From the NCBI GenBank assembly GCA_965207575.1, contig OZ242288.1, positions 2,941,467-3,005,466 of the forward strand: a DNA stretch of 64,000 nucleotides, read 5' to 3'. The notes under the pieces are model-generated. The model saw only the letters and a program-made list of their open reading frames with translations. It made no database searches and was not told the origin of the DNA. The DNA is from an uncultured Candidatus Binatia bacterium. Lineage in GTDB: Bacteria > Desulfobacterota > Binatia > Bin18. A program made the position numbers and the translations under genes. Positions 1 through 64,000 of the stretch are shown in pieces; positions within the stretch are counted from its first letter, which is position 1, and each line of letters opens with the position of its first letter.

Positions 1-45
1 TCAGCCGGAGATTTGAGCCACAAGAGGAAAATCCGCCCTTTTTGT

Positions 46-1329
46 TCAGGGGGATGCGACAGATACGGGAAGCAGCATGGTTCTCGCCCGCACGACCAGC
101 ATCAACGCGGCAGCGCACAGCAGACCGATACCAACGCCGCTAAACCCGAGTTGATAGCTGCCGGTCGTGTCATAGATAAAGCCCATCACAGTCGGGCCAA
201 CGAAGCCGCTCAAACAGATAACGGTCTGATAGAAACCGTAGATCACGCCGTGCGCTTTCATACCGAACATACGCCCGGTCACGAGGGCGGTCAGCGGGGT
301 GGTACCACCAAAGAAGAAGCCGAAGCAGGTCACAAAACCGACCACGGCAACCACGGGAGAAGCCCATAAGAGCAAGGCTATACCCACGCCACCCAGGGCA
401 TAACAGGTCGCCGCCAGTTGCAGCGGATCATAGCGATCACTCGCCCAGCCAAAACCCAGCCCGCTGAGCACGGACGCGCTCAGCAGCACACTCATCAGCA
501 GGGCCGCGTGCTGGGCGGAAAAGCCTTGATCCGTAAAATAGGGATACTGGTGAATCATCACGGAAAAGAGACAGCCATAGGCCAGAAAATAGATGCCGAT
601 GAGCGCCCAGAAACGGCCGGTCCGGAGCGTATCGCGGGCGGATATCCCCTCCCCTACGTCAACATCGGGCGGCGTGTCGTCCGTGGTCGGTCTCGTCTCG
701 CCGTCCGGCAGCAGACCCAGGTCAGCCGGCGTATCTCGCAACAGCCCAAACAACACCGGAAGCAGGATAAGCCACAGCAGCCCGCCCAGGACCAACAGGG
801 TGAGACGCCAGTCGACCCACTCGATACAAGACGAGGCAAAGGGTGTCATCAGCAGCCCGCCAACCGGAGCGCCGATCATGGCCGTACCCATGGCCCGACC
901 GCGCTTGCGCGCAAACCAGCGCGAAATAACGATATTGACCGGCACATGGGCCAGGGCCGTAAACCCAACCCCCACCCCGAGACGCAGCACATAGAGTTGC
1001 CACAGGGCCGTCATCTGAGACAGCAGCATCAGGCACAGGCCGACCAGTACGGCCGCCGGAATCATGACCGCCCGCGGCCCATACAGCCCTACCGCTCGCC
1101 CGACAAAGGGAGCGGTGAGAGCAATAGCCAACATAAAGGCTGAAATCCCACCGGATACCTGCGCCCGGGTCCAGCCGAACTCTGCGGTCAGCGGTTTGAG
1201 AAAGACGGGGAAAGACAGATTACCCACACCACCGGCCATCGACATGCTGACAAAGCATGTCACGACAATCCACCAGCCATAAAAAAACGCGGGCGCCCCC
1301 TGGCTCAATCCTCCGTCCCGGTCTGCCAT
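46..1329 (-). CDS. MFS transporter (oxalate/formate antiporter-like family)
   Basis: 427-aa ORF with 12 predicted hydrophobic helices and a central hydrophilic loop; MFS-like motifs. Confidence 0.7.
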   Translation of the reverse strand: MADRDGGLSQGAPAFFYGWWIVVTCFVSMSMAGGVGNLSFPVFLKPLTAEFGWTRAQVSGGISAFMLAIALTAPFVGRAVGLYGPRAVMIPAAVLVGLCLMLLSQMTALWQLYVLRLGVGVGFTALAHVPVNIVISRWFARKRGRAMGTAMIGAPVGGLLMTPFASSCIEWVDWRLTLLVLGGLLWLILLPVLFGLLRDTPADLGLLPDGETRPTTDDTPPDVDVGEGISARDTLRTGRFWALIGIYFLAYGCLFSVMIHQYPYFTDQGFSAQHAALLMSVLLSASVLSGLGFGWASDRYDPLQLAATCYALGGVGIALLLWASPVVAVVGFVTCFGFFFGGTTPLTALVTGRMFGMKAHGVIYGFYQTVICLSGFVGPTVMGFIYDTTGSYQLGFSGVGIGLLCAAALMLVVRARTMLLPVSVASP

Positions 1330-1404
1330 GCCGCTACGTATAGAGGCCCGGCCGCCTATCCGTCCAGGGCGGTCGTTTTTGACGGAGGTCGGAACGACGC
1401 CTCC

Positions 1405-2562
1405 TCAAATGGCGCGAATCTTGGGCAATACCTCCTGGGCAAAGAGTCGCAGGCTCTGCGTGGCGAGTGCATCCGGTAGGGAACCAAACTGAAACATCGC
1501 CAGGAGGGTTCCGCGTTTGCCCTCCTCGCGTTGGCGTTTGATTTGCGCGAGCACGCTTTCCGGTCCACCTAAAATGACGGTCCCATTCTCAATTCCCTCA
1601 TCGACGCTATAGCCCATGGCCTTGCCCGTGTCTTTGCTCGTGACGTTCTTCAGCCAGTCGCGCATGCCATTGACGCTCATATGTCCGGGGATAAGCGAGA
1701 CGGTGCCGATATCAAACGACGCCAGCGCGCGGAAGAAGTGGTATTCTAAGTGCGCTTCGGCCTCCTGGCGGGCCTTTTTATCGCTCTCGCCAACGTATAA
1801 CGCGCAGATCGAGGCAAACATGTCATCAAAATCCTCGGGGACGGTGATGCTTTGCTCTTGAGCCAGCCGATAATACGTCTCGTGCACCGAACGGGTGCGC
1901 TCAATACTGACCCACGGCGTAGCAATATAGGTGCGGTTCTTGACCGCAAAATCGAGCGAGTCCAGGCTGTTGGCCGCCATCCAGATTTTCGGATAGGGCT
2001 GCTGCAGGGGCTTGGGCCAGATATTGTAGTCCCGGACGCGGTAGAACTGGCCGTCAAAATCAAACCGCCCCTCACTCGAAAGCGCTTTCAGGACCAGGGA
2101 AAACCCTTCCCGAAACCGCGCCTGAGATTCCGCCGGGTTGACGTTGTAGGACAGGTATTCGGTCGGAAAGCCACGCAGCGCCCCCCAGATGAAACGCCCA
2201 TTGCTCAGGTGGTCGAGCATGGCGACCTCTTCCGCAATGGCCAGCGGGTGGTGTAACGGAATACACGTGCCGGTGACCGCCACTTGAAGATGTTGCGTGC
2301 GCTGCGAGACGGCTGCCGCCATGAGGTGGGTCGAGGGTACCATGGCACAAAATCCGCCGCCGCCATGATGCTCCTGACAGGTGAAGCCATCCAACCCAAG
2401 CTCATCACTCAGTGTGATCCGGTCCAGCTCTTGTTGCAGCAACGCGTTTCCCCGGACAGGATCAAAATACCGATTCGAGAGCGGATACGATCCGGGCGTA
2501 CCAACGGGAGCGTCGTCAGGCAGATGCGGCCAGCCAAACAGCACCATATTGAAGACTCTCAT
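1405..2562 (-). CDS. Luciferase-like (LLM) flavin-dependent oxidoreductase
   Basis: LLM-family sequence. Start moved to MRVFNM (ATG at 2562), which overlaps the upstream gene stop by ATGA (2559-2562). The ORF-track N-terminal extension is unlikely. Confidence 0.7.
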   Translation of the reverse strand: MRVFNMVLFGWPHLPDDAPVGTPGSYPLSNRYFDPVRGNALLQQELDRITLSDELGLDGFTCQEHHGGGGFCAMVPSTHLMAAAVSQRTQHLQVAVTGTCIPLHHPLAIAEEVAMLDHLSNGRFIWGALRGFPTEYLSYNVNPAESQARFREGFSLVLKALSSEGRFDFDGQFYRVRDYNIWPKPLQQPYPKIWMAANSLDSLDFAVKNRTYIATPWVSIERTRSVHETYYRLAQEQSITVPEDFDDMFASICALYVGESDKKARQEAEAHLEYHFFRALASFDIGTVSLIPGHMSVNGMRDWLKNVTSKDTGKAMGYSVDEGIENGTVILGGPESVLAQIKRQREEGKRGTLLAMFQFGSLPDALATQSLRLFAQEVLPKIRAI

Positions 2563-3365
2563 GCTCCCCCCTCTGGCGGAATGAAGGTGTGAATAGCCTG
2601 GATAACGGCCTCGCAATCCTCCACATACGGGAGATGTCCCGCCCCCGGAATCACCACGCTGCGAGCCTGTGGCAGCGACGCGGTCCACAGCGCGGCGTGC
2701 GCTGGCGCCAGGAGGGGGTCCTGCTCGCCCCAGACGACAAGCGTTGGGGTCGTCAGAAGATGCAAGTGATGGCGCAGGCTGCGACTGTGGAGGTAGGGGT
2801 CAAACACCAGGCGGATACTCGCGTTTCGGTTGTTGATGAATGCGTCGGTCCAGTCACTCAGCTCTGGAACGTACAGTGAGGCCTTCTCCAGAGCCGCATC
2901 AGGAAAAAGATACTGCGGCAGGCGGGCCGGGTCCGTATAGAAGAGATTGGGCACCTTGGTCCAGTCCTGCACCAAGCCGAGCGGGCTAATCAAAACCAAA
3001 TTGGCAATCCGCTCCGGTCGGAGCAGAGCGAGCTCGGCCCCGACCCATCCACCGAGACACGAGCCGACGACAATCGGCCGTTTGAGCGACAGGGCCTCAA
3101 AGAATTGCAGCAGCAGCACCGCTACGTCGTGCGGCGTCTTCGCCCACCCCGGCAACGTGGATTGCCCATAGCCCGGCAGGTCGGGAACACACACCTGAAA
3201 ACGTTCGGCTAAGCGTTGGTGGTAGTCCATCCAGCCCGGCTCGCCCCACAGCCAGTGGAGCCATACCAGCGGCGGACCCTGGCCAGCCCGACGGTAGCAA
3301 AATTGAAGAGCGTCCCGCGCCGCGCCATCTCCACGCAGTTCAAGCGTTTCTCGTTGCGGAGTCAT
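2559..3365 (-). CDS. alpha/beta-fold hydrolase
   Basis: 268 aa with a GxCxGG nucleophile-elbow variant (VGSCLGGW) and a C-terminal His; translationally coupled to the LLM gene. Confidence 0.7.
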   Translation of the reverse strand: MTPQRETLELRGDGAARDALQFCYRRAGQGPPLVWLHWLWGEPGWMDYHQRLAERFQVCVPDLPGYGQSTLPGWAKTPHDVAVLLLQFFEALSLKRPIVVGSCLGGWVGAELALLRPERIANLVLISPLGLVQDWTKVPNLFYTDPARLPQYLFPDAALEKASLYVPELSDWTDAFINNRNASIRLVFDPYLHSRSLRHHLHLLTTPTLVVWGEQDPLLAPAHAALWTASLPQARSVVIPGAGHLPYVEDCEAVIQAIHTFIPPEGGA

Positions 3366-3678
3366 ACTCGCAGATTTTCCTTTTTGCCATTAGGGTTAGC
3401 ATAAGCTCGGCGGTTCCTACAGCCTGGAACATCTGTTTTTGACTATACTCAATAATTTTTTGGTATAGCCGAAGCCCGACATATAGCTCTGACAAAAAGT
3501 GGGAGATGTATCATTTAGATGAATGAGTTCTTGCGAGGTGTGAGATCCGGGAGGACCGGGGGAGACTGTGGAGTTAAACGGCGAAGGGCTTATCGACCCA
3601 CGCCAGGCTCACGGACTCCTCCCAGGTGTGCTAGGAGGAGGAGCGAAATTCTCAGTGAATGTCTCAAGGAGGTGTTTC

Positions 3679-4545
3679 ATGCGGATAAAGCACGTCGTGT
3701 GTGGTCTGGTCGTGGTTGCTCTGATGGGCGGAGGCAGCTCTCAGGCGACGGCCGAGTTTTTCCCCTGGTGGGCGTTTGACAGTGTCATTGAGGAGGTTCA
3801 GGACCGGGGGACGCTGAGAGTCGGGCTCGGGCTGTTCCCGCCTGGGTCAGCCTGTAATGCCGACGGCGAGTTGGTCGGCTTCGAGATTGATGTGGCGACC
3901 AAAATAGCCGCAGACATGGAGGTTGAAATCGAATTTGTGCCGACGAACTGGAACTATATTATCCCGTCACTGATCGCGGAGGAGTTTGATATCATTAGTG
4001 GGATGACGATCCTGCCACACCGCAACCTCAAGGTCAATTTCACGTCCCCCTACAATGCGACCGGCATCTATCTGGTGGCGAATATGGAGGAAAGCGCAGA
4101 CCTGGAAACACTGGCAGATTTTAACCGGGCCGCTGTCACGATTGCGACCCGCCGCGGTGCCTCGTCCATCCCCGCGATCAGGAATGTATTTCCTCATGCC
4201 ACGTTACGGCTCTTCGACGCAGACACCGAGGTCCTCCAAGCGGTCGTCGCTGGTGAGGTTCATGCTGTGGCAGCGTTCGCGACGGCGCGGACCAGATGGG
4301 TTGAGGCTCACCCGGAGACGCTGCATGTGCCCTTCGAGGAGCCATTTGCCTCGGTCGTGTTAGCATGGGCCGTGCGCAAAGGGGACCTCGATACCCTCAA
4401 TTTCTTCAACAGTTGGATTACGGTCAACCAGGCGAACGGCTGGCTTGAGCAACGCCGCCAGTATTGGTTCGAGGGCCGCGAGTGGGAGGGTCGGGTCGCG
4501 ACCGATCCTGAAACCGTTGCCGCGTGCGATGAATCGTTTCAATAG
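3679..4545 (+). CDS. Periplasmic substrate-binding protein, family 3 (amino-acid ABC-type SBP), copy 1
   Basis: Signal peptide MRIKHVVCGLVVVAL; SBP_bac_3-like sequence. AAGGAGG ribosome-binding site 7 nt upstream. Start taken at the internal Met (3679) because the paralog starts there. Confidence 0.7.
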   Translation: MRIKHVVCGLVVVALMGGGSSQATAEFFPWWAFDSVIEEVQDRGTLRVGLGLFPPGSACNADGELVGFEIDVATKIAADMEVEIEFVPTNWNYIIPSLIAEEFDIISGMTILPHRNLKVNFTSPYNATGIYLVANMEESADLETLADFNRAAVTIATRRGASSIPAIRNVFPHATLRLFDADTEVLQAVVAGEVHAVAAFATARTRWVEAHPETLHVPFEEPFASVVLAWAVRKGDLDTLNFFNSWITVNQANGWLEQRRQYWFEGREWEGRVATDPETVAACDESFQ

Positions 4546-4612
4546 TGGGCTGCGGGTCAGGCCGCCCGGATAAGGGGCGAAATTCCAGGCGCATGTCTCA
4601 AGGAGGTGTTTC

Positions 4613-5482
4613 ATGCGGATAAAGCACGTCGTGTGTGGTCTGGTCGTGATTGCTCTGATTGGTGGTACTAGCTCGCGCGCGCCGGCCGAGTTTTTCCCGT
4701 GGTGGGCGTTTGACAGCGTCCTTGAGGAGGTCCAGGACCGGGGGACGCTGAGAGTCGGACTCGGCCTGTTCGAGCCCGAGTCGTTCTGCAATGCCAACGG
4801 CGAGTTGATCGGCTTCGAGATTGATGTGGCGACCAAACTGGCCGAGGACATGGGGGTGGAGATCGAATTTGCGCGGACGAACTGGAACTATATCATCTCG
4901 GAACTGCTCGCGGAGGAGTTTGATGTCATTATCAGCGGGATGCAAATCCTGCCGGACCGCAATCTCCGGGTCAATTTCACCTCCCCGTACAATGCGACCG
5001 GGACCTTCCTCGTGGCGAATAGTGCACAAACCACAGACCTGGCAACGCTGGCCGATTTCAACCGTGCCAGTGTCACGATTGCGGTCCGGCGGGGAGTAGC
5101 GTCCATCCCTGCGATTGAGACTGTGTTTCCTGAGGCCATGCTCCTGCTCTTTGACACCGACACCGAGGTCCTCCAAGCCGTCATCGCCGGTGACGCCCAT
5201 GCCGCGGCAGCGTTTGCGACGACGCGGACCACGTGGGTGGAAGCCCACCCGGAGACCCTGCATATGCCCTTCGAGGAGCCATTTGCCTCGGGCGTGGCGG
5301 GCATGGGTGTGCGCAAAGGGGACCTGGATACCTTAAATTTCTTCAACAGTTGGATTACGGTCAACCAGGCGAACGGCTGGCTCGAGCAGCGCCGCCAGTA
5401 TTGGTTCGAGGGCCGCGAGTGGGAGGGTCGGGTCGCGACCGATCCGGACACCGTTGCTGCGTGCGACGACTCATTTCAATAG
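4613..5482 (+). CDS. Periplasmic substrate-binding protein, family 3, copy 2 (tandem paralog)
   Basis: About 80% identical to copy 1 across its length, including the duplicated ribosome-binding site and leader (gtctcaaggaggtgtttcATG). Confidence 0.7.
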   Translation: MRIKHVVCGLVVIALIGGTSSRAPAEFFPWWAFDSVLEEVQDRGTLRVGLGLFEPESFCNANGELIGFEIDVATKLAEDMGVEIEFARTNWNYIISELLAEEFDVIISGMQILPDRNLRVNFTSPYNATGTFLVANSAQTTDLATLADFNRASVTIAVRRGVASIPAIETVFPEAMLLLFDTDTEVLQAVIAGDAHAAAAFATTRTTWVEAHPETLHMPFEEPFASGVAGMGVRKGDLDTLNFFNSWITVNQANGWLEQRRQYWFEGREWEGRVATDPDTVAACDDSFQ

Positions 5483-5515
5483 TGGGCTGCGGGTCAAGCC
5501 GCCCAGACCTCGCCA

Positions 5516-5666
5516 CTAGAGCAAATTACGATGCTGTGTAGCCGCCCGTCATTCCTGCGCAAGCAGGAATCCAGGCCCTCGGCCTCCCTGGCCGCTGGAT
5601 GCCGGATCAAGTCCGGCATGACGAGAGCGGACTGGTACGACTACAACGTATCGTAAACCGCTCTAG
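5516..5666 (+). repeat. MITE-like structured repeat, copy A
   Basis: Terminal inverted repeats CTAGAGCAAATTACGAT / ATCGTAAACCGCTCTAG. Internal hairpin modules CATTCCTGC-GCAA-GCAGGAATC and GCCGGA-TCAAG-TCCGGC. Same modules recur at about 43965, 45758, 48849 and 62085. Confidence 0.55.
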
Positions 5667-6151
5667 CCAACAAAGAGTGTGTAGGGTTTGCCGTTCAGAT
5701 GAATGAGTTCTTGCGGGGCCAGCAGGCATTTTTCCTGGGAGAGCACGCGGCTGGCGATCTCCCGATTGATGGGCGGCACCTGCTCCAATTGCTCAATCTG
5801 CTCCAGGGTCAAATACTCGGCGCGGTCAACCTCTTCCATATCTGGCTGCGGCTCACCGCGCAGCGGTTTCATCAGCAGGACGATGTACAGGCTGTTGCCA
5901 ATGTCGGGATCACACCGATTCCGCAGGCCAATGACGCCCTGCACCTCTCCGGTCACGCCGGCTTCCTCGCGGACCTCGCGGACGACGGCCCGCTCGATGG
6001 TTTCGTCCGGCTCGACAAAGCCGCCCGGAACCTGCCAGTTCCCCCTACCCCGCCGTGAGGCGCGGCGCACGAGCAGCAGACGGTTGTCGCGCACGACCGC
6101 GCCACCAACGCCAAGGTTGTAGCCACGGTTATACCGTTCGGGGATGGGCAT
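5663..6151 (-). CDS. NUDIX hydrolase
   Basis: NUDIX box GGFVEPDETIERAVVREVREEAGV (GX5EX7REVXEEXGU). Confidence 0.8.
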   Translation of the reverse strand: MPIPERYNRGYNLGVGGAVVRDNRLLLVRRASRRGRGNWQVPGGFVEPDETIERAVVREVREEAGVTGEVQGVIGLRNRCDPDIGNSLYIVLLMKPLRGEPQPDMEEVDRAEYLTLEQIEQLEQVPPINREIASRVLSQEKCLLAPQELIHLNGKPYTLFVG

Positions 6152-6188
6152 GGAAATGAAGCGGGAGACGCGGTGTCTCCCGATCGTG

Positions 6189-6974
6189 TTACGAAAGCAC
6201 CATGGGCAGCCCGAGGTACTCGTTATACATAAAGTCCCGATGTTCGATCAGGGCGGGGTCGAGCGCTTTTTCAATCGCCGGATTGGGGAACTCGAAGGCC
6301 GCGCGCAACACCTCCATGATATTGCACTGCTCGGGCGGCAGCGGTTTCATCAGGGCGCAAAACGTAGCCCAATAGAAGTCCAGGGCCGTGACGTGTTCGC
6401 CCATGAGGAAGCGGTTGCCCTTTGCCTGCTCGGCTTTGAGGCGGGCGGACAGGAGGGTCAGCACGTCGGTCACCCGTTTGGTCGCCTCCGGGCCGATGCC
6501 GGGCCGGTAGCCGTATTTCGCCCCAAGGTAGTGGCCCATCTCGGCCGGAATCGGGTAGTTGACATTCGGGTCTATGGCGGCATCACACATCATGAGACGA
6601 GCTGACCAGCCCAGGCCCATTTCGCCACAGATTTCATACGAGAGACCGAACATCAGCGCGCGTTGCTCCGGGTCAGCCGGAATAAGACGGGGCTCGGGCT
6701 GGAGGCGTTCGAGCAAGAGCAGGATCTCCGCCCAGCCGGACCGGGGCGCTTCGTCTTCATACATGGCGGACGGCGCGCTATCCTCACCCGTCCACTCCAC
6801 CAGGCCCTTATTGGCCTCGGGGTTACCCGGCATATAGAGCGTAGCGGTAAAGGGAATATTTTTGGTCTTGAGCATACCCTTGATCGCTTCTCCCCACGGG
6901 CTCGGCGCATTGGCCACAAACGTCAGGCGCAGACCCGAGGCCTGCTTGGCTTCTTCCAGACTGACAAACTGCAT
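6189..6974 (-). CDS. Glutathione S-transferase-like protein
   Basis: N-terminal thioredoxin-like segment plus C-terminal helical GST-like domain. Start probably at MQFVS rather than the ORF-track Met. Confidence 0.5.
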   Translation of the reverse strand: MQFVSLEEAKQASGLRLTFVANAPSPWGEAIKGMLKTKNIPFTATLYMPGNPEANKGLVEWTGEDSAPSAMYEDEAPRSGWAEILLLLERLQPEPRLIPADPEQRALMFGLSYEICGEMGLGWSARLMMCDAAIDPNVNYPIPAEMGHYLGAKYGYRPGIGPEATKRVTDVLTLLSARLKAEQAKGNRFLMGEHVTALDFYWATFCALMKPLPPEQCNIMEVLRAAFEFPNPAIEKALDPALIEHRDFMYNEYLGLPMVLS

Positions 6975-7084
6975 ACCGTCCTCCTTCGCTTCGGTCTGAT
7001 GACGCGGCATTCTAGCGGAATAGTGCGGCGGGCGCGATACGCGGAGACTTGATCTCCATCTCTTCCGCCGTTAGCTTCGAGCCC

Positions 7085-7618
7085 ATGCCAACCCCGGCCG
7101 TTACGCGCAACCCGTTTTCCTGGTTTTTGCTCCTCGGCCTGCTCCTGAGCGGATTTCTGATCTGGCTGATTTACTATAAGCCGGCGGCCACGACAGAGGG
7201 AGAGTGGGTGACCTACCTCCCGGCGGCCAACGCCGGTTTTAACGCCCTGTGCGCCTGCTGTTTGATCGGCGGGTTTGTCAACATCAAGCGCGGCAACCGG
7301 GAGCGGCATATACGCTGCATGCTGGCCGCGCTCGTGTTCTCAGTCCTCTTTCTGGTGAGTTATATCGTCTATCACCATTTTCACGGCGATACCCCCTTTC
7401 CCGGCCAGGGACCGATTCGGCTACTGTATTTTTTCATCCTGATCAGCCACATCGTGCTGTCCATTGTCGCCCTGCCCCTGGTCTTCACCACGCTCTACCA
7501 CGCGGCCCGCCAACAGTTTGAGGCCCACAAAAAGATCGCGCGCTACACCTTCCCGGTCTGGCTCTACGTCTCGGTCACCGGCGTGCTCGTCTTCTTTTTT
7601 CTCAGAGCCTATACGTGA
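7085..7618 (+). CDS. DUF420-type small membrane protein
   Basis: Four predicted TM helices and a YHHFHG motif. The length and topology match DUF420 proteins. Confidence 0.45.
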   Translation: MPTPAVTRNPFSWFLLLGLLLSGFLIWLIYYKPAATTEGEWVTYLPAANAGFNALCACCLIGGFVNIKRGNRERHIRCMLAALVFSVLFLVSYIVYHHFHGDTPFPGQGPIRLLYFFILISHIVLSIVALPLVFTTLYHAARQQFEAHKKIARYTFPVWLYVSVTGVLVFFFLRAYT

Positions 7619-7792
7619 ATACGGGCAACCCAGCCCGGCCTTCGGCCATCCCTCCAAGAAGGGGATCAGGAAGGATGTATGACGACGCAGCCTCAAGATG
7701 GCCGACGAGTACGCCACACCACCAACCAGAGCTTGCGGTCATCTTCCGAATAATGATATCGCTTTCTCAATATACTGATATCGGATGAGGCT

Positions 7793-8041
7793 ATGAGCAA
7801 AGTGTTTGTCAGAACAGTAATCAGCCTGGATGACGAACAGAAGGCGTGGCTGGACCGGCAGGCTGCGTTGCGCCGCGTGTCCATGGCCTCGCTGATTCGC
7901 CAGGCGGTCAGCGAATTTCGGATGCGGGAACAGCGCGGCTCGGCGACCTCGTTTCAAGAGGTGCTCAAGCAGACGGCGGGCATCTGGCAGGGCGGGGACG
8001 GACTCGAGTACCAGGAGCGTATTCGCAAGGAATGGCCCTGA
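7793..8041 (+). CDS. vapB: Type II antitoxin, RHH/CopG-like (VapB)
   Basis: 82 aa; N-terminal ribbon-helix-helix-like segment; 4-bp gap before the PIN toxin gene. Confidence 0.6.
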   Translation: MSKVFVRTVISLDDEQKAWLDRQAALRRVSMASLIRQAVSEFRMREQRGSATSFQEVLKQTAGIWQGGDGLEYQERIRKEWP

Positions 8042-8044
8042 GGG

Positions 8045-8449
8045 ATGGCCAGATATCTGCTCGACTCGGTCATCGTCATCGACCACTTTAACGGCGTTGA
8101 GGCGGCGACGGAGTTTCTTGCCGCCCACGGGCGCGATTGCGTGATTTCCGTCATTACCCGTGCGGAGACGCTGGCTGGATTCCTTGCGGCATCGGAGTCC
8201 TTGGCTCGCGAGCTATTGGACACGTTTACGGCGTTACCCGTAACCGTCGAAGTCGCTGATGCCGCCGCACAGTTGAGGCGTACCCAGCGCTGGAAACTGC
8301 CGGATGCGATTCAGGCGGCCATCGCCATTCAGGAAGGTCTGACATTGGTCACGCGAAATACTCGGGACTTCAAGGCTGGCGGCCCGGTCGCGGTGGAAAC
8401 TCCGTATCAAATACCCAATCCGCCCAAAAGGAAGAATAACGCCACATGA
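8045..8449 (+). CDS. vapC: PIN-domain toxin VapC
   Basis: MARYLLDSVIVID... PIN N-terminus with conserved acidic residues; immediately downstream of the antitoxin. Confidence 0.8.
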   Translation: MARYLLDSVIVIDHFNGVEAATEFLAAHGRDCVISVITRAETLAGFLAASESLARELLDTFTALPVTVEVADAAAQLRRTQRWKLPDAIQAAIAIQEGLTLVTRNTRDFKAGGPVAVETPYQIPNPPKRKNNAT

Positions 8450-8643
8450 ACACCGCCCCCGTTTTCTGACTGGAGCAAGTCGTGCAGAGAGCGCACTTGG
8501 AGGATTTCGTAGGCACGTGTGGGCATCCCCCTTACGTGCACTATTCCTTTGGAATGCTGATTACAGCGGAAGTCTCTCTTGGGAGGAGTGCCGCGTAGCG
8601 GCGAGGTGGTTTGTCAGGTCCGATCGGATTGTAACACAGGCGG

Positions 8644-10911
8644 CTATGCTTGCAGCGTAATCGGCTCAAGCGCATCACCCCGCGCCTGTACGGTGCCGAT
8701 AATAACCGCGTCCTGATAGCCCAGAGCCTGAAGCTCCCGGAGACACGCCTGGGCCTGTTCGGCCGGGACGCTGGCCAGGAGTCCGCCGGCGGTCTGCGGG
8801 TCGAACAGCAGAGCGTAGTACGGATGCCGGGCCGCCCGCTCCCCCTCGCGAATGGCCCGCCGCAGCCGAATATTCTGCGGTTGCAGGGACGAAAAAATGC
8901 CTTGCAGAATGACCTCCAGCGCACCGGGCAGGATCGGCAGCCGTTCCATATCGAGAACCGCGTCAACGGCCGAGGCGCGGACCATTTCGACCAGATGGCC
9001 CAGCAGGCCGAATCCGGTCACGTCGGTCATGGCGGTCGCGCCGTGCTGACGCAGGCAGTCCGCTCCGGCTCGATTTGACTGCCGCATGGAGGCGAGCGCG
9101 GCTTCGATCCAGCGGCCTTTGGCCTTGTGTCGCATGTCTGCGGCAAACAGCGCACCGGTTCCCAGCGCCTTGGTCAGAATCAGGGCTTGTCCCGGCTGCA
9201 TGCCGCTTTTTTTCAGCACGGATTCCTGGCTGGCCAGACCGTTGATGGCGAATCCAAGCGCCAGTTCGCTGCCCTCGCTGGTATGCCCGCCAACCAGGGC
9301 GGTGTGTTCCCGGTTGAGCACCTCCAAGGCCCCGGCCATGAGCTGGGTGAGCTGGTCCTGGACCTTGTGTTCCAGGCCGTACGGGACGGTGACCATGGCC
9401 AGAGCGGTCTGCGGCTCCGCGCCCATGGCAAAGATATCACCCAGGGCATGGGTGGCCGCGATCTGGCCGAAGACAAACGGGTCCTCGATAAAGGCCCGGA
9501 AAAAATCAACGGTTTGTACCAGCGCTTTTCCGGGCGGGACGGTGACTACTGCGGCATCGTCCGGCGCGTGCAGACCGACAATGACATCGGAGCGGTCAAC
9601 CGGCTCAAGGCGTGCCAGGGCCTGGTTGAGGACCGTACTACCGATCTTGGAACCGCAGCCGCCGCACCGCATGGCAAAGGCGGAAACCTCTTTGAGGATC
9701 TGGGCATCGGCCAGTCCCGGCTCTACCTGGGCCGGCTCGTCGTCGGGCATATCCGGCAACTCGTTGTATTTGCGGATAAAGCGCCGGTCGATCCAGTCTT
9801 TCCACTTCCAGACCCACCTCCCCTCACACGCCCAGCGTGAACGCGAGGCCACCGCATATTGGTCTCCGGTAGAGATCAGGCTCAGAAACTGCTTTTGCGG
9901 CGCAAAGGCTTTGACGGGCTGGCCTCGCAGGAAACGGCGCAGATTCTTCGCCAAGGGCGGGCCCTGGCGGACGGCGAACACACCGGATTTTGGGCGGGGA
10001 TGGTTGACGACTGCGGCAATATCCCCGGCGGCAAACACCTCGGGATGGGAAACCGACTGGAGCGTGTCCTGCACGGCGATAAAACCCTGCTCGTCTGTGG
10101 CCAGGCCGGCCTCTCCCGGCCAACCGGCAGCGCCGGCCGTGGTGACCCACAGCATCTCGTCCAGAGCGAGTTGGGTGTCATCGGCAAAACGCACGCACCC
10201 TTCGGCAGCGCCGGTGACGAGACAATCCGTTCGGACCTCGACGCTGCGCTGCTTGAGAATACGCATAAACGCGGCTCGGACACGTGGGTTGTGGGTCGGC
10301 AGAATCTCTGGTGTCCCGCTGATGAGGTAGAAAACGAGATGGTCGGCCGACCGGTTTTGCCGGGCGAGCAGACGTTCGAGGCAGTATTGGACGGCCAGCA
10401 GGAGTTCCACGCTCCCGGCTCCACCGCCGATAACGCCGATTGTCGTGCGGGCGGTCCGGGCCAGACAGCGCTCGCGGAGCTGTTCCCAATGCCGCCAAAA
10501 ACTATCTATGGGCTTGACGGCCACACCGGTGTGCCCGGCCCCGGGGATATGCCCAACAGCCGGTGTGGCCCCGATATTAATGGACAAGGCATCATAGGCC
10601 ACGGGTGGCCGGGTACGACACACCACCTGCTTGTTGGTCAGGTCCAGGCCGATCACTTCATCGTGAAAAAACTGCGCTCCGGCGAACCGGGACAGCGGCC
10701 CAAGATCGATATGGGCCTGATCAAAGCCATAATGCCCGGCGATATAGCCGGGTAACATGCCGGAATACGGCGCGTGCGTATCGCGGCAAATCAGCGTCAC
10801 GCGGACACCCGGCAACGGCTTCATGCCAAAGCGTTTCAGCACGGTGACATGACTGTGGCCACCGCCGATCAGGACCAGATCTTTGACTACCGGAGTGGAT
10901 GTCGGCCTCAC
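8644..10911 (-). CDS. selD: Fusion protein: FAD/NAD(P)-dependent pyridine-nucleotide-disulfide oxidoreductase (NDH-2/SQR-like) N-domain + selenophosphate synthetase SelD (Cys-type) C-domain
   Basis: N-terminus has the Rossmann motif VLIGGGHSH and a second GxGxxG ([12 protein letters not shown]). The C-terminal 350 aa carry the SelD signature [13 protein letters not shown] (compare E. coli GCGCKISPKVL) and the PurM/AIR-synthase-related fold. Confidence 0.8.
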
Positions 10912-10994
10912 AAAAGCGATCCTTCAGTACCGTAGGAACCCACCCCGTCGCCACGCGGCACCCTTCCTAAGAGGAGGGAAAGCACGTCCCGCCG

Positions 10995-13040
10995 CTATTC
11001 ATGCTGCAAAAGGAGATTCCCGCTTACGTCATACTGGACTGTCCAGCCGGGCGGTACAACCACCGTGGTATCTGGTTCTTCTACAATGAGCGGGCCGCTC
11101 CGCGCCTGTTCAAGAGCGGTGCGCTGATAGACCGCGGCCTGGCATTCGCCCACCTGGGGACCGAAATACGCCGTGCGGGAGGCTGGAGACGGAGGGGTGT
11201 TCCCGGTTCCAGTCAGCTCGGTCAGGCGTAGGTGGCCGGAGGAGGCTAGGGCTCGCAGCCGAACGCTGACAAGCTCAATCGTATCGGCTCGATCATAGCC
11301 AAACGCCTGGCGGTGCGCTTCGGTGAAGAGCTGGGCCAGACGGTCCTGCATGTCCGCGACTGATACGTTGGGAAAAGGCAGACTCAGCTCGGCTACCTGA
11401 TAGCCATACTTGAGATCGACCTGGCGCTCAAAACGAATCTGCTCCGCGGCAATCCCTTCGTCGGCCAACTCGACCCGCGCCTGGGTCTCAAGCTCCTGGT
11501 AGTGACGCAGCACGGCCTGCGGATCAAGCTGGTCCAGAGCCACGGCCACGCTACGGATATAGTCGTGGCGATAATCCGCCAAGAGGAGTCCAAACGCGCT
11601 GAACAAGCCTGGGGAGAGCGGAATCTGAACCTGCGTCATACTCAGGCTGTCCGCCAGGGCCGCGGCGTGCATCGGCCCGGCTCCGCCAAATGCGATCAGG
11701 GTAAAGTTACGCGGGTCTCGCCCACGTTCGGTCGAGACGGCCCGCAGGGCGCGCATCATGGTCGCGTTTGCCACCTGGGTGATACCATAGGCCGCGGCCA
11801 GAACTTCCACATTGAGCGGTCGGGCGATTTTTTGCTCAATCGCAGTCCAGGCGGCCCGGCGGTCGATGGCCAGAGTTGCACCAGCGATGGCGTCGGGGTT
11901 CATATAGCCCAGCACGACATTGGCGTCGGTCACGGTCGGCTCGGTTCCGCCCCGGCCATAACAGGCCGGCCCGGGGTCCGCGCTGGCGCTCTGGGGGCCG
12001 ACCCGTAAGGCACCCCCGTCATCTATCCAGGCAATACTACCGCCGCCGGCGCCCACTTCCACGATATCGAGCGAAGGGACGCGGAGCGCATGTCCGCCGC
12101 CGCCGAACAAACGCGTGGTCATGGTTGCACCGCCCCCGATCTCCCCGCCCGGCTTCTCAAGCGGCACGCCGTTTTCGATCAAACAGGCTTTGGCGGTCGT
12201 CCCTCCCATGTCAAACGAGAGCACCTGATCCTGCTGCGTCTCCTGGGCGAAACGCGCCGCAGCCAGCACGCCGGCGGCCGGACCCGACTCGATCATATAC
12301 GCGGGCCGGCGCCGGGCGGCCTGGGCGCTCATAATGCCGCCGTTGGACTGCATAATCAGAACGCGCTCGCTATAGGCCGAGAGGTGCCGTTCCAGTCGAT
12401 CAAGATAGCGGTCAACGACCGGAATCAGGGAGGCGTTAATGACGGTTGTACTGGTGCGTTCGTACTCGCGAATCTCGGGGTGGATATCGTACGACAGACA
12501 CACCACCGTATCCGGAGCCGCTTCAGCGATAAGACGTCCCAACTGCTGTTCGTGCGTGGGATTGAGATAGGAGTTCACCAGGCAGACGGCTATCGTTTCC
12601 ACTCCGGCGGCCAGAAGCTGATCAATCACCGCTCGGGCCTGTATCGGATCGAGCGCACGCTCAATACGGCCGTTGCCCAGAATGCGCTCCTGGACTTCCA
12701 AACGCAGGGAACGGGGCACGAGAGGCGGCAGGCGGTCCCAGTCCGCGTCATAGATATTGGGCCGCCGCTGCCCGCGCATTTCAAGTTCGTCCCGAAATCC
12801 CTGGGTGGTAATCAGTCCGGTCCGCGCGGTGGTCTCTTCGATGACGGCGTTTGAGGCAATGGTCGTGCCGTGGACGAAGCCCTCGACCTGGGCCCGCGCA
12901 TCGACCTCATTGACGCAGCGGACGATATCTTCGCCCACCTGATCGAGCAGCGAGAGGACCTTCGTGGTGAACAGGCGTCCGTCGTCGCCAACCACAATAA
13001 CGTCGGTGAAGGTTCCGCCAATATCAAAGCCTATACGCAT
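10995..13040 (-). CDS. hyuA: Hydantoinase/oxoprolinase A subunit (HyuA family), paralog 1
   Basis: MRIGFDIGGTFTDVIVV... N-terminus; 681 aa Hydantoinase_A family. Confidence 0.85.
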   Translation of the reverse strand: MRIGFDIGGTFTDVIVVGDDGRLFTTKVLSLLDQVGEDIVRCVNEVDARAQVEGFVHGTTIASNAVIEETTARTGLITTQGFRDELEMRGQRRPNIYDADWDRLPPLVPRSLRLEVQERILGNGRIERALDPIQARAVIDQLLAAGVETIAVCLVNSYLNPTHEQQLGRLIAEAAPDTVVCLSYDIHPEIREYERTSTTVINASLIPVVDRYLDRLERHLSAYSERVLIMQSNGGIMSAQAARRRPAYMIESGPAAGVLAAARFAQETQQDQVLSFDMGGTTAKACLIENGVPLEKPGGEIGGGATMTTRLFGGGGHALRVPSLDIVEVGAGGGSIAWIDDGGALRVGPQSASADPGPACYGRGGTEPTVTDANVVLGYMNPDAIAGATLAIDRRAAWTAIEQKIARPLNVEVLAAAYGITQVANATMMRALRAVSTERGRDPRNFTLIAFGGAGPMHAAALADSLSMTQVQIPLSPGLFSAFGLLLADYRHDYIRSVAVALDQLDPQAVLRHYQELETQARVELADEGIAAEQIRFERQVDLKYGYQVAELSLPFPNVSVADMQDRLAQLFTEAHRQAFGYDRADTIELVSVRLRALASSGHLRLTELTGTGNTPPSPASRTAYFGPQVGECQAAVYQRTALEQARSGPLIVEEPDTTVVVPPGWTVQYDVSGNLLLQHE

Positions 13041-13124
13041 GTCTTCATCCGTTCAGATCAGAAGATCGCAGTGGCCGGGCGAGGGCCACCAAAGAAGAGT
13101 GAGTCTGAAGCATCCGGTCCGTGA

Positions 13125-14867
13125 CTAGTCTGCTGCCGCAACCGGTTGCAAGCGGGTGGCTCGCAGAGCCTCGGTTTCCGGCGTATTCACCGCAGCCGCG
13201 TCCGTATCAATCACCACCCCATACTGATCTCGCGCCTGGGCGACGGACAGCTTTTCGTCCTGCACGTCGGCCAGCACCTGGGCGGGGTCGCGCTCCAGGG
13301 GATTGCCGTGTCCGCCCGAGCCGGACACGATGTGGTGAATGCGATCGCCCGGCTTGACGTCCATATGCAGATGGGCTTTGCGCGGCAGTTCCCGACCCTC
13401 GGCTTCTGGATTCAGAATGTTTTTGGACAGCGAGCCGGGCGCGCCACCGGCCAGCCCCCCGGAGGCCCGAATGAGACGGTTGGTGCGAACCATGACTTTT
13501 CCGGGGCTCAGGAAACGCCACTGTTTATAGATGGACACCGAGCCCCGGTGCTTGCCGGCGCCGCCCGTATCCGGCACATAGCCAAACCCGTCAACGACCA
13601 GCGGGAATTCACGTTCGAGCAGTTCCGCCGGAATGGTTCCGTACGACCCGAAGGCCATGGGCGCCACGCCATCAATCCCGTCCTTGCGCGGCCGTCCGCC
13701 CCAGCCGCCAAAGAAAATATCCATGACCGCAAACGGTGTCCCGTCTTCCTTCTCACCAGTAAAGTGCAACACGTCCCCACCCTCTCCGGGGATGGGCACC
13801 CGGTCGGGCAACGCCTGGGCCAGGGCACGAAACAGCATGTCAAAAACCCGAAAGAATAAGGGCGCGCGGCCACCGACCGCGGCCGGAAAGCGCGGGTTTA
13901 CCAGGGTACCGAGTGGCGCAACGATCTGTATGGGCCGAATAAAGCCGACGTTGGTTAACACCTCAGGGCTGACAATGCTCTTGACCGCGCCATAGACCGT
14001 CGCTTCCGTCATGCTCAGCGGCAGGTTGATCGCCCCGCGCGCCTGTGGACCGGTGCCGGTGAAATCAACGCTCAGGGTTTCGCCCTGTGCGCGCAGGGTC
14101 ACCTTGATCGGCAGGGCTACACCGTCGGAGCCAAAACCATCGTCCTCAAAGGCGTCCTCATACACATACTCGCCCGGAGGAATCTCCTTGATGGCCGCCC
14201 GAGTGGCCTTTTCCGCATAGGCAATCAAATAGTCACAGCACGAGCTGAACGTATCCAGGCCGTATTTTTCGAGCAGACGTTTCAGTTCCTGCTCGCCACG
14301 CCAGCAGCCCGCGATTTTTGCCTCCACGTCTCCGAGCCATTCGTCGGATACCCGGACGTTGGCCAGAATCGTCTCCAGGAGGGCTGCGTTGCGCTCCCCG
14401 GCCTTGTACAGTTTGATCGGCGGCAGGCGGAGCCCTTCTTCGAAGGTTTCCGTACACTGGCTGCTGAACCCGCCCGGAAAGCGCCCGCCAATATCGGTGT
14501 GGTGCGAATAGGCCAAGGTAAAGGCGACCCGCCGCCCCTGCCAGAACGTGGGCGCAATGATCATTACGTCCGGCATATGGGTGACACCGGCATACGGATC
14601 GTTCACCACAATGATATCGCCGGGCGCGAAGTCCTCCCCGTATTTTTTGAGGATGTGCGGCATCACCGCAATAAAGAAGGCCAGTTGAAACGGAGCCGCA
14701 TAGCCCTGGCCGATTAACCGGCCCCGGCCGTCGCAGATAGCGGTGGCAAAATCTCCGGTCTTGACCATGGCCGAGCGGCCGGTTTTCCACACCGCAATCG
14801 CCATTTCTTCGGTAATGGCGGCCAACTCGTTTTTCACAACCTCAACCAGAATAGGATCAAATGCCAT
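13125..14867 (-). CDS. hyuB: Hydantoinase/oxoprolinase B subunit (HyuB family), paralog 1
   Basis: MAFDPILVEVVKNEL... ; 580 aa Hydantoinase_B family. Confidence 0.85.
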   Translation of the reverse strand: MAFDPILVEVVKNELAAITEEMAIAVWKTGRSAMVKTGDFATAICDGRGRLIGQGYAAPFQLAFFIAVMPHILKKYGEDFAPGDIIVVNDPYAGVTHMPDVMIIAPTFWQGRRVAFTLAYSHHTDIGGRFPGGFSSQCTETFEEGLRLPPIKLYKAGERNAALLETILANVRVSDEWLGDVEAKIAGCWRGEQELKRLLEKYGLDTFSSCCDYLIAYAEKATRAAIKEIPPGEYVYEDAFEDDGFGSDGVALPIKVTLRAQGETLSVDFTGTGPQARGAINLPLSMTEATVYGAVKSIVSPEVLTNVGFIRPIQIVAPLGTLVNPRFPAAVGGRAPLFFRVFDMLFRALAQALPDRVPIPGEGGDVLHFTGEKEDGTPFAVMDIFFGGWGGRPRKDGIDGVAPMAFGSYGTIPAELLEREFPLVVDGFGYVPDTGGAGKHRGSVSIYKQWRFLSPGKVMVRTNRLIRASGGLAGGAPGSLSKNILNPEAEGRELPRKAHLHMDVKPGDRIHHIVSGSGGHGNPLERDPAQVLADVQDEKLSVAQARDQYGVVIDTDAAAVNTPETEALRATRLQPVAAAD

Positions 14868-14915
14868 AGCTCTCCTCCCGGCCCGCGTGTCTGACGCGGG
14901 CCGTCCATTCTCCCG

Positions 14916-16661
14916 TCAGGTCCTCAGCTCGGACCGCAGTGTTGCCCGGAGTTGCGCCGTCCGCTGCCAGTCAACCTGCTCCGTGCTCTGGTCAATGGCG
15001 ACCCCGTATTCCCGCTCGGCGTACGCGGCTGAGATTTTCTCGTCCAACACATCGTCCAGGACGAGCCGGGGGTCACGCGAGAGCGGGTCGCCATAACCGC
15101 CCGCACCCGGTTGGACATGCAGCAGGGTTTCTCCGGATCGTACTGCGGTATCGATGAGCATTTCGTGTGGGAGTGGGGTTTCTACCTCGCCGGAGCGCAG
15201 CCTGGCATCAAACGGGGTGCCGTCTTTTCCGCCGGCCAGCCCATACGGAACGGATTTGACTCGACAGGTTCGGAGCATTACCCGGCCGTCGCCCAGAAAG
15301 CGCCATTTCCGGTACACGGACAGGGCCCCACGGTATTGACCCGGACCGCCGGTATCCGGCAAAAAGCCAAAGCCGTCCAGCATGACCGGACATTCGCGCT
15401 CGATCATTTCCGCTGGAATGCTGCGCATGGCGCCGCCGGCAGCCATGGGGGTGACGCCTTCCACCCCGTCGCTATCGGGCCGCGCGCCCCAGCCCGAGGT
15501 GTAAATATCCAGCAGCATGGACGGCACGCCCGCCTCGACCTGGGGCGTATACACCAGCAAATTCGCCCCACCCTCGCCCGCGGCGTAGACCTTGTCGGGA
15601 ATGGCCTGGGCCAGGGCGGCAAAGATCATGTCGATAATCCGCCACATCAGCATCCCGCGCGCGCCGACCGCGCCGGGGAATTGCGGATTGACCACGCAGC
15701 CCTCGGGAGCAGTCACCTGAATGGGGGCCATCAGCCCCGAGTTTGCCGGCGCATCCGTCTCAAGAATGGACCGAAAGGCCACGTACACACAGGCACGGGT
15801 GAGATTAAAGGGAACGTTGATCGCGCTGCGGACCTGGGGGCCGGTGCCGTCAAAGTCCACCCGGACGGACTCGCCGGCAACGGTCACCGTGAGACGCAGG
15901 TTGACCCCCTCCCCGCCCAAGCCGTCATCTTCAAACAGATCCGTACACGCATATGAGCCGTCCGGGATGGCGGCAATACAGGACCGCATGGCCCGCTCGC
16001 TGTACTGGCGCAGTTGTTCGTTACAGGCTGCAAATTGTTCCAGCCCGTGGCGGTCGAGCAGCTCCCGGACTCCCTGGGCACCACGCCGGCAGGCCGCGGC
16101 CTGGGCGTCCAGGTCGCCGCGTACATCCTCAGGTGCCCGGACGTTGGCGGCAACCATATCGACCAGATCGTGATTCAGCTCACCCTTGCTGAAGAGCTTG
16201 ACTCCCGGAATACACACCCCTTCTTCGTAGACTTCGGCACAGGCTATGCCCATGCCACCGGGGAAGCGGCCGCCAATATCGGTGTGGTGTTCTACGATGG
16301 CCGCAAAGCCGACCAGTTGTTCCTGCCAGAAAATCGGCATGATCAGAACGATGTCCGGGAAGTGAGACACCCCGCCGTAGGGGTCGTTTGAGACAATCAC
16401 ATCGCCGGGGTGGAGGTCGTCGCCAAATTTCTTCAGCACCCACGGCATGACCCCCATGATGTAGCCCAGGTGGACGCCGATGGTCAGGCCCTGGGCGATC
16501 AACCGGCCCTGGGCATCAACCAGCGCGGTGGAAAAATCAGAGCCTTCCTTGGCCCCCAGCGAGCGCGCCGTCCGCTTCATGGTAATGCCCATTTCTTCGG
16601 CGACTGCGGTCAGCTCGTTTTTCATGACTTCGATAAGAATGGGGTCAAATGCAGTTGGCAT
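14916..16661 (-). CDS. hyuB: Hydantoinase/oxoprolinase B subunit (HyuB family), paralog 2
   Basis: MPTAFDPILIEVMKNEL... ; 581 aa. Confidence 0.85.
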   Translation of the reverse strand: MPTAFDPILIEVMKNELTAVAEEMGITMKRTARSLGAKEGSDFSTALVDAQGRLIAQGLTIGVHLGYIMGVMPWVLKKFGDDLHPGDVIVSNDPYGGVSHFPDIVLIMPIFWQEQLVGFAAIVEHHTDIGGRFPGGMGIACAEVYEEGVCIPGVKLFSKGELNHDLVDMVAANVRAPEDVRGDLDAQAAACRRGAQGVRELLDRHGLEQFAACNEQLRQYSERAMRSCIAAIPDGSYACTDLFEDDGLGGEGVNLRLTVTVAGESVRVDFDGTGPQVRSAINVPFNLTRACVYVAFRSILETDAPANSGLMAPIQVTAPEGCVVNPQFPGAVGARGMLMWRIIDMIFAALAQAIPDKVYAAGEGGANLLVYTPQVEAGVPSMLLDIYTSGWGARPDSDGVEGVTPMAAGGAMRSIPAEMIERECPVMLDGFGFLPDTGGPGQYRGALSVYRKWRFLGDGRVMLRTCRVKSVPYGLAGGKDGTPFDARLRSGEVETPLPHEMLIDTAVRSGETLLHVQPGAGGYGDPLSRDPRLVLDDVLDEKISAAYAEREYGVAIDQSTEQVDWQRTAQLRATLRSELRT

Positions 16662-16685
16662 GAACCTTCTTCCTTCACTTGCCTC

Positions 16686-16916
16686 TTATGCGGCTGGAAG
16701 TTCGCGTACGTGCAAAATTTCTCGCTCTCGCATAAGGCGAACGTCGGATGGAGTCAGCGTTAGTAGTGCTATCGTCTTCCCTTCCGCTGTCACAAACTCA
16801 ACCTCAAGCCCTTGACCATCCTGGTAGCAATGCACCACAACGCCGATATCGCCTTCCTTGAGCCCATGATTTTCAACATCATGAGTAAGAACGACCGTAT
16901 CAAGCTCTTGGAACAT
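16686..16916 (-). CDS. DUF4926-family small protein
   Basis: 76 aa; ELDxVxLTxDxxxHxLKxGDIGxVV...YEVEF pattern typical of DUF4926. Confidence 0.55.
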   Translation of the reverse strand: MFQELDTVVLTHDVENHGLKEGDIGVVVHCYQDGQGLEVEFVTAEGKTIALLTLTPSDVRLMREREILHVRELPAA

Positions 16917-16938
16917 AGATTCCTTCCTTCTCTCTTAT

Positions 16939-17271
16939 CTATAACGGGTAGGCAGTGACAAAGCGAGGATTATTCCGTTGTCCTTCAACAATCCAAACAG
17001 TACGAATACGGACTTTCCTCTTTGTCTTTGTTTCCAGTGCCCCTTCAATGACGTATTTTATTCCATGAGTTGATCGCGAGACACTTGTCACCTCGTTAGT
17101 ACGGGCAAAGGTTAAGAGTTGCTGCTTGAGGTCTTCCTCTCCAGCTACACTAAAACCAATCGCCTGAAAGAACTTAGACTTTGCTTTGCCAACCGCATGC
17201 GTAGGAGAGAGTAGGTATCTTGATAATTTCCCTTGGGGAATGTAGGCGTTGCGTCGATTGGGTAATTTCAC
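16939..17271 (-). CDS. DUF6883-family protein
   Basis: 110 aa; MKLPN... N-terminus and ...IRTVWxVxxGxxxPRFVTAYPL C-terminus as in DUF6883. Start overlaps the hyuA2 stop (ATGA). Confidence 0.5.
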   Translation of the reverse strand: MKLPNRRNAYIPQGKLSRYLLSPTHAVGKAKSKFFQAIGFSVAGEEDLKQQLLTFARTNEVTSVSRSTHGIKYVIEGALETKTKRKVRIRTVWIVEGQRNNPRFVTAYPL

Positions 17272-19364
17272 TTCACTACCTGCAAGACAATATTCCCATA
17301 CGCATCGACACTCGCCTGCCAGCGCGGCGGGACTACAACCGTGGTGTCAAACTCTTCGACAATCAGGGGACCGGCGACAGTCTGTTCGAGCAGGTCCCCT
17401 CGGCTCAGAATCCGGGTATCGAGCTCACCCTGCTGCGGGCCGAAATACGCGCGTCGAGAGCCCAACTGAGTTGCCTTTTTTGCCGATTGACCGAAATACC
17501 CGCCCAATTCGCTGAAGGACAGACTAGGCGTTCGGACGGTTGCCTTCAGGCGAACGCTGACGATGGCAATAGTATCGTCCTCACGGCGATATCCATACGT
17601 TTGTTCATGCGCGGCGTGAAAGCTTTCGGCCAGCACCTGCCTTATGTCAGCGGCCTCAACCTGAGCCGGAACCGTCAGGGTCAGTTCCGACGACTGGCGC
17701 TGGTAGCGTAAGTCGATCAGGCGTTCATAGGTGAGACCGTCCTGCTCACGCTGCTCATTATGAGCATCCTGCTTCGCACGGGCCACCAGCGTGTCAAATT
17801 CCTGGAGCAGAGTCGTGGGATCAACAGTCTCCAGCTCCTGCGGCACGCTCTGCACATAGTCGGAGCGCAGGTCGGCCACCAACAGGCCCAGCGCGCTGAA
17901 CACCCCAGGGAAAAGCGGAATATACACCCGCGACATACCCAGATTATCGGCCAGCGTCGCCGCGTGCAGCGGGCCTGACCCTCCGAAAGCGATCAGAGTG
18001 AACTCACGAGGATCACGGCCCCGCTCGGTCGTGACCGCGCGTATGGCGCGCGTCATGGTCGCGTCAGCCACCTGATGAATCCCAAAGGCAAGCTCGTGAA
18101 CCGACAGACCGAGACGTGCACCCAGCCGTGTCTGTATGGCGGTCTGCGCGGCAGTGGCATCAATGGGGACGGTCCCACCGGCGATGCTGGCCGGGTTCAT
18201 ATATCCCAGGACCACGTTGGCGTCGGTGATGGTCGGTTCGATTCCGCCCCGGCCATAGCAGGCCGGTCCGGGGACGGCACCCGCGCTACGGGGTCCGACG
18301 CGCAGCGCGCCACCGTCGTCTACCCAGGCCAGGCTGCCGCCTCCCGCACCGACCTCGACAATATCGTAGGCGGGAACGCGCAGTGCATAGCCGGCACCCT
18401 TGCTCAGCCGCCCAGCCCGGTTAATACCCGCCCCAACCTCGCCTTCGGCGGTTTCAACCGGCTGGCCATTTTCGATCAGGCAACCTTTGGCGGTCGTCCC
18501 GCCCATATCAAACGCGACCGCCTGAGCCAGACCGATTTCCCGCGCCAGGCCGGCCGCGGCCAGGGCACCGGCCGCAGGACCGGATTCGATCAGGTGCACC
18601 GGGCGGTGACGGGCGTGCGCGGCGCTCATGATCCCCCCGTTGGACTGCATGATTTGCAGGGCTGGAGGATAGGCCTGGAGCTGCGTTTCCACCTGGTCCA
18701 GATAACGTCCGACTACGGGCATGAGGTAGGCGTTCAGCGCCGTGGTGGAGGTACGTTCGTACTCGCGAACCTCGGGCAGGATGTCGGCCGAGGAGCAGAC
18801 CAGGACTTCCGGGAATATCTCGCGGATCAGAGCCACGGTCTGTTGCTCATGGCTGGGATTGACGTAGGAATGCAGAAACGCCACGGCAATGGCTTCGACA
18901 CCCTGGCGTTTGAGGCTGAGTATGGCCTGACGCACCTCTTCGTCGTTGAGCGGCGTCTCGACCTCGCCCCGAACGGTCATGCGTTCGCTGACTTCAAGTC
19001 GGCGGCGACGTGGGATCAGGGGCGGCGTACGCTGCCAGAACACGTTGTAGACACTCGGACGTCCCAGGCGGCGGATTTCCAATTCGTCCCGAAAGCCTTT
19101 AGTGGTAATCAGACCGGTTCGGGCGCCCTGTTCTTCCAGGACCGCGTTGGAAGCGATGGTCGTGCCGTGGACGAGACTCGCAATGGAACTCTCCGGGTGC
19201 TGGCGTTCGGCATCGGCAATACAGCGTCCAACGTCTGCGCCAACAGAATCGGGCAGGGTCAAAATTTTATAGGTCAGGAGTTGGCCGGCGGCACCGGCTA
19301 TGACGACATCGGTGAAGGTTCCGCCAATGTCAAAGGCAACGCGAAGGCTGGCCGGAGTAGACAT
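17268..19364 (-). CDS. hyuA: Hydantoinase/oxoprolinase A subunit (HyuA family), paralog 2
   Basis: MSTPASLRVAFDIGGTFTDVVIAG... ; 698 aa. Confidence 0.85.
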   Translation of the reverse strand: MSTPASLRVAFDIGGTFTDVVIAGAAGQLLTYKILTLPDSVGADVGRCIADAERQHPESSIASLVHGTTIASNAVLEEQGARTGLITTKGFRDELEIRRLGRPSVYNVFWQRTPPLIPRRRRLEVSERMTVRGEVETPLNDEEVRQAILSLKRQGVEAIAVAFLHSYVNPSHEQQTVALIREIFPEVLVCSSADILPEVREYERTSTTALNAYLMPVVGRYLDQVETQLQAYPPALQIMQSNGGIMSAAHARHRPVHLIESGPAAGALAAAGLAREIGLAQAVAFDMGGTTAKGCLIENGQPVETAEGEVGAGINRAGRLSKGAGYALRVPAYDIVEVGAGGGSLAWVDDGGALRVGPRSAGAVPGPACYGRGGIEPTITDANVVLGYMNPASIAGGTVPIDATAAQTAIQTRLGARLGLSVHELAFGIHQVADATMTRAIRAVTTERGRDPREFTLIAFGGSGPLHAATLADNLGMSRVYIPLFPGVFSALGLLVADLRSDYVQSVPQELETVDPTTLLQEFDTLVARAKQDAHNEQREQDGLTYERLIDLRYQRQSSELTLTVPAQVEAADIRQVLAESFHAAHEQTYGYRREDDTIAIVSVRLKATVRTPSLSFSELGGYFGQSAKKATQLGSRRAYFGPQQGELDTRILSRGDLLEQTVAGPLIVEEFDTTVVVPPRWQASVDAYGNIVLQVVK

Positions 19365-19413
19365 GCCGGGTTATGCAGGGCTCAGAGGAAGGAGAAGCGC
19401 ATACGCGCCGGCC

Positions 19414-19815
19414 TCAAGCCTTGAGCAGAGCAAAGGCCTCAATCTCAATGAGCAGGTCTTCAAGCACCAGCGCCTGAACGCCGATGAGGGTGCTGGCCGG
19501 TGCTTTTTCCTGGGGCAGATACTGGCTGCGAACCTCACGGACCACGCCGATCATGTCAGGCGTATAATTAACAATATACGTATTGGTCTTCAGCACGTCG
19601 TCAAACGTGGCCCCAACCGCGGCCAGCGCCCCTTTGAGGTTTTCAAAGGTCTGGACGACCTGGGCGCGCAGGTCGCCCTTGCCCACCACCGCGTTGTTCG
19701 CGTCCAAGGCGACCTGGCCCGAGATGAAAACAATTTTTCCCTCGGTTGCGGTCACCACCTGAGAGAAGCCCGGCAAAACGGGCAGACCGGCGGGATTCAG
19801 GAATTCCTTTTCCAT
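19414..19815 (-). CDS. RidA/YjgF-family reactive-intermediate deaminase
   Basis: 133 aa; YjgF/RidA family sequence. Confidence 0.75.
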   Translation of the reverse strand: MEKEFLNPAGLPVLPGFSQVVTATEGKIVFISGQVALDANNAVVGKGDLRAQVVQTFENLKGALAAVGATFDDVLKTNTYIVNYTPDMIGVVREVRSQYLPQEKAPASTLIGVQALVLEDLLIEIEAFALLKA

Positions 19816-19836
19816 ACGTTTCTCCTCATGTTTATG

Positions 19837-19857
19837 CCTTCTCCCGCGGGGAGAGGG
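19837..19857. promoter_or_regulatory. Intercistronic hairpin CCTTCTCCC-GCG-GGGAGAGGG, 5' of the RidA ribosome-binding site
   Basis: Inverted repeat read directly. Member of the recurring CCCTCTCCC/GGGAGAGGG hairpin family (also at 21538-21564 and 60774-60794). Confidence 0.4.
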
Positions 19858-19865
19858 TTTTCTCG

Positions 19866-20948
19866 TCAGGGCCGCACTTCATAATAGGCGTTGAACGGAT
19901 TGTCAAAGTCGTGGCGGGTGAAGCGGGTGAACCCGGCGTCGCGCGTCATGCTCCGCGCCACCTGTTCGTTAAAGCCCAGGGTACCCAGGCCGGCGCCGTC
20001 CGGCTCGGATAAGGCCGAGGACATGCAGCCCATCACCGAGAAGGCATACATCAAACCGGTCATGGGGTTCTTCAGATTTTCCTCAAACGTCGGGGCGCTC
20101 TTAATATCGGCGATCAGCCAGGTTCCATCCGGCTTGAGCGCCGACCGGATAGCCCGAATGGCTTCCGCCGGATGAGTCATATCGTGGATGCAGTCAAACG
20201 TGGTGATGAAGTCAAAACTCGCATCGGCCGGCAGCCCGTCCTGGGCCGCGTGATGAAACCGGAGGTTGGTCAGCCCGGCCTCAGCCTTGTTGGCATTGGC
20301 GCGGGCCAGCGCGTGCTCCGATATGTCATAGCCGTGAAAGTCGGCCTGCGGAAAGGCTGCAGCCATTTGAACCAGCGCAATCCCGGCGCCGCAGCCCACG
20401 TCCGCCACCTTTGCGCCGACTTGCAGTCTGGACTCGACCCCGTCCAGGGCGGGCAGCACAATGGGGATCAGCGCGTGCCGGTACCAGGGGGCAAAGACCC
20501 GCTCGATGCCCCGTGCGCCTTCCGGCCCACGCGCGTCGTAGGGGAGACCCAGGCCGCTACGAAAGGCCTCGGGCAGTTTCTCCAATATGGCCATGCGTTG
20601 CGGAAAATCGCTGAAAATACCGGCGGCAAACTTGGGACTGTCCTCGTCCGCAAGAATCATGGCCATTTCAGGCGAGAGGGAAAAGCGTTCCTCCCCCGCA
20701 TACTCAAGCAACTGGGCCGCGGCCTGCCCTCTCAACCACTCCCGCACCCAGCGCTCACTCAAGCCTGTTTTGTTGGCCAACTCCTCGCTCGTCACCGGCC
20801 CGGCACCGTGCAAGGCCCGGTACAATCCGAGTTGGTCGCCCAGGTGAATCATGGCCGAGATTAAGGCGCCGCTCAGCAGGCCAAAGACTTTTTGACCGCC
20901 GGCCTTGAGTTTGTCCGGGTCTATATGGTCACGAGACGGTTGATCCAC
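19866..20948 (-). CDS. Class I SAM-dependent methyltransferase with N-terminal winged-helix/dimerisation domain
   Basis: SAM motif I VADVGCGAGIAL; N-terminal HTH-like segment as in O-methyltransferase-type proteins. Confidence 0.65.
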   Translation of the reverse strand: MDQPSRDHIDPDKLKAGGQKVFGLLSGALISAMIHLGDQLGLYRALHGAGPVTSEELANKTGLSERWVREWLRGQAAAQLLEYAGEERFSLSPEMAMILADEDSPKFAAGIFSDFPQRMAILEKLPEAFRSGLGLPYDARGPEGARGIERVFAPWYRHALIPIVLPALDGVESRLQVGAKVADVGCGAGIALVQMAAAFPQADFHGYDISEHALARANANKAEAGLTNLRFHHAAQDGLPADASFDFITTFDCIHDMTHPAEAIRAIRSALKPDGTWLIADIKSAPTFEENLKNPMTGLMYAFSVMGCMSSALSEPDGAGLGTLGFNEQVARSMTRDAGFTRFTRHDFDNPFNAYYEVRP

Positions 20949-20973
20949 ACGCGCTCCCTTCTCTCCGACCGGA

Positions 20974-21420
20974 CTACATCCCGCTGATCAACTCAAGAAT
21001 GGTTCCGTCCGGGTCCTTAAAGCAGACGACCCCAATCTCCGCGCCTCCGGGTCCGTCGATTTTTTTGAGGGGGGCTAAGAATTCAACCTGCATTTCCTGG
21101 AGGTCGGCATAGGTCTTGTCGATATCGTCCACGTCGAAGGCAATACGACAGATCCCGATGTTATTGAGCGACGGGTAAGGCTCGCCCTGCGGGGGCGGAT
21201 CGATAAACTGGACCAGGTCCAGGACCGGAGCGTTCTCATCGTCTCCGAGACGCATAAACACGCCACGCAGCTTCCGGGCGTCGAGGCCAAGCGCCTCACC
21301 GACGGTCGGGTCTTCAAGCGTAAAGTCGTTGACCTTGTTAAACCCGAGCTTCTCATAAAACCCAATGGACCGCTCCATATCGCGGACACAGACGTTGACG
21401 TGAAATAAACGAGTCAGCAT
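20974..21420 (-). CDS. VOC-family (glyoxalase/bleomycin-resistance/dioxygenase) protein
   Basis: 148 aa; beta-alpha-beta-beta-beta VOC pattern. Confidence 0.7.
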   Translation of the reverse strand: MLTRLFHVNVCVRDMERSIGFYEKLGFNKVNDFTLEDPTVGEALGLDARKLRGVFMRLGDDENAPVLDLVQFIDPPPQGEPYPSLNNIGICRIAFDVDDIDKTYADLQEMQVEFLAPLKKIDGPGGAEIGVVCFKDPDGTILELISGM

Positions 21421-21462
21421 GTTCCCCTCCTTTAGTTTAGAGTTCTGACGACATCACTGTAG

Positions 21463-21489
21463 GTCGGATTAACGCAGTGTAATCCGACA
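21463..21489. repeat. Hairpin GTCGGATTA-N9-TAATCCGAC immediately 3' of D-aminoacylase 1
   Basis: Near-identical copy lies immediately 3' of D-aminoacylase 2 (35280-35305). Confidence 0.5.
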
Positions 21490-21575
21490 ACGCAAGGGGT
21501 TCATTTGGTGGGTGGCCGGGGCGCACTCGTGGCGGACCTCCCCCTCCCCCAAGGGGAGAGGGAGTTAGGAAGAGA

Positions 21576-23258
21576 CTAGACCTGACCCGAACGCAGCACC
21601 TGGCCCGGCATGGCCCCGGTATGTTTGCCATCGTCGAACAGCACTTCTCCGTTCACGATCGTGTACTGCACGCCCTGGGCCGGCATGACCAAGCGCCGTC
21701 CGCCACCGGGCAGGTCGGCTCGCATCTCGCCGCGGCGGGCCGAGCCCACCGTGTTGTAGTCAAAAATCGCAAAATCGGCCGCCATGCCTGTTGCGATCTT
21801 GCCCCGCGTGGTCATCCCGTAGAACGCGGCCGGCTCGGAGGTAATCCGCCTTACCGCGTGCTCAAGCGTCATGGCTTGTCTGTCCCGCACCCAGGTGCCG
21901 AGCAGATAGGTGCAGTAGCCGGCGTCACACAGCATGTCCACATGGGCTCCACCGTCCGACAGGCCGACCATGACCTGGTCGTGCGTAATCAGCTCGGGAA
22001 TGCGGTCTTCGTCGGCGTTGAACAGCTCGTAGGTATACTGGAGTTGCAGGTCATCCTCGATACACAGGTCCAGGAAGGTGTCGAGCCCGTCTTTACCGCG
22101 CTCCCTGGCAATCTCGGCCACGCTCTTGCCCATCAGGGATTGCATGGCGGGATTACCCACCTCATGGACGATGGCGCGTTCCCATTTACCCGAGAACACC
22201 TTGGGCGACTCCATCTCTTTGCGGAATGCGGCCCGGAAGGATTCATCTCTGTAGAACGCCTTCTGCTTCTCAATCGGCTGATCGAAGGCCGGCTTCCAAC
22301 ACGGCAGGTTGGCAAAGATGAACGGTTTGCGCAGGTCGATCTGAATAATGAGTGGACGACAAGTTACCTGCGGAATGGCGCCCTTCTCGAACAGCGGCTC
22401 AATCGTGCGCAGGGTATTCATGGCTGCATCCGGCTGATCGTCCCGGTTCAGCAGCGCCAGCCAGGTGACCTTGCGGCCGCTTTCGGTCAGGAGCATGTCC
22501 AATAAGGCATGCTCGGTTTCGTCAACAATAGAGACATTATTGGTCAGGGCGAGTTCGATACTGCCCTTGCCGAGTTCTTTAAGCGCGTTGCAGTATGCCT
22601 TGAGTTCGTCCCAACTGGCATTACGGCAGGCAATCGGACGGCCTTTATAGCCGATGTGCTGAGCAACATTCGTGGTCGAAAAGCCAAAGGCTCCAGCGGC
22701 AACCGCCTCTTTAATCAGGGCCTTAATCTGTACGATTTCCTCGGGTGTGGCGCCCCGCTCCATTGACTCTTCGCCCATCACAAAGTGGCGGAACGGAGTC
22801 AGCGCGGCCATAAAGCCGATGTTAATGCCGCTCCCGCGCCTTTCGGCCGCATTCATATATTCGGGGAAGGTGACCCAATCCCAGGTTACGCCTTTGCCCA
22901 GCACGTCAAACGGGATGGCTTCCACGTTGACCAAGTCCCAGGCCGCGATGTCCTGCACCTCGGGTTTGCACGGAGCCAAGCCGACCCCACAATTACCCAT
23001 TACCAGACTGGTGACCCCATGCCAGGAAGAGGACGTGATCAGCGGGTCCCAGCAAATCTGGGCGTCATAATGAGTATGCGGATCAACAAAGCCGGGTGCC
23101 ACGATCAGGTCGGAGGCATCCACAACCTTCTTGGCTCCGTCCGAGACTTTACCGATTTCCGCAATCTTTCCGTTGGCTACCGCGATATCGGCCCGGTAGC
23201 GTTGTGCGCCGGTTCCATCCACCACGGTTCCGTTTTTGATGACGAGATCGTACGACAT
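21576..23258 (-). CDS. N-acyl-D-amino-acid deacylase (D-aminoacylase) family amidohydrolase, paralog 1
   Basis: 560 aa; metal-binding motifs DPHTHYD and NCGVG typical of the D-aminoacylase subfamily of amidohydrolases. Confidence 0.8.
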   Translation of the reverse strand: MSYDLVIKNGTVVDGTGAQRYRADIAVANGKIAEIGKVSDGAKKVVDASDLIVAPGFVDPHTHYDAQICWDPLITSSSWHGVTSLVMGNCGVGLAPCKPEVQDIAAWDLVNVEAIPFDVLGKGVTWDWVTFPEYMNAAERRGSGINIGFMAALTPFRHFVMGEESMERGATPEEIVQIKALIKEAVAAGAFGFSTTNVAQHIGYKGRPIACRNASWDELKAYCNALKELGKGSIELALTNNVSIVDETEHALLDMLLTESGRKVTWLALLNRDDQPDAAMNTLRTIEPLFEKGAIPQVTCRPLIIQIDLRKPFIFANLPCWKPAFDQPIEKQKAFYRDESFRAAFRKEMESPKVFSGKWERAIVHEVGNPAMQSLMGKSVAEIARERGKDGLDTFLDLCIEDDLQLQYTYELFNADEDRIPELITHDQVMVGLSDGGAHVDMLCDAGYCTYLLGTWVRDRQAMTLEHAVRRITSEPAAFYGMTTRGKIATGMAADFAIFDYNTVGSARRGEMRADLPGGGRRLVMPAQGVQYTIVNGEVLFDDGKHTGAMPGQVLRSGQV

Positions 23259-23274
23259 GACTCCTCCTTGTTGT

Positions 23275-23340
23275 GGGGGTTAGGGGCTAGGGGTTGGGGG
23301 TTGGATTTGTTCATCCCTAACCCCCAACCCCTAGCCCCCA
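23275..23340. promoter_or_regulatory. 56-nt perfect palindromic G-rich hairpin with G-quadruplex-capable GGGGTTAGGGGCTAGGGGTTGGGGG motif, between the CoA-transferase and D-aminoacylase genes, just 5' of the aminoacylase ribosome-binding site
   Basis: Arms 23283-23302 and 23319-23338 are perfectly complementary (20 bp). The loop itself contains GGAT/ATCC pairing. Confidence 0.6.
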
Positions 23341-23351
23341 GTCCCTCATTC

Positions 23352-24656
23352 TTAAATTACTCCTTCGTCCTGAAACGCGTCCATTTCTGCCTGGCTCAAG
23401 CCGAGCAATTCTTTATAGACATATTCATTATCTTCCGCATAGCACGGCGCAGCGCGTTCGGTCGGTCCGCCCTGATTCACCAGCCCGTTGGCAAAATGAA
23501 ACGGAATATTCTTGATCGGCCAGGTTCCGATCTCGCTGTGCTCCAGGGGCAGCAGCCAGTTCAGGTGTTTGAGCTGCGGGTCGCGTTCGATCCGGTCCTG
23601 CGCGGTCTGACACACGCCGGCAGGAACGCCAGCGGCCTGTAAACGTTCTTGCAGGCCAAAGGGCTCCTGCTCCTGCGTCCAGGCGCTCACCAGTCGGTCC
23701 AACTCGTCCTGATGTTGCAGCCGCTCGACCGGCGAGGCAAACCGCTCCTGGGCCGCCCAGTCGGGGTTGCCCATGATGCGGACCAGGGCTTGCCATTCTT
23801 CTTCGGACGTGACGGCGATGGCAATCCAGCGATCATCGCCGGCGCAGGGATAGGCGCCGTGCGGGGCCGCGGGTGTATAGGGCGAACGATTGCCCGTACG
23901 CTGATAGTGGCGGCCATTGACCGCGTGATCCAGCACCGCGGTGCCGGTCATGCCAATGCCGGGTTCTACTTGCGAGCAGTCCAGGTACTGGCCCTTGCCC
24001 GTCCGTTTTTTATAGTACAGGGCCATGAGAATGGTCATGGCACAATAATACGCGCCACTCCAATCCATATACGAAAATCCCCAGCCGGCAGGAGGATGGG
24101 GGGCGGGCAAACCGGACTGTTCGGTCAGGCCACTCACGGCCTGGGCAATTGGTCCGTAGGAAGCGTATTTCACGTAGGGACCTTTATAGCCCCAACCGGG
24201 CTGCTGCATATAAATAATATCCGGCTTAATGGCTTTGAGGGTGTCATAACCGAGCCCCCATTTTTGCATGGTCTCGGCCGTAAAGGCCTCAACGACCACA
24301 TCACTGACCGCAACTAGCTTTTTGAACAGCTCGCGGCCCTGGGGCGCTTTCATATTCAGACTGATCCCATATTTACCGGCATTGATATCGTTAAAATACC
24401 CACCACGATTGACGCTTTGGATCTTGCCGGTATCCAGGCCGGTCAGGTCCATGGCCCCGGCCTTTTCGGTCGACTCTTTCGTGCGGGAGGCAAACGGCGG
24501 CATATAGCGCAGAAAATCCAGCCGATCGCGCCATTCAATGCGAATGACTTCCGCCCCCAGGCTGGCCAATAAGCGCGGCCCGCCCGCCCCGGCCAGCAGC
24601 CAGGTCAGGTCTGCAATCCGCACACCTTCCAAAGGTCTTCTTTTTTTCACGCCCAC
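23352..24656 (-). CDS. CoA-transferase family III (CaiB/BaiF) protein, subunit 1
   Basis: 434 aa; CaiB/BaiF family sequence with the conserved Asp-containing active-site region. Confidence 0.8.
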   Translation of the reverse strand: MGVKKRRPLEGVRIADLTWLLAGAGGPRLLASLGAEVIRIEWRDRLDFLRYMPPFASRTKESTEKAGAMDLTGLDTGKIQSVNRGGYFNDINAGKYGISLNMKAPQGRELFKKLVAVSDVVVEAFTAETMQKWGLGYDTLKAIKPDIIYMQQPGWGYKGPYVKYASYGPIAQAVSGLTEQSGLPAPHPPAGWGFSYMDWSGAYYCAMTILMALYYKKRTGKGQYLDCSQVEPGIGMTGTAVLDHAVNGRHYQRTGNRSPYTPAAPHGAYPCAGDDRWIAIAVTSEEEWQALVRIMGNPDWAAQERFASPVERLQHQDELDRLVSAWTQEQEPFGLQERLQAAGVPAGVCQTAQDRIERDPQLKHLNWLLPLEHSEIGTWPIKNIPFHFANGLVNQGGPTERAAPCYAEDNEYVYKELLGLSQAEMDAFQDEGVI

Positions 24657-24657
24657 C

Positions 24658-25932
24658 CTACACGATTCCTTTGTCCTGCAAGTCCGCCACCTCTTCCGCG
24701 CTCAACCCAAGCTGCTCACACAAGACCTCCCGGTTGTGCTCACCGATGAGCGGTGCCCGCGGGCCTTGCCGCCAGGCACATTGATTCGGCAGCATGGGCG
24801 CGCCCGTATAGGTGTAGGACTCGCCCAACTCGGAATGCTCAACCTGAGAAAACGTGGCGCGGGTTTGCCACTGCACATCGTCGGGATTTTCCTCCGGCAG
24901 TCGAATGGGCGACCAGGGAATGCCGAGTTCCTGGGCCTCATGCCAGATTTCTTCCATGTCAAAATCGGCTACGCACGCCGCCTGGATGTCGGCAAAATGC
25001 TCGGTAAAGGCGCGTCCCCGGCGATTCTTGGGCTCTTTATATTTGTCTTCGGTCAGGTCGCCGGCCTTGCCCTTACTCTCCAGGAATCCAGCCAGGGTTT
25101 CATATCCGCCCGGAAACGGGTTGGGCAAAATAATGGCATAGCGCTCGTCTTTGGTCGGGAACTGCACCTCAGATCCAATGGCCGGTTGGGCATGCCGTCC
25201 CGTCTGGCGGTAGCACGGCGTCTGGCCATAAATCCAGTGCGGGACATCGATCTCGGTGCAGACGCTGACGGCCTGGTGAATAGGCAGCTCAATCATCTCT
25301 CCGACTTCGGTCATCTCACGCCCAATCAGCGCGCCGACAGTGGCAATAAAGGCCTGGTTGCCGGCGATGTGATAGGCGTGCCACATCTGCGGGGCGATGG
25401 GTGGAGTGTCATAGCTGCCGTCGTCGGTGGGGCTGTAGCCGCAACACATCATTTGCCCGCCCAACGCCAGATGGACCAGATCGTTGGCCTTATAGTCACG
25501 CCACGGACCACTGTTGCCAAACGGAGACAGGACCACATAAATCAATCGCGGATTGAGCGCCTGCAGGGCGTTCCAACTCAGCCCGAGTTTTTCCAGCGTG
25601 CCCGGCGGCTGGGTATCAATCAGGACGTCTGCCTCCGTAATGAGCTGCTTGAGCAGGTCCGTTCCCGGCGGCGACTCGATATCGAGCGTCATGCCGCGCT
25701 TGCCGAAATTATAGTGCCAAAAATACAGGCTGCGCTCGGGGTGGACCTGGTCGTGATAAAAGGGCCCGATCTCACGCGTGGCTTGCCCGCCCGGCGGCTC
25801 GATTTTGAGCACATCCGCGCCCGCCCCGGCCAGCAGCTTGCCGCAGAACTCTCCCTTTTCATCTGCGAGTTCCAGGACTTTGACATCAAACAGAAATCCA
25901 TCCATACCGCTGTCCCCAGGAAGGAGGGCCAA
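24658..25932 (-). CDS. CoA-transferase family III (CaiB/BaiF) protein, subunit 2
   Basis: 424 aa; CaiB/BaiF family. Directly abuts the paralog, suggesting a heteromeric family-III transferase. Confidence 0.8.
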   Translation of the reverse strand: MALLPGDSGMDGFLFDVKVLELADEKGEFCGKLLAGAGADVLKIEPPGGQATREIGPFYHDQVHPERSLYFWHYNFGKRGMTLDIESPPGTDLLKQLITEADVLIDTQPPGTLEKLGLSWNALQALNPRLIYVVLSPFGNSGPWRDYKANDLVHLALGGQMMCCGYSPTDDGSYDTPPIAPQMWHAYHIAGNQAFIATVGALIGREMTEVGEMIELPIHQAVSVCTEIDVPHWIYGQTPCYRQTGRHAQPAIGSEVQFPTKDERYAIILPNPFPGGYETLAGFLESKGKAGDLTEDKYKEPKNRRGRAFTEHFADIQAACVADFDMEEIWHEAQELGIPWSPIRLPEENPDDVQWQTRATFSQVEHSELGESYTYTGAPMLPNQCAWRQGPRAPLIGEHNREVLCEQLGLSAEEVADLQDKGIV

Positions 25933-26052
25933 TGGCCCTCCCCTCCTTTGTTCCTAGGGTTCCCCGAAGTCCTCGTGCGGCGCACTGACCGCACAGAGGG
26001 TGTCAGGAAGAGATGGGTCGAGGCACTGGAGTCTGCTGTACCGCATACGATC

Positions 26053-26781
26053 TCAGCTCGTCAGCTCTCGTGAGAGCGCGAAATCTTTGCCGTCCTGTGC
26101 CGCGACCAGAGCCGGTGTCTGCTGGGAGTCACTCTCAAGAATCCCCAGGGCGATCGACTTTAAGGGCTCCAGATACTCGTCGAGCTTGGTAAAGCTGCTG
26201 AGCGCCCAATGCCGCACCGCCCAAGACTGGGCCAGCACCAATAAACAGTGGGCTTTAAGTCGAATATTCCCGTCCGGAAATACCCCCTGGGCGATCCCAT
26301 AGGCAATAATCTCCTCGAAAAAATGCTGAATTCGTTCTTCGCCCTCGAGAAAGCGCTTGCGTTCCGTCAACGTCAGCGACTTTGTTTCCTGATAGGCTAG
26401 GACGGTGTTGCGCCGCAATTCATCGGTCAGCGCGGCGTACTGCTCGTAGGCCCGCAAAAACAAATCCTGCGGACTGGCGCCATCCCGCTTGAGCCGCTCA
26501 AACTCGGCTCGCTGTTTTTGAAACCCGGCCTCGGCTCGAGCTTGGCCGGAGGAGAGCAGAAAAAAGAGAATTTCTTCCTTACTGGTAAAGTAGTTGAAAA
26601 CCGAACCCACGCTGAGCCCGGCTTTTTGGGCAATCTCACGGACGCTGGTGTTGTGATAGCCGTTCTGGAGAAAGAGATTGAGCGCCGCGGTGGCAATGCG
26701 TTCCTGGCCTTCTTGCAACCGCTTTTCGTCGGTCACCTGAGACGGGGATTTGCGTTTTTTGCGTAAGACCTGAGATTTCAC
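26053..26781 (-). CDS. TetR-family transcriptional regulator
   Basis: N-terminal HTH LFLQNGYHNTSVREIAQKAGLSVGSVFNYF typical of TetR. Confidence 0.8.
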   Translation of the reverse strand: MKSQVLRKKRKSPSQVTDEKRLQEGQERIATAALNLFLQNGYHNTSVREIAQKAGLSVGSVFNYFTSKEEILFFLLSSGQARAEAGFQKQRAEFERLKRDGASPQDLFLRAYEQYAALTDELRRNTVLAYQETKSLTLTERKRFLEGEERIQHFFEEIIAYGIAQGVFPDGNIRLKAHCLLVLAQSWAVRHWALSSFTKLDEYLEPLKSIALGILESDSQQTPALVAAQDGKDFALSRELTS

Positions 26782-26912
26782 TGTTGAGCGCCTTTCGTCA
26801 GGGTCCGGTGCGCGACAGAAACTGAGTGAGTGTTCATTCCAAGCTCATACGATACGGGCCGGTCTTTTGTCAAGCCGGAAGAAACTCGCTAGAGTAAGCC
26901 CGGGAGCGACGC

Positions 26913-28991
26913 ATGAGACTCATTGGGGTTGACGTAGGCGGGACATTCACCGACGCGGTCTTTGCCGACACCCGGACGGACCGGTTGGCCATCCATAAGG
27001 TGCCCACGTCTCCAGACGACCCCTCCCTTGGGGTCATGCGCGCGATCACCGAGCTCTGTCACCACCAGACCATCCCGCTCGACAGCATTGCCCTGATCTA
27101 CCACGGCACCACGATCGCCACCAACGCCCTGCTGGAATATAAAGGCGCGACCGCGGGCATGATGACCACCCAGGGTTACCGCGATATTCTCCATATCGGG
27201 CGCCACCAGCGGCCCCATCACTACTCCATCCAGCAGGAGATTCCTTGGCAGGATCGCCCCCTGGTCCGCCGCCGCCATCGCAAGGGCGTTCCGGAGCGAC
27301 TCGTTCCGCCGCATGGTGAGGTTCTGATTCCGCTCGATGAAGCCGCGGTCCGTCAGGCGGCCCGCGAGCTCAAAGACGCCCGGGTTGAATCGATTGCCGT
27401 CTGTTTTTTGTTCTCGTACCTCAACGCCGAGCATGAAAATCGCGCCCGTGAGATCATTCTCGAAGAATACCCCGAGGTCTTTGTCACCACCTCGGCCTCC
27501 CTCTCCCCCCAGTTCCGCGAGTTTGAACGGTTTACCACGACTGCCATTAACGCTTTTATCGGCCCCACCGTCCACCGCTATGTTTCGCAATTGGAGCAGC
27601 GCCTGCGCAGCGCCGGGATTGGGGCCGAGCTGCGTATCATCCGCTCCAACGGCGGGCTGGCCACCCCCCGGGTGGTTGCCCAAAAGCCCGCCCTGACCCT
27701 GCTGTCCGGCCCAGCCGCGGGCGTGCTCGGCGGAGCCTGGACGGGCGAGCGGTCGCAGCGCACCCGGCTCATTACCTTTGATGTGGGCGGCACCAGCGCC
27801 GATATCGGCGTGGTGACGGACGGGCAATTCAGCGAAGCCACGGCCCGCGATACCTGGATAGCCGGCTATCCGGTTCTGGTCCCGATGATCGACATCCACA
27901 CCATTGGCGCCGGCGGCGGCAGCATTGCCCATATTGACCCAGGCGGAGGTTTTCGGGTCGGGCCACACAGTGCCGGCTCCCAGCCGGGCCCGGCGGCCTA
28001 TGGTCGCGGGGGAACCCAGCCCACGGTCACGGACGCCAATATCCTCCTGGGTCGGCTGGACACGGAAAATTTTCTCGGCGGTGCCATGGCGCTTGATGCC
28101 GCAGCCGCCGGGCGGGCCATTCATGCTTTGGCCGATCCACTTGGGTTGTCGGAACTGGAAACGGCCGAAGGGATCGTGACGATTCTCAATAGCAATATGG
28201 CCAATGCCATACGCTCGCGCACCGTACAGAAAGGCATTGACCCGCGCGCCTACGCGCTGATCGCCTTTGGCGGGGCCGGTCCGCTCCACGGCGCGGAGGT
28301 CGCCCGCCTGCTGGGCGTTCCGGAGTGCATCGTCCCCCCCTACCCCGGTATTACCTCGGCCGTTGGCCTGCTGACTACGGATGTCAAATACGATGCGACC
28401 CGGACCGCCTTTCAGGTCTCGACCGCTTTTGATCTGCCCCGGCTCAACGCGGCGTTTACGCAGATGCAAAACGAACTGCACCAACAGTTCAGCGACGACG
28501 GCATTGCCCAGACCGCAGTCACATTTACGCGTTTTGCCGATGTGCGCTACGTCGGCCAGGGCTATGAGCTGCGGGTCGCCGTGCCCGAGGGTCCACTCGA
28601 TGCCGCCGCGCTCGACCGCATCACTGAGCGTTTTCACCGGCAGCACGAGTTGGAGTACGGTCATTTCTTCGTGGACAGCCCGATTGAAATCGTGACCATC
28701 CGTCTGGTCGGAGTTGGCCAGGCGCAGAGAATCCACGCCGCGTCTTCATCCGGCTCCGGCTCGCTCCAGGCCGCGCTGGTCAAAACCCAGCCGTCGGTAT
28801 TTCGGGTTCAGAACGAGTTGCGCAGTCTGGAGACTGCCTTTTACCGGCGAGAACGGCTCCCGGTCGAAGAGGTGGTTGCCGGTCCGGCGGTCATCCTGCA
28901 AACAGACTCGACCACCGTGGTTCCGCCGGATTGTACTTTTCAACTCGACCCCCACGGGAATCTGCTCATTCAGATAGGAGGGGCAGCATGA
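26913..28991 (+). CDS. hyuA: Hydantoinase/oxoprolinase A subunit (HyuA family), paralog 3
   Basis: MRLIGVDVGGTFTDAVFAD... ; divergent from the TetR gene. Confidence 0.85.
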   Translation: MRLIGVDVGGTFTDAVFADTRTDRLAIHKVPTSPDDPSLGVMRAITELCHHQTIPLDSIALIYHGTTIATNALLEYKGATAGMMTTQGYRDILHIGRHQRPHHYSIQQEIPWQDRPLVRRRHRKGVPERLVPPHGEVLIPLDEAAVRQAARELKDARVESIAVCFLFSYLNAEHENRAREIILEEYPEVFVTTSASLSPQFREFERFTTTAINAFIGPTVHRYVSQLEQRLRSAGIGAELRIIRSNGGLATPRVVAQKPALTLLSGPAAGVLGGAWTGERSQRTRLITFDVGGTSADIGVVTDGQFSEATARDTWIAGYPVLVPMIDIHTIGAGGGSIAHIDPGGGFRVGPHSAGSQPGPAAYGRGGTQPTVTDANILLGRLDTENFLGGAMALDAAAAGRAIHALADPLGLSELETAEGIVTILNSNMANAIRSRTVQKGIDPRAYALIAFGGAGPLHGAEVARLLGVPECIVPPYPGITSAVGLLTTDVKYDATRTAFQVSTAFDLPRLNAAFTQMQNELHQQFSDDGIAQTAVTFTRFADVRYVGQGYELRVAVPEGPLDAAALDRITERFHRQHELEYGHFFVDSPIEIVTIRLVGVGQAQRIHAASSSGSGSLQAALVKTQPSVFRVQNELRSLETAFYRRERLPVEEVVAGPAVILQTDSTTVVPPDCTFQLDPHGNLLIQIGGAA

Positions 28992-30790
28992 GGACCCCAG
29001 CAGACAACGCCCCTAATGGCCACGACATTGATCCGATTACGGCCAGCGTCATCCTGGGTGCGCTGGAGAATATTGCGGTGGAGATGGGCTATAAGCTCAT
29101 GCGCATGTCGTATTCGAGCATTATTCGGGAGTCCGAGGATTTCGGCACGGCCCTGGTCAATGCGCGTGGCGAACAATTATGCGAGTCAAAGCAGAGCACC
29201 CCCCTCCAGTCCGGCCCGATTCCCGGCTATGTGCGCGGGCTGCTCGACGCGCTCGCCAAGCGGGAAGAGTCTGTCCTGCCCGGCGACGTCATCATGCATA
29301 ACGACCCGTACGGCGGGGCCAGCCACGGCCCGGATGTCGGGTTTTGCGTGCCGGTTTTCTACCAGGGTGATCTGGTCGGGTTTTCCGTCACCACGGCCCA
29401 CCACCTCGACATCGGCTGTCAGACCCCGGGCAGCACCGGCATTGTCGAGGCGTTTGACGCCTATGCCGAGGGTTTGCAGTTCAAGGCGATCAAGGTGTAC
29501 GAGCAGGGCAACCGGAACGCCGCGGTGTGGCAGTTGTTGCGCGATAACATCCGCATCTCCGATCTGGTGGTGGGCGATATGGAGGCCCAGATCGCAGCCT
29601 GTCGCATCGGTGCCGAACGCTATATCGAACTCATCGAGCGCTACGGGCTCCACACGGTCGAAGCGGCCTGCGCCTCCCTGTTTGATTACTCCGAGCGCTT
29701 GATGCGGCAGGCCATCGACCAGATTCCGGACGGCAGCTATACGGCCACCGGCCATATGGACGGCTATATTGACGATCCCGACCCAGGTCGGCGCAACCTG
29801 CCCATTTGCGTGACCCTGACGGTCAGCGGATCGGAGCTGAGCGTAGACCTGACCGGCACCGCACCGCAGGTGTCGGACCGGCCCATCAATATGCCCCTGG
29901 TTGGCACGGTTGACGTGGCCATCTGGCTGGTGCTGCGCTCGGTCCTGCTCGACACCGAAATCTACGGCGACCTGCCGCAGAATGCCGGACTCTACCGGCC
30001 CATTCAGATCATTGCGCCGCGCGGCACGCTGGCCAACCCTGTTTTTCCGGCACCGACCATTGCCCGTTTTGTCACCGGCAACGTCTTAAGCGATACCGTC
30101 ATGAAGGCCCTGGCCCAGGCCGTTCCCCGCCAGGTCAGTGCCGGCATCGGCAACCTCAAGGCCATTGCCTCCAGCGGGATGCGGCCGAACAACAGCCCTT
30201 GGGTGCATTTGGAAATTTTTGAGGGCAGCTACGGCGGCCGGTACGGTCACGACGGCATGGACACCGTTGATACGCTGTATGCCAACACCCGTAATAACCC
30301 CATTGAAGACGTGGAGTCCCACGTGCCGCTCCGGGTCGAACGCTACGAGCTACGCGAGGATGCGTGTGCACCTGGGCAGTGGCGGGGCGGTATGGGGTCA
30401 ATCAAGGAGCTGCACTATCTGCGTGACGGCGGCACGTCGGTCGAGGCCGACGGTTTTGTCTATGGCGCTTGGGGGTTTGACGGAGGCAGCACGGGCATCC
30501 CCGGCACCCTGACCTTGAGAACCCTGGATAACGAAGAAATCGCTCTGCCCTCAAAAGTTCCCTATCGCGGCGTCAAAGCCGGAGAGCGTCTGATCACCAT
30601 TGGTGCTACCGGCGGCGGCTACGGCGACCCCTTCCGGCGCGACCCGCAGCAGGTCCTGGAAGATGTATTGGACGAATACTACACCCGAGACACCGCCCGG
30701 CAAGAATATGGCGTCGTCATCAGTGAGGATATGCAGTTGGACCGTGAGGGGACGGAGCAGCTTCGACGCGAGCAGAAAACACGCTCATGA
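28988..30790 (+). CDS. hyuB: Hydantoinase/oxoprolinase B subunit (HyuB family), paralog 3
   Basis: Start taken at MRTPADN (ATG 28988) overlapping the hyuA3 stop by ATGA; 600 aa HyuB-family. Confidence 0.85.
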   Translation: MRTPADNAPNGHDIDPITASVILGALENIAVEMGYKLMRMSYSSIIRESEDFGTALVNARGEQLCESKQSTPLQSGPIPGYVRGLLDALAKREESVLPGDVIMHNDPYGGASHGPDVGFCVPVFYQGDLVGFSVTTAHHLDIGCQTPGSTGIVEAFDAYAEGLQFKAIKVYEQGNRNAAVWQLLRDNIRISDLVVGDMEAQIAACRIGAERYIELIERYGLHTVEAACASLFDYSERLMRQAIDQIPDGSYTATGHMDGYIDDPDPGRRNLPICVTLTVSGSELSVDLTGTAPQVSDRPINMPLVGTVDVAIWLVLRSVLLDTEIYGDLPQNAGLYRPIQIIAPRGTLANPVFPAPTIARFVTGNVLSDTVMKALAQAVPRQVSAGIGNLKAIASSGMRPNNSPWVHLEIFEGSYGGRYGHDGMDTVDTLYANTRNNPIEDVESHVPLRVERYELREDACAPGQWRGGMGSIKELHYLRDGGTSVEADGFVYGAWGFDGGSTGIPGTLTLRTLDNEEIALPSKVPYRGVKAGERLITIGATGGGYGDPFRRDPQQVLEDVLDEYYTRDTARQEYGVVISEDMQLDREGTEQLRREQKTRS

Positions 30791-30973
30791 AGGCACGGGG
30801 ATGCCGAGTTGCTTGCAAATCCGCGCAGCCGTGAATTCGAGAATCTCACGATGACGCGGAACCGAAGTACGGCGATTGGTGGCCGGATTCTCCCAGATGG
30901 AATGTTCTCCCCCCTCCCGCACGAATCGGCATCCGTGTTGACTCAAGTGTCTCAGCAGATCGCGCCGTTTCAT
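30785..30973 (-). CDS. hicA: HicA-family toxin (mRNA interferase)
   Basis: 62 aa; MKRRDLLRHLSQHGCRFVREGGEHSIWENP... matches the HicA/YcfA pattern. Confidence 0.7.
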   Translation of the reverse strand: MKRRDLLRHLSQHGCRFVREGGEHSIWENPATNRRTSVPRHREILEFTAARICKQLGIPVPS

Positions 30974-31254
30974 GGTGCGGGCGATTGGGGAACGATTCTG
31001 ACATGAGACGCCGCAGTCAACAGCAGGTGAATAGGCTCTTCCAGGTCAGCCTCCGGATCGGTCAGTGAGGGGTCGGGCTGGGGTAAAGGCTCACCCCGCA
31101 GCAGATTCGTCTCGGCCATGTCCGCCAGCGCGCTTGCCAGCAACCGTCGGGCTTCCTCCAGGGTTGCGCCACAGGTGATCGTGCCCGGAAAATCCAACAC
31201 TTCGGCATGGATGCCGTGATCGAGGAATTTATACAGGGCTTTATACGTCAACAT
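30970..31254 (-). CDS. hicB: HicB-family antitoxin
   Basis: 94 aa upstream of and overlapping hicA by 4 bp; UPF0150-like. Confidence 0.55.
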   Translation of the reverse strand: MLTYKALYKFLDHGIHAEVLDFPGTITCGATLEEARRLLASALADMAETNLLRGEPLPQPDPSLTDPEADLEEPIHLLLTAASHVRIVPQSPAP

Positions 31255-31334
31255 GTTTTACCCGTTATAGAGGATGAGACTGATTGATGCATTGTGTCAA
31301 AAACATAACCCCCGAGCCGATAGGGGCGGCGCGC

Positions 31335-31751
31335 TTATCCCAGCGCCCCGTCAATATGGACCTTGCGGTATGAAAACAGCCACTGACCCTCGTGTTTGAC
31401 CAGCCGGTCTTCGTACTCCCCGGCCATGGCTACCCGGCTGCCGCCCTCCTTGGTGGTTGAGGTCAGCAGCAAAAAACACTTCGAGCGGGCCGTATCGCCC
31501 TCCACCTCGGTCAGAATATTGGTCACATAGTGGCGCAGCTTGGGACTCTCGGCCGCCAGCCGTTTGACCTCGGCGGTAAAGCGGTCGAGCTCCCGATGGG
31601 CGTCAAATTTGCCGATCACCCCGTCAAAGACGCCGTCTGGCGCAAAGCAGTCTGCCCAGCCCTGATAGTCTTCGTGATCAATAGCGAAATTATACCGCGC
31701 GATCAACTCGGCGATGGCCGTTTTGTCCCGGTCGTGTTGTTCTTCGGTCAT
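31335..31751 (-). CDS. SnoaL/NTF2-like fold protein
   Basis: About 139 aa from MTEEQHDRD; NTF2-like sequence. Confidence 0.45.
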   Translation of the reverse strand: MTEEQHDRDKTAIAELIARYNFAIDHEDYQGWADCFAPDGVFDGVIGKFDAHRELDRFTAEVKRLAAESPKLRHYVTNILTEVEGDTARSKCFLLLTSTTKEGGSRVAMAGEYEDRLVKHEGQWLFSYRKVHIDGALG

Positions 31752-32004
31752 GTCGCTTCCTCCAAAGTTCTCCTCAAACGCTTTTCCCGATGTCTCTTGG
31801 TGGGATTGGGGTGATTCCGAGCTGCATAGGTGAAGCCTGAGGGCATCGGGCCAACAGTCCACTCCCTAAACAAAACATCACAAAAGTCAACCTGGCGACC
31901 GCTCGCCATGAGCACTGGGACGCGCTCAGAAAGCGCGGGATGGACTCTCACGTATCCTGGAGAGAGACGGTCGGCTTACGCTACACCAAGCCGGTCTACG
32001 GGAC

Positions 32005-32322
32005 TTGACGAAGCGTAACGTTTATCGTTACGCTTCGTTCGTGATCAAGACCTTCGCCGACAAGCACACCGCAGCGGTCTTTGCGGGTCACGCCGTTCGT
32101 GGCTTACCCATGCAGATGCAGCGACGGGCACGGGCGAAGCTCCTGGCGATTGAGGCCGCCGCTCAGCTTGATGATCTGCGGGTACCGCCCGGTAATCGAT
32201 TGGAAGCATTACGGGGCGATCGGCGAGGGCGGTATAGCCTGCGTATAAACGACCAATGGCGTATCTGTTTTGTCTGGCGCGCTGGTGATGCCTGGGAGGT
32301 CGAGATCGTTGACCACCACTGA
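32005..32322 (+). CDS. higB: HigB-family toxin (RelE/ParE superfamily)
   Basis: C-terminal RGDRRGRYSLRINDQWRICFVW...EVEIVDHH matches HigB/killer-protein pattern. The true start may be the GTG at 32041. Confidence 0.6.
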   Translation: MTKRNVYRYASFVIKTFADKHTAAVFAGHAVRGLPMQMQRRARAKLLAIEAAAQLDDLRVPPGNRLEALRGDRRGRYSLRINDQWRICFVWRAGDAWEVEIVDHH

Positions 32323-32336
32323 GGAGCGAGGATGAC

Positions 32337-32690
32337 ATGACTATCAAGCGTAGCGATGTGGACCGAGGACAGGTGGATTTCTCGGATGTGACATCCGGGC
32401 GGCGGCTACCGCCGGTCCATCCTGGCGAGATTCTTCGTGACGAGTTCCTAGTGCCGCTAGACCTCAGCGTGTACCGGCTCGCCCAGATACTCAAAGTATC
32501 CCGGCCGCGGTTGAACGAAATCGTGCATGGCCGCCGGGCCGTGACGACTGATACCGCGCTCCGCCTGGGGTGCTATTTCGGGACGACACCAGAGTTCTGG
32601 CTCAATCTTCAGACCCGTTATGATCTTGATGTCGCCGCGCATACGCTGCGGCGCAAAATCGAGCGGGAGATCGCCCCGCGCGCGGCGTGA
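32337..32690 (+). CDS. higA: HigA-family antitoxin (XRE-type HTH)
   Basis: HPGEILRDEFLVPLDLSVYRLAQILKVSRPRLNEIVHGRRAVTTDTALRLGCYFGTTPEFWLNLQ is the canonical HigA HTH. Confidence 0.7.
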   Translation: MTIKRSDVDRGQVDFSDVTSGRRLPPVHPGEILRDEFLVPLDLSVYRLAQILKVSRPRLNEIVHGRRAVTTDTALRLGCYFGTTPEFWLNLQTRYDLDVAAHTLRRKIEREIAPRAA

Positions 32691-32777
32691 CGCGGCGGGA
32701 CGGGTGCCAGCGGGGAGTCGACGGAAACGCAATCAGAAAGCGCGGGATGGACTTTCACGCATTTCCGTGAGATAGCC

Positions 32778-34025
32778 TTGTCCCATAAGGCTCTCTCCAT
32801 GCAACTCAATCACGCCCGTCTGCTGAATAGCCTCACACAGCTCGCCCAATTTGGAAAAGTTGAGACCGGGGTGAATCGGCTGTCCTTTACGCCCGAAGAT
32901 CGAGCCGCGCGGCAATGGCTGGTCGAACAGATGCGCGAGGCCAGCCTGGATGCGGAGATCGACGGGATTGGGAATGTCTACGGGCGGACACGCGGGGTGG
33001 ACACCGCCGTGCTGATTGGTTCGCATACCGACTCCGTACCGAAAGGCGGCTGGCTGGATGGCGCGATGGGGGTGCTGTACGGCCTGGAGGTCGCCCGGGC
33101 GCGGAACGAATCGAATACTCTGTCCGGCCTTGGTGTTGACGTGATCTCCTTTGCCGATGAAGAAGGAACGTATCGGGCTCTGGCCGGCAGCTTGTCGTTT
33201 TGCGGCGAGTTGTCGGACGCGGATATTGAAGGTGCAAAAAATACGCACGGCGTCTCGCTCACACACGCCCTGACCGAAGCCGGCTATGCCGGACAACCCC
33301 GCGCCCGGATCGATCCGAGTCGCCATCTGGCCTATTTTGAAGGCCATATTGAACAGGGGCCGCGGCTTGAGGTCGAAGGACAAAAAATCGGTCTGGTGAC
33401 CGCCATCGTCGGCATTCGCCGCAGCCGCATCACCTGTACCGGTCAGGCCGACCACGCCGGCACAACACCGATGCATTTACGTAAAGACGCCGGGGCCGTC
33501 CTGATTCGTCTCTGTACCGAACTGCTCAACCGGTTTGCAAATGCCGGCAGCGAGCTGAGCGTATGGAATCTGGGCCATATTGTTTTTGAACCGGGCGCCG
33601 GCAATGTCGTGCCCAGTTCGGCCCAGGTCCTGGTCGAGTTCCGCGACCCTCGGCCGGAAGTGCTTGATCGTCTGGAAGCTGAAATCAATGCAGCGGTCGC
33701 CGCGTTTCATGGACAACAGGGCGTCGGCGCTGAGGTGGACCATCTGCTGAGCATCACCCCGGCGGATATGGACGCCACCCTGGTCGATACCATTGAGGCT
33801 GCGACCCGGCAGCGGGCCATCCCGGCCCTGCGTATGCCCAGCGGAGCTGGGCACGATGCCATGGTCCTGAGTCGCTACGTCCCAACCGCCATGCTTTTTA
33901 TCCCCAGTATCGGCGGCCGCAGCCACGATGTCGCCGAGGACACCAGTGCGGAAGATATCTGTCTGGGAGCAGATATTCTGGCTGATACGGTGTCATTACT
34001 GGCCCGGCAGAAAGGACTGGCATGA
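32778..34025 (+). CDS. hyuC: M20-family Zn-dependent amidohydrolase (N-carbamoyl-L-amino-acid hydrolase / allantoate amidohydrolase type)
   Basis: 415 aa; AmaB/HyuC-like sequence. Confidence 0.75.
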   Translation: MSHKALSMQLNHARLLNSLTQLAQFGKVETGVNRLSFTPEDRAARQWLVEQMREASLDAEIDGIGNVYGRTRGVDTAVLIGSHTDSVPKGGWLDGAMGVLYGLEVARARNESNTLSGLGVDVISFADEEGTYRALAGSLSFCGELSDADIEGAKNTHGVSLTHALTEAGYAGQPRARIDPSRHLAYFEGHIEQGPRLEVEGQKIGLVTAIVGIRRSRITCTGQADHAGTTPMHLRKDAGAVLIRLCTELLNRFANAGSELSVWNLGHIVFEPGAGNVVPSSAQVLVEFRDPRPEVLDRLEAEINAAVAAFHGQQGVGAEVDHLLSITPADMDATLVDTIEAATRQRAIPALRMPSGAGHDAMVLSRYVPTAMLFIPSIGGRSHDVAEDTSAEDICLGADILADTVSLLARQKGLA

Positions 34026-34756
34026 AGATCAAGATCATCAATCCCAACACCTCCGAGGAAATGACGCGCGCAATCGGCGCGGCCGGCGAGTCGGTGGCCC
34101 GACCGGGCACCCAGATCACGGCGGTCAGCCCCCGATTCGGGCCGGCCTCCATCGAGTCCTACTACGATGACTATCTGAGCATTCCCGGTCTGCTCGAAGA
34201 AGTTCAAAAGGGAGAGGCCGAACAGTGCGACGCCTATATTATCGCCTGTTATGGCGACCCTGGTTTGCACGCGGCGCGTGAATACACTACCAAGCCGGTG
34301 GTCGGCATCGCCGAAGCCTCCCTGTATATGGCCTCCATGCTGGCGGCGCGCTTCTCTATTGTGACGGTGATTCCGCGGACACGCACCATGCTCGAAGAAA
34401 TGGTCGCCGGGTATGGCTTTCGGGAAAAAGTGGTGAGTATCCGTACCTCTCCGCTGTATGTGCTTGATGTGGAAAAAGACCCGGCCGGAGCGCTCGAAAA
34501 GCTGCGCCTCGAAGCGCGTCGGGCGCGGGACGAAGACGATGCCGAGGCTATTCTACTCGGCTGTGCCGGGTTTACCCAGTTTGCAGATGAGCTGGAGCGA
34601 GAACTTGAGATACCCGTCCTTGACGGCGTGGTGTGTGCGGTCAAGATGGCCGAGTCGCTGGTCGAATTGGGCAAAACCACGAGCAAGTATAAAACCTACC
34701 GCCCGCCGGAGAAGAAGGCCTACACCGGCATCTTCAAGCATTTTGGCCGCACGTAG
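34022..34756 (+). CDS. hyuE: Asp/Glu/hydantoin racemase family protein (hydantoin racemase-like)
   Basis: MKIKIINPNTSEEMT... with paired Cys-containing motifs; ATGA overlap with hyuC. Confidence 0.75.
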   Translation: MKIKIINPNTSEEMTRAIGAAGESVARPGTQITAVSPRFGPASIESYYDDYLSIPGLLEEVQKGEAEQCDAYIIACYGDPGLHAAREYTTKPVVGIAEASLYMASMLAARFSIVTVIPRTRTMLEEMVAGYGFREKVVSIRTSPLYVLDVEKDPAGALEKLRLEARRARDEDDAEAILLGCAGFTQFADELERELEIPVLDGVVCAVKMAESLVELGKTTSKYKTYRPPEKKAYTGIFKHFGRT

Positions 34757-34974
34757 GGTCATCCCCTCTCCCCTCCTCGACGTGTGATGCATATTGTGGC
34801 GTGAGCCTCTCGGGACCGGTCCGGCGGCCCCCGCCTCGGGCCACTCGCCCTCCCGCTGCCTGGGAGAGCGGCCATCTTGGCCGCTTGCGGGCTGGAAGCC
34901 CGCACTCCTGGCCCCCTGTCGTGGCTTGAGCAATAGTATTTTACCAGCCTGATCTGACGAGTTATATTGCATCG

Positions 34975-35250
34975 ATGCGATCCGCATATTCTACTGACGA
35001 AGCCAAGGCGCAATTCTCGGAGATCATCCGGCAGGTGCGTCAGGGAAAAACCATCACGGTTTCTTATCGTGGGGAGCCCGTGGCCGAGATTCGCCCGTTC
35101 CAACGGGGACCGGAAACGATCGAAAAGCGTCTCGTGGAGTACGAACGCCGGGGCCTCCTGGCTCGTCCAAGCGGGCAAAGGCAACCGCTCAAGGCCGTGG
35201 CGCGACGAAGCGGCGCACTCAGACGCTTTCTCGCCGAGCGAGGCACATGA
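34975..35250 (+). CDS. Phd/YefM-family antitoxin
   Basis: 91 aa; AKAQFSEIIRQVRQGKTITVSYRGEPVAEIRP pattern. Confidence 0.6.
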   Translation: MRSAYSTDEAKAQFSEIIRQVRQGKTITVSYRGEPVAEIRPFQRGPETIEKRLVEYERRGLLARPSGQRQPLKAVARRSGALRRFLAERGT

Positions 35251-35279
35251 GCGTCGCCTATGTCGATCAAGTCCCGTAG
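35247..35279 (+). pseudogene. Remnant (10 codons, MSVAYVDQVP*) of the partner toxin gene; ATGA-coupled to the Phd stop
   Basis: ATG overlaps the antitoxin TGA as in intact TA operons. The reading frame ends at a TAG that forms the first bases of the GTCGGATTA hairpin. Confidence 0.35.
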
Positions 35280-35305
35280 GTCGGATTAGCGTAGCGTAAT
35301 CCGAC
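35280..35305. repeat. Hairpin GTCGGATTA-N8-TAATCCGAC immediately 3' of D-aminoacylase 2
   Basis: Same stem as 21463-21489. Confidence 0.5.
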
Positions 35306-35312
35306 AGCCCCA

Positions 35313-36998
35313 TCAGAGCGGCTGGAGCAGCGTACCGGGCAGCCCGCCCTGGTGGACATTGTCCGAAAAAACGATGTTGCCGCCGACAATGGTATGCTGG
35401 ACGCCGGTGGCCCGTTCAATCAGACGGGGCTTTTCTCCCGGCAGGTCGTTGACCCATTCGGGCGGCTGAGGACCGATCGTCTCGGGATCAAAAATGACCA
35501 GGTCTGCATCAAGGCCCGCGGCAAGACGGCCCTTCTTGGGCTGATTGAGAAACCGGGCCGGCTCCGAGGTCAGACGGCGCACGCCCTCCTCAAGCGGCAT
35601 GGCCTGGCGCTTTCTCACCCACTCCCCGAGCAGATAGGTCGGCACCCCGGCGTCGCAATGCTGGTCCACGTGCGCTCCGGCATCGGACAGGCCGATGAGA
35701 CAGTCGGGATTGGTGATCAGCTCACGCACTTCGTCAGGATTGGTGTTGATGACCGAGAGCGTAATGCCCATTTCCAGGTTTTCGTCAATGGCCAAGTCCA
35801 GGATCGTATCAACCGGGTCGCTATGCGTTTCCGTGGCAATGTCCGCGATGCTTTTGTTCAAGTGTCGGGTGTTATGGTCTTTCGTCACCTTGACCACGTG
35901 AACCTGATTCCACTGGTTGGTGAAAATGGCGCCGCCGATTTGCAGGTCCTGGCGAAAGGCCGCCCGGAACTCCGGCTTCCGGTAAAGCGCGATCTGTTCC
36001 GCAACCGGTCGATTGAACGCCTCCTTCCACGACGGCAGGCTGGCAAAGATAAAGGGCACCTTGAGAGTGTAGTACTGCTGGATGGGACGCGGGGTAACTT
36101 GGGGTGGAATCCGCAGTCCTTTGTCGAAAAAGGGTTGGAGGCGATCGAGGGCTGACCGGTAGACGCCGGGTTTATCCGACCGCCCCAGGAGCGCCAGCCA
36201 GGTGATCGGGCGCTGGCTGGCTTCGGCCATGGCCAGCAGCAATGCCAATTCCTCGTCGGTCAACACGCTCACGCTCCGGGTCAGCGCGATCTCGATGACG
36301 CCCTTGCCCAGCTCTTGCATCACCCGACCGAGCGCGCAGAGTTCCTTCTGGGTGGCCATACGACTCGCTAGGGGTTTGCCCTGGTAGCCGATGTGCTGAT
36401 CGAGCAGGCTCAGCGAGTAGCCATACGCCCCAGCCTGCATGGCTTCCCGAAAAAGAGCGGTCATGCGGGCGAGCTCTGCGTCGGTTGCCTCGCGCTCGGA
36501 GGCTTCGGCGCCCATGACAAAATAGCGAAAGCTGGATAGCGGCACCAGAAAACCCACGTTGAGGGCCGTGCCGCGTTGCCCGATGGCCTGCATATACTGC
36601 GGAAAACTCTCCCACTCATCCCAGGCCACGCCATTCAGCAGTACCTCTTGCGGCATGGCCTCCACGTTGACCAGGTCCCACGAGACAATCTCTTTCTCCT
36701 GCGGGCGACACGGCGCAACACCCACCCCGCAGTTGCCCATCAGGACGCTGGTCACCCCGTGCCAGCCCGAACAGGTGAGGAGCGGGTCCCAGGAGACCTG
36801 CGCGTCGTAGTGAGTATGAATATCGATAAACCCCGGCGCGACCACGCAACCGTCGGCGTTGACTGTCCGTGTTGCCGGTCCGGATACCGAGCCAACGTCG
36901 GTGATGACTCCGTCCTTGACTCCGACAGCACCGTGAAAGAGCGCCGCGCCAGTGCCATCACAAATCTGGGCGTCTGTAATGAGCAGGTCGTAGGCCAT
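35313..36998 (-). CDS. N-acyl-D-amino-acid deacylase family amidohydrolase, paralog 2
   Basis: 561 aa; about 60% identical to paralog 1 in the N-terminal half, with the same metal-binding motifs. Confidence 0.8.
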   Translation of the reverse strand: MAYDLLITDAQICDGTGAALFHGAVGVKDGVITDVGSVSGPATRTVNADGCVVAPGFIDIHTHYDAQVSWDPLLTCSGWHGVTSVLMGNCGVGVAPCRPQEKEIVSWDLVNVEAMPQEVLLNGVAWDEWESFPQYMQAIGQRGTALNVGFLVPLSSFRYFVMGAEASEREATDAELARMTALFREAMQAGAYGYSLSLLDQHIGYQGKPLASRMATQKELCALGRVMQELGKGVIEIALTRSVSVLTDEELALLLAMAEASQRPITWLALLGRSDKPGVYRSALDRLQPFFDKGLRIPPQVTPRPIQQYYTLKVPFIFASLPSWKEAFNRPVAEQIALYRKPEFRAAFRQDLQIGGAIFTNQWNQVHVVKVTKDHNTRHLNKSIADIATETHSDPVDTILDLAIDENLEMGITLSVINTNPDEVRELITNPDCLIGLSDAGAHVDQHCDAGVPTYLLGEWVRKRQAMPLEEGVRRLTSEPARFLNQPKKGRLAAGLDADLVIFDPETIGPQPPEWVNDLPGEKPRLIERATGVQHTIVGGNIVFSDNVHQGGLPGTLLQPL

Positions 36999-37010
36999 GC
37001 TTTCCCCCCT

Positions 37011-37241
37011 TTATTGACATTGGCCAATCTGGCTCGCATTGAGAATTGTGACACCTACGAGTTCTTTACCCCGGTAGTGGTACATTAAATCACCCTCCAT
37101 GCGGCTATCGGTGGCTTTCTGTGGTCGGCGGAAACTCACATACAATACGTCCGCCTCCTCGTCGTAGTCCAGCCACATCTTTTTTGCTCCCAGCTTAAGG
37201 AAATGGGCAGCCGACTCTAGGATGGCATCCGCTTCCGCCAT
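37011..37241 (-). CDS. DUF2283-family small protein
   Basis: YDEEADVLYVSF motif characteristic of DUF2283. Confidence 0.45.
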   Translation of the reverse strand: MAEADAILESAAHFLKLGAKKMWLDYDEEADVLYVSFRRPQKATDSRMEGDLMYHYRGKELVGVTILNASQIGQCQ

Positions 37242-37361
37242 AATATACCCTTTCGATACCGGTCTCTCCATGCCCTCTTCCCACTCAATGCTTAGACCGC
37301 TCCTGGTACCTAGGGATTCCAGGATACGAAAGAGCCGTATGAGTGGCTTTTATCCGGCAGG

Positions 37362-38402
37362 TTAATCTCCTGCGGGCTCTGCCGCCGAGGTGTCGTCGTC
37401 TCCCAGTCCGGCCTGCTCTTTGACATAGAGCGCGATCTGTTCGTGGGTGGCGAACCACACTCCGGGTTTGCTCTTCATATAGGTGACGAGCTTATCGAGC
37501 ATTTTCATGCGGTAGCGATGACCAATGACCTGGGGATGCATGGTGAGAATATACATAGACCCTTCTTCATAGGCCCCGTCAAATTCGTCTCTCCAGATCG
37601 AGTACACGTCATCGGCGTTGCGGATGCTGACGTGCCGGCTCGGCCAGCTTATTTGAAACAAGGGCCAATCGTCGAGTATCCACTCAACCGGAAGCTCAAT
37701 CAATCCGGTTTCTTCTCCGTTGGCCAGCAGGCTGTAGGGCCGGTCGTCCGCCATCATACTGCTCTCGTATAAAAAGCCCATTTCCTTGACGATCTGAATG
37801 GTCGCCGGGGTCAGGTCCCAGGCCGCGGACCGAAAGCCGGCCGGTCGTTTGCCCACTCTTTCGACAAAGATTTTCATGGCTTTCTCATACACGGCGCGCT
37901 CTTCTGCTTCACTCAGCGTCAGCGGATTTTCATGCACATAGGAGTGAAAACCGATCTCATAGTCGGCGTGTTTCTTGATTTCCTCAATGACCTGCGGATG
38001 CAGGACCATTGAGATGGCAGGAATAAAAAACGTGGCCGGGATGTCGTGCTTGTCCAAGAGGTTGAAGATGCGCGGCATGCCCGAGCGCGCGCCATACTCC
38101 CCCCGCGACATATACGAGGGGCTCTGCTGGCCCTGAAATCCCATCCAGACCGGCTCGGTGTCAAAGTCAAACGACAAACTCACCGCCACCCGCGTCCCGT
38201 CCGGCCAGGACTCAGGCGTCAGGTCCTTACCGCTCCGGACCGTGGCCACGTGTTGCTGAAACTGTTCCGGCTCCCACTGCCAGAGCGGAACTTCACCTTC
38301 GCCCGTCCCGTGGCTATGAGCGACCGAGGCTGGCCCCGCCAGCACTCCAAGACCCACGATCACAACGAGGCTCTTCATCCAATCCGACCACAGGTGCTTC
38401 AT
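37362..38402 (-). CDS. Secreted polysaccharide-deacetylase (NodB/CE4) family protein
   Basis: Signal peptide; NodB-homology motifs (DFD..., HSYVHE). Confidence 0.65.
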   Translation of the reverse strand: MKHLWSDWMKSLVVIVGLGVLAGPASVAHSHGTGEGEVPLWQWEPEQFQQHVATVRSGKDLTPESWPDGTRVAVSLSFDFDTEPVWMGFQGQQSPSYMSRGEYGARSGMPRIFNLLDKHDIPATFFIPAISMVLHPQVIEEIKKHADYEIGFHSYVHENPLTLSEAEERAVYEKAMKIFVERVGKRPAGFRSAAWDLTPATIQIVKEMGFLYESSMMADDRPYSLLANGEETGLIELPVEWILDDWPLFQISWPSRHVSIRNADDVYSIWRDEFDGAYEEGSMYILTMHPQVIGHRYRMKMLDKLVTYMKSKPGVWFATHEQIALYVKEQAGLGDDDTSAAEPAGD

Positions 38403-38472
38403 AATATCTTCTCCTAAATAAAGAATAGACGCTCACGACCAAAGCTACACTCCTTACCCGCCTTTTCAGTTG

Positions 38473-39030
38473 TTAAAAAGCAAGAAAAGGCCATGCGAGC
38501 CAAAGAGGATAGGCAGCAAGAACCGCCGCCGCTACGGCAACACCCATAGCCGTTTCAGCAGCATCTCCAGCCTTTGTCGTAGCGAGTTTGACCCAATACA
38601 AAGGGTGACAATTTTGGGCTTGCCCATAGGCTAATTTGGCTAGCTCAAAATCGACATTAGCTTGATCTCGCATGACCCTGGCCATATCAAGGGCGTCCAT
38701 AGCCAATCTCAGACCGTTCAGTGTCGCGCGGGAATCTACTACCGCCTGTTGCCAATCAGCTCGGGCTTGCACTCGTTGACTAGAAGAAGCTTTCCGGTCG
38801 AAGCGTACGGTCTGGAAGGCGCGTCCTAACTCATTACGCTTGATACGGGCGATCTCTGCTTCTACTTGGGCTTGCTCATAGGCCAATCTGGCAACCTCAA
38901 ACTCGGCATTAGCTTGCTCACCCGCAGATTCGGCAGCCTCAAGATCGGCTTGTAAGCGAGTACAAACACTCGCGAGTGAGGGGCTGGCAAGTAAGGTCAG
39001 GATAATAATGGAAAGGAAAACTCTTCTCAT
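38473..39030 (-). CDS. Secreted/membrane-anchored protein with internal coiled-coil repeats; unknown function
   Basis: Signal peptide; duplicated segment ANAEFEVARLAYEQAQ / ANVDFELAKLAYGQAQ (also visible as a DNA repeat); C-terminal hydrophobic helix. Confidence 0.3.
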   Translation of the reverse strand: MRRVFLSIIILTLLASPSLASVCTRLQADLEAAESAGEQANAEFEVARLAYEQAQVEAEIARIKRNELGRAFQTVRFDRKASSSQRVQARADWQQAVVDSRATLNGLRLAMDALDMARVMRDQANVDFELAKLAYGQAQNCHPLYWVKLATTKAGDAAETAMGVAVAAAVLAAYPLWLAWPFLAF

Positions 39031-39076
39031 ATCCTGTCTCTTCACTCCCCTAATAACACACACCCACACCCCACCT

Positions 39077-39430
39077 CTACGAGCGGGCGAATATCTGGAC
39101 GATATTGCCGGCCGGGTCCACCGCGGTGAAATATTTGCCGTGTCCGCCCATGTCTACGGTTTCGTTGACCGTGACGCCGTTTTGAGTCAGCTTCTCGCGC
39201 GTTTCTCCGAGGTCCTCGACCTCAAGCACCACGGTGGCTCCGCCGCCCGGAGGAACCGAGCCTTCGCTCGGATCGGCCAGGGCCACGCCAACCCCATTCA
39301 CGTCGAACTGGGTCCAGCGGTCGCCATCACGAAATTTGACATCGAGACCCAGGATATCCTGGTAAAAATTGACCGCCTGGTCCATATTGTTGACCACGTA
39401 GTACGCGCTTGAAAACTTTTTCACTGCCAT
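39077..39430 (-). CDS. VOC-family (glyoxalase-like) protein
   Basis: 117 aa; VOC fold pattern. Confidence 0.65.
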   Translation of the reverse strand: MAVKKFSSAYYVVNNMDQAVNFYQDILGLDVKFRDGDRWTQFDVNGVGVALADPSEGSVPPGGGATVVLEVEDLGETREKLTQNGVTVNETVDMGGHGKYFTAVDPAGNIVQIFARS

Positions 39431-39495
39431 GTCTGAATCTCCTCCTCGTTCCTTGGCGTTCAGCTATCAACTTTTTAATGGAGAGGCTATAGGCT

Positions 39496-40347
39496 ATGCC
39501 CGAACTCCCGGAAGTGGAAACTATTGTCCGTAAGCTCACACGTGGTGAACCCGCGGAGGCAGGACTGCCGACCTACCCGTCTCTGATAGGGACGGAGATC
39601 ACTCATGCCTGGGGGAATTGGCAGAATTCCATACGACCGTCCATTCGAGCGGTCACCCGCACCTTGCCTGGCCACCGGATCGAATCCCTCGGACGGCGCG
39701 GGAAATATATCGTCTTGACCCTGCGGTCCGCTGCGGACGCCTCCGTTCGATATCTCGTCATCCACCTCAAAATGAGCGGGCGGATCGAGGTCCGTGAAAC
39801 CGGCTATCCACGGCATAAGCATGTGCATTTCACCTGCGATTTCAGCACGGGCTATAGCCTGCATTTTCATGACGCGCGCAAGTTTGGACGGGTCTATTGC
39901 GTGGACGACCTCGAAACCGTGACCGGCCATCTCGGCCCGGAACCGTTAGCACCCGGCTTTACGCTGCGGCGCTTTCGGCCGCTGGTTGCGAAAAAAACCG
40001 GTGGACTCAAGGCGCTGCTGCTGAATCAGTCTTTTGTTGCCGGGGTGGGCAATATTTATGCGGACGAAGCGCTCTGGCGAGCCAGGCTCCACCCCTTCTG
40101 CCGGGCCGCTGACCTCAACAACCGTCAGGTTGCGGCGCTGCATAAGGCAATTCGAGCGGCGCTGAACGACGGCATCAAGCACAACGGCGCGGCCATTGAT
40201 TGGGTTTATCCTGAGGGCAACTATCAGAATTTCTTCCGGGTCTATGGCCGAACGGGCAAGCCCTGCCGGCGGTGTCGGTCCCCAATCGAGCGCACCCTGG
40301 TCGGACAGCGCAGCACGCATTTTTGCCCGCAGTGCCAGCGACTTTGA
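39496..40347 (+). CDS. mutM: Formamidopyrimidine-DNA glycosylase (Fpg/MutM)
   Basis: N-terminal MPELPEVE; C-terminal CxxC...CxxC zinc finger. Confidence 0.85.
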   Translation: MPELPEVETIVRKLTRGEPAEAGLPTYPSLIGTEITHAWGNWQNSIRPSIRAVTRTLPGHRIESLGRRGKYIVLTLRSAADASVRYLVIHLKMSGRIEVRETGYPRHKHVHFTCDFSTGYSLHFHDARKFGRVYCVDDLETVTGHLGPEPLAPGFTLRRFRPLVAKKTGGLKALLLNQSFVAGVGNIYADEALWRARLHPFCRAADLNNRQVAALHKAIRAALNDGIKHNGAAIDWVYPEGNYQNFFRVYGRTGKPCRRCRSPIERTLVGQRSTHFCPQCQRL

Positions 40348-40994
40348 GCGGCGGGCGCGGTCCTCTTCTGAGAAAGACTATCTGGAGCCGTCTACGCGGA
40401 CCGTCACGATGTCGATGTCGTGGTACTGCTGGTGCCGGACGGATGACGCAAAGTGCCGGAGCAGGCGGAGCGAGAGTTCGCGCTCGTTCGGCTGGTCGAC
40501 CTGCTCCCTCAGAATCAGCATGCGGTCTTCCAGATTGTCTTCTCCGAGTGCGGCGATGAAGTCCAACTCCGCGGTTCCGTGGTCGTTCCGCGCTACCACG
40601 AGCAGGTGCCGCCCCTCACGGTCGGCCTCGTCCTCCTCCTGATGGACAAGACTCAACAGCGCTTCCTCTCCAGCCGAGCAGAGGCGTTCGGTGGACCCAG
40701 GGTTCCAGCGCATGCGTGCCGCCAAGGCACGCAGGAAGGCGTCAAGCTGAGGCAGGCCGGCAATATCCAGTTCCATGGCAAGGCGGCTCCGCCGGGGTGC
40801 GGTCAACTCCATGAACAGAAGCAGCACGAGCAAGGTCAGGCCACCGGACGTCATGCCGTCTTCGAGCATCTTGCTTATGGTCTCGCTCAGATAGTCCGTG
40901 AAAAGGGCCTGGCTCTGAAAGCCTACTCCGACCAGGAACCCGACCCCGACGATGAGCGACATGCGCGTGTCGATCCCATCCTGCACCATAAGCT

Positions 40995-41846
40995 TTAGGG
41001 TCTGGACTCATAACCAATAGGTAACGATGGCAGCGAGGGCGACGGTGGCGAGGTAATTGTGGGCGAGCTTATCGTAGCGGGTGGCAACCCGCCGCCAGTC
41101 CTTGAGCCGACAGAAGGTACGCTCGATAACATTACGCGCCCGGTAGGCCGTTTTGTCGAAGGGATGTTTCCGCTTGCGCGTCGGGTTGTTAGGGATGACG
41201 GGCTGACAGCCGCGGGTCCACAGCCAAGCGCGCAACGCATCACTGTCATAGGCGGTATCGGCTAGGCAGCGTGCCGGCCGCAGGGTGGCCACAAGAGCGA
41301 CCCCAACGGGCGCGTCCCCGCGATGCCCCGGCCCGAGAATCAGCCGCCGGGGGCGGCCAGACTCATCGACCGCCGCATGGATTTTCGTGGTCCGCCCCCC
41401 GCGTGACCGCCCGATTGCCTGCTGCTGCGCCCCCCTTTTCCGCCCGCCGCCGACCGATGCGCCTTGACGTGGGTCGCGTCCAGCATCAGCGTCCCAGGCG
41501 GGCCGCCAGCCTTTGCCAGTTCCGTAAACACGCGCTCCCAGACCCCCTTGCGTGCCCAGCGGACGAACCGGTTGTACAACGTCTTGGGTGGGCCATAGAC
41601 CGCTGGCGCATCGCGCCACCGGCACCCGCTCTGCAACACGTGCACGATCCCCGAGATCACCCGCCGGTCGTCCACCCGGGGCACGCCGCGGGTGTCCGTC
41701 GGTAACAGTGGCTGGAGCCGGGCGAATTGCCCTTTGGAAAGCCAGAAATGAGTGGCCATCGCCTCCTCCCTCTCCCGTGAAAGTGGAGGGGAAGAGAATC
41801 ACAATCCGCTGGAAATGCACATCCCGTTTATAGGTCCTGACCCTAA
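40995..41846 (-). mobile_element. IS5-family (IS427-group-like) insertion sequence, about 852 bp
   Basis: Imperfect terminal inverted repeats TTAGGGTCTGGAC (40995-) and GTCCTGACCCTAA (-41846); flanking TA/TAA consistent with a short target duplication; internal two-ORF transposase. Confidence 0.7.
41008..41759 (-). CDS. IS5/IS427-group transposase (OrfA-OrfB, expressed by programmed frameshift)
   Basis: OrfA (41340-41759) MATHFWLSKGQFARLQPLLP...MLDATHVKAH. The overlapping OrfB continues ...RTTKIHAAVDESGRPRRLILGPGH...DTAYDSDALR...NVIERTFCRLKDWRRVATRYDK with a DDE motif. A slippery G/A-rich run lies in the overlap. Confidence 0.65.
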
Positions 41847-43090
41847 CGCCTGCACGAAAACCAGCGCTATCAGCACGAACAGATACGCGCCGACCACAGG
41901 CGCGGGAATAGCGATCAGCAGGGCCGTCACTTTGGGCAGGAAGGCCAGCCCGATGAAGATGAGCCCGATATACACACCGACACTCCGCGCGCCGACTCCC
42001 GTCAATTCGGCCAGAGAGACGCTTGCTGAATAGGTGGCGTTCGGGATGGTGCCGGCCAAACCGGACAACAGATTACCGAGACCGTCCGCGTTGACCGCGC
42101 CTTGGACAAGACGCAGATCAACCGTCCGCCGGTCGCGCCACGAGATATGCTGAATGGCGGTGGTATCCGCAATCGTGTCGACAGCCCCGATCAGAGTCAC
42201 GAAGACGAACGACGGCAGGAGCAGCCAAAAGCGCCCGTCAAACGTGAGATCAAACCCCGGCCAGACGATATGTGGCAGGCCGATCCATGCGGCGGCGGCA
42301 ACGCGCTGCGTATCATAGAGGCCGAAGAACGCAGCAACGATACAGCCTCCGCCCAGCCCAATGACCGGAGCCCATAGCCGCCAGGCGTCCGGTGCCCGCA
42401 GGGTCAGAGCCGCAATGATGCTCAGGGTGACAACGACGCACACCGGAGCTGCGGACGCCGGCGTACCCTCGGGCACCTTGGTCATCAGGTCGAATACGAC
42501 CGGAATAACGGTGAGAACAATCAGGGCAAGAAGCGTACCGGACACGACTGGTGTGACAAAACGCCGGAGCAACGACAGGCGTGCTGCCAGGGCGAACTGG
42601 ATCGCCGATGAGACGATAATCAGGGTCGCGAGCAGCGCCGGCCCACCCTCCGTGAGCGCCGTGATGGAGACGGCGATAAAAGAGGCAGAAGTGCCCATAA
42701 TCAAGATGTGCCCGGCCCCAAACCGCCCGACCCGCACGGCCTGCACGATCGTGGTGATCCCACTGATGAGCACGGCCATAAAGATGGCCCATGAGGTGTA
42801 GGCTTCGCCCTGGTCTGCCGCCTGCATTATGACGAGTGGCAAGGTGATTATTGGTGTAAACGTGAGGATGGCGGCCTGGAAACCGAGACCGACGGCAAGC
42901 GCGCGCGGCGGCCGTTCGTCCGGTTGGTAGCGGACGCTGTGCGAAGAGTTCGCGGTTTGTGATTCCATCGCAAATGTATTCCTTTAGGCTTTTCCGTGAG
43001 ACCGGTACGGACGGGGAAAGGACCGCTGCACGGCAGCCCTTCCTTATTGTTATGGCGGCTCAGAAATCTATAGGCCGCCCGCAACAGGCG

Positions 43091-43792
43091 CTACCATTCC
43101 TCGCCAAACGGCCGGACTTCCACATTGAACGACCAGCCCGAGCGGTCCTGATGGGCGACGTGGTAGGCCGTATCGGCGATGGCCGACGGCTGAATGAAAA
43201 AATCGTCCGGCTTGTCGGGCAGCATCTTGCGCGTCCAGGCCAGGTCAATCACCGCATCGATGACGATATAGGCGACATGAATGCCCTGGGGGCCCAAGGT
43301 GCGGGCCATGGACTCCGAGAGGATACGCTGGGCGGCTTTGGTCGGGGCAAAGCCGGCAAAACGGGGCTTCCCGCGTAACGCGGAAGTATTCCCGGAGGAT
43401 ATGATCACGCCCTTGCCGGCTTCGATCATATCCGGCGCGACCGCCCTGGCCAGATACAGCAGCCCCATTGTATTGACCTGAAAATTGTCAGCCAGCGTTT
43501 GCGGCTCGATTTCGAGAAAAGTGCCGAACGCGCCGCCCACCGCATTATGAATCAGGATTTCGGGCGCACCCATTTCTTCTTTCACCTGGGCGACCGTGGC
43601 GTTGACGGCGGCCTCGTCAGACACGTCGCACACATAGCCGCGTGAGCCTGCAATTTCCTTTTCCAGTTGCGATAAACGCTCCTGGGTCCGGGCCAGCATG
43701 GCCACGCGATAGCCGCCCTGGGCAAAGCGGCGGCTGAGCGACGCTCCGGTTCCAGGGCCCACCCCGGTAATCAAACACACAGGTCCAGCCAT
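43091..43792 (-). CDS. SDR-family short-chain dehydrogenase/reductase
   Basis: TGVGPGTGAS cofactor motif and YxxxK-type active site. Confidence 0.8.
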   Translation of the reverse strand: MAGPVCLITGVGPGTGASLSRRFAQGGYRVAMLARTQERLSQLEKEIAGSRGYVCDVSDEAAVNATVAQVKEEMGAPEILIHNAVGGAFGTFLEIEPQTLADNFQVNTMGLLYLARAVAPDMIEAGKGVIISSGNTSALRGKPRFAGFAPTKAAQRILSESMARTLGPQGIHVAYIVIDAVIDLAWTRKMLPDKPDDFFIQPSAIADTAYHVAHQDRSGWSFNVEVRPFGEEW

Positions 43793-43964
43793 ACTCTTTC
43801 CCTTCTCACCGTCCGTGCAGACTCAGCAGATGATCCCGCCAAAAGAGCGCAGCAGGATTCCGGCCATCTTTATCAGCAGGGACACATCGGCCTCCAGACA
43901 ATACAGTGGAGAATTTCTACCCAGAAGTGCCGTACCCCGCAACCGCTTGTTCGCGTTAGCCGGA

Positions 43965-44140
43965 CCACACCAGAGCAAATAACGATACTGTGTAGCCATC
44001 CGTCATTCCTGCGCAAGAACGTCACCCCGGCCCAAGAGCCGGGGCAGGAATCCAGGCCCCTGGCCCCCCCGGTTTCTGGATGCCGGATCAAAGCCTGCCC
44101 CGGACATGATCCGGGGTCCGGCATGACAAGAGTGTACTGA
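43965..44140 (+). repeat. MITE-like structured repeat, copy B (with nested extra hairpins)
   Basis: Shares CAGAGCAAATAACGAT...GTAGCC.TCCGTCATTCCTGCGCAAG...GCAGGAATCCAGG and GGATGCCGGATCA...TCCGGCATGAC modules with copies A, C and E. Confidence 0.5.
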
Positions 44141-44292
44141 CAACGAACAACAGCAGCGTTTACACTCCGCCGCTCAACAATGTTTCGGAACGCTGAACAG
44201 TGGAGGCTCCGATCTGGCAACGCTGGCGAAAGAGCGGGTTCGTCGAAAAATTCGAGAGCAACCTACACGCCCACGGACCCATTGAGACGTCT

Positions 44293-45705
44293 TCAGAAAA
44301 TCGTGATCCACAGCGAGTACAGCGCAAAGCCGCCGTATATCACCGAGGCGATGAGCATCATGACAATCGACACCAGCCCCGGTCGGGCCGAGGGCGGCAG
44401 GGTGCGCAGATTCATATACAGCATCAAGGGCACGTACAGGGCCATGGTCAGCCCGCTGAGCAGGGCGGCGTTAAACAGAAAGCCCAGCCCGGTGACGGCG
44501 AAACGCTCAAAAAACCAGGTGCTGACCGTACCGGCAACCATAAAGAGCACGGCAAAGGGAACGTATAATTTGGCCTGGTCGATCTTTGCCCCAAACGGGA
44601 ACGATGTACGAATAATATAGGACCAGACCCGGGCGTTGCCGTCGACGCTGACTAATTGGGTGCTGAAGAGCGTGGCCATGCCGATTGCCAGAAAGAGATA
44701 AAATCCCACCGCGCCCATGGAGTTTTCCAGAATCAGCGACATGTCCCAGATAATCCGTCCCTCTGCCGGGACAACACCGCTGGGGCGTAAGACGCACAGC
44801 ACCCCAAACATGAACAGAAACATGGTGAAGCTGTTCAGCCCCCAGAAGAACAGGCACTGGTCCAGGCGTATCCAGCGAAACCAGCCCTTGAAGGCGCGTT
44901 GGTTGGCTTCCGTTTCCGGGTACAGATAGCCGGTGGCCTCTTCCTCGTTCGACCCACCCCGCAACGGGTTTTGGAGCCGGGGCATACGCGCCCCCATGCC
45001 GATGTTCTTGTCGCGCAGATAAAAGGCGTACCACAGGTTGCCGGCTCCGCCGGCACCGGCGAACACCACGGCCCCAAAAAAGCGGCTGAAGGGGAAATCC
45101 TCCGTCAATTCGATGTGGCCGAAGTTCACCAGCCCGCGCGCCATCTCGGAAACATGTTCCATGGTTCCGACCTGAAAAGCCACAAAAGTCAGCCCCAGCG
45201 TAATGAAGACGACCATGCCGATGACGATCCGTTCCATGGCCTGGTACATGACTTTGGGGCCAAAGAGCGTGGCGGCGATCAACACAAAGGTCAGGCCGGT
45301 CCACATCCAGTCCGCTCCGGGTCCGTCCGGTCCGAAAATCAGGCCCTTCAGGGCCGCACCGGAAACACGAGCCCAGCCAGGCAGAAACAGCCCGGCGAAA
45401 GTCAGAAACAAGAGGATGTAAATAAAGCCCATCCAGACCCGGGCAAAGCCGGTGTACGGCGCTTCGCCGGTGACGATGGTCCAGCGGCCAATCTCAAAGT
45501 TGACCCAGAGTTGCAGAAAGACGCCCAGCGCCGCGGCCCAGGCCATGCTGGCGCCAAACTTGGCCGTAATCCACGGCCACATCACCAGTTCGCCGGCGCC
45601 GATGGAAAGCCCGACCAGAACCGCCCCCGGCCCGGCCAGTTGCCAGAACGAACGGGTGCGCGGCGGCAGGTCCGCGGTTTTGAGTGGTGTAATACGTGAG
45701 CCCAA
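44293..45705 (-). CDS. NRAMP-related (SLC11-like) membrane transporter, putative metal-ion transporter
   Basis: 470 aa, about 11 TM helices. N-terminal region aligns by eye to the Nramp GPG...DPGN segment, but with GAGE replacing DPGN. Confidence 0.45.
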   Translation of the reverse strand: MGSRITPLKTADLPPRTRSFWQLAGPGAVLVGLSIGAGELVMWPWITAKFGASMAWAAALGVFLQLWVNFEIGRWTIVTGEAPYTGFARVWMGFIYILLFLTFAGLFLPGWARVSGAALKGLIFGPDGPGADWMWTGLTFVLIAATLFGPKVMYQAMERIVIGMVVFITLGLTFVAFQVGTMEHVSEMARGLVNFGHIELTEDFPFSRFFGAVVFAGAGGAGNLWYAFYLRDKNIGMGARMPRLQNPLRGGSNEEEATGYLYPETEANQRAFKGWFRWIRLDQCLFFWGLNSFTMFLFMFGVLCVLRPSGVVPAEGRIIWDMSLILENSMGAVGFYLFLAIGMATLFSTQLVSVDGNARVWSYIIRTSFPFGAKIDQAKLYVPFAVLFMVAGTVSTWFFERFAVTGLGFLFNAALLSGLTMALYVPLMLYMNLRTLPPSARPGLVSIVMMLIASVIYGGFALYSLWITIF

Positions 45706-45757
45706 GCCATCCTCCTTGTGGTCGGAGGATTGTAGGGGGGATGGTTAATAAGGACAA

Positions 45758-46040
45758 CTAGCGCGTTTCACGATGCTATGTAGCCGCCCGTCATGCCTGT
45801 GAAAGAACGTCACCCCTGTGCAAGCAGGGGCAGGAATCCAGGTTTCCCACCCCCCGGACAGACCCTTCGACAAGCTCAGGCCAGGCCCTTCGACTTCGCT
45901 CCGCTACGCTCAGGACAAACGTGAAGCCGTTCGTGCTGAGCGTAGCCCGCAAGGGCGGAGTCGAAGCAGGGAGGCCGGATCACGTCCGGCATGATGGAGG
46001 GAAGCGGCTGGCTCTACGGCATCGTGAATTGCTCTAGCGC
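45758..46040 (+). repeat. MITE-like structured repeat, copy C (longest, about 283 bp)
   Basis: Terminal inverted repeats CTAGCGCGTTTCACGATG / CATCGTGAATTGCTCTAG; contains a long internal hairpin. Confidence 0.55.
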
Positions 46041-46181
46041 CCAGCGTCGAGACGAGCCCCGGCTCGCCCGGCGGGGCGAGACACGAGGAACAGCGCCCAG
46101 TGGGGCGTGGTCAGGGAAATAGTCGCCCCCGCAGCGCATCGGGCTCCGCGCGTACGCGGGTGCCGGGTATCCCGCCCGGTC

Positions 46182-48659
<2,478 letters not shown>

Positions 48660-48848
48660 AGCCTATTCCCCTTTGGGTCATGTCTCCGGTTGAACAATGC
48701 TGACCTGCCCATGTCGGCCCCCGTGCGCACGGGGAGCCCCTGACCAGCCTCCCGTACATCATGACCACCCGTTTGTCCCTATGAGAACTACTAGGGTCAG
48801 AAAGAATTATGAGGCGCGGGCGGCGCGGCGCTCAAGGCGAACGCCGCG

Positions 48849-48928
48849 CCTGCCCCGGACACGATCCGGGGTCCGGCATGACGAACACGTACTGGCGCGG
48901 CTCCAACGTATCGTGCAACGCGCTAGCC
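48849..48928 (+). repeat. Partial MITE-like repeat, copy D (3' half only)
   Basis: GCCTGCCCCGGACACGATCCGGGGTCCGGCATGACGAA...TATCGTGCAACGCGCTAGCC. It lies at the junction of the tandem protease duplication. Confidence 0.45.
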
Positions 48929-48997
48929 AGAGCAGGGGTCGCCCCCGCAGCGCATCGGGCTCCGCGCGCACGCGGGTGCCGGGTATCCCGCCCGGTC

Positions 48998-51979
48998 TTA
49001 GGGTGTGGCATATACCTTGTACGAACTGATCTGGTTGTTCAGCCCGTACGCGCCCAAACCGACCGCCTGCGGCCCCACGAAGGTCTGCGTCGGGCCACCG
49101 AAGGCCCAGTCGCGGAACACCTCTACGGTATAGCCCGCCCCGATGCGGAGACTGGAGACCCGATCGTTGTGCGTCCCCCCGATCCACGCCACCTCCACCG
49201 GGCCCGTATGCACGATCTCCCAGCCGCCCGCCCCATTCACCCCCTGGTCCCGTAACACCAGCGCTTCGGCCGCCACGGGCGTGGCATACAGCTTGTACGA
49301 ACTGATCTGGTTGTCCAGCCCGGACCCGGCCAAATCCACCGTCTGCGGCCCGACATAGGTCAGCCGTGCCCCCGTGTAGTTCCAATGGCGGAACACCTGC
49401 ACGGTATAGCCATCCCCGATGAGGAGGCTGGAGACCGCATCATTGTGCGCCCCCCCCATCTCCGCCACCTCCACCGGACCCGGATGCGCGGTCTCCCAGC
49501 CGCCCGCCTCCGCCGGTCCATGTTCCCGCAACATCAGCGCCGGCGCGACATATACCTTGTACGAGCTGATATCGTTGTTCAGCGTATCCCCGGCCAAATC
49601 CACTGTCTGTGGCCCGATGTAGGTCTGCCGCGTGCCCTTGAAGCTATAATAGCGGAACACCTCCACGGTGTAGCCAGCGGCAATGGTGAGGCTGGAGATG
49701 ACATTATTGTCCCCCGGCACGAGCCGGCGTACCTCGGCCGGCGCACTATGCACGATCTCCACCCCGCCTGTCTCCCCCACCCCCTTATCCCGCAACACCA
49801 GTACCTCGGGGGACGTTCCCGCCGAGGTGAGAGACAGGCGGTAAGAGCTGACATCATTGTTCAGGGCGGCCAAATCCACGCTCTGCGGCCCCACGTATCT
49901 CTCCCGCGCTCCCCGGAAGACGTCTCGGCGGAACACCTGCACGGTATAGCCATCCCCAATGAGGAGGCTGGAGACCTGATCGTTGTCCGCCCACCCGATC
50001 CACCGCACCTCGACCGGATCGTCGTGCGCAATCTCCCAGGCGCTGGTCTCCCCCAACTGACTCTCCCGCAACACCAGCGCCTCGGCTACGGCCACAGCAG
50101 GCGTGACGTAGAGCTTGTAGGAATTGATCCGGTTGTCCAACACATGCCCGGTCAAATCCACGCTCTGCGGCCCCACATAGGTCTGCCGCGCCGCCTTGAA
50201 GTTGTCATAGCGGAATACCTCGACAGTATAGCCATCCCCGATGAGGAGGCTGGAGACCTGATCGTTGCGCGCCCCCAGCGACGCCACCTCGACTGGCGCA
50301 GTCTGCGTGATCTTCCAGCCGCCCGCCTCATGCAACCCGTGCTCCCGCAACACCAGCGGCGCGGAGGTCGTAAACGGATCGGTGTTCACAATAATCTCCG
50401 GCAACGGGTCTATTTGGACGGTCTCCTCCCCCAGGGCCAGCTTGACCGCACGGTAGGCGTTGAGCCGACGACCGTCGGCCAGATTCCTCTCCCGTGGATC
50501 GACATTGCCGGCGGCGTCCAGCCCATCGAACGCCTCAATGATGTCGGCGGAGGCGCGGAGCTTGGCCTTCAACTCACCGGGGGTCAGGGTGGGTTTGACC
50601 ATCAACATCAGGGCCGCCACGCCCGCCACTTGCGGGGCGGCAAGAGAGGTGCCTTTTCGATTGTCGTCTAATGTTGGGATCCAAAGTGCCCCGGTGGCAA
50701 TATCGATATGGGAACCATAGGTGGAGCGAACCCAAATGAGTTCCCCGTTATCATCCCAGTCCCGTTCCGTGCCGCCCACCTGTATCACGTTGTCCAGGCC
50801 GGGCCAACATTGCTGCCCACTGAGACTCACCGCAGACGCAAAGTCCGCCGGCAGGTGTACAGCGTCAGCTCCCCCCGATTCCTTAGGGGAATTTCCGGCA
50901 GCAATGACGAACAGCCCGGCTGAATAATCCTGAAGGGCCTGGTACTCTACTATCAACGAGTTGGCCGGCGTCAGACTATAGTCGGTACAGCTCTGATAGG
51001 CATGATAGTGGGCCAGACTCACATTGATAATATCCAACTGGTTGTGCCGCGCGAAATCCACGCCTTGGACGGCGTCCAGCGTGGTGAAAGAGAGATCGCC
51101 AACCCGGATGCCCACAAGCTCGACATCCTGGGCCACCCCGAAGCTGCCATACCCATTATTGAACTCCCCGGCGGCCACCCCGGCCACCAGGGAGCCATGA
51201 TCATCAGAGACAGTATTGGGGTCCGCATCGTGCGTGTCTCCCACAAAATCCCGGCCGCCATTACACGTGGTCATCGCGCCATTCTCATCCCGACAATTGG
51301 TCTTGCTCCATTTCTTCCCGGCTAGATCTCGGTTGCTGAAGTCCACGCCCGTATCGAGTATGCCAATCGTGATGGGTCCGGCCCCAGTGGGCCGGGCCTG
51401 CGCGCGGTCCCACACCTCATCCCACGCATCTCGGAGTTGGATCGCCTTGAGATGCCAGGCCGCACGGCGGCCTGGGTCGGGATTGGAGGTCTGGTCCGTG
51501 GTGTAGGCCGCACTGGTCTGGTGGGGGTAGTACAGGAAGTTGGGTTGCGCGTGCAGCACGCCGGCGAGTGGGCTGGTCTTGAGCCGGGCGATGACGGTGT
51601 GGGGGTCTTCCTCCTCCCCCAGGGCAATCGCTTCGGTCTGGAGGGAGTCGATGCGCGTCATCACCTCCGCCGACGGGAAGCCGTTGGTCCGCAGCAGGTC
51701 ATCGACCACGCCCACCGGCCTGAGTGGAATGTCAACATCAGCCTGGTCCCCCACGAACCCGCCGAGTCCGCCGGGCAACTTGTCCCAGAGATCGTCCAAG
51801 AGGTCTTCGAGATGGGCGGTGTAGACCGTCTCGTCGTATTGAATCAACACCACCCCCATTTCGTAGGCGGGGGCGGCCCCCGGGTCGCCCGGAGTGGGCT
51901 GCGCCAGGACTGAACCCCCCAGGAAGAGCGCGGCGAGACACCCGCCAGCGAGGAAACGCAGGGTTTTCAATAGCAGCAT
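48998..51979 (-). CDS. Secreted subtilisin-like (S8) serine peptidase, tandem paralog with about six beta-gamma-crystallin-like repeats
   Basis: Same architecture as 46182-48659. Start taken at MLLLKTLRF (51979), matching the paralog and the duplicated 5' region. Confidence 0.8.
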   Translation of the reverse strand: MLLLKTLRFLAGGCLAALFLGGSVLAQPTPGDPGAAPAYEMGVVLIQYDETVYTAHLEDLLDDLWDKLPGGLGGFVGDQADVDIPLRPVGVVDDLLRTNGFPSAEVMTRIDSLQTEAIALGEEEDPHTVIARLKTSPLAGVLHAQPNFLYYPHQTSAAYTTDQTSNPDPGRRAAWHLKAIQLRDAWDEVWDRAQARPTGAGPITIGILDTGVDFSNRDLAGKKWSKTNCRDENGAMTTCNGGRDFVGDTHDADPNTVSDDHGSLVAGVAAGEFNNGYGSFGVAQDVELVGIRVGDLSFTTLDAVQGVDFARHNQLDIINVSLAHYHAYQSCTDYSLTPANSLIVEYQALQDYSAGLFVIAAGNSPKESGGADAVHLPADFASAVSLSGQQCWPGLDNVIQVGGTERDWDDNGELIWVRSTYGSHIDIATGALWIPTLDDNRKGTSLAAPQVAGVAALMLMVKPTLTPGELKAKLRASADIIEAFDGLDAAGNVDPRERNLADGRRLNAYRAVKLALGEETVQIDPLPEIIVNTDPFTTSAPLVLREHGLHEAGGWKITQTAPVEVASLGARNDQVSSLLIGDGYTVEVFRYDNFKAARQTYVGPQSVDLTGHVLDNRINSYKLYVTPAVAVAEALVLRESQLGETSAWEIAHDDPVEVRWIGWADNDQVSSLLIGDGYTVQVFRRDVFRGARERYVGPQSVDLAALNNDVSSYRLSLTSAGTSPEVLVLRDKGVGETGGVEIVHSAPAEVRRLVPGDNNVISSLTIAAGYTVEVFRYYSFKGTRQTYIGPQTVDLAGDTLNNDISSYKVYVAPALMLREHGPAEAGGWETAHPGPVEVAEMGGAHNDAVSSLLIGDGYTVQVFRHWNYTGARLTYVGPQTVDLAGSGLDNQISSYKLYATPVAAEALVLRDQGVNGAGGWEIVHTGPVEVAWIGGTHNDRVSSLRIGAGYTVEVFRDWAFGGPTQTFVGPQAVGLGAYGLNNQISSYKVYATP

Positions 51980-52282
51980 AGCCGACTCCTCCTTGGATCG
52001 TGTCTCCTGGTGAAACATTCCGCCCCGTCCAGTTCGGCCCCTCGTGTTTCCCGCTCGGCGACACCGGGCGCACGGGGGGCCCCTGGCTAGCCTCCCGTAC
52101 ACCATGACCGCCCGTTTGTCCCTAGAAGAATTACTAGGGTCGGAAAGAATTATGAGGCGCGGTCGTCAGTGAGAACCGTAGGGTATACATTTCGTAAAAC
52201 CCGTCTTCTCCTGATAATAAGAGGAGGTTCGGCTTGACCATGAGGGGAAACAGTGCGAACCACGAGGAAAAAGGAGGCCAGC

Positions 52283-53509
52283 ATGGACCTCATTCTCAGA
52301 AATGGACGCATTGCCGGACAGGAGGATCAGACGACCGTTGATATTGGTATCCAGAATGGCCGTATAGCAGCCATAGAATCCAAGCTGTCAGCCGACGGGC
52401 GTGCGCTTGACCTGCGGGGTCGTTTAGTCGCACCTGGCTTCATTGAAACCCATATCCATCTGGACAAATCCTGCATCCTGGACCGCTGCCGGTCGGCCGA
52501 AGGGAATCTGGAGGAAGTCCTCGTCCAAGTCACTGCTGCCAAACAGGCGTTCACCGCAGAAGACGTGCACCAACGGGCAGCCCGCACCTTGGAAAAATGT
52601 ATCCTGCACGGCACCACCCATGTGCGTACCCACCTTGAGGTTGACCCTGGCATAGGGCTGCGTGGCCTCGACGGGGTGCTCCCCCTCATCCGGGAATATC
52701 AGTGGGCGCTGGACCTTGAGGTGTGCGTCTTTCCGCAGGAAGGCCTGCTCAATAATCCGGGGACCGACGAACTTTTAGTTGCCGCGCTCAATCGGGGCGC
52801 GAGCGTTATTGGCGCCGCCCCTTACACGGACACTGATCCACACGGTCAGATGGATCGCATCTTTGCACTGGCTCGCGAGTTCAACGTTGATATCGATATG
52901 CATTTGGACTTCGGCCATACCTCGGACGAGCTGGATATTGAGTATGTGTGCGATCTGACGGAAAAGTTCGGCTATGGGGGCCGGGTCACCGTCGGCCATG
53001 TGACCAAGATGTCAACGGTTTCTCCGGAACGGTTTTTCGCCCTCGCCCAGCGTCTGGCGAATATCGGCGTCGCGGTCACCGTGCTGCCCGCGACGGACCT
53101 CTACCTGATGGGTCGTCACCAGGATCACAATATTATCCGTGGCGTGACTCCAGCGCATAAACTCGTACAGCGAGGCGTTACCTGTTCGCTCTCGACCAAT
53201 AATGTGCTTAATCCCTTCACGCCGTTTGGCGACTGCTCGTTGATTCGTATGGCCAACCTGTACGCCAATATCTGCCAGGTGGATAATCAAGAGGAAGTGC
53301 GGGCCTGCTTTGATATGGTCACTCGATGTTCAGCCCAAATACTGGGACTCGAAGACTATGGCGTGGAGGTCGGAAAAGCGGCCGATCTGGTTGTCCTGGA
53401 CTGTACGACACCCGAGGCAGCCGTAGCCGAAGTCGTCCCCCCGCTGTACGGCTTCAAACGCGGACGGCAGACATTCACCAGAAAACCGGCTGAGCTGCAT
53501 CGGCCCTGA
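52283..53509 (+). CDS. Cytosine-deaminase-like metal-dependent amidohydrolase (CodA/creatinine-deaminase/AtzC-type)
   Basis: HIHLDK metal motif plus ...HVTKMS... and ...DL... as in CodA-type amidohydrolases. Start at MDLILRNGRI. Confidence 0.65.
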   Translation: MDLILRNGRIAGQEDQTTVDIGIQNGRIAAIESKLSADGRALDLRGRLVAPGFIETHIHLDKSCILDRCRSAEGNLEEVLVQVTAAKQAFTAEDVHQRAARTLEKCILHGTTHVRTHLEVDPGIGLRGLDGVLPLIREYQWALDLEVCVFPQEGLLNNPGTDELLVAALNRGASVIGAAPYTDTDPHGQMDRIFALAREFNVDIDMHLDFGHTSDELDIEYVCDLTEKFGYGGRVTVGHVTKMSTVSPERFFALAQRLANIGVAVTVLPATDLYLMGRHQDHNIIRGVTPAHKLVQRGVTCSLSTNNVLNPFTPFGDCSLIRMANLYANICQVDNQEEVRACFDMVTRCSAQILGLEDYGVEVGKAADLVVLDCTTPEAAVAEVVPPLYGFKRGRQTFTRKPAELHRP

Positions 53510-53516
53510 GGCTACC

Positions 53517-54686
53517 ATGAACGATCCCTTAGGCGCATTCTGTCGCCACACCCACGTCACGCTTCCCGGTTCAGAGACGGGGCCGCTCGCGGGTCTGTCT
53601 CTTGCGGTAAAAGACGTGTTCCATATCGAAGGGCACCGAACGGGAGCGGGCAATCCGGACTGGCTGCGGACCCATCCCGTAGCCGAGACCACAGCTCCTG
53701 CGGTGCAACGTCTCCTGGATGCGGGCGCCCGTATTGTGGGCAAAACGCACACGGATGAGCTGGCCTACAGTCTCAACGGTGAAAATGTCCACTACGGCAC
53801 ACCGGTGAATCCGAACGCCGCGGGCCGTATCCCAGGGGGCTCTTCCAGTGGCTCGGCTGCCGCGGTCGCCGGCGGTCTGGTGGATTTTGCCATTGGAACC
53901 GACTGTGGCGGTTCGGTGCGTTTACCGGCCAGCTACTGCGGGATATTTGGTTTTCGACCGACCCACGGGCGTATTCCGCTTGACGAAATAGCCCCCCTCG
54001 CGTCAAGCTTTGACACGGTCGGGTGGTTTACCCGAGACGCCAGACTCTTGGAAAAGGTCGGTCGGGTGCTCCTGGACGATCAGAGCGACGCGCGACCTCC
54101 ACGCCAACTGCTCCTGGCCTCAGATGCATTTACTCTGGCCGGCGGTACGGTCACCGCAGCACTCCAACCCGCAGTCACAAAACTCAGCCAGGCTATTGGC
54201 CCGTCACAGTCCGTCACCATCAATCCTGGGGGACTTTCGGAATGGATGCAGCTTTTCCGGGTTCTGCAAGGCGCGGAGATCTGGGCCAATCACGGCGCTT
54301 GGATTCGCGCAGTCCAGCCTACTTTCGGGCCGGATATTCATAAACGCTTCGAGTGGACGGCCACAATCCAGCAAGCCGAGGTGGACGGCGCCAGGGAAAA
54401 ACGAGAACAGGTTGCCGCTCGCATGGATGCGTTCCTCGAAGAGGATAGCATCTTATGTCTCCCGACCGCACCCGGCATTGCCCCGCTTCGGCATACACCT
54501 GCGGATGAACTGGAGGTGTTTCGGGCTCAGGCGTTGAGTCTCTTATGTATCGCCGGCCTGGCCCGTCTCCCTCAAGTCAACCTGCCGTTGGGTACTCTTG
54601 ATGGTTGCCCGACCGGCATATCCCTCGTTGGGCCACGCGGAGCGGATATGTTGCTGCTGAAGATTGCGGTAAGCCTGACTCTTTAG
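53517..54686 (+). CDS. Amidase-signature-family amidase
   Basis: GGSSSGSAAAVAGG signature and the Ser-cisSer-Lys triad region. Confidence 0.8.
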   Translation: MNDPLGAFCRHTHVTLPGSETGPLAGLSLAVKDVFHIEGHRTGAGNPDWLRTHPVAETTAPAVQRLLDAGARIVGKTHTDELAYSLNGENVHYGTPVNPNAAGRIPGGSSSGSAAAVAGGLVDFAIGTDCGGSVRLPASYCGIFGFRPTHGRIPLDEIAPLASSFDTVGWFTRDARLLEKVGRVLLDDQSDARPPRQLLLASDAFTLAGGTVTAALQPAVTKLSQAIGPSQSVTINPGGLSEWMQLFRVLQGAEIWANHGAWIRAVQPTFGPDIHKRFEWTATIQQAEVDGAREKREQVAARMDAFLEEDSILCLPTAPGIAPLRHTPADELEVFRAQALSLLCIAGLARLPQVNLPLGTLDGCPTGISLVGPRGADMLLLKIAVSLTL

Positions 54687-54696
54687 GTCTAAGGGT

Positions 54697-55086
54697 CTAC
54701 CACTGCTCTACTGTAAGTCCCTCAACAGCCTGAAAATGTTCGTCTCGCGTCGCAAGCGTCAGTTGATGTTGCATGGCCGTAGCAGCGATCCAAATATCGT
54801 TTTCGGGGATAGGATGACCTTTCGTCCTTAAATGATCTTTGATGGCTCCGTAGTGCTGTGCAGTAATGAGATCACAGCCAAGGACGACATTCCCTACTGT
54901 AAGCATATTGATACGGGATATATTCGTTTCCGCATGGGCAGATTTCTGCGCCCCATAATACAACTCGCCCAATACGATGCTGGAAAGGAGTACCTCATCG
55001 GCTTCTGCCAAGTGCTGCTGTACCACAGCTTCCCCGGCAAAAAGAGCAATGACAATATTCGTATCAATCAGTATTCTACCACTCAT
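54697..55086 (-). CDS. vapC: PIN-domain toxin VapC (second copy)
   Basis: MSGRILIDTNIVIALF... PIN N-terminus; start chosen at the internal Met that overlaps the antitoxin. Confidence 0.7.
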   Translation of the reverse strand: MSGRILIDTNIVIALFAGEAVVQQHLAEADEVLLSSIVLGELYYGAQKSAHAETNISRINMLTVGNVVLGCDLITAQHYGAIKDHLRTKGHPIPENDIWIAATAMQHQLTLATRDEHFQAVEGLTVEQW

Positions 55087-55306
55087 TGGGCTGTATCTGC
55101 TCGCAGCCTTCTTTGATCGATTGTTGCATGGTGGCGAGATCATCGGCCTCGATCAAGCCGACAAAACGCAATAATGTCTGCCCGGGCGCCCCATGCACTC
55201 GGGCCGTCGCCAGGGCGCGCGCAAACTCCAGCACCTGCCGTTGTTGCTCAAGAGATAGTTGCATGAGTTGCTCCTGAATTTCTGCCTCAAGTGTTGAGTA
55301 TGACAT
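55076..55306 (-). CDS. vapB: VapB-like antitoxin (small acidic protein upstream of the PIN toxin)
   Basis: 76 aa, overlapping the vapC start. Confidence 0.45.
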   Translation of the reverse strand: MSYSTLEAEIQEQLMQLSLEQQRQVLEFARALATARVHGAPGQTLLRFVGLIEADDLATMQQSIKEGCEQIQPNEW

Positions 55307-55490
55307 GACAAGGTTCCTCCCTGATAGAGAAAGACGAGGTCAGCTAAAGAGTCGCCTACTCCCCAATTCTCGGTGTATTGTAAGCATTTCCATCGACAAA
55401 TTCGAGTGGGATTCTCTGCCCTGCCCAATCCCTTTTCTCCCTGATATAGGAGGGAGTAGGCTTTTCTTTTCTCGCATAACCAAAGGACAG

Positions 55491-55644
55491 CTCTATGCGC
55501 TTTGGCACCTATTATTTTCTTCAGGCTCCCCCAGGCAGCTCGCATGAAGAGGTTATTCACCGGGAGTTTGCGCAGATTCTGCTCAGCGAAGAACTCGGCT
55601 ACGATAGTGTCTGGCTGACCGAGCACCACTTTATTGAGTTCTGA
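55491..55644 (+). pseudogene. 5' fragment (50 codons) of an LLM oxidoreductase gene, duplicate of 58598-58747
   Basis: About 95% nucleotide identity to the first 150 bp of the intact LLM gene; diverges abruptly after CACTTTATTGAG and stops. Confidence 0.6.
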
Positions 55645-55668
55645 AGAATTTTTCTTTTCAGGCTCGGC

Positions 55669-58167
55669 TCAGCCGGCTTTCTTTTCTGCATCGGCCGCTT
55701 CCTGCCCATACACAAAACGCGGTTGAAACCGATTCAAGACCGCCGGCAGGACCGTCATCGACACAATCAAGCAGGCCCCCATACTGAGTGAAAGCATGAC
55801 ACCCAGGTAAAAGAGGGACTCGAAGTTCGAGGTGAGAAAAATCAGGAAGCCGCCGATAACCACGACCGCATTAAAAAAGATGGCCTTGCCCGAGGTAGCC
55901 ATCGTGGCCGCTGTAATCTGCGTGGGGTCTGTGAGCCCCTCTCGGACTTTGACCCGATACTTACTCAGAAAGTGAATCGTATAATCGATGCCAATCCCGA
56001 TGGTCATCGAGGCAGTGAGCGATTTCCCAATCTCCAGCGGGATATTCAGCAGCCCCAGCAGCCCAAAGCTAAAAATCATCACCAGGCTAATCGGCAGGAC
56101 ATTAATCAGCCCGGCAACGAACGAGCGAAACATGATCGTGGTGAGCAGAAAGACCGCACCGAGCGAGGTCGCCAAGCTCGCCAGTTGCCCGGACACAATC
56201 AGTTCGCTCAGGCGGTTCAGGAGGTAGCCATTACCCGCAATCCCGATCCGAAAGCCGCTGTTCGTCTCCCACCCCGCCACCGTGGGATCAATGCCGGCCA
56301 ACCAGCGGCCCAAGCGGAGTCCCAGCGGATCATGCGCGTCCGTGTCGGTGGTTCCAATCTGGCCGAATTCCTGGACCGCAAAGTCCCGGATAATCTGCAC
56401 GACACGTTCGACGTCTCGGGTCCTATCGGAGCGCAGATAGACCGCTACGTTGGCATGCTGGTAGTCATAGTCCACGACATCGTCGAAATCATCCGTATCT
56501 CCCGAAAACGAATACAGCAGCAGATACTGGGCAACCAGGTCACGAGAGGTCGGGATGACTTCCATTTCTGCCCGATCTTCATTCATGACCCGGTTCATGC
56601 GTTTGATGTATTCCGCTAATGACAAGGAGCCACCCACGTCAGGATCCTGCTCCACCCGCGTTTGCAGGCGGTCCAGTTGATCGAGCAGGACCGGATCTTT
56701 GAGCCGATCAGGCTCATGCCCTTCGATCGCCACATAGATAGGCACGGTGCCTTGAAATGTATCGCGCAGGACCCTATCGCTCACGCGCATCTCGTGGGAT
56801 GGGTGAAACATACCAACCATGGTCGAGTTCACGACAATCCGCTGCGTGCCGAGCACGCACAGTGCAACAACGAGCGCGGCCGGCACCCACACGACCAGTG
56901 GACGACGTGCCATACCGCGACCCAGGCGCGCCAAGAAGCTGGCTGCCCAGCCGGCGGCTGCCAGGTCTCCACTCCGGCGCATTTGATTGCGCAGGCCCTG
57001 GCTGACGGTCGGCGACAACAAACTCAACATGGCCGGGAAAAAGGTCAGCGAGAAGAGCATCGCGGCCAGGATTCCCACTCCACTAAACACCCCAAAATAG
57101 CGGATGGGGACAACGGTCGCAGTCAGAAAGGATAAGAACCCGGCTGCGGTGGTCAGCGAGGTCAAAATGACGGGCTGCCACATCTCACTCATAGTCACAA
57201 TCACGGCGTCAGCTGAGGAAATATCCGGATGCTCCAACAGCTCTTCGTAATAGCGACTCAGAATATGAATGCCATCCGCCACGCCGATGGCCATGAGAAC
57301 GACCGGCATTATGGAGGTGACAAAGTACATAGGAATACCAAGCGCGGCCATAATACCGAGGGTCCAGATCACCGACACGACCACGACCGCCAGCGGCAGG
57401 AGGACGCCGCGCAGGCTTCGATACGTACAATATAAGATTCCCAGAAGCACGACCAAGGTCAGGGGTAAGAAGGTTTCCATGTCGCGCGCTTCCTCTTCCG
57501 ACAAGGTGACTTCGATCGCTCCACGCCCGGCAATATGAAATTCTTCCGGCACGCCCGTCGCCTTTTTAGCCTCGACCATGTCACGGATCGTGGTATACAC
57601 AGTCATCCGTTGCGCCGTGCCTGCCTGTGTGTCTTCGGTTGGCTCCATCTTGGCCATGATGAGCAATCCCGTGCCGTCTTGCGATACGACCCAATTGACG
57701 AACATGTGATTGGCGAAGATGGCCTGTTTAAGATCTGCCAGCGCATTGGCTGCGTCGGGAACGGCTTCCATAAACGGATCAACGTTTATACCGTCTACGG
57801 TGCCAGTGATATTATCCATCGTGGCGATACTGGCCACATCTTCGTCCCGGATGGCTTTGATACCGGGTTGCAGAGCAAGGCGTTCCGAGAACTCTTTGAC
57901 AATACCTAAGGTCCGCGGATTAAAGACGCCATTCTCGTCGGCGTTGTCGTTCAGTACCCCGATCATAATGAGATCACGGATGCCGAATCGTTCTTCAACC
58001 ACTCTGCTATAGGTGAGGATCGGATCATCGAAGGGGAACATGGCCTCAACATCGTTATCAAAGCGTAATGTTTGAATCGGGAGTACGGCCAGCACGGTAC
58101 TACCGAGGACCAGCACGATGACCAGCCAGCGGAAACGGATGACAGCCCGAAAGAATGATTCCATCAT
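55669..58167 (-). CDS. MMPL/RND-superfamily membrane transporter
   Basis: 832 aa with two 6-TM bundles, each followed by a large periplasmic loop; MMPL-domain pattern. Confidence 0.75.
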   Translation of the reverse strand: MMESFFRAVIRFRWLVIVLVLGSTVLAVLPIQTLRFDNDVEAMFPFDDPILTYSRVVEERFGIRDLIMIGVLNDNADENGVFNPRTLGIVKEFSERLALQPGIKAIRDEDVASIATMDNITGTVDGINVDPFMEAVPDAANALADLKQAIFANHMFVNWVVSQDGTGLLIMAKMEPTEDTQAGTAQRMTVYTTIRDMVEAKKATGVPEEFHIAGRGAIEVTLSEEEARDMETFLPLTLVVLLGILYCTYRSLRGVLLPLAVVVVSVIWTLGIMAALGIPMYFVTSIMPVVLMAIGVADGIHILSRYYEELLEHPDISSADAVIVTMSEMWQPVILTSLTTAAGFLSFLTATVVPIRYFGVFSGVGILAAMLFSLTFFPAMLSLLSPTVSQGLRNQMRRSGDLAAAGWAASFLARLGRGMARRPLVVWVPAALVVALCVLGTQRIVVNSTMVGMFHPSHEMRVSDRVLRDTFQGTVPIYVAIEGHEPDRLKDPVLLDQLDRLQTRVEQDPDVGGSLSLAEYIKRMNRVMNEDRAEMEVIPTSRDLVAQYLLLYSFSGDTDDFDDVVDYDYQHANVAVYLRSDRTRDVERVVQIIRDFAVQEFGQIGTTDTDAHDPLGLRLGRWLAGIDPTVAGWETNSGFRIGIAGNGYLLNRLSELIVSGQLASLATSLGAVFLLTTIMFRSFVAGLINVLPISLVMIFSFGLLGLLNIPLEIGKSLTASMTIGIGIDYTIHFLSKYRVKVREGLTDPTQITAATMATSGKAIFFNAVVVIGGFLIFLTSNFESLFYLGVMLSLSMGACLIVSMTVLPAVLNRFQPRFVYGQEAADAEKKAG

Positions 58168-58597
58168 TTCCTCCTCCTTGGATTCTTACTTAGCGGACGT
58201 TTCTTGCCGCAGCGAACACGAGTGCGTTGCCTGGACGTGGCGATCCACAGTAGGGCCAGGATCCTATCTGCTAGCTCAGCCTATTCTCTGCTATACTCTC
58301 AGCGATCAATGTGTCAACTTAACGAAGGGTATTGTCAAGTTATGGAACTCGCGAATTTGGCTTTCCCACCCGGGGGTAAAAATGGGCCTCAGGTGGGCCG
58401 TACCTCCCACCCCGGATAGAGCAACAGATCATGAGCGAGATATTCTTCCTACTCCCCCTACCACTTTTCGCTGTCTCTGCGATAATTTGACAATACCAAA
58501 CTGATACACGACCTGCCCCTTGCCCTGCCCACTCCGGTCTATCTCTGCTAGGAAAAGGAAGGTCCCTCTTCTTCCGACAGCAACAAAGGAACAGACC

Positions 58598-59659
58598 ATG
58601 CGTTTCGGCACCTATTATTTTCTTCAGGCTCCCCCAGGTAGCTCGCACGAAGAGGTTATTCACCGGGAGTTTGCGCAGATTCTGCTCAGCGAAGAACTCG
58701 GCTACGACAGTGTCTGGCTGACTGAGCACCACTTTATTGAGTATGGCATTTCAACCAGCCCCATGGCGCTGGCCGCGGCGATTGCCGCTCGGACCGAACG
58801 GCTCGCCATTGGGCTGGCCGCGGTGATCCTGCCCTTTCATGATCCCATTCGTCTGGCCGAAGAAATTGCCTTTGTCGATATTCTCAGCCGGGGGCGGCTG
58901 CGCGTTGGAATCGGACGAGGGAATCGTCCGGTAGAGTTTGTTGGCTACCGGGTCCCGCAGATAGAAAGTCGAGAGCGCTTCGGCGAGACCGTAGACATCA
59001 TGCTCCAGGCCTGGACGCAGGAGCGAGTCTCGTACCACGGGAAGTTCTTCAGCATTGAAGACATTCCGGTTATTCCCAAGCCTCACCAGAAACCGCATCC
59101 CCCACTATCGCTCGTCTGCGTCAGTCCCGAGACCATGCGGATGGCGGCCCAGCGTGGCTGGTCCATGTTGAATTCCATCCTGTTCGGCCCGTTCAGCCAG
59201 ATCGAGCAGAATCGGGACATCTATACTGCCGCCCTGAGTGAAGCCGGACACTCCGAGGCCGCCATACGGACAGCGCTCCAGTCGTGGGGAGTGTCGCGCC
59301 ATATCTATGTCGCGCCAACCGACGCGCAGGCCCTGCGCGAGGCCCAAGAGGCGGAGCTGTGGTATCAACAATCCCTGGCCCGCTTTCTCGTTCCCGAGCA
59401 TATCGAGGCCGCTCCCCCTGCCCTGCAACCACAGTTTCGTGCTCTGTCCGAGCGTTTGGCCACCATCACCTGGGAGCAGCTTGTGGCAGAGACCGTGCTG
59501 TTTGGCTCGCCCGAGCGGATTGTGGACCGGGTACGTGAAATGGAAGCGGCCGGGGTGGGAGAACTGCTGTGCTGGATGAATTTCGGGGGGCTGCCGCAGG
59601 ACCGGGTTGAACGCTCGATGCGTCTGTTTGCGGAGAAAGTCATGCCCCATTTTCGGTAG
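58598..59659 (+). CDS. Luciferase-like (LLM) flavin-dependent oxidoreductase
   Basis: MRFGTYYFLQAPPGSSHEEVIHREFAQILLSEELGYDSVWLTEHHF... LLM family. Confidence 0.8.
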   Translation: MRFGTYYFLQAPPGSSHEEVIHREFAQILLSEELGYDSVWLTEHHFIEYGISTSPMALAAAIAARTERLAIGLAAVILPFHDPIRLAEEIAFVDILSRGRLRVGIGRGNRPVEFVGYRVPQIESRERFGETVDIMLQAWTQERVSYHGKFFSIEDIPVIPKPHQKPHPPLSLVCVSPETMRMAAQRGWSMLNSILFGPFSQIEQNRDIYTAALSEAGHSEAAIRTALQSWGVSRHIYVAPTDAQALREAQEAELWYQQSLARFLVPEHIEAAPPALQPQFRALSERLATITWEQLVAETVLFGSPERIVDRVREMEAAGVGELLCWMNFGGLPQDRVERSMRLFAEKVMPHFR

Positions 59660-59831
59660 CCGGCGCAACCTGGCGAAAAATTCTGGCACGCGCCCTTGCC
59701 TTCCTCTTCTCAGGTTCAGTAGAAGGAAATGAACAGGAGTACTCAATAAAGGAGGAGCAGACCAAGAGGCGTCACGCGACCGTATATACCACACGATAAA
59801 GCAGTCTCAACGCTCGGACTAAGGAGGGTCT

Positions 59832-60740
59832 ATGGGCAAGGTACAGATGCCGGACGGCAAAAAAATGGCCTGCTGTTTTTGTTTCGATATCGATGCCATG
59901 GCTTTGTGGCTGGGGTTTTTCCGCTCTCCGACCGCCAACCCCCTTTCACGCGGAGAATTCGGCCCTCGGGTGGCCATGCCGCGTATCCTGGACATCCTCG
60001 ATAAATATTCCATCAAAGCGACCTTCTTTACTCCCGGTCATAGTGCCAAACTTTTTCGAGAGGTCGTGCAGGAGGCACATCGCCGGGGCCATGAAATCGC
60101 GGCCCATAGCATGTACCACCAACCTTCCGAGGTCGGTCTGGCCATGAGTGGGGTCGAGCCGGCCTCGCCGGACGAGCAACGCGTCTATCTCGAACAGCAG
60201 ATTGAGCTGTTGGAGAAAACCGTGGGCGAACGGCCCATCGGATTCCGCTCGCCCATTGGCGACTGGTTGGGCGAGCATGTACCGCAGCATCTGATCGACC
60301 TGGGTTTTGTCTATGACAGCAGTTTGCAGGGCCATGACTTTTTGCCCTATCGACTGCGGATTGGCGATACGATCCAGACCGAGGAGCCCTTTGAGGTCAC
60401 CTGGGGGCAGCCCTCGGAACTGCTTGAGATTCCCCTGCACTGGGATACCAATGACTTCGCCCAGTTTGAATTCATGGGGTATTATCTCGATCCCAAAAAC
60501 CCCTGGTTCAACCCGGCCCCTTTCCACACCCCTTCCCAGTCGAAGGAAATTTTTACGTCGAGTTTCGACTATTGTTACGAACACGTCCCGGGTGGCATAT
60601 GGAATACGATCCTTCACCCGCAGTGCTGCGGGCGGGATTTTAAGCCGGCGTGGCTGGAGAGCGTGATCCAGCACGTCTACGCCAAGCCCGGGATTTGGTT
60701 CACAACCATGCGCGAGGCCGCCGCGGCCTGGGAGGATTAA
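59832..60740 (+). CDS. Cytoplasmic polysaccharide-deacetylase (NodB/CE4) family protein
   Basis: NodB motifs (FCFDIDAM..., HSMYHQ); no signal peptide. Confidence 0.65.
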   Translation: MGKVQMPDGKKMACCFCFDIDAMALWLGFFRSPTANPLSRGEFGPRVAMPRILDILDKYSIKATFFTPGHSAKLFREVVQEAHRRGHEIAAHSMYHQPSEVGLAMSGVEPASPDEQRVYLEQQIELLEKTVGERPIGFRSPIGDWLGEHVPQHLIDLGFVYDSSLQGHDFLPYRLRIGDTIQTEEPFEVTWGQPSELLEIPLHWDTNDFAQFEFMGYYLDPKNPWFNPAPFHTPSQSKEIFTSSFDYCYEHVPGGIWNTILHPQCCGRDFKPAWLESVIQHVYAKPGIWFTTMREAAAAWED

Positions 60741-60773
60741 CGGATTAGGCGATTAAAGCAGCCCTCACCCTAA

Positions 60774-60794
60774 CCCTCTCCCAGGGGGAGAGGG
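60774..60794. promoter_or_regulatory. Perfect hairpin CCCTCTCCC-AGG-GGGAGAGGG immediately 5' of the dppA ribosome-binding site
   Basis: 9-bp perfect inverted repeat; same family as 19837-19857 and 21538-21564. Confidence 0.45.
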
Positions 60795-60811
60795 AAACAA
60801 GAGGAGGTCAT

Positions 60812-61801
60812 ATGCGAATCTTCATATCGGTGGATATGGAAGGCATCTCCGGAGTGGAAACCGTGGAGGAGGTCTTTCAGGGCTTACCGGGCTATAAAAC
60901 TTTTCGACAGATCATGGCCGGAGACGTGAACGCCGCCGTGCAGGGGGCGATTGAGGGGGGGGCGACCGACATAGTGGTCTCGGATTCGCACGGTTATATG
61001 TGCAATATCCGACCCAAGGATGTCCATCGTAAGGCCACCCTGAAGTCCGGGATGAAGCGCAATCTCTGCCAGTTCAAAGGCTTTAACCCCGGCTTTGATG
61101 GGGCCCTGTTTATTGGCTATCACTCCAAAGCCGGGACGCCGAACGGCATCCTCAGTCACACCTGGATTCCGGCCTTTCAGGATGTGCGGATAAACGGCCT
61201 GTCGGTTGGGGAGTATGGGCTGAACGGCTTTCTGGTCAGCAGCTTCGGCGTGCCCATTCTGATGCTGTCCGGCGACGATAAAACCATTGAGCAGGCCCGT
61301 CCGCTGCTCGGTGATATCGAATATGTCGAGGTCAAAAAATCGCTCGGCTATTTTAAGGGCCTGCATCTTCCCCTGAGCGAGAGCCACGCCCGCATTCGTG
61401 AGGGCGCGCGACGCGCCCTGCAACGGTTCGCCAAACGGAAACCGCCCATCCTGGATATTGCCTTACCGGTCACGGTCGAGCTTGATCTGTGCCACGAGGC
61501 AAATGATTTGGTGACCGACATGGAGCAGGAGAATCAACGCTTTGTCGACGATGATACCCAGCGGTCGCTGAGCGACGCCGATCTGATCACCCACTACGCC
61601 CCGGTCGAACGCCGCGGGGCGGAGACGGTCGCCTATGTGTGTAACCGCTATGTCGATGCCTATAACACCTTGTTTACCCTGATGTCGTATTTTTACGAAC
61701 GCGATATTGAATGGCTGGTCGAAGAAGTTGCCAAACCGGAGGAGTACCGGCGCAACCTGCAACCCCTCATCGCCGACAGTCCGCTGAATTTCATGCAATG
61801 A
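60812..61801 (+). CDS. dppA: M55-family D-aminopeptidase (DppA-like)
   Basis: MRIFISVDMEGISGV... N-terminus characteristic of the D-aminopeptidase DppA family. Confidence 0.7.
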   Translation: MRIFISVDMEGISGVETVEEVFQGLPGYKTFRQIMAGDVNAAVQGAIEGGATDIVVSDSHGYMCNIRPKDVHRKATLKSGMKRNLCQFKGFNPGFDGALFIGYHSKAGTPNGILSHTWIPAFQDVRINGLSVGEYGLNGFLVSSFGVPILMLSGDDKTIEQARPLLGDIEYVEVKKSLGYFKGLHLPLSESHARIREGARRALQRFAKRKPPILDIALPVTVELDLCHEANDLVTDMEQENQRFVDDDTQRSLSDADLITHYAPVERRGAETVAYVCNRYVDAYNTLFTLMSYFYERDIEWLVEEVAKPEEYRRNLQPLIADSPLNFMQ

Positions 61802-62043
61802 GATAGATATTTCTCCCGGATATGCTCTTTGTATGAGTCGGTATTCATCCAGTGTCCTTTCAGTACCCCGACAAGCGAAGCCGTAAGGGGAGGGAGTTTC
61901 TTTGCGGCTTGCTGGTCGGGCGTGCTGAGAGAATCAAAGAAATCGCCAACCATTTCAGAAACCGATTTGCCCCGGCGATCTGCCTCAAATTTTCCTTTTT
62001 CGACGAAGCTTTCATCCATGCGTAAGGTGAGCTTTGTGTTCAT
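61693..62043 (-). CDS. Small conserved hypothetical protein (RHH-like N-terminus); 3' end uncertain
   Basis: MNTKLTLRMDESFVEKGKFEADRRGKSVSEMV... resembles a small antitoxin-like family. The ORF reads 109 bp into the convergent dppA 3' end, so the functional protein is probably shorter or the gene is decaying. Confidence 0.3.
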   Translation of the reverse strand: MNTKLTLRMDESFVEKGKFEADRRGKSVSEMVGDFFDSLSTPDQQAAKKLPPLTASLVGVLKGHWMNTDSYKEHIREKYLSHCMKFSGLSAMRGCRLRRYSSGLATSSTSHSISRS

Positions 62044-62084
62044 GACCTATATCTATTCTGACACATACGTCACGTCAAACTTCC

Positions 62085-62246
62085 GTTTGCAGCCGTCCGT
62101 CATTCCGGCGAAAGCAGGAATCCAGGCTTCCAGCCCCCCGTTCGTCCTGAGCGTAGCAAAGCGAAGTCGAAGGACTGGATGCCGGATCACGTCCGGCATG
62201 ACGCGAGCATCCCGGAACGGCTAGAGCCTATCGTGAAACGCGCTAG
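62085..62246 (+). repeat. MITE-like structured repeat, copy E (5' TIR degenerate)
   Basis: GCAGCCGTCCGTCATTCCGGCGAAAGCAGGAATCCAGG ... GGATGCCGGATCACGTCCGGCATGACG ... TATCGTGAAACGCGCTAG. Confidence 0.5.
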
Positions 62247-62336
62247 GGTTTTCAAACTTGACACCCTGCGCCGGTAAGCCGTATACACTTCCAAAGCGCC
62301 GTTATCCTGAACACCAAACCGAACGGGTAGGCGATT

Positions 62337-63263
62337 ATGTGTGGCATCGTTGGATTTTTAGACAAAAGCGGCAACCGCCAGGCCGCAGTCGGGCAAACCC
62401 TGCTCGACATGTTGTCGGCTCTTGACCGCCGTGGCCCGGATTCGAGCGGAGTTGCCGTGTATGCCGACCGTGGCGCGGACGCTTGCGTTCTACGCATCAA
62501 GCTGGGCGAGCACGGGCCGTTCGAGACCCTCGCCGACCAGGTCGTCGAGCAGGTCAAAAGCCTCGTTTCGGTGTCTGCGGTAGACGTCCAGGGCCCGTCT
62601 CTGCGTCTCGTCGCTACGCCTCCGGAAAACCCGGAATCTCTGGAACGGGCCATTGAAGCGGCGGGCAGCAGCGTCGAAGTCGTCAGCCTGGGCAGCCGCC
62701 TTGAGTTGGTCAAACAGGTTGGTTCTCCGGCAAATCTTGAGGCCACGTATGCGGTCTCGTCCTATGTTGGCACGCATGGCATCGGCCATACCCGCATGTC
62801 TACCGAGAGTCGCGTTGACCTCAGCCATTCTCAGCCCTTTTGGGCGCATGGCCGCGCCGACGTTGCCGTCGTCCATAACGGGCATATCACCAACTACCAC
62901 AAGATGCGGCGCATCTATGAGCAACAGGGACATCGTTTTTACACCGGGAACGACTCGGAAATTATCGGCCTGTATCTCGCCGACCGCATGGCGCAGGGTG
63001 TCAGCTTTGCAGATGCGCTCCAGACCTCGCTGATCGACTTTGACGGGGCGTTCAGCTATCTGGCCGCCACCGCGGACAGTCTGGGCTATGTCAAAGACCC
63101 GTTTGCCTTCAAACCCCTGGTGGTGACCGACACGCCGGCCTATGTTGCCATTGCCACCGAAGAACAGGCTCTGCGCTCCGCCCTGGGCGATGACTTCCCG
63201 GTGTGGGAACCGGGGGTGAATACCGTCATGACCTGGACGGTCGAGAATGGAGTCGGTTCGTAA
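62337..63263 (+). CDS. Class-II (Ntn) glutamine amidotransferase domain protein (split glutamate-synthase / N-methylglutamate-synthase subunit A type)
   Basis: MCGIVGF N-terminal nucleophile Cys. Confidence 0.7.
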   Translation: MCGIVGFLDKSGNRQAAVGQTLLDMLSALDRRGPDSSGVAVYADRGADACVLRIKLGEHGPFETLADQVVEQVKSLVSVSAVDVQGPSLRLVATPPENPESLERAIEAAGSSVEVVSLGSRLELVKQVGSPANLEATYAVSSYVGTHGIGHTRMSTESRVDLSHSQPFWAHGRADVAVVHNGHITNYHKMRRIYEQQGHRFYTGNDSEIIGLYLADRMAQGVSFADALQTSLIDFDGAFSYLAATADSLGYVKDPFAFKPLVVTDTPAYVAIATEEQALRSALGDDFPVWEPGVNTVMTWTVENGVGS

Positions 63264-63272
63264 GGACGTAGC

Positions 63273-63962
63273 GTGAAAGACATCGACTGTACGGACAAAA
63301 CCTCCCGGGTCATTAATCAGGAAATCCGCCACCACATCCAGGCTGGCGAAACCGAGATAGGCGTCCATCATCCCCAGGCACGCCATAATATCGGCGTTGC
63401 GGTTCTCCAGCCGGTCAGCCTGACCATGACCGGAAGCGTCGGCTATTACTGTGGCGGGCTTATTGACGGGCCGCGGATTGAGGTGCAGGGAAGTTGCGGC
63501 TGGGGCTTGGCGGAAAGCATGCTGAGCGGCACGGTCATCGTGAACCAGAACGCGGGCAATAGCGCGGCGGCATCCATTCGAGGCGGAACGGTCGTGGTCC
63601 GGGGGAGTGCCAGTTCACGCGCCGGTATTGCCATGAAGGGCGGGATGCTCATTGTTCAGGGCAATAGTGGTTATATGACCGGTTTCATGATGCAGAAAGG
63701 CACCATCATTGTCTGCGGCGATACGGCCGAAGCGCTGGGTGACTCCATGTATGAGGGACGTATCTTCGTGGGTGGCCGTATCTCGGACCTGGGCAACGAT
63801 GCGGTCATCGAGGAGGTGACGGACCAGGACCGGACCTTTCTGACAACCACCTTGGCCGAATACGATATTGAAGCGCCGGCCTCCTTTCAAAAGATCGTCT
63901 CCGGCAGACGCTTATGGCAGTTTGACAAAAAAGACTTTGACACTTGGCGGGAGGCCCTGTGA
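63273..63962 (+). CDS. GXGXG-domain protein (glutamate-synthase C-terminal domain / N-methylglutamate-synthase subunit B type)
   Basis: Repeated G-x-G-x-G beta-helix motifs. A further gene starts at the GTG at 63959, running off the window. Confidence 0.7.
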   Translation: MKDIDCTDKTSRVINQEIRHHIQAGETEIGVHHPQARHNIGVAVLQPVSLTMTGSVGYYCGGLIDGPRIEVQGSCGWGLAESMLSGTVIVNQNAGNSAAASIRGGTVVVRGSASSRAGIAMKGGMLIVQGNSGYMTGFMMQKGTIIVCGDTAEALGDSMYEGRIFVGGRISDLGNDAVIEEVTDQDRTFLTTTLAEYDIEAPASFQKIVSGRRLWQFDKKDFDTWREAL

Positions 63963-64000
63963 GTGAGCAAAGAACGAGCGAGCGTCCGGTTGTCCGACAC

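What the first reader, a model, noticed from the sequence alone, without database searches (positions are those of the whole stretch)
5516..5666. MITE-like structured repeat family, at least five copies in this window
Copies at about 5516-5666, 43965-44140, 45758-46040, 48849-48928 (partial) and 62085-62246 share three modules. These are a GTAGCC..CGTCATTCCTGCGCAAGCAGGAATCCAGG hairpin, a GGATGCCGGATCA(A/C)GTCCGGCATGAC hairpin, and a terminal TATCGTGAAACGCGCTAG that is the inverted repeat of the 5' end CTAGCGCGTTTCACGAT. Some copies carry nested extra hairpins, giving lengths of 150-283 bp. All are intergenic. In copy A the 3' TIR supplies the NUDIX stop codon. Copy D marks the junction of the protease tandem duplication. 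This is either a non-autonomous transposable element or a REP/structured-RNA family. It is useful as a marker of genome plasticity and possibly expressed as sRNA.
Basis: seen in the sequence. Interest (0 to 1): 0.6.

Follow-up and report, generated by a model that had tools for sequence, protein, structure and literature searches.

The report
Mobile mini-element carrying nuclease-target hairpins
The five repeats are copies of a ~150-bp non-coding jumping element of the uncultured bacterial class Binatia that lands in the sequence CTAG (often a gene's TAG stop codon) and carries two hairpins matching the recognition sites of a recently discovered family of single-stranded-DNA nucleases (Ssn), which suggests how such sites get scattered through a genome.

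Summary
An HMM built from relatives finds exactly five copies in the window, all on the + strand: A and C are complete, B and E have decayed ends, and D is 5'-truncated. A capped scan of species-representative genomes returned 100 hits in 20 Binatia genomes. Forty-seven distinct full copies all start and end with CTAG and have unrelated flanks.

The ends match, in register over about 30 nt, the ends of IS630-family insertion sequences in the same genomes. Those insertion sequences are also bounded by CTAG. Some copies within one genome are 100% identical. I therefore read the element as an IS630/Tc1-mariner-type MITE that targets TA within CTAG. About a third of copies abut a gene's TAG stop. 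NUDIX orthologues show that the stop codon existed before the insertion.

The new result concerns the core. It consists of two inverted CGTCAT-hairpin-ATCCAG units, one per strand. These match the NTS/Ssn-related motif that SsnA GIY-YIG nucleases cut in single-stranded DNA. Binatia-type contigs encode an Ssn homologue that is 59% identical to the gonococcal protein. Its gene lies between the same hairpins and beside the same terminal repeat. At an orthologous locus the gene is deleted, leaving a MITE-like copy.

Trans-mobilisation and Ssn cleavage are both inferred, not shown. The window itself has neither ssn nor IS630.

The parts
5516..5666 (+). Copy A: complete 151-nt element. CTAG + left terminal repeat 5516-5532; GTAGCC subterminal stem; right terminal repeat + CTAG 5650-5666.
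   Evidence: Sequence; nhmmer profile positions 1-150, E=1e-46; identical copy in metagenome contig L001.
5547..5574 (+). Copy A hairpin 1: CGTCATTCCTGCGCAAGCAGGAATCCAG. It is NTS-like, with 2 mismatches to the published NTS pattern, and those two mismatches form a compensating stem pair.
   Evidence: folds as single-stranded DNA with an 8-bp stem and GCAA loop, z=-4.4.
5595..5623 (-). Copy A hairpin 2. Read on the - strand it is CGTCATGCCGGACTTGATCCGGCATCCAG, the same unit layout in inverted orientation.
5663..5665 (-). TAG stop codon of the NUDIX gene (5663-6151, - strand), lying inside the element's terminal CTAG.
43970..44141 (+). Copy B: old copy with left end CCAG and a decayed right end. 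Hairpin 1 carries nested module X2 (44001-44055). Hairpin 2 carries nested module X1 (44076-44128, - strand unit).
45758..46037 (+). Copy C: complete 280-nt element, CTAG to CTAG. Hairpin 1 + X2 at 45789-45841. Additional nested hairpin modules at ~45842-45969. Hairpin 2 is degenerate.
48848..48926 (+). Copy D: 5'-truncated copy (part of X1, 3' arm of hairpin 2, right terminal repeat + CTAG) in the spacer between the two S8 protease paralogues.
62084..62246 (+). Copy E: left terminal repeat decayed. Hairpin 1 at 62098-62125. Nested module X3 at 62139-62173. Hairpin 2 at 62175-62203 (- strand unit). Right terminal repeat + CTAG at 62230-62246. An orthologous copy (99% identical) occurs in another Binatia genome (L083).

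Best explanation
The repeats are copies of a ~150-bp non-autonomous DNA transposon (MITE) that is abundant across the class Binatia. A full copy consists of CTAG, a 17-nt imperfect terminal inverted repeat, a GTAGCC/GGCTAC subterminal stem, and a core made of two inverted 'CGTCAT - 8-bp hairpin - ATCCAG' units, one readable on each strand. Shown: the ends resemble the ends of IS630-family insertion sequences found in the same genomes, and every insertion is bounded by CTAG. Inferred: an IS630-type DDE transposase supplied in trans cuts the element out and pastes it into the TA of a CTAG site, duplicating TA. Because CTAG contains TAG on both strands and is otherwise rare, many tolerated insertions sit exactly on a gene's TAG stop, which the insertion regenerates. 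Shown: the two core hairpins match the NTS/Ssn-related motif. In relatives, the same hairpins and the same terminal repeat flank an ssn gene, which encodes a 97-aa single-domain GIY-YIG nuclease 59% identical to the NTS-flanked gonococcal protein. At one orthologous locus that gene has been deleted, leaving a MITE-like copy. Inferred: the MITE is a gene-less relative of a terminal-repeat-framed ssn cassette. Its spread plants one Ssn recognition hairpin on each DNA strand at many intergenic sites, mostly at gene 3' ends. Whether the Binatia nuclease cuts these hairpins, and what that does for the cell, has not been shown.
For: Family and boundaries: a capped genome scan gave 100 hits in 20 Binatia genomes. 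The consensus is 150 nt. All 47 distinct full copies begin and end with CTAG, and the bases beyond are random. Recent activity: non-orthologous copies in one genome are 100% identical (L013 and L035), and there are genome-specific subfamilies at 95-97%. Partner: IS630-family insertion sequences of about 1.0 kb, with two ORFs joined at an A8 frameshift site, score 215 bits on NCBIfam NF033545. Their ends are bounded by CTAG and share CTAGAGCnGTTT..C......TGTAGC with the MITE ends, in register. Identities are 19-23 of 31, as high as between the two ends of either element. The IS ends rank 7th and 10th of 954 non-element CTAG sites against a profile of MITE ends. Four more IS copies have the same ends. 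Two of three IS copies share their terminal CTAG with a MITE. The IS630 family uses cut-and-paste transposition with TA duplication, and IS630 itself prefers the TA in CTAG (PMC2170065 and its reference list). Target and stop codon: NUDIX orthologues without the element end at the same residue. About 23 of 66 copies have an end on a gene's TAG stop, and two have both ends on one. CTAG occurs at 0.21 of expectation, and 29% of all CTAG sites are element ends. Copies are enriched between convergent genes (30) and depleted between divergent genes (3), against a background of 117 and 106. Core hairpins: the published NTS is CGTCATTCCCGCGMAVGCGGGAATCYRG, cut in single-stranded DNA by the 94-aa SsnA (PMC11893778). 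In 861 kb of Binatia DNA there are 14 matches at <=1 mismatch and 46 at <=2, and all lie inside MITE copies. A generic unit search finds 168 units inside elements versus 7 outside, and 55 of 83 full copies carry one unit per strand. Both hairpins fold as single-stranded DNA in the same way as the gonococcal NTS. ssn link: 97-aa GIY-YIG genes (Pfam PF01541) are preceded, ending 10 nt before the ATG, by the MITE's right half (terminal repeat + hairpin 2). They are followed directly by an inverted hairpin or a full MITE. The protein is 59% identical, without gaps, to the NTS-flanked gonococcal 94-aa protein. L025 is orthologous to L189 and has a 240-nt deletion inside ssn, leaving a MITE-like copy.
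Against: No empty site at close evolutionary range was found, so TA and CTAG duplication cannot be told apart, and excision or insertion was never observed directly. The similarity between IS and MITE ends is moderate (60-75% over 31 nt, 7 of which are CTAGAGC). The window itself contains neither an IS630 nor an ssn gene. The loci were seeded with a pattern containing hairpin 2 and the right end. This inflates the apparent conservation of those parts and limits what can be said about distribution outside Binatia. The window's own hairpin-1 copies miss the authors' NTS criterion (2 mismatches instead of <=1) and fail my transcription of their degenerate SRM pattern. The ssn cassettes seen have the MITE-type terminal repeat on the 5' side only; no clean repeat-hairpin-ssn-hairpin-repeat unit was recovered. 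Neighbouring copies share orientation 19:5, which simple cut-and-paste transposition does not predict.
Confidence: 0.7

Rival explanations
1. The mobile unit is really the inverted hairpin doublet, a REPIN-like element. It would be moved as single-stranded DNA by a hairpin-recognising enzyme, either a RAYT (REP-associated tyrosine transposase) or the Ssn GIY-YIG nuclease itself. The terminal repeats and CTAG would then be incidental or secondary.
For: The core is an inverted pair of REP-like hairpins. The same 21-mer is treated as the REP of a Group 2 RAYT REPIN in Neisseria (bioRxiv 10.1101/2021.07.10.451892). The Ssn authors note that NTS-ssnA-NTS looks like an insertion sequence. Orthologous MITE copies differ by whole hairpin modules. 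The same hairpin unit occurs in other frames, as singlets, doublets and tandem arrays, in distant bacteria.
Against: All 47 full copies end precisely at CTAG, about 30 nt outside the hairpins, with conserved terminal repeats that match IS630 ends. SsnA cuts only a few nucleotides 5' of the hairpin. In 861 kb, hairpin units are essentially never found outside the repeat-bounded element. No RAYT-like gene turned up near any copy, although I did not search for one systematically.
Confidence: 0.13
2. It is a MITE derived from, and moved by, an IS5-family insertion sequence that duplicates the 4-bp target CTAG, as described for MITEPsy1 of Pseudomonas syringae.
For: The target is strictly CTAG and the element ends begin GAG after TA. 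MITEPsy1 is 100 nt, related to an IS5 element, and inserts at CTAG or YTAA with a 4-nt duplication (PMC3189936).
Against: The ends match IS630-family elements in the same genomes in register over about 30 nt. This includes a TGA positioned 10 nt from the end, as at the 3' end of the IS630 transposase gene. No IS5-type element with such ends was seen in the held loci, though the search was not exhaustive.
Confidence: 0.07
3. It is a family of structured non-coding RNA genes or cis-regulatory RNA elements, and the structure is selected at the RNA level.
For: The fold is very stable on both strands, z about -7.5. 92% of cells pair, with some compensatory changes in hairpin 1. G:T pairs outnumber A:C pairs 50 to 25 on the + strand. 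Orthologous copies are at least as conserved as their flanks.
Against: There is no Rfam match even at E<=10. There is no orientation preference relative to flanking genes, 19 co-oriented versus 14 anti-oriented. Truncated and decayed copies exist. Compensatory changes are few and inherited by subfamilies. SsnA does not bind the RNA form of the NTS. The insertion behaviour with CTAG ends is that of a transposon.
Confidence: 0.04

Closest known systems
IS630/Tc1-mariner-type bacterial MITEs, e.g. RUP of Streptococcus pneumoniae (thought to be mobilised by IS630-Spn1)
   Same: Both are 100-150 bp with no ORF, have terminal inverted repeats resembling those of an IS630-family element in the same genome, insert at TA, have long stem-loop potential, are intergenic, and often lie next to IS copies (PMC2229807).
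   Different: The target context here is strictly CTAG in every full copy. The core is a pair of Ssn-type hairpins rather than anonymous sequence. The host is the uncultured class Binatia. A related cassette carries a passenger gene (ssn).
NTS / Ssn-related motifs with the SsnA GIY-YIG single-stranded-DNA nuclease (Neisseria and many other bacteria; PMC11893778)
   Same: The oriented CGTCAT + 8-bp hairpin + ATCYRG unit is the same. Some Binatia copies match the NTS definition exactly. The hairpins flank a ~95-aa single-domain GIY-YIG gene, in a hairpin-ssn-hairpin arrangement. The protein is 59% identical to the gonococcal one.
   Different: In Binatia the hairpins occur almost only as an inverted pair inside a 150-bp element bounded by terminal repeats and inserted at CTAG. 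The commonest stem has a compensating T-A pair. Hairpin 2 has a different stem sequence. Cleavage by the Binatia enzyme is untested. No such packaging is described in that paper, or in any other paper found in the held library.
REPIN-RAYT systems and BIMEs; neisserial dRS3/NIME
   Same: All involve inverted doublets of REP-like hairpins in intergenic DNA. The neisserial REPIN master 21-mer ATTCCCGCGCAGGCGGGAATC and dRS3 (ATTCCC-N8-GGGAAT) are the same hairpin as hairpin 1 of one Binatia subfamily.
   Different: REPINs have no terminal inverted repeats, no fixed target and no duplication. No RAYT was seen here. NIME-type arrays are absent.
MITEPsy1 (Pseudomonas syringae, IS5-related)
   Same: It is a small MITE that inserts at CTAG (PMC3189936).
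   Different: Its terminal repeats are unrelated (GGAAGGTCTGAAAAAGCC). Its presumed partner is an IS5-family element with a 4-nt duplication.
Mobile insertion cassettes (terminal-repeat-bounded units that carry a passenger gene but no transposase; recalled from my own knowledge, not checked here)
   Same: The ssn gene lies next to the MITE-type terminal repeat and between the MITE's hairpins, as a passenger would.
   Different: A complete cassette with both terminal repeats was not recovered; only the 5' repeat is clear.

Membership tests
Bacterial MITE of the IS630/Tc1-mariner type | Short (<300 bp), no coding capacity, many copies at unrelated sites | tested here: met
   150-nt consensus; 47 distinct full copies with unrelated flanks; capped scan gave 100 hits in 20 genomes.
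Bacterial MITE of the IS630/Tc1-mariner type | Terminal inverted repeats | tested here: met
   The 17-nt ends pair at 14 of 17 positions (12 Watson-Crick pairs, one G·T wobble, with an internal AAA/CAA mismatch); helices 1-2 are 93% paired across 35 copies.
Bacterial MITE of the IS630/Tc1-mariner type | TA target-site duplication | tested here: inconclusive
   Every copy is flanked by CTAG on both sides. NUDIX orthologues show a pre-existing stop at the junction. Because the target is palindromic, TA and CTAG duplication look alike. No close empty site was found.
Bacterial MITE of the IS630/Tc1-mariner type | Ends resemble those of an autonomous IS630-family element in the same host | tested here: met
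   In-register identity of 19-23 of 31; IS ends rank 7th and 10th of 954 CTAG sites; the transposase scores 215 bits on NF033545.
Bacterial MITE of the IS630/Tc1-mariner type | Mobilisation in trans by that transposase | not testable with these tools
   Only indirect evidence: 100%-identical copies at different loci of a genome that carries such IS copies.
NTS / Ssn-related motif repeats | Sequence CGTCATTCCCGCGMAVGCGGGAATCYRG with at most one mismatch (the authors' criterion) | tested here: inconclusive
   14 copies in related Binatia loci meet the criterion. The window's copies A and E have 2 mismatches; in A the two form a compensating stem pair.
NTS / Ssn-related motif repeats | Hairpin in single-stranded DNA with an oriented, unpaired 5' CGTCAT flank | tested here: met
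   DNA folds of window hairpins 1 and 2 and of the gonococcal NTS are alike; unit search.
NTS / Ssn-related motif repeats | Motifs flank an ssn (cd10448-type single-domain GIY-YIG) gene in the same lineage | tested here: met
   L189-L192: a hairpin ends 10 nt before the ATG, and an inverted hairpin or MITE follows directly after the stop. The protein matches PF01541 and is 59% identical to the NTS-flanked gonococcal 94-aa protein. This is not present in the window itself. Assignment to CDD family cd10448 could not be run.
NTS / Ssn-related motif repeats | Cleavage of the motif in single-stranded DNA by the cognate Ssn | not testable with these tools
   Needs biochemistry.
REPIN-RAYT | A RAYT gene flanked by the same REP hairpins | not tested
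   No RAYT was noticed next to any copy, but no systematic search was made.
REPIN-RAYT | No terminal inverted repeats or fixed target duplication; the unit is the hairpin doublet alone | tested here: not met
   Copies extend about 30 nt beyond the hairpins to conserved terminal repeats and CTAG.
Any Rfam RNA family | Covariance-model match | tested here: not met
   No hit at gathering thresholds in the whole window. The best hit at E<=10 is 20.8 bits against a 70-bit threshold.

The most novel reading that the evidence does not exclude
The hairpin pair plus ssn may itself be a self-spreading 'nuclease and its sites' module. In this reading the GIY-YIG Ssn enzyme catalyses the gain and loss of individual hairpin units on single-stranded DNA, which would explain why orthologous MITE copies differ by exactly one 37-nt or 24-nt hairpin module. 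The IS630-type frame would be only a second, borrowed vehicle. That would make Ssn the enzyme of a new kind of hairpin-based mobility, and it would make the MITE a device that leaves both strands of the Binatia chromosome cuttable whenever they are single-stranded.
Probability: 0.12. Interest if true: 0.8.

Novelty: new variant of a known kind. Interest (0 to 1): 0.55.

Why it matters
The Ssn nucleases and their hairpin sites were described only in 2025. How the sites multiply, and what they do outside Neisseria, is still open. This system offers a testable answer for one lineage: the sites travel in pairs inside an IS630-type MITE, and the nuclease gene sits in the same frame. It extends the Ssn/site pairing to an uncultured phylum. 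It also explains a striking annotation pattern, repeats that appear to 'supply' stop codons, as a consequence of CTAG targeting. Finally, it provides a defined 150-bp consensus and profile for masking and annotating Binatia genomes, where these repeats generate spurious small ORFs.

Tried and rejected
1. Rfam, at gathering thresholds over the whole window and at E<=10 on copy A: nothing.
2. Empty sites among the held loci: none. The NUDIX orthologues are all empty but too distant (62-75% amino-acid identity) to define the duplication.
3. Replication-strand bias as the cause of the shared orientation: no link with GC skew, local gene direction or chromosome position.
4. RNA-level selection: G:T versus A:C asymmetry is weak and dominated by one column. 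Covariation is limited to subfamily-inherited changes.
5. Nested modules as independent mobile hairpins: X1, X2 and X3 were never found outside elements in 861 kb. They are therefore treated as internal variants, although orthologous copies differ by them.
6. The published degenerate SRM pattern, as I transcribed it, misses the commonest Binatia stem, so it was not used as the criterion.
7. GIY-YIG search with a YhbQ sequence recalled from memory and with simple regular expressions: no hits. A COG2827-like consensus, also from memory, found the L025 remnant and then real proteins. The recalled sequences served only as leads.
8. PLSDB and the literature were searched for the whole element. Only the hairpin-1 unit has matches outside Binatia.
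9. An autonomous partner was first sought as isolated terminal-repeat pairs, and none was found. It was then found by clustering repeated proteins.
Full report
**The observation.** Exact or near-exact searches give 2-4 matches each, where dinucleotide-preserving shuffles give 0-0.04. I built a profile from canonical relatives and ran it against the window. It finds exactly five copies, all on the + strand.

- A: 5516-5666, complete, 151 nt.
- B: 43970-~44141, left end CCAG, right end decayed.
- C: 45758-46037, complete, 280 nt.
- D: ~48848-48926, only the 3' part.
- E: 62084-62246, left end decayed.

All five lie between genes. A sits between convergent SBP and NUDIX genes. B, C and D sit inside a run of minus-strand genes: an SDR, a 470-aa ORF and two S8 proteases. 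E sits between divergent DUF6364 and glutamine-amidotransferase genes.

**Distribution.** One scan of species-representative genomes, using a pattern for hairpin 2 plus the right end, returned 100 stretches, which is the cap. All were in Binatia MAGs, one of them labelled Thermodesulfobacteriota, from 20 genomes. The canonical element is 150 nt:

CTAGAGCAAATTACGATTCTGTGTAGCCGCCCGTCATTCCTGCGCAAGCAGGAATCCAGGCCCCCAGCCCCCCGGCCTCTGGATGCCGGATCACGTCCGGCATGACGAGAGCGGACTGGCACGGCTACAACCTATCGTAAAACGCTCTAG

Forty-seven distinct full copies all start and end with CTAG, and the base composition just outside is random. This rules out segmental duplication and defines sharp element boundaries. Extra copies turn up in the 8-kb loci at roughly one per 30 kb, and the window has five in 64 kb. 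By extrapolation I infer on the order of 10^2 copies per 5-Mb genome. Non-orthologous copies in one genome can be 100% identical (L013 and L035 in OX638322.1), and one genome has its own subfamily at 95-97% identity. The element has therefore moved recently in some lineages. Copies B and E in the window are old. E is shared, 99% identical, with another species (L083).

**How it moves.**

- I clustered the predicted proteins of the held loci and found an IS630-family transposase in three loci. The L013 copy is a 1,024-bp insertion sequence with an HTH ORF, an A8 slippery site and a DDE ORF. The conceptually fused protein scores 215 bits on NCBIfam NF033545.
- The ends of this IS are bounded by CTAG. 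They read CTAGAGCAGTTTCCACCGTAGTGTAGCGG and, for the reverse complement of the right end, CTAGAGCCGTTTTCATGCTGCTGTAGCGAG. The L035 copy reads CTAGCGCAGTTCACGCTTCCGTATAGCCACC.
- The MITE ends are CTAGAGCAAATTACGATTCTGTGTAGCCGCC and, for the reverse complement of the right end, CTAGAGCGTTTTACGATAGGTTGTAGCCGTG. Copy C's left end is CTAGCGCGTTTCACGATGCTATGTAGCCGCC.
- In an ungapped, in-register comparison the IS and MITE ends share 19-23 of 31 positions. That is as many as the two ends of either element share with each other. Against a profile of MITE ends, the two L013 IS ends rank 7th and 10th among 954 CTAG sites outside elements. The sites ranked above them are themselves unannotated element ends.
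- Four more IS copies, fetched through close homologues of the transposase, have the same ends and CTAG flanks.
- The MITE's right end (..GGC TAC AAC CTA TCG TGA AACGCTCTAG) parallels the 3' end of the transposase gene in the IS (..GGC TAT ACG GAA GCG TGA ACTGCGCTAG). In both, the TGA lies 10 nt from the end. This suggests descent from such an IS.
- IS630-family elements transpose by cut-and-paste and duplicate TA, and IS630 prefers the TA in CTAG (PMC2170065 and its reference to Tenzen & Ohtsubo 1991).

I therefore infer trans-mobilisation by an IS630-type transposase. This step is not shown. No close empty site was found, and the palindromic target hides whether 2 or 4 bp are duplicated.

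**The stop-codon coincidence.** The NUDIX gene ends ...TLFVG-TAG, and that TAG lies inside the terminal CTAG of copy A. About 39 orthologues (62-75% amino-acid identity) from metagenomes lack the element and all end ...LF[VAI]G-stop at the same residue. Two of them end with GGCTAG. The element therefore landed on a pre-existing C-TAG and regenerated it.

This pattern is general. About 23 of 66 classifiable copies have an end on a gene's TAG stop, and two have both ends on one. CTAG is present at only 0.21 of its expected frequency in these genomes, and 29% of all CTAG sites are element ends. Copies are enriched between convergent genes and depleted between divergent ones: 30 and 3, against a background of 117 and 106. 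Orientation relative to flanking genes is unbiased, 19 versus 14. This is what target choice plus selection against promoter and coding insertions would give.

**The structured core.** The element folds as a long terminal stem that closes three hairpins, with z about -7.5 on either strand and also with DNA parameters. Across 35 copies 92% of cells pair. Compensatory changes are few, lie mainly in hairpin 1, and are inherited by subfamilies. Longer copies carry discrete inserts at fixed points:

- X1, a 24-nt hairpin in the loop of hairpin 2.
- X2, a 26-nt hairpin in the loop of hairpin 1.
- X3-type modules in the central loop.

None of these modules occurs outside elements in 861 kb. Even so, orthologous copies can differ by the 37-nt hairpin-1 module and by X1.

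**What the hairpins are.**

- The hairpin-1 unit matched Neisseria in PLSDB. A query with the subfamily form matched many Proteobacteria, including Neisseria, Azospirillum, Photobacterium, Aeromonas, Cupriavidus, sphingomonads and Legionella. It also occurs in other frames in distant metagenome contigs.
- A literal sequence search of the literature led to the 2025 description of the Ssn family (PMC11893778). The 28-nt NTS, CGTCATTCCCGCGMAVGCGGGAATCYRG, encompasses dRS3. It is bound and cut as single-stranded DNA, a few nucleotides 5' of the motif, by SsnA, a 94-aa single-domain GIY-YIG nuclease. Ssn-related motifs typically flank ssn genes.
- The same 21-mer is treated as a REPIN unit of a Group 2 RAYT by others.
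- In the Binatia loci the NTS pattern has 14 matches at <=1 mismatch and 46 at <=2, and all are inside MITE copies. Window copies A and E have two mismatches. In A the two form a compensating stem pair.
- Hairpin 2, read on the other strand, has the same layout: CGTCAT-GCCGGA-loop-TCCGGC-ATCCAG. A generic unit search finds 168 units inside elements and 7 outside, and the outside ones look like chance matches. Of 83 full copies, 55 carry one unit on each strand. The units fold as single-stranded DNA in the same way as a gonococcal NTS.

**The ssn link.** Locus L025 contains the C-terminal remnant of a GIY-YIG protein directly followed by an inverted hairpin 1. A second remnant lies inside a MITE copy, between its two hairpins. 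Using that C-terminus I recovered intact 97-aa proteins (P0220, P0237, P0163 and others; Pfam GIY-YIG). In all four contexts read, the MITE's right half (CTAG, terminal repeat, GTAGCC stem, hairpin 2) ends 10 nt before the ATG. The stop codon is followed at once by one of three things: an inverted hairpin (L191), a full MITE (L192), or an inverted hairpin 1 that is itself interrupted by a nested MITE (L189).

L189 is orthologous to L025. The flanks and the first 15 coding bases are the same, and L025 has lost 240 nt between two GAAAAACAG repeats. This leaves MTEKQ|NPTWRNLYAALV-stop between the two hairpins.

P0220's best matches in PLSDB are in the genomes that carry the hairpin: Photobacterium, Aeromonas, Neisseria and Azospirillum. 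It is 59% identical, without gaps, to the single 94-aa NTS-flanked protein of N. gonorrhoeae. In Aeromonas the hairpin lies 54 nt upstream of the gene.

I conclude that the MITE core is the pair of hairpins that flank ssn, and that the MITE is a gene-less relative of that cassette. I have not shown that the Binatia enzyme cuts these hairpins. I also could not run the CDD assignment (cd10448).

**Rivals.**

- A REPIN/RAYT-like or Ssn-driven mobility of the doublet alone is disfavoured. Boundaries lie at the terminal repeats and CTAG rather than at the hairpins, and hairpins are not found outside the frame. It remains the best way to explain the module polymorphism and is my 'novel case'.
- An IS5-type origin, as for MITEPsy1, fits the target but not the ends.
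- An RNA-gene reading has no positive support.

**Limits.**

- The locus sample was seeded by a pattern that includes hairpin 2 and the right end, and it was capped at 100. Conservation of those parts and the taxonomic range are therefore biased.
- Gene calls come from my own codon-bias model.
- The window has no IS630 and no ssn.
- A clean cassette with both terminal repeats was not recovered.
- Neighbouring copies share orientation 19:5 for reasons I could not find.

**Verdict.** The finding is real and the MITE reading is right. On its own that would be an ordinary new member of a known kind. Two further results make it a new variant. Its cargo is the recognition hairpin of the Ssn nucleases, one per strand, and the nuclease gene occupies the same frame. 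No paper found in the held literature describes this packaging. It makes the open question of how such sites spread directly testable.

Noticed in passing
window, all five copies; loci with two or more copies: Neighbouring copies point the same way far more often than not: 19 same versus 5 opposite, and all five in the window are on +. There is no relation to GC skew, local gene direction or chromosome position. Some genomes have nearly all sampled copies on one strand, which may be an artefact of the capped scan.
   Followed up: partly
L034:7217-7377 versus L047:6082-6157 and L048:6411-6487: Orthologous copies of the element differ by exactly the 37-nt hairpin-1 (NTS-like) module and the 24-nt X1 hairpin. 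Whole hairpin modules are therefore gained or lost, or converted, after insertion.
   Followed up: partly
L014:1420-1568, L084:1693-1786, insert in L022:1115-1428, L034 right flank: A second MITE family has the same IS630-type ends (CTAGCGCAATTCACGCTTCCGTATAGCC) but a different core (GTAGGGTGC...GCACCCTAC hairpins). Chimeras with the first family also occur.
   Followed up: no
L004:2185-3384 and L035:7097-7282; L182 upstream of the IS: Two of three IS630 copies share their terminal CTAG with a full MITE, and one IS abuts a 15-nt fragment of a MITE end. Each insertion regenerates CTAG on both sides and so creates new targets and tandem or nested arrays.
   Followed up: partly
Binatia loci L002-L101 plus window (861 kb): CTAG is strongly avoided: 675 observed versus about 3,144 expected from base composition. 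29% of all CTAG sites are element ends. In this element-seeded sample, TAG is the most frequent stop codon.
   Followed up: partly
L186 (Photobacterium sp. GJ3, NZ_CP073579.1 1581766-1582194): There is a tandem array of NTS-type hairpins with a ~90-nt period, about 8 kb from that replicon's ssn homologue (63% identical to the Binatia protein). It resembles neisserial NIME arrays.
   Followed up: no
L189 and L191, upstream of ssn; L192 downstream: The Binatia ssn gene lies next to a Type ISP restriction-modification gene at one locus, and near a bAvd (diversity-generating retroelement accessory) gene at another.
   Followed up: no
window 31970-32008 and 35267-35305; also inside elements in L003/L069 and L077/L081: Another hairpin repeat family (GTAGGTCGGATTAGCGTAGCGTAATCCGAC type) occurs in the window and is found nested inside some MITE copies elsewhere.
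   Followed up: no
window 23276-23345; 19824-19859 and 60772-60807: A 27-nt G-rich/C-rich inverted repeat lies between two minus-strand genes. There are also two CCCTCTCCCC..GGGGAGAGGG hairpins. These are further small intergenic palindromes of unknown role.
   Followed up: no
window 3568-5482 and 46182-52105: There are two pairs of tandem paralogues: two SBP_bac_3 genes, and two S8 protease genes with 264-288-nt internal repeats (beta/gamma-crystallin / Inhibitor_I36-like). Each protease unit has an element's right end just downstream of its stop codon, at different distances (84 and 11 nt from the conserved flank).
   Followed up: partly

Follow-up and report, generated by a model that had tools for sequence, protein, structure and literature searches.

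Proteins that join an NADH-dehydrogenase-like flavoprotein and selenophosphate synthetase in one chain (Ndh-SelD) were reported between 2006 and 2008 (Zhang 2006/2008; PMC2398784, PMC2432076) and represent the most frequent SelD fusion (PMC4561486, PMC2398784). A CxxC motif has been reported as universal among Ndh-SelD fusions (PMC2398784), and Zhang et al. 2008 hypothesized that the fused flavoprotein acts as a source of reduced selenium (PMC2432076). The fusion-bearing genomes examined by Mariotti et al. 2015 contain selenoproteins and the Sec machinery (PMC4561486).

Another described system is the sen pathway of selenoneine biosynthesis, which is experimentally established (bioRxiv 10.1101/2022.04.13.486033). 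The SelD chemistry that supplies selenophosphate is probably common to SenC of senABC (Kayrouz et al. 2022) and to the fusion. The characterized SenC of V. paradoxus appears to be an unfused, single-domain protein, as judged from its residue numbers and from the template used for modelling, in contrast to the fused form described here.

We analysed a 64,000-nucleotide stretch of DNA from an uncultured Candidatus Binatia bacterium (the window), in which a fused selD gene directly follows the hydantoinase-type gene hyuA1. The features of this locus are collected in Table 1.

Table 1. Features of the hyuA1–selD locus, in window coordinates
Feature	Position	Strand	Remarks
hyuA1	10995..13040	-	HyuA/oxoprolinase-A family; upstream neighbour of selD; context only
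hyuA1–selD spacer	10912..10994	-	83 nt; no terminator, no sigma-70 match
37-nt inverted repeat, upstream arm	10937..10973	.	Half of a palindromic intergenic element; arms 81% complementary
Shine-Dalgarno-like GAAGGA	10920..10925	-	8 nt before the GTG start of the selD fusion
Ndh-SelD fusion gene	8644..10911	-	755 aa, GTG start; ORF call, Pfam and NCBIfam
NDH-2-like two-Rossmann flavoprotein domain	9766..10881	-	aa 11–382; TIGR03169, 483 bits
SelD (selenide, water dikinase) domain	8677..9672	-	aa 414–745; TIGR00476 and alignment to E. coli SelD 3u0o
CxxC active-site codons, Cys416-Gly-Gly-Cys419	9655..9666	-	Sequence and alignment to 3u0o
37-nt inverted repeat, downstream arm	8576..8612	.	32 nt past the selD stop
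vapBC-type toxin–antitoxin pair	7793..8449	+	Insertion that separates selD from DUF420, its ancestral convergent neighbour; PIN domain

Overall architecture

A sequence-only reading of the window had described this ORF and named its two domains, an NDH-2/SQR-like flavoprotein and a Cys-type SelD. The ORF is present as described, and model searches bear out both assignments. Pfam places Pyr_redox_2 at residues 10–317, AIRS at residues 451–558, and AIRS_C at residues 572–745. The NCBIfam model TIGR03169 (“Nterm_to_SelD”) matches residues 11–382 over its full length with 483.2 bits (cut-off 310), and the SelD model TIGR00476 matches residues 414–719 with 307.8 bits, ∼2.5 times its cut-off of 125. 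Sequence matches in the PDB are to E. coli SelD and NDH-2. The AF2 model (pLDDT 84) likewise consists of an NDH-2 fold in the N-terminal domain and a SelD fold in the C-terminal domain, with a low-confidence (flexible) linker and CxxC loop.

In its domain order, its CxxC motif, and its length, which is the modal length of the fusion family, the protein is identical to the Ndh-SelD family defined by TIGR03169 and TIGR00476. It shares 60–66% sequence identity with members from Proteobacteria, Planctomycetota, and Acidobacteriota. More than 8000 homologs were found, with the same architecture in 120/120 of the matches listed, and the fusion is present in at least 546 reference species. The fusion of the two proteins is real, but it has been well described before, and the gene is an ordinary member of a widespread, curated family. 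As the commonest of all SelD fusions, it is not unusual. Whereas the protein itself is no different from the rest of the family, its host lineage (Candidatus Binatia) and its neighbour genes are: hyuAB lies upstream, and DUF420, a GST-like protein, and a NUDIX protein lie downstream.

The SelD domain

The C-terminal domain carries the 15-residue SelD signature (residues 414–428) and aligns with E. coli SelD (PDB code 3u0o) at 35% identity (E 8e-50). Residues C419, K422, D452, D469, D492, and D630 align with Cys17, Lys20, D51, D68, D91, and D227 of E. coli SelD, and the two proteins share these catalytic residues as well as a flexible, glycine-rich N-terminal loop. In contrast to E. coli SelD, the fusion carries an extra cysteine three residues upstream (CxxC), a serine in place of Cys19, a family-invariant histidine (His488) in place of Asn87, and the additional N-terminal flavoprotein of 400 residues. 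The CxxC cysteines are conserved in 198/198 and 197/198 family sequences, and Cys723 is invariant across the fusion family.

The models of the SelD paralogs score far below their cut-offs on this protein (ThiL, 94.7 bits; HypE, 33.6 bits; PurM, 16 bits). One further model, TIGR04369 (“fusion_not_SelD”), aligns across the whole fusion protein with 478.8 bits and would suggest a SelD-like paralog that makes no selenophosphate. However, this score is well under the TIGR04369 cut-off of 700, whereas the TIGR00476 cut-off is exceeded 2.5-fold and the catalytic cysteine, the lysine, and all aspartate ligands are kept, which makes such a paralog extremely improbable. Model scores and catalytic residues mark the C-terminal domain as a genuine SelD of the Cys type and a predicted selenophosphate synthetase. 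The grouping with HypE, ThiL, or PurM, which the sequence-only reading had named as a refutation, was not observed.

The N-terminal flavoprotein domain

The N-terminal domain contains two dinucleotide-binding motifs, GGGHSH (residues 16–21) and GGGAGS (residues 162–167). Both glycine motifs are conserved and Cys98 is invariant among 198 family sequences. In Foldseek searches, the domain matched NDH-2 best (TM 0.86–0.89, rmsd 2.5 Å) and SQR more weakly (TM 0.73–0.79). An identity as SQR is not supported, the sole match to an SQR model being SQR_III_seleno, a type III selenoprotein subtype, with 34 bits against a cut-off of 525.

We aligned the residues of the N-terminal domain to B. subtilis YjlD and to C. 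thermarum NDH-2 (PDB code 4nwz). The whole-domain fold and both dinucleotide-binding motifs are common to NDH-2 and the fusion, whereas sequence identity is only ∼21–23%. Furthermore, Cys98 does not have a counterpart in NDH-2, and the C-terminal region of the domain leads into SelD, at the place where NDH-2 has its membrane anchor.

Together, the two domains suggest the following reaction sequence. The NDH-2-like FAD/NAD(P)H domain most likely reduces oxidized or protein- or thiol-bound selenium at the expense of NAD(P)H. The resulting selenide would then be passed to SelD at its flexible CxxC loop, as proposed earlier in the literature, and the Cys-type SelD domain would convert selenide and ATP to selenophosphate. 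The sequence-only reading, too, had suggested that the redox domain provides reduced selenium, the idea published by Zhang et al. 2008.

Position of selD behind hyuA1

The 83-nt gap between hyuA1 and selD was confirmed, and so was the row of co-directional neighbours. It consists of hyuA1, hyuB1, hyuB2, hyuA2, RidA (19414–19815), a methyltransferase, a glyoxalase-fold protein, an amidohydrolase, and two family-III CoA-transferases. Genes for hydantoin and amide catabolism abound in the region (three hyuAB pairs, a hydantoin racemase, a carbamoylase, and amidohydrolases). HyuA1 itself matches the caprolactamase-alpha model with 536 bits, under the equivalog cut-off of 1000.

From this setting it had been suggested that selD is the functional last gene of a hyuAB operon, and that its selenophosphate feeds a HyuAB-linked reaction, which would yield a novel selenium-containing small molecule or make a step of cyclic-amide metabolism depend on selenium. 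The abundance of hydantoin and amide catabolic genes around selD speaks for this proposal, as do the spacer and the gene order. A scan of the 83-nt gap for promoters and terminators gave no site of either kind, and the spacer does not form a stable structure (folding z = +1.48). In three Binatia-like sub-lineages whose SelD identity spans 62–94%, selD comes directly after orthologous hyuB1–hyuA1 genes (68–83% identical). Given a short gap free of terminators, both in the window and in its nearest relatives, and an order hyuB1–hyuA1–selD that is kept down to 62% SelD identity (L011), an operon-level link is possible. By the same features, hyuA1 and selD are possibly co-transcribed, and selD may be reached by read-through from the hyu genes in this genome.

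However, the comparison across genomes argues against a functional link. Genes for hyuA/B occur near the fusion only in Binatia-like loci (the window, L001, L002, L004, L005, L006, L035, L084, and L011), and orthologous hyu–selD adjacency was found in 0/74 non-Binatia loci. The association is missing from 72/74 other loci; the two outliers are L041 and one Binatia-like locus. In L041, which has canonical senB/senA, the hyu-like genes are 31–36% identical paralogs, separated from selD by other genes and by 5 kb or more. Even within Binatia, a clade with 73% identity (L003, L007, L085, and L086) lacks the methyltransferase–hyuA2B2B1A1 block, while both flanks and selD are kept; here, a restriction/Fic island replaces the whole hyuAB block.

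The spacer is also variable, with lengths of ∼50 to 356 nt among relatives. Homologous copies of the 37-nt repeat were found only in the hyuA1–selD spacers of L001, L002, and L005, where the intact palindrome (L001 and L005) reaches −83 to −98 kcal/mol (z −5.7 to −7.8). The spacer hosts a decaying palindromic element, and its sole conserved block among the six Binatia loci compared includes the GAAGGA site. We considered the repeat, whose arms bracket selD in the window, as the mark of a mobile selD cassette and rejected this, since both arms lie together upstream of selD in L001, L002, and L005, and since L004, L006, and L035 do not have the repeat.

On the other side of selD, the genes for DUF420, the GST-like protein, and the NUDIX protein are conserved at least as well as the hyu side, which is the pattern expected of plain vertical synteny. 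DUF420 directly adjoins selD in L004, L035, and L003, and L084 carries a type I RM and vapBC island at the same junction. The position of selD behind hyuA1 is, by this comparison of gene orders, apparently synteny inherited within Candidatus Binatia. The adjacency to hyuAB is a quirk of one lineage and gives no evidence of a new selenium pathway; the proposed supply of selenophosphate to a HyuAB-linked reaction is accordingly improbable.

A more specific version would treat hyuB1–hyuA1–selD of Binatia as a functional module. In it, an ATP-dependent hydantoinase/lactamase would open a selenium-bearing cyclic amide (e.g. 2-selenohydantoin), the Ndh domain would reduce the freed selenium, and SelD would recapture it as selenophosphate. 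Such a compound would arise if selenoneine were broken down in the way of ergothioneine, whose degradation passes through a thiohydantoin. The two sources of this idea are an adjacency restricted to the lineage and the bias of the region towards hydantoin catabolism. Homologs of ergothionase and thiourocanate hydratase were absent among the ORFs scanned, and we regard such a module as highly improbable.

Selenoneine genes and selenium use

Outside Binatia, the fusion is found in sen clusters. SenB is encoded at 39/74 loci (convergent and overlapping) and SenA at 27/74; any sen gene is present at 44/74 non-Binatia loci, and a sen or Se-ABC gene at 52/74. When only non-Binatia loci with full flanks are counted, 18/29 have a sen gene. 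EgtD and a putative selenate ABC transporter are located near the fusion in many of these loci. The nearest non-Binatia relatives (66% and 63% identity) reside in canonical clusters composed of the ABC transporter, selD, senB, and senA, and probably use selenophosphate for selenoneine biosynthesis through SenB and SenA.

The earlier suspicion of a selenium-containing small molecule fits the family by way of senA and senB, two genes that were not detected in the window. Gene neighbourhoods tie the fusion family to selenoneine, a selenium small molecule whose known pathway seemingly has no part for HyuAB.

The protein could act as SenC in the host and serve a pathway to selenoneine (or to a related product derived from a selenosugar), with senA and senB elsewhere in the genome. 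In most lineages sampled, including the relatives at 63–66% identity, the SelD of the sen cluster is the fused form, and the pathway itself rests on experiments. In contrast to the senABC cluster, however, the Binatia-like loci have no senA/senB, neither in the window nor up to 10 kb from selD (0 ORFs of the SenA/SenB clusters in 13 Binatia-like loci), and EgtD and the selenate-binding protein were likewise not found over these distances. In the window, tblastn with SenA, SenB, EgtD, the selenate-binding protein, and PhnC/E-like proteins gave only a trivial flavoprotein match inside the fusion. Adjacent sen genes are also missing from the Entotheonella, Vicinamibacterales, Planctomycetota, and Acidobacteriota loci. 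A conserved 273-residue neighbour (6189–7010) was considered as a diverged SenB and rejected, because it does not show similarity to the SenB cluster and has only sub-threshold GST_C matches. To look for another recurrent selenium gene, we took the 12 sen-less loci with the best flanks and compared 94 of their neighbour ORFs with NCBIfam; no family occurred more than two times (best 25 of 173 families).

The Sec machinery and selenoproteins in the fusion-bearing genomes examined by Mariotti et al. 2015 also weigh against a SenC role, and they make Sec use equally likely as selenoneine. Within the 64-kb window, none of senA, senB, senC, selA, selB, selU, and yqeB/C was detected, in agreement with the earlier statement that selA, selB, ybbB, and yqeB are absent. 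ARAGORN found 0 tRNAs in the window, hence no tRNA-Sec, and Rfam models had 0 matches over its full length. A literature search on selenium use in Binatia returned nothing relevant. Taken together, a SenC role in this host is a minority possibility, although a far less remote one than a function in the hyuAB operon.

Implications for the Ndh-SelD family

Very probably, the protein is a member of the known Ndh-SelD family, in which a Cys-type SelD makes selenophosphate and the flavoprotein is the likely selenium reductase, and its hyuA1 neighbourhood is synteny inherited within Binatia. Beside the characterized single-domain SelD, the fused form is the SelD of many selenoneine clusters. In Binatia and several other non-proteobacterial phyla, the fusion occurs with no sen genes beside it, which makes it worthwhile to examine their selenium trait across whole genomes.

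The literature searched contains no published biochemistry of the flavoprotein domain, with its invariant Cys98, or of the CxxC loop, and the selenium-reductase proposal of 2008 is therefore still testable. The modest use of the present analysis lies here: the idea that the fused flavoprotein is a selenium reductase feeding SelD can be put to the test.

Identity and conservation of the Ndh-SelD fusion

The product of selD comprises a Pyr_redox_2 domain (residues 10–317) followed by AIRS (451–558) and AIRS_C (572–745) domains in Pfam. Among the NCBIfam models, TIGR03169 ("Nterm_to_SelD") matches residues 11–382 with 483 bits (cut-off 310), and the SelD equivalog TIGR00476 matches residues 414–719 with 307.8 bits (cut-off 125), in agreement with the N-terminal flavoprotein and C-terminal SelD domains recognized by the sequence-only reading. 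ThiL (95 bits), HypE (34 bits), and PurM (16 bits) all score far under their respective cut-offs; the C-terminal domain is a genuine SelD, as had been claimed. The look-alike family TIGR04369 ("fusion_not_SelD") reaches 479 bits, well short of the 700 it requires. A 15-residue SelD-domain motif is present; this motif, the open reading frame with its coordinates, the 83-nt gap, and the neighboring genes had been described correctly in every detail.

The fusion has more than 8000 homologous matches, with the same architecture in all 120 of those listed, and is carried by at least 546 reference species. It is already known and curated. It was described by Zhang and colleagues, in whose proposal the NADH oxidoreductase acts on behalf of SelD by reducing a selenium compound (PMC2432076), a proposal matched by the earlier idea that the flavoprotein supplies reduced selenium. 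In the Global Ocean Sampling data, the same group counted ∼40% of Cys-type SelDs as Ndh-SelD fusions, always with a CxxC (PMC2398784), and Mariotti et al. 2015 found the fusion "by far the most common" among SelD fusions, with selenophosphate synthesis predicted to be retained (PMC4561486). Neither the fusion nor the mechanistic idea is therefore new. A literature search returned no biochemical study of any fused form; the assayed SenC (the SelD of the selenoneine pathway) of V. paradoxus appears to be single-domain, judging from residue numbering and modeling template.

Alignment to Escherichia coli SelD (PDB code 3u0o, E 8e-50) places Cys419 at the catalytic Cys17 and Lys422 at Lys20, and pairs D452, D469, D492, and D630 with the Asp ligands D51, D68, D91, and D227, whereas His488 of the fusion is Asn87 in the E. 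coli enzyme. The CxxC motif (Cys416 and Cys419), His488, Cys723, and both Rossmann glycine motifs are essentially invariant among 198 family members, 193 of which keep Cys98 of the N-domain. An AlphaFold2 model with a 50-sequence alignment as input is confident (pLDDT 84, pTM 0.84) apart from the linker and CxxC loop (residues 392–422). Its N-domain superposes best with type II NADH dehydrogenases (TM 0.86–0.89, rmsd ∼2.5 Å) and more weakly with sulfide:quinone reductases (TM 0.73–0.79); its C-domain superposes with SelD. NDH-2 has no counterpart of Cys98.

Features of the window and of comparison loci (L numbers)
Feature	Sequence	Coordinates	Strand	Remark
Ndh-SelD fusion ORF	window	8644..10911	-	755 codons, GTG start, GAAGGA 8 nt upstream of start
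Four residues conserved family-wide	window	8743-10620		Cys98, His488, Cys619, Cys723
37-nt inverted repeat bracketing selD	window	8576-8612 and 10937-10973		81% complementary; downstream half 32 nt past selD stop
Palindrome	L001	9878-9910
Palindrome	L005	9878-9917
Palindrome	L002	9773-9810
vapBC	window	7793-8449	+	at selD/DUF420 junction
Type I restriction system and vapBC	L084	12524-19105		at selD/DUF420 junction
Conserved 260-273-aa protein	window	6189-7010	-
DUF6883 small ORF	window	16939-17271	-	overlaps hyuA2 end, between hyuA2 and hyuB2
Putative hydantoin or cyclic-amide island	window	26913-38402
IS5-family transposase ORF and permease-like gene	window	41008-42968	-
Two adjacent very large subtilase-type proteins	window	46182-52105	-	825 and 1035 aa; mycosin-like matches weak
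Canonical sen cluster with mobile elements	L088	1-19000		likewise in L089

The hyuAB neighborhood

Two HyuA/HyuB pairs, RidA, a methyltransferase, an amidohydrolase, and two CoA-transferases are co-directional with selD; a glyoxalase-fold protein and a TetR regulator add to the neighbors named earlier. The nearest reference loci are Candidatus Binatia MAGs (90–94% identity). For synteny, ORFs were called in 83 loci (80 from reference genomes and three metagenome contigs, with at most 10 kb of flank on each side), clustered, and probed with the window's genes. HyuA/HyuB orthologs upstream of the fusion occur in Binatia-like loci only. Both pairs are present in the window, L001, L004, L005, L006, L035, and L084 (SelD identity 87–94%), and one pair in L002 (76%, 356-nt gap) and L011 (62%, 274-nt gap). 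In a Binatia sub-lineage with a 73% identical SelD (L003, L007, L085, and L086), a helicase/Fic/Eco57I island stands in place of the block that begins with the methyltransferase and includes hyuA2-B2-B1-A1; amidohydrolase-glyoxalase-RidA are kept on the upstream side, as are selD and, downstream of it, DUF420, the GST-like gene, and others. Because this clade lost the block yet retains selD, selD persists without hyuAB. The other flank of selD (a convergent DUF420 gene, a 260–273-aa GST-like protein, NUDIX, α/β hydrolase, and luciferase-like monooxygenase) is at least as conserved as hyuAB, as vertical synteny predicts. Outside the Binatia, 1 of 74 loci (L041) has Hyu-like genes, which are paralogs of 31–36% identity lying 5 kb or more from the fusion, and this locus also has a canonical senB/senA pair. 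The selenium-related link to HyuAB that the sequence-only reading had raised as a speculation thus finds no support in the comparative evidence, the adjacency being confined to Binatia-like loci, gone in the 73% clade, and not borne out by the 74 other loci; a functional tie of selD to hyuAB is, in our judgment, very improbable.

The spacer from the hyuA1 stop to selD, 83 nt in the window, ranges from ∼50 to 150 nt in six close Binatia loci, and a block proximal to the ribosome-binding site is its sole part common to them. L001 and L005 carry an inserted palindrome that is intact and extremely stable, with folding energies of −98 and −83 kcal/mol, respectively (z −7.8 and −5.7), and L002 has a related copy. 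Within its 83 nt, the window's spacer holds half the palindrome only, has neither a terminator nor a σ70 match, and is unstructured (z +1.5); the other half follows selD, so that the two form the inverted repeat around the gene listed in the table. The element was not found elsewhere in the window or the 83 loci and is specific to this spacer. Co-transcription of hyuA1 and selD is possible in the window's genome; it is not conserved across loci.

Insertions have a hot spot at the junction of selD and DUF420. Besides the inserts in the table, sulfotransferase genes lie there in L085 and other genes in L005 and L006; DUF420 directly abuts selD in L004, L035, and L003. The conserved 260–273-aa protein matches no family above threshold (GST_C_2 sub-threshold, E 1e-3), and its orthologs, 78–97% identical across the clade, adjoin DUF420 in every Binatia locus and not in L011. 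The position of the DUF6883 ORF is taken by a DUF4926 gene in L001 and is empty in L005, L006, and L035; it resembles a site within the hyu cluster where small genes are variably inserted.

Elsewhere in the window, NCBIfam and Pfam scans of the other ORFs revealed no selA, selB, selU, or yedF, as already observed for the first two; the window has no tRNA and no Rfam family. The scans identified several amidohydrolases and amidases, Nramp, two subtilases, and an HAE3/MMPL transporter. A third hyuAB pair, in divergent orientation beside a TetR regulator, belongs to a large putative island for hydantoin or cyclic-amide catabolism, together with an ErtE-like carbamoylase (below cut-off), a hydantoin racemase, two Amidohydro_3 proteins, and a PuuE-like deacetylase. 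The 3′ end of an NCS2/xanthine-permease-like gene is overlapped by the ORF for the IS5-family transposase; the permease matches positions 1–341 only of the 407 in the model and was probably truncated by the IS5 insertion.

Selenoneine genes often adjoin the fusion outside the Binatia

The sen pathway leads to selenoneine via a selenosugar (Kayrouz et al., bioRxiv 10.1101/2022.04.13.486033). The commonest non-Binatia neighbor of the fusion is a convergent ∼320-aa glycosyltransferase that overlaps the selD 3′ end (39 loci) and is SenB (TIGR04348, 401 bits, cut-off 300). SenA lies near the fusion in 27 loci (NF041186, 475 bits versus 420), EgtD in 11, and the putative binding protein of a selenate ABC transporter (TIGR04553) in 21; PhnC/PhnE-like partners of this protein occur as well. 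A sen gene is found in 44 of the 74 non-Binatia loci (in 18 of the 29 that have full flanks), and a sen or transporter gene in 52. The nearest non-Binatia relatives of the window's protein (66 and 63% identity) are encoded in textbook clusters, in which the selD fusion is accompanied by an ABC transporter, senB, and senA.

In L088 and L089, such a cluster has a phage-type integrase and several transposases at its flanks, a sign that it may be able to travel on a mobile island. L044, titled "Bathyarchaeota," has a bacterial-type sen cluster, and L011, titled as an "Enterobacteriaceae" MAG, shows the synteny of Binatia and groups as sister to their clade; both titles are probably binning or labeling errors.

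SenA, SenB, EgtD, and the transporter are absent from the 64-kb window and the 10-kb flanks of all Binatia-like loci. In a neighbor-joining tree, the Binatia, L011, and one Acidobacteriota locus form a clade that adjoins Entotheonella, Vicinamibacterales, and Planctomycetota loci, none with adjacent sen genes, and the neighbors in the 12 best-flanked sen-less loci share no recurrent gene family. That the fusion serves a dispersed sen pathway in the Binatia host is conceivable, if rather unlikely, and would be compatible with our favored account of the fusion, which as a whole we regard as highly probable. Because sen genes adjoin it, the fusion family is tied to a known selenium small molecule, whose chemistry is unrelated to HyuAB.

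Follow-up and report, generated by a model that had tools for sequence, protein, structure and literature searches.

A mosaic 18-kb gene run around a conserved cassette of uncharacterised function in Candidatus Binatia

In the iaa operon, a HyuAB-like hydrolase is encoded alongside an arylsuccinate CoA-transferase (PMC8453981, PMC8360864), and hyuABC of Pseudomonas sp. NS671 convert 5-substituted hydantoins to L-amino acids (PMC8453981). Elements of both systems recur in the window analysed here, a 64-kb stretch of DNA from an uncultured Candidatus Binatia bacterium. Its minus strand carries 14 co-directional ORFs, read from 26781 to 8644, with spacers ranging from a 4-bp overlap up to 155 nt (Table 1). 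A preliminary description had reported 14 genes on one strand with small gaps; the ORF list of the window bears this out, each ORF lying where it had been placed, and Pfam domain matches for all 14 ORFs bear out the gene families. Its further claim, that the combination corresponds to no textbook pathway, stands for the genes from TetR through hyuB1/hyuA1, which match no characterised pathway or NCBIfam equivalog, but not for the whole: the HyuAB-like hydrolase with an arylsuccinate family III CoA-transferase is precedented in the iaa operon, and the adjoining hyuA3-hyuB3-carbamoylase-racemase block is made up like the classical hyu system of NS671.

Comparison of gene order across ~30 related loci divides the run into modules: it is a mosaic around one conserved Candidatus Binatia cassette, (PuuE-like deacetylase)-(Amh561)-TetR-CaiBa/CaiBb-Amh560-VOC-methyltransferase-Rid-HyuB1(-HyuA1). 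This cassette belongs to uncultured soil Binatia bacteria, and its function is uncharacterised. Because gene order is conserved in related genomes, the arrangement goes beyond chance, for part of the run only. The nearest loci (methyltransferase 94-96% identical) are every one from Binatia MAGs, and the relatives are uncultured MAGs throughout, with core protein identity reaching down to about 65-80%. L022 and close Binatia relatives keep the full 14-gene order. The order from TetR to hyuB1 is kept at Rid and TetR identities as low as 57-66%, where flanks, accessory genes and even intergenic sequences have been replaced. Among assessable loci of distant relatives, TetR is found in 10/11, CaiBa in 11/12, CaiBb in 12/13, Amh560 in 13/15, VOC in 14/16, Rid in 12/16 and hyuB1 in 12/14; the corresponding counts are 4/11 for hyuA1 (L020, L022, L031, L032), 2/12 for hyuA2 (L022 and L023), 2/10 for hyuB2, 1/8 for SelD, and 2/11 each for hyuA3 and hyuB3. 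Contrary to the earlier view that the run starts with TetR, Amh561 and the PuuE-like deacetylase precede TetR in relatives: PuuE-like-Amh561-TetR is contiguous in L004, L018 and L032, Amh561 alone lies upstream in L002 and L023, and the PuuE-like gene alone in L022. In the window, a hydantoin-utilisation block separates the two from TetR by 8 kb.

Table 1. Coordinates of the features in and around the gene run
Feature	Coordinates	Strand	Remarks
Pyr_redox_2 + SelD fusion (pyridine-nucleotide-disulfide oxidoreductase)	8644..10911	-	
hyuA1, partner of hyuB1, variably retained	10995..13040	-	Hydantoinase_A; P1 and P2 motifs
hyuB1, conserved core Hydantoinase_B	13125..14867	-	
hyuB2, partner of hyuA2	14916..16661	-	Hydantoinase_B, 543 bits
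DUF4926 ORF, second half of insertion	16686..16916	-	PF16277; GC 50%
DUF6883 ORF, first half of two-gene insertion	16939..17271	-	PF21814; GC 45%
hyuA2, ATP-binding subunit, paralogous hydantoinase/lactamase pair	17268..19364	-	Hydantoinase_A
Rid-family protein	19414..19815	-	Ribonuc_L-PSP; Ser replaces Arg105
SAM methyltransferase	19866..20948	-	N-terminal Rv2258c-type winged helix (wHTH)
VOC/glyoxalase-fold protein, uncharacterised subgroup	20974..21420	-	PF00903
Amh560, D-aminoacylase-subfamily metallo-amidohydrolase	21576..23258	-	Amidohydro_3
Long stem-loop between CaiBb and Amh560	23274..23345	-	27-nt arms of GGGGYTR heptamers
CaiBb, putative catalytic subunit, BbsF-like family III CoA-transferase	23352..24656	-	CoA_transf_3
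CaiBa, putative non-catalytic subunit, BbsE-like family III CoA-transferase	24658..25932	-	PF02515 (CoA_transf_3)
Structured leader, TetR-to-CaiBa spacer	25940..26012	-	inner stem-loop 25971-25999
TetR-family regulator	26053..26781	-	TetR_N, TetR_C_24
Candidate TetR operator	26822..26838	-	AATGAACACTCACTCAG; imperfect inverted repeat immediately 3' of -10
tetR promoter-like element	26844..26873	-	TTGACA (26873-26868), 18-nt spacer, TATGAG (26849-26844)
Divergent hydantoin-utilisation block	26913..34756	+	hyuA3, hyuB3, carbamoylase-type amidase, racemase
hyuA3	26913-28991	+	
hyuB3	28931-30790	+	
M20 carbamoylase-type amidase	32778-34025	+	
Asp/Glu/hydantoin racemase	34022-34756	+	
Displaced upstream partners of core (Amh561, PuuE-like)	35313..38402	-	
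Amh561, second amidohydrolase	35313-36998	-	48% identical to Amh560
PuuE-like polysaccharide-deacetylase-fold protein	37362-38402	-	

The 14 genes had been taken for a single pathway unit, a view that the modules do not sustain: hyuA2-hyuB2 is a lineage-specific paralogous insertion (56% identity of hyuA2 to hyuA1, 48% of hyuB2 to hyuB1), DUF6883/DUF4926 is a foreign, mobile, strain-variable insertion splitting that pair, and the SelD fusion is simply a neighbour that shows no evident tie to the pathway. The GC of the two DUF genes compares with 62% in their neighbours; among close relatives, DUF6883 is found in 4/12 and DUF4926 in 7/12, and loci without the pair have hyuA2 and hyuB2 adjoining directly (L022) or with 14 nt between them (L018). 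In relatives without hyuA2-hyuB2, hyuB1 (orthologues 75-83% identical) is directly 3' of the Rid gene. The SelD fusion passes the curated models TIGR03169 (483, cutoff 310) and TIGR00476 (308, cutoff 125), and stands 3' of hyuA1 in the window's lineage and L022 only, not in L031. Palindromes in the hyuA1-SelD spacer vary between strains. The divergent hydantoin block, with UPF0150, SnoaL_4 and HigB/HTH genes scattered between hyuA3 and the racemase gene, extends beyond the 8644-26781 interval. It is separable from the core, being present in 2/11 distant relatives and absent from the close relative L018, where a 138-aa hyuA3 remnant is left.

At the head of the cassette, the TetR protein has no NCBIfam equivalog match, and both promoter hexamers are found upstream of its gene in 22/22 loci compared (TetR identity 65-100%); a promoter-like site on the plus strand, TTGTCA-17-TAGAGT, is oriented toward hyuA3 and overlaps this -35. 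The operator search proposed for the divergent region 26782-26912 yielded a 17-nt candidate at 26822-26838, which occurs in full as a single copy across the window, and whose core ATGAACAYTCAYTCA is present as one exact copy per locus in 21 related loci, each upstream of tetR. We infer that TetR controls the downstream genes. In the outer stem of the leader, CCTCTTCC is predicted to pair with the CaiBa Shine-Dalgarno region; a consensus fold of 11 sequences has 6 pairs with compensatory changes, and the leader matches no Rfam family. The 93-nt CaiBb-Amh560 spacer has a predicted fold of -59.5 kcal/mol, its stem-loop is without a T-run, and most lineages retain a hairpin of other sequence at this position, while L020, L021, L027, L029 and L002 have a hairpin 3' of Amh560, followed by a T-run. 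Strong hairpins at these two positions, 3' of CaiBb and 3' of Amh560, point to more than one transcription unit in the core.

Among the enzymes, CaiBa and CaiBb, separated by 1 nt, find their best PDB matches in different chains of the benzylsuccinate CoA-transferase 9fn0, which bears out at sequence level the BbsEF resemblance noted in the preliminary description. Asp198 of CaiBb aligns with the catalytic Asp of Frc (D169), a column in which CaiBa has Tyr187 and 9fn0_A likewise Tyr; on a Rhodococcus plasmid, the two are fused in a single 852-aa ORF. By these alignments, they are predicted to form a BbsEF-like heteromer with one catalytic subunit. Amh560 has no NCBIfam equivalog and is duplicated in L004 and L026; nothing was found that links the cluster specifically to D-amino acids, as the earlier pathway had supposed. 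The proposal of ATP-dependent ring opening fared better, both ATP-binding motifs being present in the HyuA proteins (P1 DIGGTFTD and P2 DMGGT in hyuA2). Among PDB entries, hyuB1 matches N-methylhydantoinase best, at 255 bits, followed by caprolactamase at 235 bits; it is not close to carboxylases, acetone carboxylase scoring only 52 bits. Four loci (L002, L004, L026 and L029) have no hyuA within 10 kb of hyuB1, a pattern not easily squared with an obligate A+B enzyme. Some sister lineages additionally encode a luciferase-like monooxygenase and a ThDP enzyme of the 2-hydroxyacyl-CoA-lyase type. The ThDP gene lies immediately before the transferase, between TetR and CaiBa, in 7 loci (6 distinct, L004 and L005 being near-identical). 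Its product is closer to HACL/HACS structures (384 bits) than to genuine oxalyl-CoA decarboxylases (297 and 253 bits). The window lacks this gene, and tblastn found no remnant of it there.

Three further conserved proteins fit less readily. The VOC protein is not recognisable as an epimerase: it matches methylmalonyl-CoA epimerase at only 24 bits, and the aligned His of GVHHIAF is Arg in its GICRIAF. For Rid, the arginine of RidA is essential for imine hydrolysis (PMC4433059), and alignment with E. coli RidA and RutC places Ser at Arg105 in every cluster orthologue, which argues against the imine deaminase of the preliminary description. Because residues found in their characterised relatives are missing from VOC and Rid, the explanation offered below leaves two or three conserved genes unaccounted for. 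The methyltransferase (matches to 5f8c, 206 bits, and TnmJ, 189 bits; duplicated in L029, L031 and L032) is unusual for catabolism and counts against a catabolic reading.

In our reading, the core probably degrades an organic acid with an amide group by way of its CoA ester. Gene content, the modular pattern of conservation, the active-site patterns and the conserved tetR promoter and motif are results of the analysis, whereas the catabolic role, the order of steps and the substrate class are what we infer. A lactam or hydantoin-type ring would be opened by the ATP-dependent HyuA1B1, further C-N bonds would be cut by the PuuE-like enzyme and by the zinc amidohydrolases of D-aminoacylase type, and the acid, probably a substituted succinate or 2-hydroxy acid, would be converted to its CoA thioester by the BbsEF-type heterodimer, with CaiBb supplying the catalytic Asp198 and CaiBa as non-catalytic partner. 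In sister lineages, the ThDP enzyme may then cleave the thioester to formyl-CoA and a product one carbon shorter. The core encodes no transporter, dehydrogenase or aminotransferase completing the route to central metabolism. We put at about even the chances that the conserved cassette serves, under TetR control, to catabolise an amide-rich carboxylic acid (N-acylated or cyclic amide) and that the window's additions came later; these would be the hyuA2-hyuB2 pair, then the DUF6883/DUF4926 genes splitting it, and the hyu block beyond TetR.

Least probable among the alternatives is that all 14 genes form one operon for a single cyclic-amide / D-amino-acid pathway, with SelD, the DUF pair and both HyuAB pairs functional in it. 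Co-directional ORFs with short spacers, two junctions having a 1-nt gap or 4-nt overlap, and the complete order in close Binatia relatives and L022 are what it would predict, but it has to contend with the low GC and strain variation of the DUF pair, the lack of hyuA2 and hyuB2 in most distant relatives, a SelD that passes curated selD models and loses its adjacency in L031, a Rid without Arg105, conserved partner genes outside the interval, strong hairpins 3' of CaiBb and Amh560, and the very existence of relatives without most of the periphery. At the other extreme, the genes might have no functional connection and be adjacent only by the shared ancestry of closely related genomes. Every core locus is from a Binatia-like MAG, so vertical inheritance accounts for part of the conservation; among CaiBb homologues of <=68% identity, CaiBa is the sole partner retained, and methyltransferase orthologues at <=67% lie in unrelated contexts with none of the core partners. 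However, the outlasting of the TetR-to-hyuB1 order over its replaced surroundings, even at the lowest Rid and TetR identities, and the single regulatory motif conserved at the cluster head make this explanation very improbable.

Two alternatives concern chemistry, and we hold both to be unlikely, in like degree. The core might degrade a cyclic ureide (parabanate, oxalurate or an allantoin-type purine oxidation product) to oxalate, with CaiBa/CaiBb as oxalate CoA-transferase and the ThDP enzyme as oxalyl-CoA decarboxylase. Hydantoin-type rings are HyuAB substrates, the ThDP enzyme is an OXC/HACL family member, formyl-CoA transferase models match both CoA-transferases, two amidohydrolases accompany the upstream PuuE-like allantoinase-fold protein (TIGR03212 domain), and a xanthine/uracil-permease-family gene lies at 41799-42968. 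Yet the matches to the Frc models reach 145-164 bits where the cutoffs are 442-504, CaiBb lacks the Frc glycine loop GGGGQ in alignment, BbsE and BbsF are closest to the two subunits, the ThDP enzyme, missing from the window, is nearer HACL/HACS than the OXC of E. coli or O. formigenes, and the PuuE-like protein is far under its cutoff (111 vs 425 bits). The core might instead be non-catabolic, making or modifying a small molecule (detoxification or tailoring) via the methyltransferase, VOC and CoA-activating enzymes. Such a role would suit the likeness of the methyltransferase to the natural-product enzyme TnmJ and to Rv2258c, its duplication in some relatives, the frequency of resistance or tailoring roles among VOC proteins and the missing route to central metabolism; it is opposed by the absence of scaffold-forming enzymes (NRPS, PKS, terpene, RiPP) in the ~30 loci, by the predominance of hydrolases (3 or 4 amide hydrolases), and by the accessory HACL-type lyase, luciferase-like monooxygenase and extra HyuAB, which are typical of degradative clusters.

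Read as a catabolic module for an amide-containing acid, the cassette may be compared with known systems part by part. Like the heteromeric family III benzylsuccinate CoA-transferase BbsEF (PDB 9fn0), the transferase has two adjacent paralogous subunits, each best to a different Bbs chain (CaiBa to 9fn0_A, 148 bits; CaiBb to 9fn0_B, 221 bits), with the catalytic Asp in the BbsF-like subunit only and Tyr in the same column of the BbsE-like one; however, the similarity is only moderate, CaiBb has a ~19-residue insertion, and no bbs beta-oxidation genes or benzylsuccinate synthase lie near the pair. Amh560 shares with D-aminoacylase / N-acyl-D-glutamate deacylase (1m7j, 3gip) the Amidohydro_3 fold and the HxH, N-C-G (Cys) and S-D-G (Asp) motifs, but is 76 residues longer, has no curated family match and aligns with 1m7j (128 bits) only across the N-terminal ~195 and the C-terminal ~185 residues. 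The Hyu pairs have the two-subunit architecture, Pfam domains and P1 and P2 ATP motifs of HyuAB/CapAB, with N-methylhydantoinase (7hk5) and caprolactamase (6yra) as best structural relatives; in contrast to those systems, they reach about half of the caprolactamase equivalog cutoff (282-552 bits vs 1000), the locus has three divergent pairs, and several relatives have hyuB1 without hyuA.

As in the iaa operon for anaerobic indoleacetate degradation in Aromatoleum aromaticum (IaaCE hydantoinase-like, IaaL phenylsuccinyl-CoA transferase), a HyuA/HyuB-type enzyme and a family III CoA-transferase occur together. The window nevertheless lacks the mutase (IaaGH), acyl-CoA dehydrogenase (IaaF) and CoA ligase (IaaB), with amidohydrolases, VOC, methyltransferase and Rid instead, and its transferase is a putative heteromer, whereas IaaL is a single protein. 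Beside the cassette, the divergent block recalls the hyuABC(E) genes of Pseudomonas sp. NS671, hyuE being the racemase reportedly described by Watabe et al. in 1992. Toxin-antitoxin and SnoaL genes interrupt the window's block, and its M20 protein is under the closest equivalog cutoff (449 vs 508 bits), but, compared by gene functions and order, hyuA3-hyuB3-M20 amidase-racemase agrees with the NS671 system in all four functions and in how they are ordered.

The fourteen genes that run co-directionally on the minus strand are, as read from sequence, an undescribed combination of known enzyme families, mosaic in structure and conserved in an uncultured lineage. Their layout is that given in the preliminary description, with spacers ranging from a 4-bp overlap to 155 nt, and Pfam and NCBIfam confirm every gene family named there; none of the catabolic enzymes in the run reaches a curated NCBIfam equivalog cutoff. 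Literature searches on Binatia/Binatota with hydantoinase, on the BbsEF structure, and on clusters combining HACL, CoA-transferase, and amidohydrolase found no paper describing such a cassette. The interpretation of the whole as one supercluster encoding a single cyclic-amide and D-amino-acid pathway holds only in part: it contains a conserved TetR-headed cassette but merges this with a variable periphery into one unit, and the limits of the run cut through a larger island (see the table). A conserved cassette with a variable periphery is the best-supported reading, and the cassette is most likely catabolic.

Features of the island and its surroundings, in order of position in the window
Feature	Position (nt)	Strand	Remark
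RHH + PIN pair (VapBC-like)	7793-8449	+	converging on SelD
Fourteen-gene run	8644-26781	-	TetR, CaiBa, CaiBb, Amh560, VOC, methyltransferase, Rid, hyuA2, DUF6883, DUF4926, hyuB2, hyuB1, hyuA1, Pyr_redox_2 + SelD fusion
Palindrome	21463-21488		downstream of Amh560
Stem-loop	23274-23345		between CaiBb and Amh560
Leader with conserved stem-loop	25940-26012	-	between TetR and CaiBa
Divergent region	26782-26912		between TetR and hyuA3
17-nt motif	26822-26838		candidate operator
hyuA3 + hyuB3	26913-30790	+	third Hyu pair, divergent from TetR
hyuA3-to-racemase block	26913-34756	+	
UPF0150/HicB-like gene	30970-31254	-	between hyuB3 and amidase
SnoaL_4 gene			between hyuB3 and amidase
HigB + HTH antitoxin	32005-32690	+	between hyuB3 and amidase
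M20 hydantoinase/carbamoylase-family amidase	32778-34025	+	
Asp/Glu/hydantoin racemase	34022-34756	+	
Amh561 (561 aa) + PuuE-like deacetylase-fold protein		-	beyond racemase
Palindrome	35280-35305		downstream of Amh561
DDE transposase and permease-family ORFs	41008-42968	-	overlapping

The division into core and periphery emerges from comparison with relatives. One genome per species was scanned with an alignment of the methyltransferase, which yielded 80 loci, and all window proteins were compared by tblastn with these loci and with contexts obtained via homologues of CaiBb, the second of the two CoA-transferase subunits. The 11 closest loci (methyltransferase 94-96% identical) all come from Candidatus Binatia MAGs with chromosomes of ~4-5 Mb, and the window layout is common to close relatives. 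Across 16 distant loci (methyltransferase 71-82% identical) the order TetR-CaiBa-CaiBb-Amh560-VOC-methyltransferase-Rid-hyuB1 persists, each core gene being present in 75-92% of those assessable. The corresponding figures are 4 of 11 for hyuA1, 2 of about 12 for hyuA2 and hyuB2, and 1 of 8 for SelD, and the genes that follow hyuB1 or hyuA1 vary from locus to locus. Some distant lineages have duplicated the methyltransferase or Amh560, a 560-aa Amidohydro_3 protein of the D-aminoacylase type. An OXC/HACL-family ThDP enzyme lies between TetR and CaiBa in seven loci (L002, L004/5, L026, L027, L029, L031), and a luciferase-like monooxygenase between VOC and methyltransferase in six (L023, L025, L026, L028, L031, L033). 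The window holds no remnant or displaced copy of the former and no orthologue of the latter, only paralogues 22-31% identical to it. At still lower similarity, CaiBb homologues (<=68% identity) keep CaiBa as their sole partner, and methyltransferase homologues (<=67%) keep none of the core partners. The plasmid collection contains homologues only at <=36% (Amh560) or <=50% (CaiBb) identity, in unrelated contexts. Of 8,000 candidates for the Amh560 family, at least 7,983 proteins reach E <= 1e-60, the best 120 being at least 83% identical; from this abundance, the cassette appears to be common in environmental metagenomes. Several MAG records titled "uncultured Enterobacteriaceae bacterium" or "Klebsiella pneumoniae" (L021, L022, L023, L029, L032) carry a Binatia-type cluster with 71-81% protein identity, and these taxonomic labels look wrong.

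The periphery consists of parts with separate histories. DUF6883 occurs in 4 of 12 close relatives and DUF4926 in 7 of 12; their GC contents are 45% and 50%, against ~62% for the neighboring genes, and hyuA2 and hyuB2 lie 14 nt apart where the DUF pair is absent, which together mark the two genes as foreign DNA inserted between hyuA2 and hyuB2 of one operon. The close relative L018 (OY729511.1) lacks the entire hyuA3-to-racemase block, retaining only a 138-aa hyuA3 remnant, and the block is thus a separable module. The gene for the PuuE-like protein, that for Amh561 (a paralog of Amh560, 48% identical), and TetR are contiguous in L018, L004, and L032; the first two are upstream partners of the core that have been displaced in the window. 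The density of toxin-antitoxin-type genes in and around the island is unusually high, counting DUF6883 and DUF4926: the VapBC-like pair adjoins it, and the UPF0150/HicB-like and HigB/HTH genes lie within it. A few kilobases from the PuuE-like gene, a DDE transposase ORF overlaps by ~20 bp the start of a 389-aa ORF of the xanthine/uracil-permease family, and this transporter gene could be disrupted. A 26-nt palindrome, GTCGGATTACnCTnCGnTAATCCGAC, just downstream of both Amh560 and Amh561, recurs in various spacers elsewhere among the related Binatia loci and appears to belong to a REP-like family of extragenic palindromes that comes and goes between strains.

Regulatory elements bear on whether the run is expressed as one unit. 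Upstream of tetR, a promoter-like TTGACA-18-TATGAG is followed by AATGAACAYTCAYTCAG, and both are kept in every lineage compared, regardless of the upstream gene. Each of 21 loci has a single copy of the core of this motif, and the window a single copy of its full 17-nt form; judged by this conservation, it is a good operator candidate, situated in the divergent region in which a TetR operator had been proposed to lie. CaiBa is not preceded by a second copy, a finding that would fit a cassette transcribed from the tetR promoter. The TetR-CaiBa spacer forms a conserved stem-loop: in a set of 11 sequences its inner stem has compensatory changes, and its outer stem is able to base-pair with the Shine-Dalgarno sequence of CaiBa. 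This leader could sequester the CaiBa ribosome-binding site; it could serve to terminate tetR transcription or to control translation. Between CaiBb and Amh560, 27-nt arms of GGGGYTR heptamers form a further, very stable stem-loop, the folding energy of the whole 93-nt spacer being -59.5 kcal/mol; its sequence is almost confined to the window's strain and L010, most lineages having a hairpin of other sequence at the same position. This suggests an intra-operon processing, stabilizing, or attenuating element. Hairpins also occupy the Amh560-VOC spacer, where in five relatives a T-run follows in the manner of an intrinsic terminator; the window's hairpins have no T-runs. Taken at face value, the leader and the hairpins after CaiBb and Amh560 speak against one simple transcript. 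No Rfam family matched the window at gathering thresholds, and the TetR spacers gave no meaningful hit; consensus promoters and terminators were not enriched in the window over shuffles.

Both CoA-transferase subunits contain PF02515 (CoA_transf_3), their genes are 1 nt apart, and the pair stays together in all homologous loci, including L006-L008. The best PDB matches are the two chains of benzylsuccinate CoA-transferase, 9fn0_A for CaiBa and 9fn0_B for CaiBb. In an alignment with Escherichia coli Frc (catalytic Asp169) and YfdE, the Asp169 column holds Asp198 in CaiBb and Tyr187 in CaiBa and all its close orthologues (Ser in L008). BbsEF (9fn0) is split in the same way, with Asp in chain B and Tyr in chain A; like it, CaiBa/CaiBb are adjacent paralogous subunits of which only one has the catalytic Asp. 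On a Rhodococcus sp. DMU1 plasmid (NZ_CP050953.1, locus L092, 7738-10296), an 852-aa "CoA transferase" ORF spans the CaiBb match with room for both subunits and appears to be a natural CaiBa-CaiBb fusion; its neighbors are thiolase, enoyl-CoA hydratase, phytanoyl-CoA dioxygenase, and cupin genes. The chain matches, the Asp/Tyr split, and this single-ORF form support a predicted obligate heterodimer that has a single type of active site. A formyl-CoA transferase was rejected: the two subunits reach 145 and 158 bits with TIGR03253 (cutoff 504), and the GGGGQ glycine-rich loop is absent in the alignment.

All three HyuA proteins possess the phosphate-binding motifs P1 (DxGGTxTD) and P2 (DxGGT), as defined in PMC8453981, and each has a Hydantoinase_B partner, as in HyuAB/CapAB enzymes. 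The two pairs of the run resemble each other (56% identity for hyuA1/hyuA2, 48% for hyuB1/hyuB2) more than the third (35-39% to hyuA3/hyuB3). The nearest characterized relatives of hyuB1 are N-methylhydantoinase (255 bits) and caprolactamase. Assignment to caprolactamase CapAB itself (NF050156/NF050157) was rejected, the six Hyu subunits scoring 282-552 bits against a cutoff of 1000, as was acetone or acetophenone carboxylase: hyuB1 scores 52 bits against acetone carboxylase alpha and 144 bits against Apc delta, and scores for the Apc equivalogs fall well short of the cutoffs. Characterized members of the HyuA/HyuB family need both subunits. In L002, L004/L005 (near-identical loci), L026, and L029, the last core gene is a hyuB1 orthologue that has no hyuA within 10 kb; either the partner would be encoded elsewhere or HyuB may be active alone.

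Among the remaining enzymes, Amh560 retains the metal and catalytic motifs of D-aminoacylase, HxH, Cys96, and Asp366 (1m7j numbering): its PHTH, GNCG, and SDG align with SHTH, GNCG, and SDG of 1m7j. The match (128 bits) consists of two partial stretches in the terminal thirds only, His220 and His250 of 1m7j falling in the unaligned middle, and the best NCBIfam match is PRK09061 (98 bits, cutoff 340). The Rid protein had been described as a RidA imine deaminase, a reading we cannot uphold. Imine hydrolysis by RidA requires Arg105 (E. coli RidA/TdcF numbering; PMC4433059), a residue replaced by Ser ("PAST" versus "PARS") in the window protein and its orthologues in L001, L002, L004, and L022; the TIGR00004 score is 60 bits (cutoff 106). 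For VOC, methylmalonyl-CoA epimerase was rejected (TIGR03081 37 bits versus 115; PDB MMCE 24 bits), the metal-ligand His of HHIAF being Arg. The methyltransferase has an Rv2258c-type winged helix; in 55 loci with homologues of <=67% identity it has no consistent partner that would hint at a substrate, only generic acyl-CoA/lipid neighbors (SDR, ECH, ACAD, AMP-ligase, AKR). The SelD fusion passes its curated models (TIGR00476 308 bits versus 125; TIGR03169, Nterm_to_SelD, 483 versus 310) and has the GCGSK motif, which identifies it as a selenophosphate synthetase with no indicated role in the pathway.

C-N hydrolases abound in the cassette (HyuAB, two D-aminoacylase-type enzymes, and the PuuE-like protein), which is also predicted to include a step of CoA activation like that known for substituted succinates; the HACL-type enzyme of the sister lineages is positioned such that it might cleave a 2-hydroxyacyl-CoA. 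We tentatively propose, while considering it somewhat more doubtful than probable, that the core represents an undescribed catabolic route, widespread among uncultured Binatia from soil and groundwater. In it, ATP-dependent ring opening of a cyclic amide and deacylation of the D-aminoacylase type would supply a BbsEF-type CoA-transferase with a single active site, which in sister lineages would be followed by a 2-hydroxyacyl-CoA-lyase-type alpha-oxidation step. The Arg-less Rid, the atypical VOC, and the Rv2258c-like methyltransferase would be new dedicated pathway enzymes, and in some lineages HyuB might act without HyuA. To our knowledge, Binatia are abundant and uncultured, with carbon and nitrogen sources inferred from genomes only. 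Identification of the substrate would provide a function for several little-understood protein groups together, namely Ser105 Rid proteins, this VOC subgroup, Rv2258c-like methyltransferases, and a BbsEF-like transferase outside anaerobic hydrocarbon metabolism, and the cassette could be a source of new ATP-dependent hydrolases for lactams or hydantoins, of interest for biocatalysis. As a conserved cluster of known enzyme families it is useful, if no surprise to the specialist.

Parallels may be drawn with certain known systems. The anaerobic indoleacetate (iaa) operon likewise pairs a HyuAB-like hydrolase with an arylsuccinate CoA-transferase (PMC8453981, PMC8360864); however, the families of its IaaGH mutase, IaaF acyl-CoA dehydrogenase, and IaaB CoA ligase are absent among the window ORFs between 8.6 and 38.4 kb. 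Unlike the setting of BbsEF, the ORFs annotated over 1-45.7 kb of the window include no bbs or bss-type genes. In composition, the divergent block corresponds to the classical hyuABCE system of NS671, which converts hydantoins to L-amino acids: hyuA3, hyuB3, the putative M20 amidase (TIGR01879 337 bits versus 204), and the putative racemase (Asp_Glu_race 194 bits) are all present, contiguous in L001 and interrupted in the window by the UPF0150, SnoaL_4, and HigB/HTH genes.

Follow-up and report, generated by a model that had tools for sequence, protein, structure and literature searches.

Why a DUF6883/DUF4926 gene pair should lie between the A and B subunit genes of a hydantoinase-family cluster is the question raised by this locus. 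The window, i.e., the whole 64,000-nucleotide stretch of Candidatus Binatia DNA that was analysed, carries two A-type and two B-type subunit genes in A-B-B-A order, with the small pair embedded in one of the A/B spacers. The first-pass annotation offered two readings: a captured selfish or addiction module, or an accessory function for the enzyme. Variable presence, foreign composition, a BECR fold and toxin decay all support the former, while the accessory function is not supported. We consider it very probable that the pair is a type II toxin-antitoxin (toxin-immunity) cassette inserted in the hyuA2/hyuB2 spacer of a conserved Binatia hydantoinase-family cluster. The genes are, in order of transcription:

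17268-19364, minus strand: hyuA2, hydantoinase/oxoprolinase A-type subunit, 698 aa (Pfam)
16939-17271, minus strand: DUF6883 gene, predicted BECR-fold endoribonuclease toxin, GTG start, intact in the window, 110 aa
16686-16916, minus strand: DUF4926 gene, predicted antitoxin/immunity protein, small SH3/KOW-like beta-barrel, 76 aa
14916-16661, minus strand: hyuB2, hydantoinase B-type subunit, 581 aa (Pfam)
13125-14867, minus strand: hyuB1, second B-type subunit, 48% identical to hyuB2, 580 aa
10995-13040, minus strand: hyuA1, second A-type subunit, 56% identical to hyuA2, 681 aa

The gene order and the intergenic gaps of 22, 24, 48 and 84 nt, given from the DUF6883/DUF4926 gap onwards, agree with the first-pass annotation, and Pfam backs all six gene assignments. 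HyuA1 and HyuA2 match Hydant_A_N/Hydantoinase_A/Hydant_A_C at E 1e-94, and HyuB1 and HyuB2 match Hydantoinase_B at E 1e-151 to 1e-163. The Pfam domains of both subunits are common to CapAB, acetophenone carboxylase Apc and N-methylhydantoinase HyuAB. However, the layout differs from these systems, as an A-then-B pair stands here beside a B-then-A pair, each of which is found alone in other genomes. The best NCBIfam models for the cluster are CapA and CapB, but the A subunits score 531 and 536 bits and the B subunits 334 and 282 bits, where the equivalog cut-offs are 1000-1500 bits. The proteins thus fall far short of the caprolactamase CapA/CapB equivalogs (NF050156/NF050157).

The hyuA2 stop (TGA, 17270-17268) and the DUF6883 start (GTG, 17271-17269) do overlap by 4 nt, as had been claimed, but the overlap reads GTGA and not ATGA. 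There is no ATG nearby, and homologues start with M/V-K-L-P-N at the same position. Translational coupling of the two genes is plausible from this overlap, which follows automatically from the GTG-AAA context of the start codon. A scan of 10800-21600 found no sigma-70-like promoter sites, and terminator-like sites occurred there at chance frequency.

Synteny in related genomes was compared using 18 close Candidatus Binatia relatives that have the same A-B-B-A cluster (86-97% hyuA2 identity). In ten of these the cassette is missing and hyuA2 and hyuB2 are contiguous, separated by about 30 nt, while the other eight carry it with junctions identical to those in the window. Two distant A-B-B-A relatives, L018 (66% hyuA2 identity) and L019 (63%), are also empty, so that 12 empty and, including the window, 9 occupied loci are available. 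The pair is therefore an insertion; had it been embedded in every orthologous operon, the first-pass annotation would have taken it as typical of the family. As some relatives carry the cassette and others do not, it is best seen as a selfish passenger and not as a part of the enzyme. Alignment of the junctions in the 9 occupied and 12 empty loci defines its extent:

16653..17286, minus strand: inserted cassette, about 634 bp

The cassette stands in place of about 42 bp of the empty allele, which comprise the spacer together with the final four codons of hyuA2 and the initial three of hyuB2. For hyuA2 it contributes both the four closing residues (QVVK) and the stop codon, changing the C-terminus from ...GNIVLSKSS* in empty alleles to ...GNIVLQVVK* in occupied ones. 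At the other end, the ribosome-binding site of hyuB2, located 24 nt past the DUF4926 stop, and its first three codons (MPT instead of MAG) also come from the cassette. A strong Shine-Dalgarno sequence (AAGGAAGGA) precedes DUF4926.

The cassette is compositionally foreign. With a GC content of 0.443 it is the lowest stretch of the 64 kb (window mean 0.598, sd 0.039); GC is 0.45-0.50 in the cassette versus 0.62 in the flanks, and GC3 is 0.42-0.46 versus 0.69-0.74. A recent horizontal arrival was considered and rejected, as dS is about 0.3 both in the cassette and in the flanks and the distances of the two are correlated (Mantel r 0.53-0.58). Having co-diverged with its flanks, the cassette is an old resident. 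Its GC3 has not ameliorated despite this long residence.

It had also been proposed that the two families usually travel as an independent pair, and this is what is seen elsewhere. A metagenome scan with the DUF4926 alignment gave 80 loci, 77 of which could be assessed for the toxin; these were picked by conserved DUF4926 peptides and the sample is biased toward intact copies. In 43 of the 77 a full-length DUF6883 immediately precedes DUF4926, and the pair is found in unrelated neighbourhoods; the toxin is partial in 19 (3 of them truncated at contig edges) and missing in 15. Hyu genes adjoin none of the 80 loci, and no recurrent alternative toxin partner was found upstream of the orphan DUF4926 genes among them. 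In several proteins (P0179, P0214 and L148) the N-terminus of the toxin is fused directly to DUF4926. The pair is also found on a Nitrosococcus plasmid, in a housekeeping context in Armatimonadota and, at L067-L069, beside ArdC and Hen1/Pnkp RNA-repair genes in an apparent mobile or conflict island. Two small, adjacent, co-directional genes that recur in differing contexts are what is expected of a toxin-antitoxin or toxin-immunity pair.

A second DUF6883/DUF4926 pair (60%/64% identical) is present in an orthologous MT-RidA-hyuB-hyuA operon at locus L070, at a different spacer (RidA/hyuB1), and this operon contains a second, unrelated small cassette (orf115 and DUF2283). At least six different small cassettes were found in three different hyu spacers. 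The L070 pair might point to more than a chance association with hyu operons. However, we judged a specific affinity for such operons unproven, given the 80 other loci without hyu linkage. These genomes are rich in hyu paralogues (three pairs within the window) and in TA-like genes (about 4 per 64 kb), so co-occurrence by chance is unsurprising.

DUF6883 is assigned to PF21814 with 102.7 bits (E 1.7e-29; gathering cut-off 27 bits), covering profile positions 1-108 of 110. Its structural model is confident and has a BECR fold, in which N-terminal helices pack on a four-stranded antiparallel sheet. Only one structural match is strong, to CdiA-CT from Klebsiella pneumoniae 342 (PDB 6CP9), a tRNase toxin; those to RelE, MqsR, BrnT and HigB2 are weaker. 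The active-site residues of the Kp342 toxin are K157, Y160, H170, R252 and T255 (PMC9086364). DUF6883 conserves K15, Y19, H25, R103 and T106 in 190, 190, 188, 163 and 188 of 192 members, and they mirror the Kp342 set when compared by type, order and similar spacing rather than by residue-level superposition. Judged from the model, DUF6883 is most likely a BECR-fold endoribonuclease, and specifically a CdiA-CT(Kp342)-type tRNase. Against PDB sequences, profile searches stayed at chance level (E of at least 0.12), no PADLOC or NCBIfam model matches DUF6883 or DUF4926, and a tblastn search with the toxin gave no match in 50,697 phage genomes. Among the best 150 profile matches DUF6883 is mostly free-standing, with some proteins of 140-270 aa carrying the domain at the C-terminus.

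DUF4926 (Pfam E 1.2e-20) is modelled as a small SH3/KOW/Tudor-like barrel with no HTH, RHH or AbrB fold. The protein is therefore not a classical autoregulating type II antitoxin, which would bind DNA and control its own promoter, and, judged from the models, toxin-immunity is a more fitting term for the pair than classical autoregulated TA system. Most likely, DUF4926 binds and neutralises DUF6883. The antidote is far more conserved than the toxin, also across phyla, the reverse of many TA pairs, and word-indexed searches returned 836 DUF4926 clusters versus 155 for DUF6883.

The occupied Binatia loci show an asymmetric decay. Five independent toxin lesions are present in the 9 loci: nonsense codons in L002 (codon 66) and L003 (codon 3), a 153-bp in-frame deletion in L016, and REP-like palindromes in place of the toxin ORF in L007 and L010. 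In the remaining four, including the window, the toxin is complete and none of its conserved residues is missing, while DUF4926 is intact in all 9. In a selection test that pools all lineages, dN/dS is 0.06 for DUF4926 and 0.21 for DUF6883; amino-acid changes in DUF4926 per lineage are slightly more numerous beside a dead toxin (1.8 vs 1.25). The same asymmetry is seen in the 34 metagenomic loci with a partial or absent toxin. The reverse, a toxin kept and DUF4926 lost, was not seen in the Binatia loci or in the other homologous loci covered; the metagenomic loci, chosen via DUF4926, could not reveal it. A distant homologue on an Agrobacterium plasmid (33% identity) has no DUF4926 annotated downstream. 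Decay of chromosomal copies that leaves orphan antitoxins has been reported for other TA families (PMC7192599, PMC10790755).

We explain the present arrangement as follows. The insertion swapped out about 42 bp, letting the hyuA2 frame run a few codons into the cassette to end at the TGA within the GTG-AAA start of the toxin, while the 3' end of the cassette supplies hyuB2 with its ribosome-binding site and first codons. The two genes are presumably co-transcribed with the rest of the cluster. The toxin would be made from a weak, coupled GTG start and the antitoxin from a strong Shine-Dalgarno sequence and ATG. DUF6883 would act as a tRNase-type toxin, with RNase activity and target predicted from the model, and the small DUF4926 barrel may neutralise it by binding. 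The pair would play no part in the enzyme and persist as a selfish or addictive passenger, from which the toxin gene has been lost repeatedly and the antidote gene kept.

Clearly less probable than our preferred explanation is that DUF4926 is the functional element and the toxin dispensable, either as orphan immunity against external BECR-Tox3 toxins or because its translation drives hyuB2. The low dN/dS of DUF4926 over all nine loci, five of them with a dead toxin, the 34 of 77 metagenomic loci without a full-length toxin (3 of the 19 partial ones being contig-edge cases), the orphan genes without a recurrent alternative partner and the excess of DUF4926 clusters all fit this explanation, and the position of the hyuB2 ribosome-binding site would suit a role in expression. 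However, at four of the nine loci, the window among them, the toxin is complete in all its conserved residues, DUF4926 with its 76 codons offers little target for mutation, the selection test pools all lineages, amino-acid changes per lineage are slightly more numerous beside dead toxins, and the choice of loci by DUF4926 peptides favours intact copies. Fusions of DUF6883 to phage MuF proteins have been reported (bioRxiv 10.64898/2026.08.28.747851), which would provide external toxins, but none was found in the phage genomes searched. We are more doubtful about an extended version, in which DUF4926 may be more than the antidote to its neighbour and serve as broadly useful stand-alone immunity against external BECR-Tox3 RNases, phage MuF-fused or secreted; it would explain why DUF4926 outnumbers DUF6883, shows much the higher conservation across phyla and is under strong purifying selection in Binatia lineages with a dead toxin. 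As the small cassettes, at least six in number, occupy three hyu spacers, it can also be speculated that Binatia hyu spacers are preferred, selectively tolerated landing sites.

That the pair is an anti-phage abortive-infection module that merely happens to sit in the operon seems unlikely. Phage defence is a known function of many RNase-toxin type II TA systems, homologues occur on plasmids, and the L067-L069 island is suggestive, but no PADLOC model matched, the window has no defence genes nearby, and the frequency of toxin loss in the Binatia lineage speaks against strong selection for defence. Least credible, and highly improbable in our view, is a true accessory or regulatory role of the pair in the enzyme or operon, whether as small extra subunits (cf. 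acetone/acetophenone carboxylases) or as an RNase checkpoint coupling growth to substrate catabolism. The tight packing (a 4-nt overlap, 22- and 24-nt gaps), the long co-divergence with the flanks and the second, divergent pair at L070 could be taken in its favour. Synteny, however, largely refutes it: the A-B-B-A cluster occurs without the pair in 10 of 18 close relatives and in both distant ones, none of the 80 other DUF4926 loci is hyu-linked, and the L070 pair lies at another spacer alongside an unrelated cassette. Moreover, five of the nine carriers have an inactivated toxin, the fold matches an RNase toxin instead of the known small carboxylase subunits, and the abundance of hyu paralogues and TA-like genes makes a chance co-occurrence unsurprising.

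With the toxin-immunity cassette as the preferred explanation, the pair should not be annotated as part of a hydantoinase-family enzyme or pathway, since A-B-B-A works without it in most relatives. A single lineage provides a natural allele series (empty, intact, nonsense, deletion and toxin-replaced), which is evolutionary evidence for which partner is the toxin and does not depend on the fold from which the 2026 preprint made its prediction. The structural match further leads to a specific hypothesis, a CdiA-CT(Kp342)-type tRNase that is possibly EF-Tu-dependent.

Among the closest known systems is the CdiA-CT/CdiI pair from Klebsiella pneumoniae 342 (PDB 6CP9), in which a BECR-fold tRNase toxin is partnered by an immunity protein. 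The reversed-order type II systems HigBA, MqsRA and BrnTA of the RelE/ParE superfamily likewise have a small BECR/RelE-class RNase toxin upstream of a small antidote, and the decay of chromosomal copies to orphan antitoxins seen here is a pattern reported for other TA families. In contrast to these, DUF4926 has no DNA-binding fold and so is not expected to autoregulate, the promoter scan detected no sigma-70-like site, and the antidote is more conserved than the toxin. A computational classification study, available as a preprint, independently places DUF6883 in "BECR-Tox3" and predicts that DUF4926 is its immunity gene (bioRxiv 10.64898/2026.08.28.747851); the Pfam families, the toxin-first order and the proposed RNase toxin with immunity are the same as here. 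The MuF fusions it reports as frequent were not confirmed by our search of 50,697 phage genomes, and the closest members found here are free-standing. The present analysis describes an instance embedded in an operon, the polymorphism between empty and occupied loci, and the series of toxin genes in decay.

Six open reading frames on the minus strand, at the positions assigned to them by the first-pass annotation, are the hyu genes and the small pair, and Pfam backs all the assignments with strong scores:

17268-19364, minus strand, hyuA2 (698 aa)
16939-17271, minus strand, DUF6883, the predicted toxin (110 aa)
16686-16916, minus strand, DUF4926, the predicted antidote (76 aa)
14916-16661, minus strand, hyuB2 (581 aa)
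13125-14867, minus strand, hyuB1 (580 aa)
10995-13040, minus strand, hyuA1 (681 aa)

The gaps between these genes are 22, 24, 48 and 84 nt, in agreement with the 22-84 bp noted previously. The overlap between the hyuA2 stop and the DUF6883 start, which had been read as ATGA, is real, but its sequence is GTGA: DUF6883 starts with GTG-AAA, and the TGA within that hexamer is the hyuA2 stop codon. The cluster extends further on this strand, upstream with genes for a CoA-transferase, an amidohydrolase, a glyoxalase, an HTH-methyltransferase and RidA, and downstream with a Pyr_redox_2/AIR-synthase-related fusion. This 755-aa fusion (8644-10911, minus strand) lies directly downstream of hyuA1, is kept in all close relatives, and joins a pyridine-nucleotide-disulphide oxidoreductase domain to AIR-synthase-related (SelD/ThiL/HypE-like) domains.

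The top NCBIfam models of the hyu genes are caprolactamase subunits; the scores are far under the equivalog cut-offs, too low to assign a substrate. The two A subunits are 56% identical and the two B subunits 48%. Judged by sequence, the A-B-B-A layout (hyuA2, hyuB2, hyuB1, hyuA1) is two diverged hyu pairs set side by side. Among the homologous loci from other genomes and metagenomes (L numbers), an A-then-B pair is found alone in L020-L024, and a B-then-A pair is found alone after MT-RidA in L025, L028, L030 and L070. A third hyuA/hyuB pair, 35-39% identical to the other two, is located on the opposite strand of the window, at 26913-28991 (+) and about 29016-30790 (+). Approximately 18% of the window consists of hyu-family genes.

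A scan with hyuA2, using one genome per species, gave 66 loci, of which the nearest belong to 18 Candidatus Binatia MAGs (86-97% amino-acid identity). The twelve cluster proteins of the window were mapped onto the relatives with tblastn. All of the cluster, with its A-B-B-A order, is kept in 18/18 close relatives as well as in two more distant ones (63-66% identity). Both small genes are present in five relatives (L001, L002, L003, L008 and L012), and DUF4926 is found with an absent or shortened DUF6883 in three (L007, L010 and L016). The site is empty in ten of the 18 close relatives and in both distant ones, with a hyuA2-hyuB2 spacing of about 30 nt. An accessory function for the enzyme, one of the two explanations offered in the first-pass annotation, is not supported, as the A-B-B-A cluster exists without the pair in these ten close relatives. 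Presence is patchy, and even the nearest neighbours differ, with a full cassette in L008, a deleted toxin in L016 and an empty site in L009. Identity shifts abruptly along these mosaic loci, and the empty junction of L009 resembles that of L011.

When the nine occupied sites are aligned with the twelve empty ones, a single pair of junctions emerges. The empty allele reads ...GGGAATATTGTGCTAAGCAAAAGTTCATAA-ACGAGGACAATCTT-ATGGCCGGTGCATTTGAC..., and in the occupied allele about 634 bp (window 16653-17286) stand in place of about 42 bp, between ...AATATTGT and GCATTTGAC.... The cassette brings both small genes. It also gives hyuA2 its stop codon and last four codons (QVVK versus SKSS in the empty allele), and hyuB2 its ribosome-binding site and first three codons (MPT versus MAG). 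The apparent translational coupling thus arises because the hyuA2 frame enters the cassette and reaches the TGA embedded in GTG-AAA. No mobility gene was found, and inspection by eye showed only one likeness between the two boundaries of the cassette, the 7-mer AGTGAAG, which may be a coincidence.

Nowhere in the 64 kb is GC lower than in the cassette, where it falls to 0.443 over 400 bp (mean 0.598, sd 0.039), and the GC3 of the cassette is 0.42-0.46 versus 0.69-0.74 in the four hyu genes. This composition could be taken as a sign of recent arrival. However, at synonymous sites the cassette has diverged among the occupied loci to the same extent as its flanks (0.28-0.34 for the cassette genes, 0.33-0.37 for hyuA2 and hyuB2), and cassette and flank distances are correlated (Mantel r 0.53-0.58, p about 0.001), which together rule out a recent arrival. 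The low GC3 persists across nine lineages despite this divergence, i.e., no amelioration has taken place. The most economical explanation is that the cassette was acquired once, long ago, and that occupied and empty alleles were then exchanged through homologous recombination.

Of the nine occupied Binatia loci, four (the window, L001, L008 and L012) have an intact toxin gene; in the others it is inactivated in five different ways. L002 carries CGA to TGA at codon 66 and L003 TTA to TGA at codon 3. In L016 a 153-bp in-frame deletion removes the helices, the remainder of the cassette being 99.7-100% identical to L008. In L007 and L010, REP-like GC-rich palindromes stand in place of the toxin body. 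DUF4926, on the other hand, is intact in 9/9 occupied loci with a dN/dS of 0.06, compared with 0.21 for DUF6883, 0.13 for hyuA2 and 0.076 for hyuB2. Among 77 assessable metagenomic DUF4926 loci, a full-length DUF6883 is located upstream in 43, a partial one in 19 (three cut by contig ends) and none in 15; no recurrent alternative partner of the orphan DUF4926 was found in these metagenomic loci. Several proteins join the first residues of the toxin (KLPN...) straight onto DUF4926. Loss of the toxin with retention of the antidote is the pattern predicted for a toxin-antidote pair.

Across Binatia genomes, REP-like units such as CCCTCTCCCC..GGGGAGAGGG and GGCCGGGCAACC..GGTTGCCCC are found again and again, in many of the spacers of this cluster. 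Palindromic units of this GC-rich type are located at:

window 19836-19858, REP-like unit
window about 21539-21563, REP-like unit
L007 12086-12276, REP-like units
L010 12095-12244, REP-like units

In the window, hyuB1 and hyuA1 are 84 nt apart, whereas this spacer spans 174-530 nt in L002, L003, L007-L010, L014 and L016. The long spacers (e.g., L010 16045-16574) contain REP-like units and a shared stretch without a convincing open reading frame.

Elsewhere, the pair is found in varied surroundings. No hyu genes were found in the fetched flanks of 80 metagenomic DUF4926 loci. In one case the pair is located in an Armatimonadota housekeeping region, on a Nitrosococcus plasmid it is again tightly wedged between two co-directional genes, and more distant homologues exist on plasmids of cyanobacteria, Thermus, Rhizobium and Bacillus. 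In L067-L069 (4001-4574 and flanks) it adjoins Hen1/Pnkp RNA-repair genes and an ArdC-like gene, and the RNA-repair neighbourhood is suggestive, as it fits a putative RNA-damaging toxin. The sole hyu-linked exception is the metagenomic contig L070, in which the pair (5001-5586, 60%/64% identical) sits between RidA and a hyuB1 orthologue in an MT-RidA-hyuB-hyuA operon. The same contig has a second cassette (7376-7917) in the hyuB-hyuA spacer, consisting of orf115, with a weak LPD3 match, and DUF2283; this cassette is also present in the hyuB1-hyuA1 spacer of L028. A survey of small cassettes in the hyu spacers of all loci gave further examples, all between hyuB1 and hyuA1:

L025 3812-4754, DUF7718 and DUF5647
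L030 9300-10000, 23S_rRNA_IVP four-helix-bundle gene
L050 5398-6067, 89-aa open reading frame and aspartyl-protease-like gene (Asp_protease_2)
L055 9215-10000, DUF433 and a weak DUF5615 match

On a rough base-rate argument, we take these cassettes to reflect a generally high background and no particular affinity for hyu operons, because in the window alone there are three hyuAB pairs and about four toxin-antitoxin-like loci in 64 kb. The latter, all in low-GC dips, include a PIN-domain gene with an unassigned 158-aa open reading frame just upstream (54697-55143 and 55153-55629, both minus strand), a DUF6364 gene (61693-62043, minus strand) and an orphan DUF2283 gene (37011-37271, minus strand, 86 aa). 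DUF2283 is the usual antidote partner of DUF4258-type BECR toxins. In the window, 12 nt separate this gene from a downstream amidohydrolase paralogue (35313-36998); no toxin partner can be recognised, and the gene looks like another operon-embedded orphan.

The most likely mechanism, in our view and with good confidence, is a toxin-immunity cassette carried by the operon as a passenger. The patchy presence, the foreign GC and the decay of the toxin with DUF4926 kept all support the earlier proposal of a selfish module captured in the operon. On this view, DUF6883 would act as an RNase, probably on tRNA, and would be bound and blocked by DUF4926. The cassette is probably expressed from the operon transcript, with the toxin translated weakly from its coupled GTG start and the antidote efficiently from AAGGAAGGA-N6-ATG. 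No sigma-70-like site came out of the promoter scan, and terminator-like sites are no more frequent than expected by chance, which is compatible with co-transcription, although not a demonstration of it.

The relatives of DUF6883 are free-standing proteins of about 110-120 aa from many phyla. A profile search of 1.84 billion representatives gave 6884 clusters at E <= 1e-3; some matches have N-terminal extensions, and the domain is C-terminal in every case. The AF2 model is confident (pLDDT 94.8), with three helices followed by a four-stranded sheet. DUF4926 is modelled as a small five-stranded SH3/KOW/Tudor-like barrel (pLDDT 87), with no DNA-binding fold in the model, and is unusually conserved (mean column identity 63%; 70-76% identity across phyla). 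Our literature search found no experimental work on either family. A preprint of 29 August 2026 independently places DUF6883 in "BECR-Tox3", reports DUF4926 as a partner conserved downstream of it, and proposes that the two may form a toxin-immunity pair (bioRxiv 10.64898/2026.08.28.747851).

The closest structural match of DUF6883 is Kp342, the tRNase toxin CdiA-CT of Klebsiella pneumoniae 342, which acts on tRNA-Ile(GAU), needs GTP, EF-Tu and EF-Ts, and has the active site K157, Y160, H170, R252 and T255 (review PMC9086364). In DUF6883, K15, Y19, H25, R103 and T106 follow in matching order and with similar spacing. They are conserved in 190, 190, 188, 163 and 188 of 192 aligned members, and the window's copy retains all five. 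We infer the active-site correspondence from this residue pattern, not from a superposition. Elements of this kind are already known, and the family was predicted as toxin-immunity in the 2026 preprint; what this locus adds is a useful series of natural alleles, together with a tRNase hypothesis that is specific and testable.
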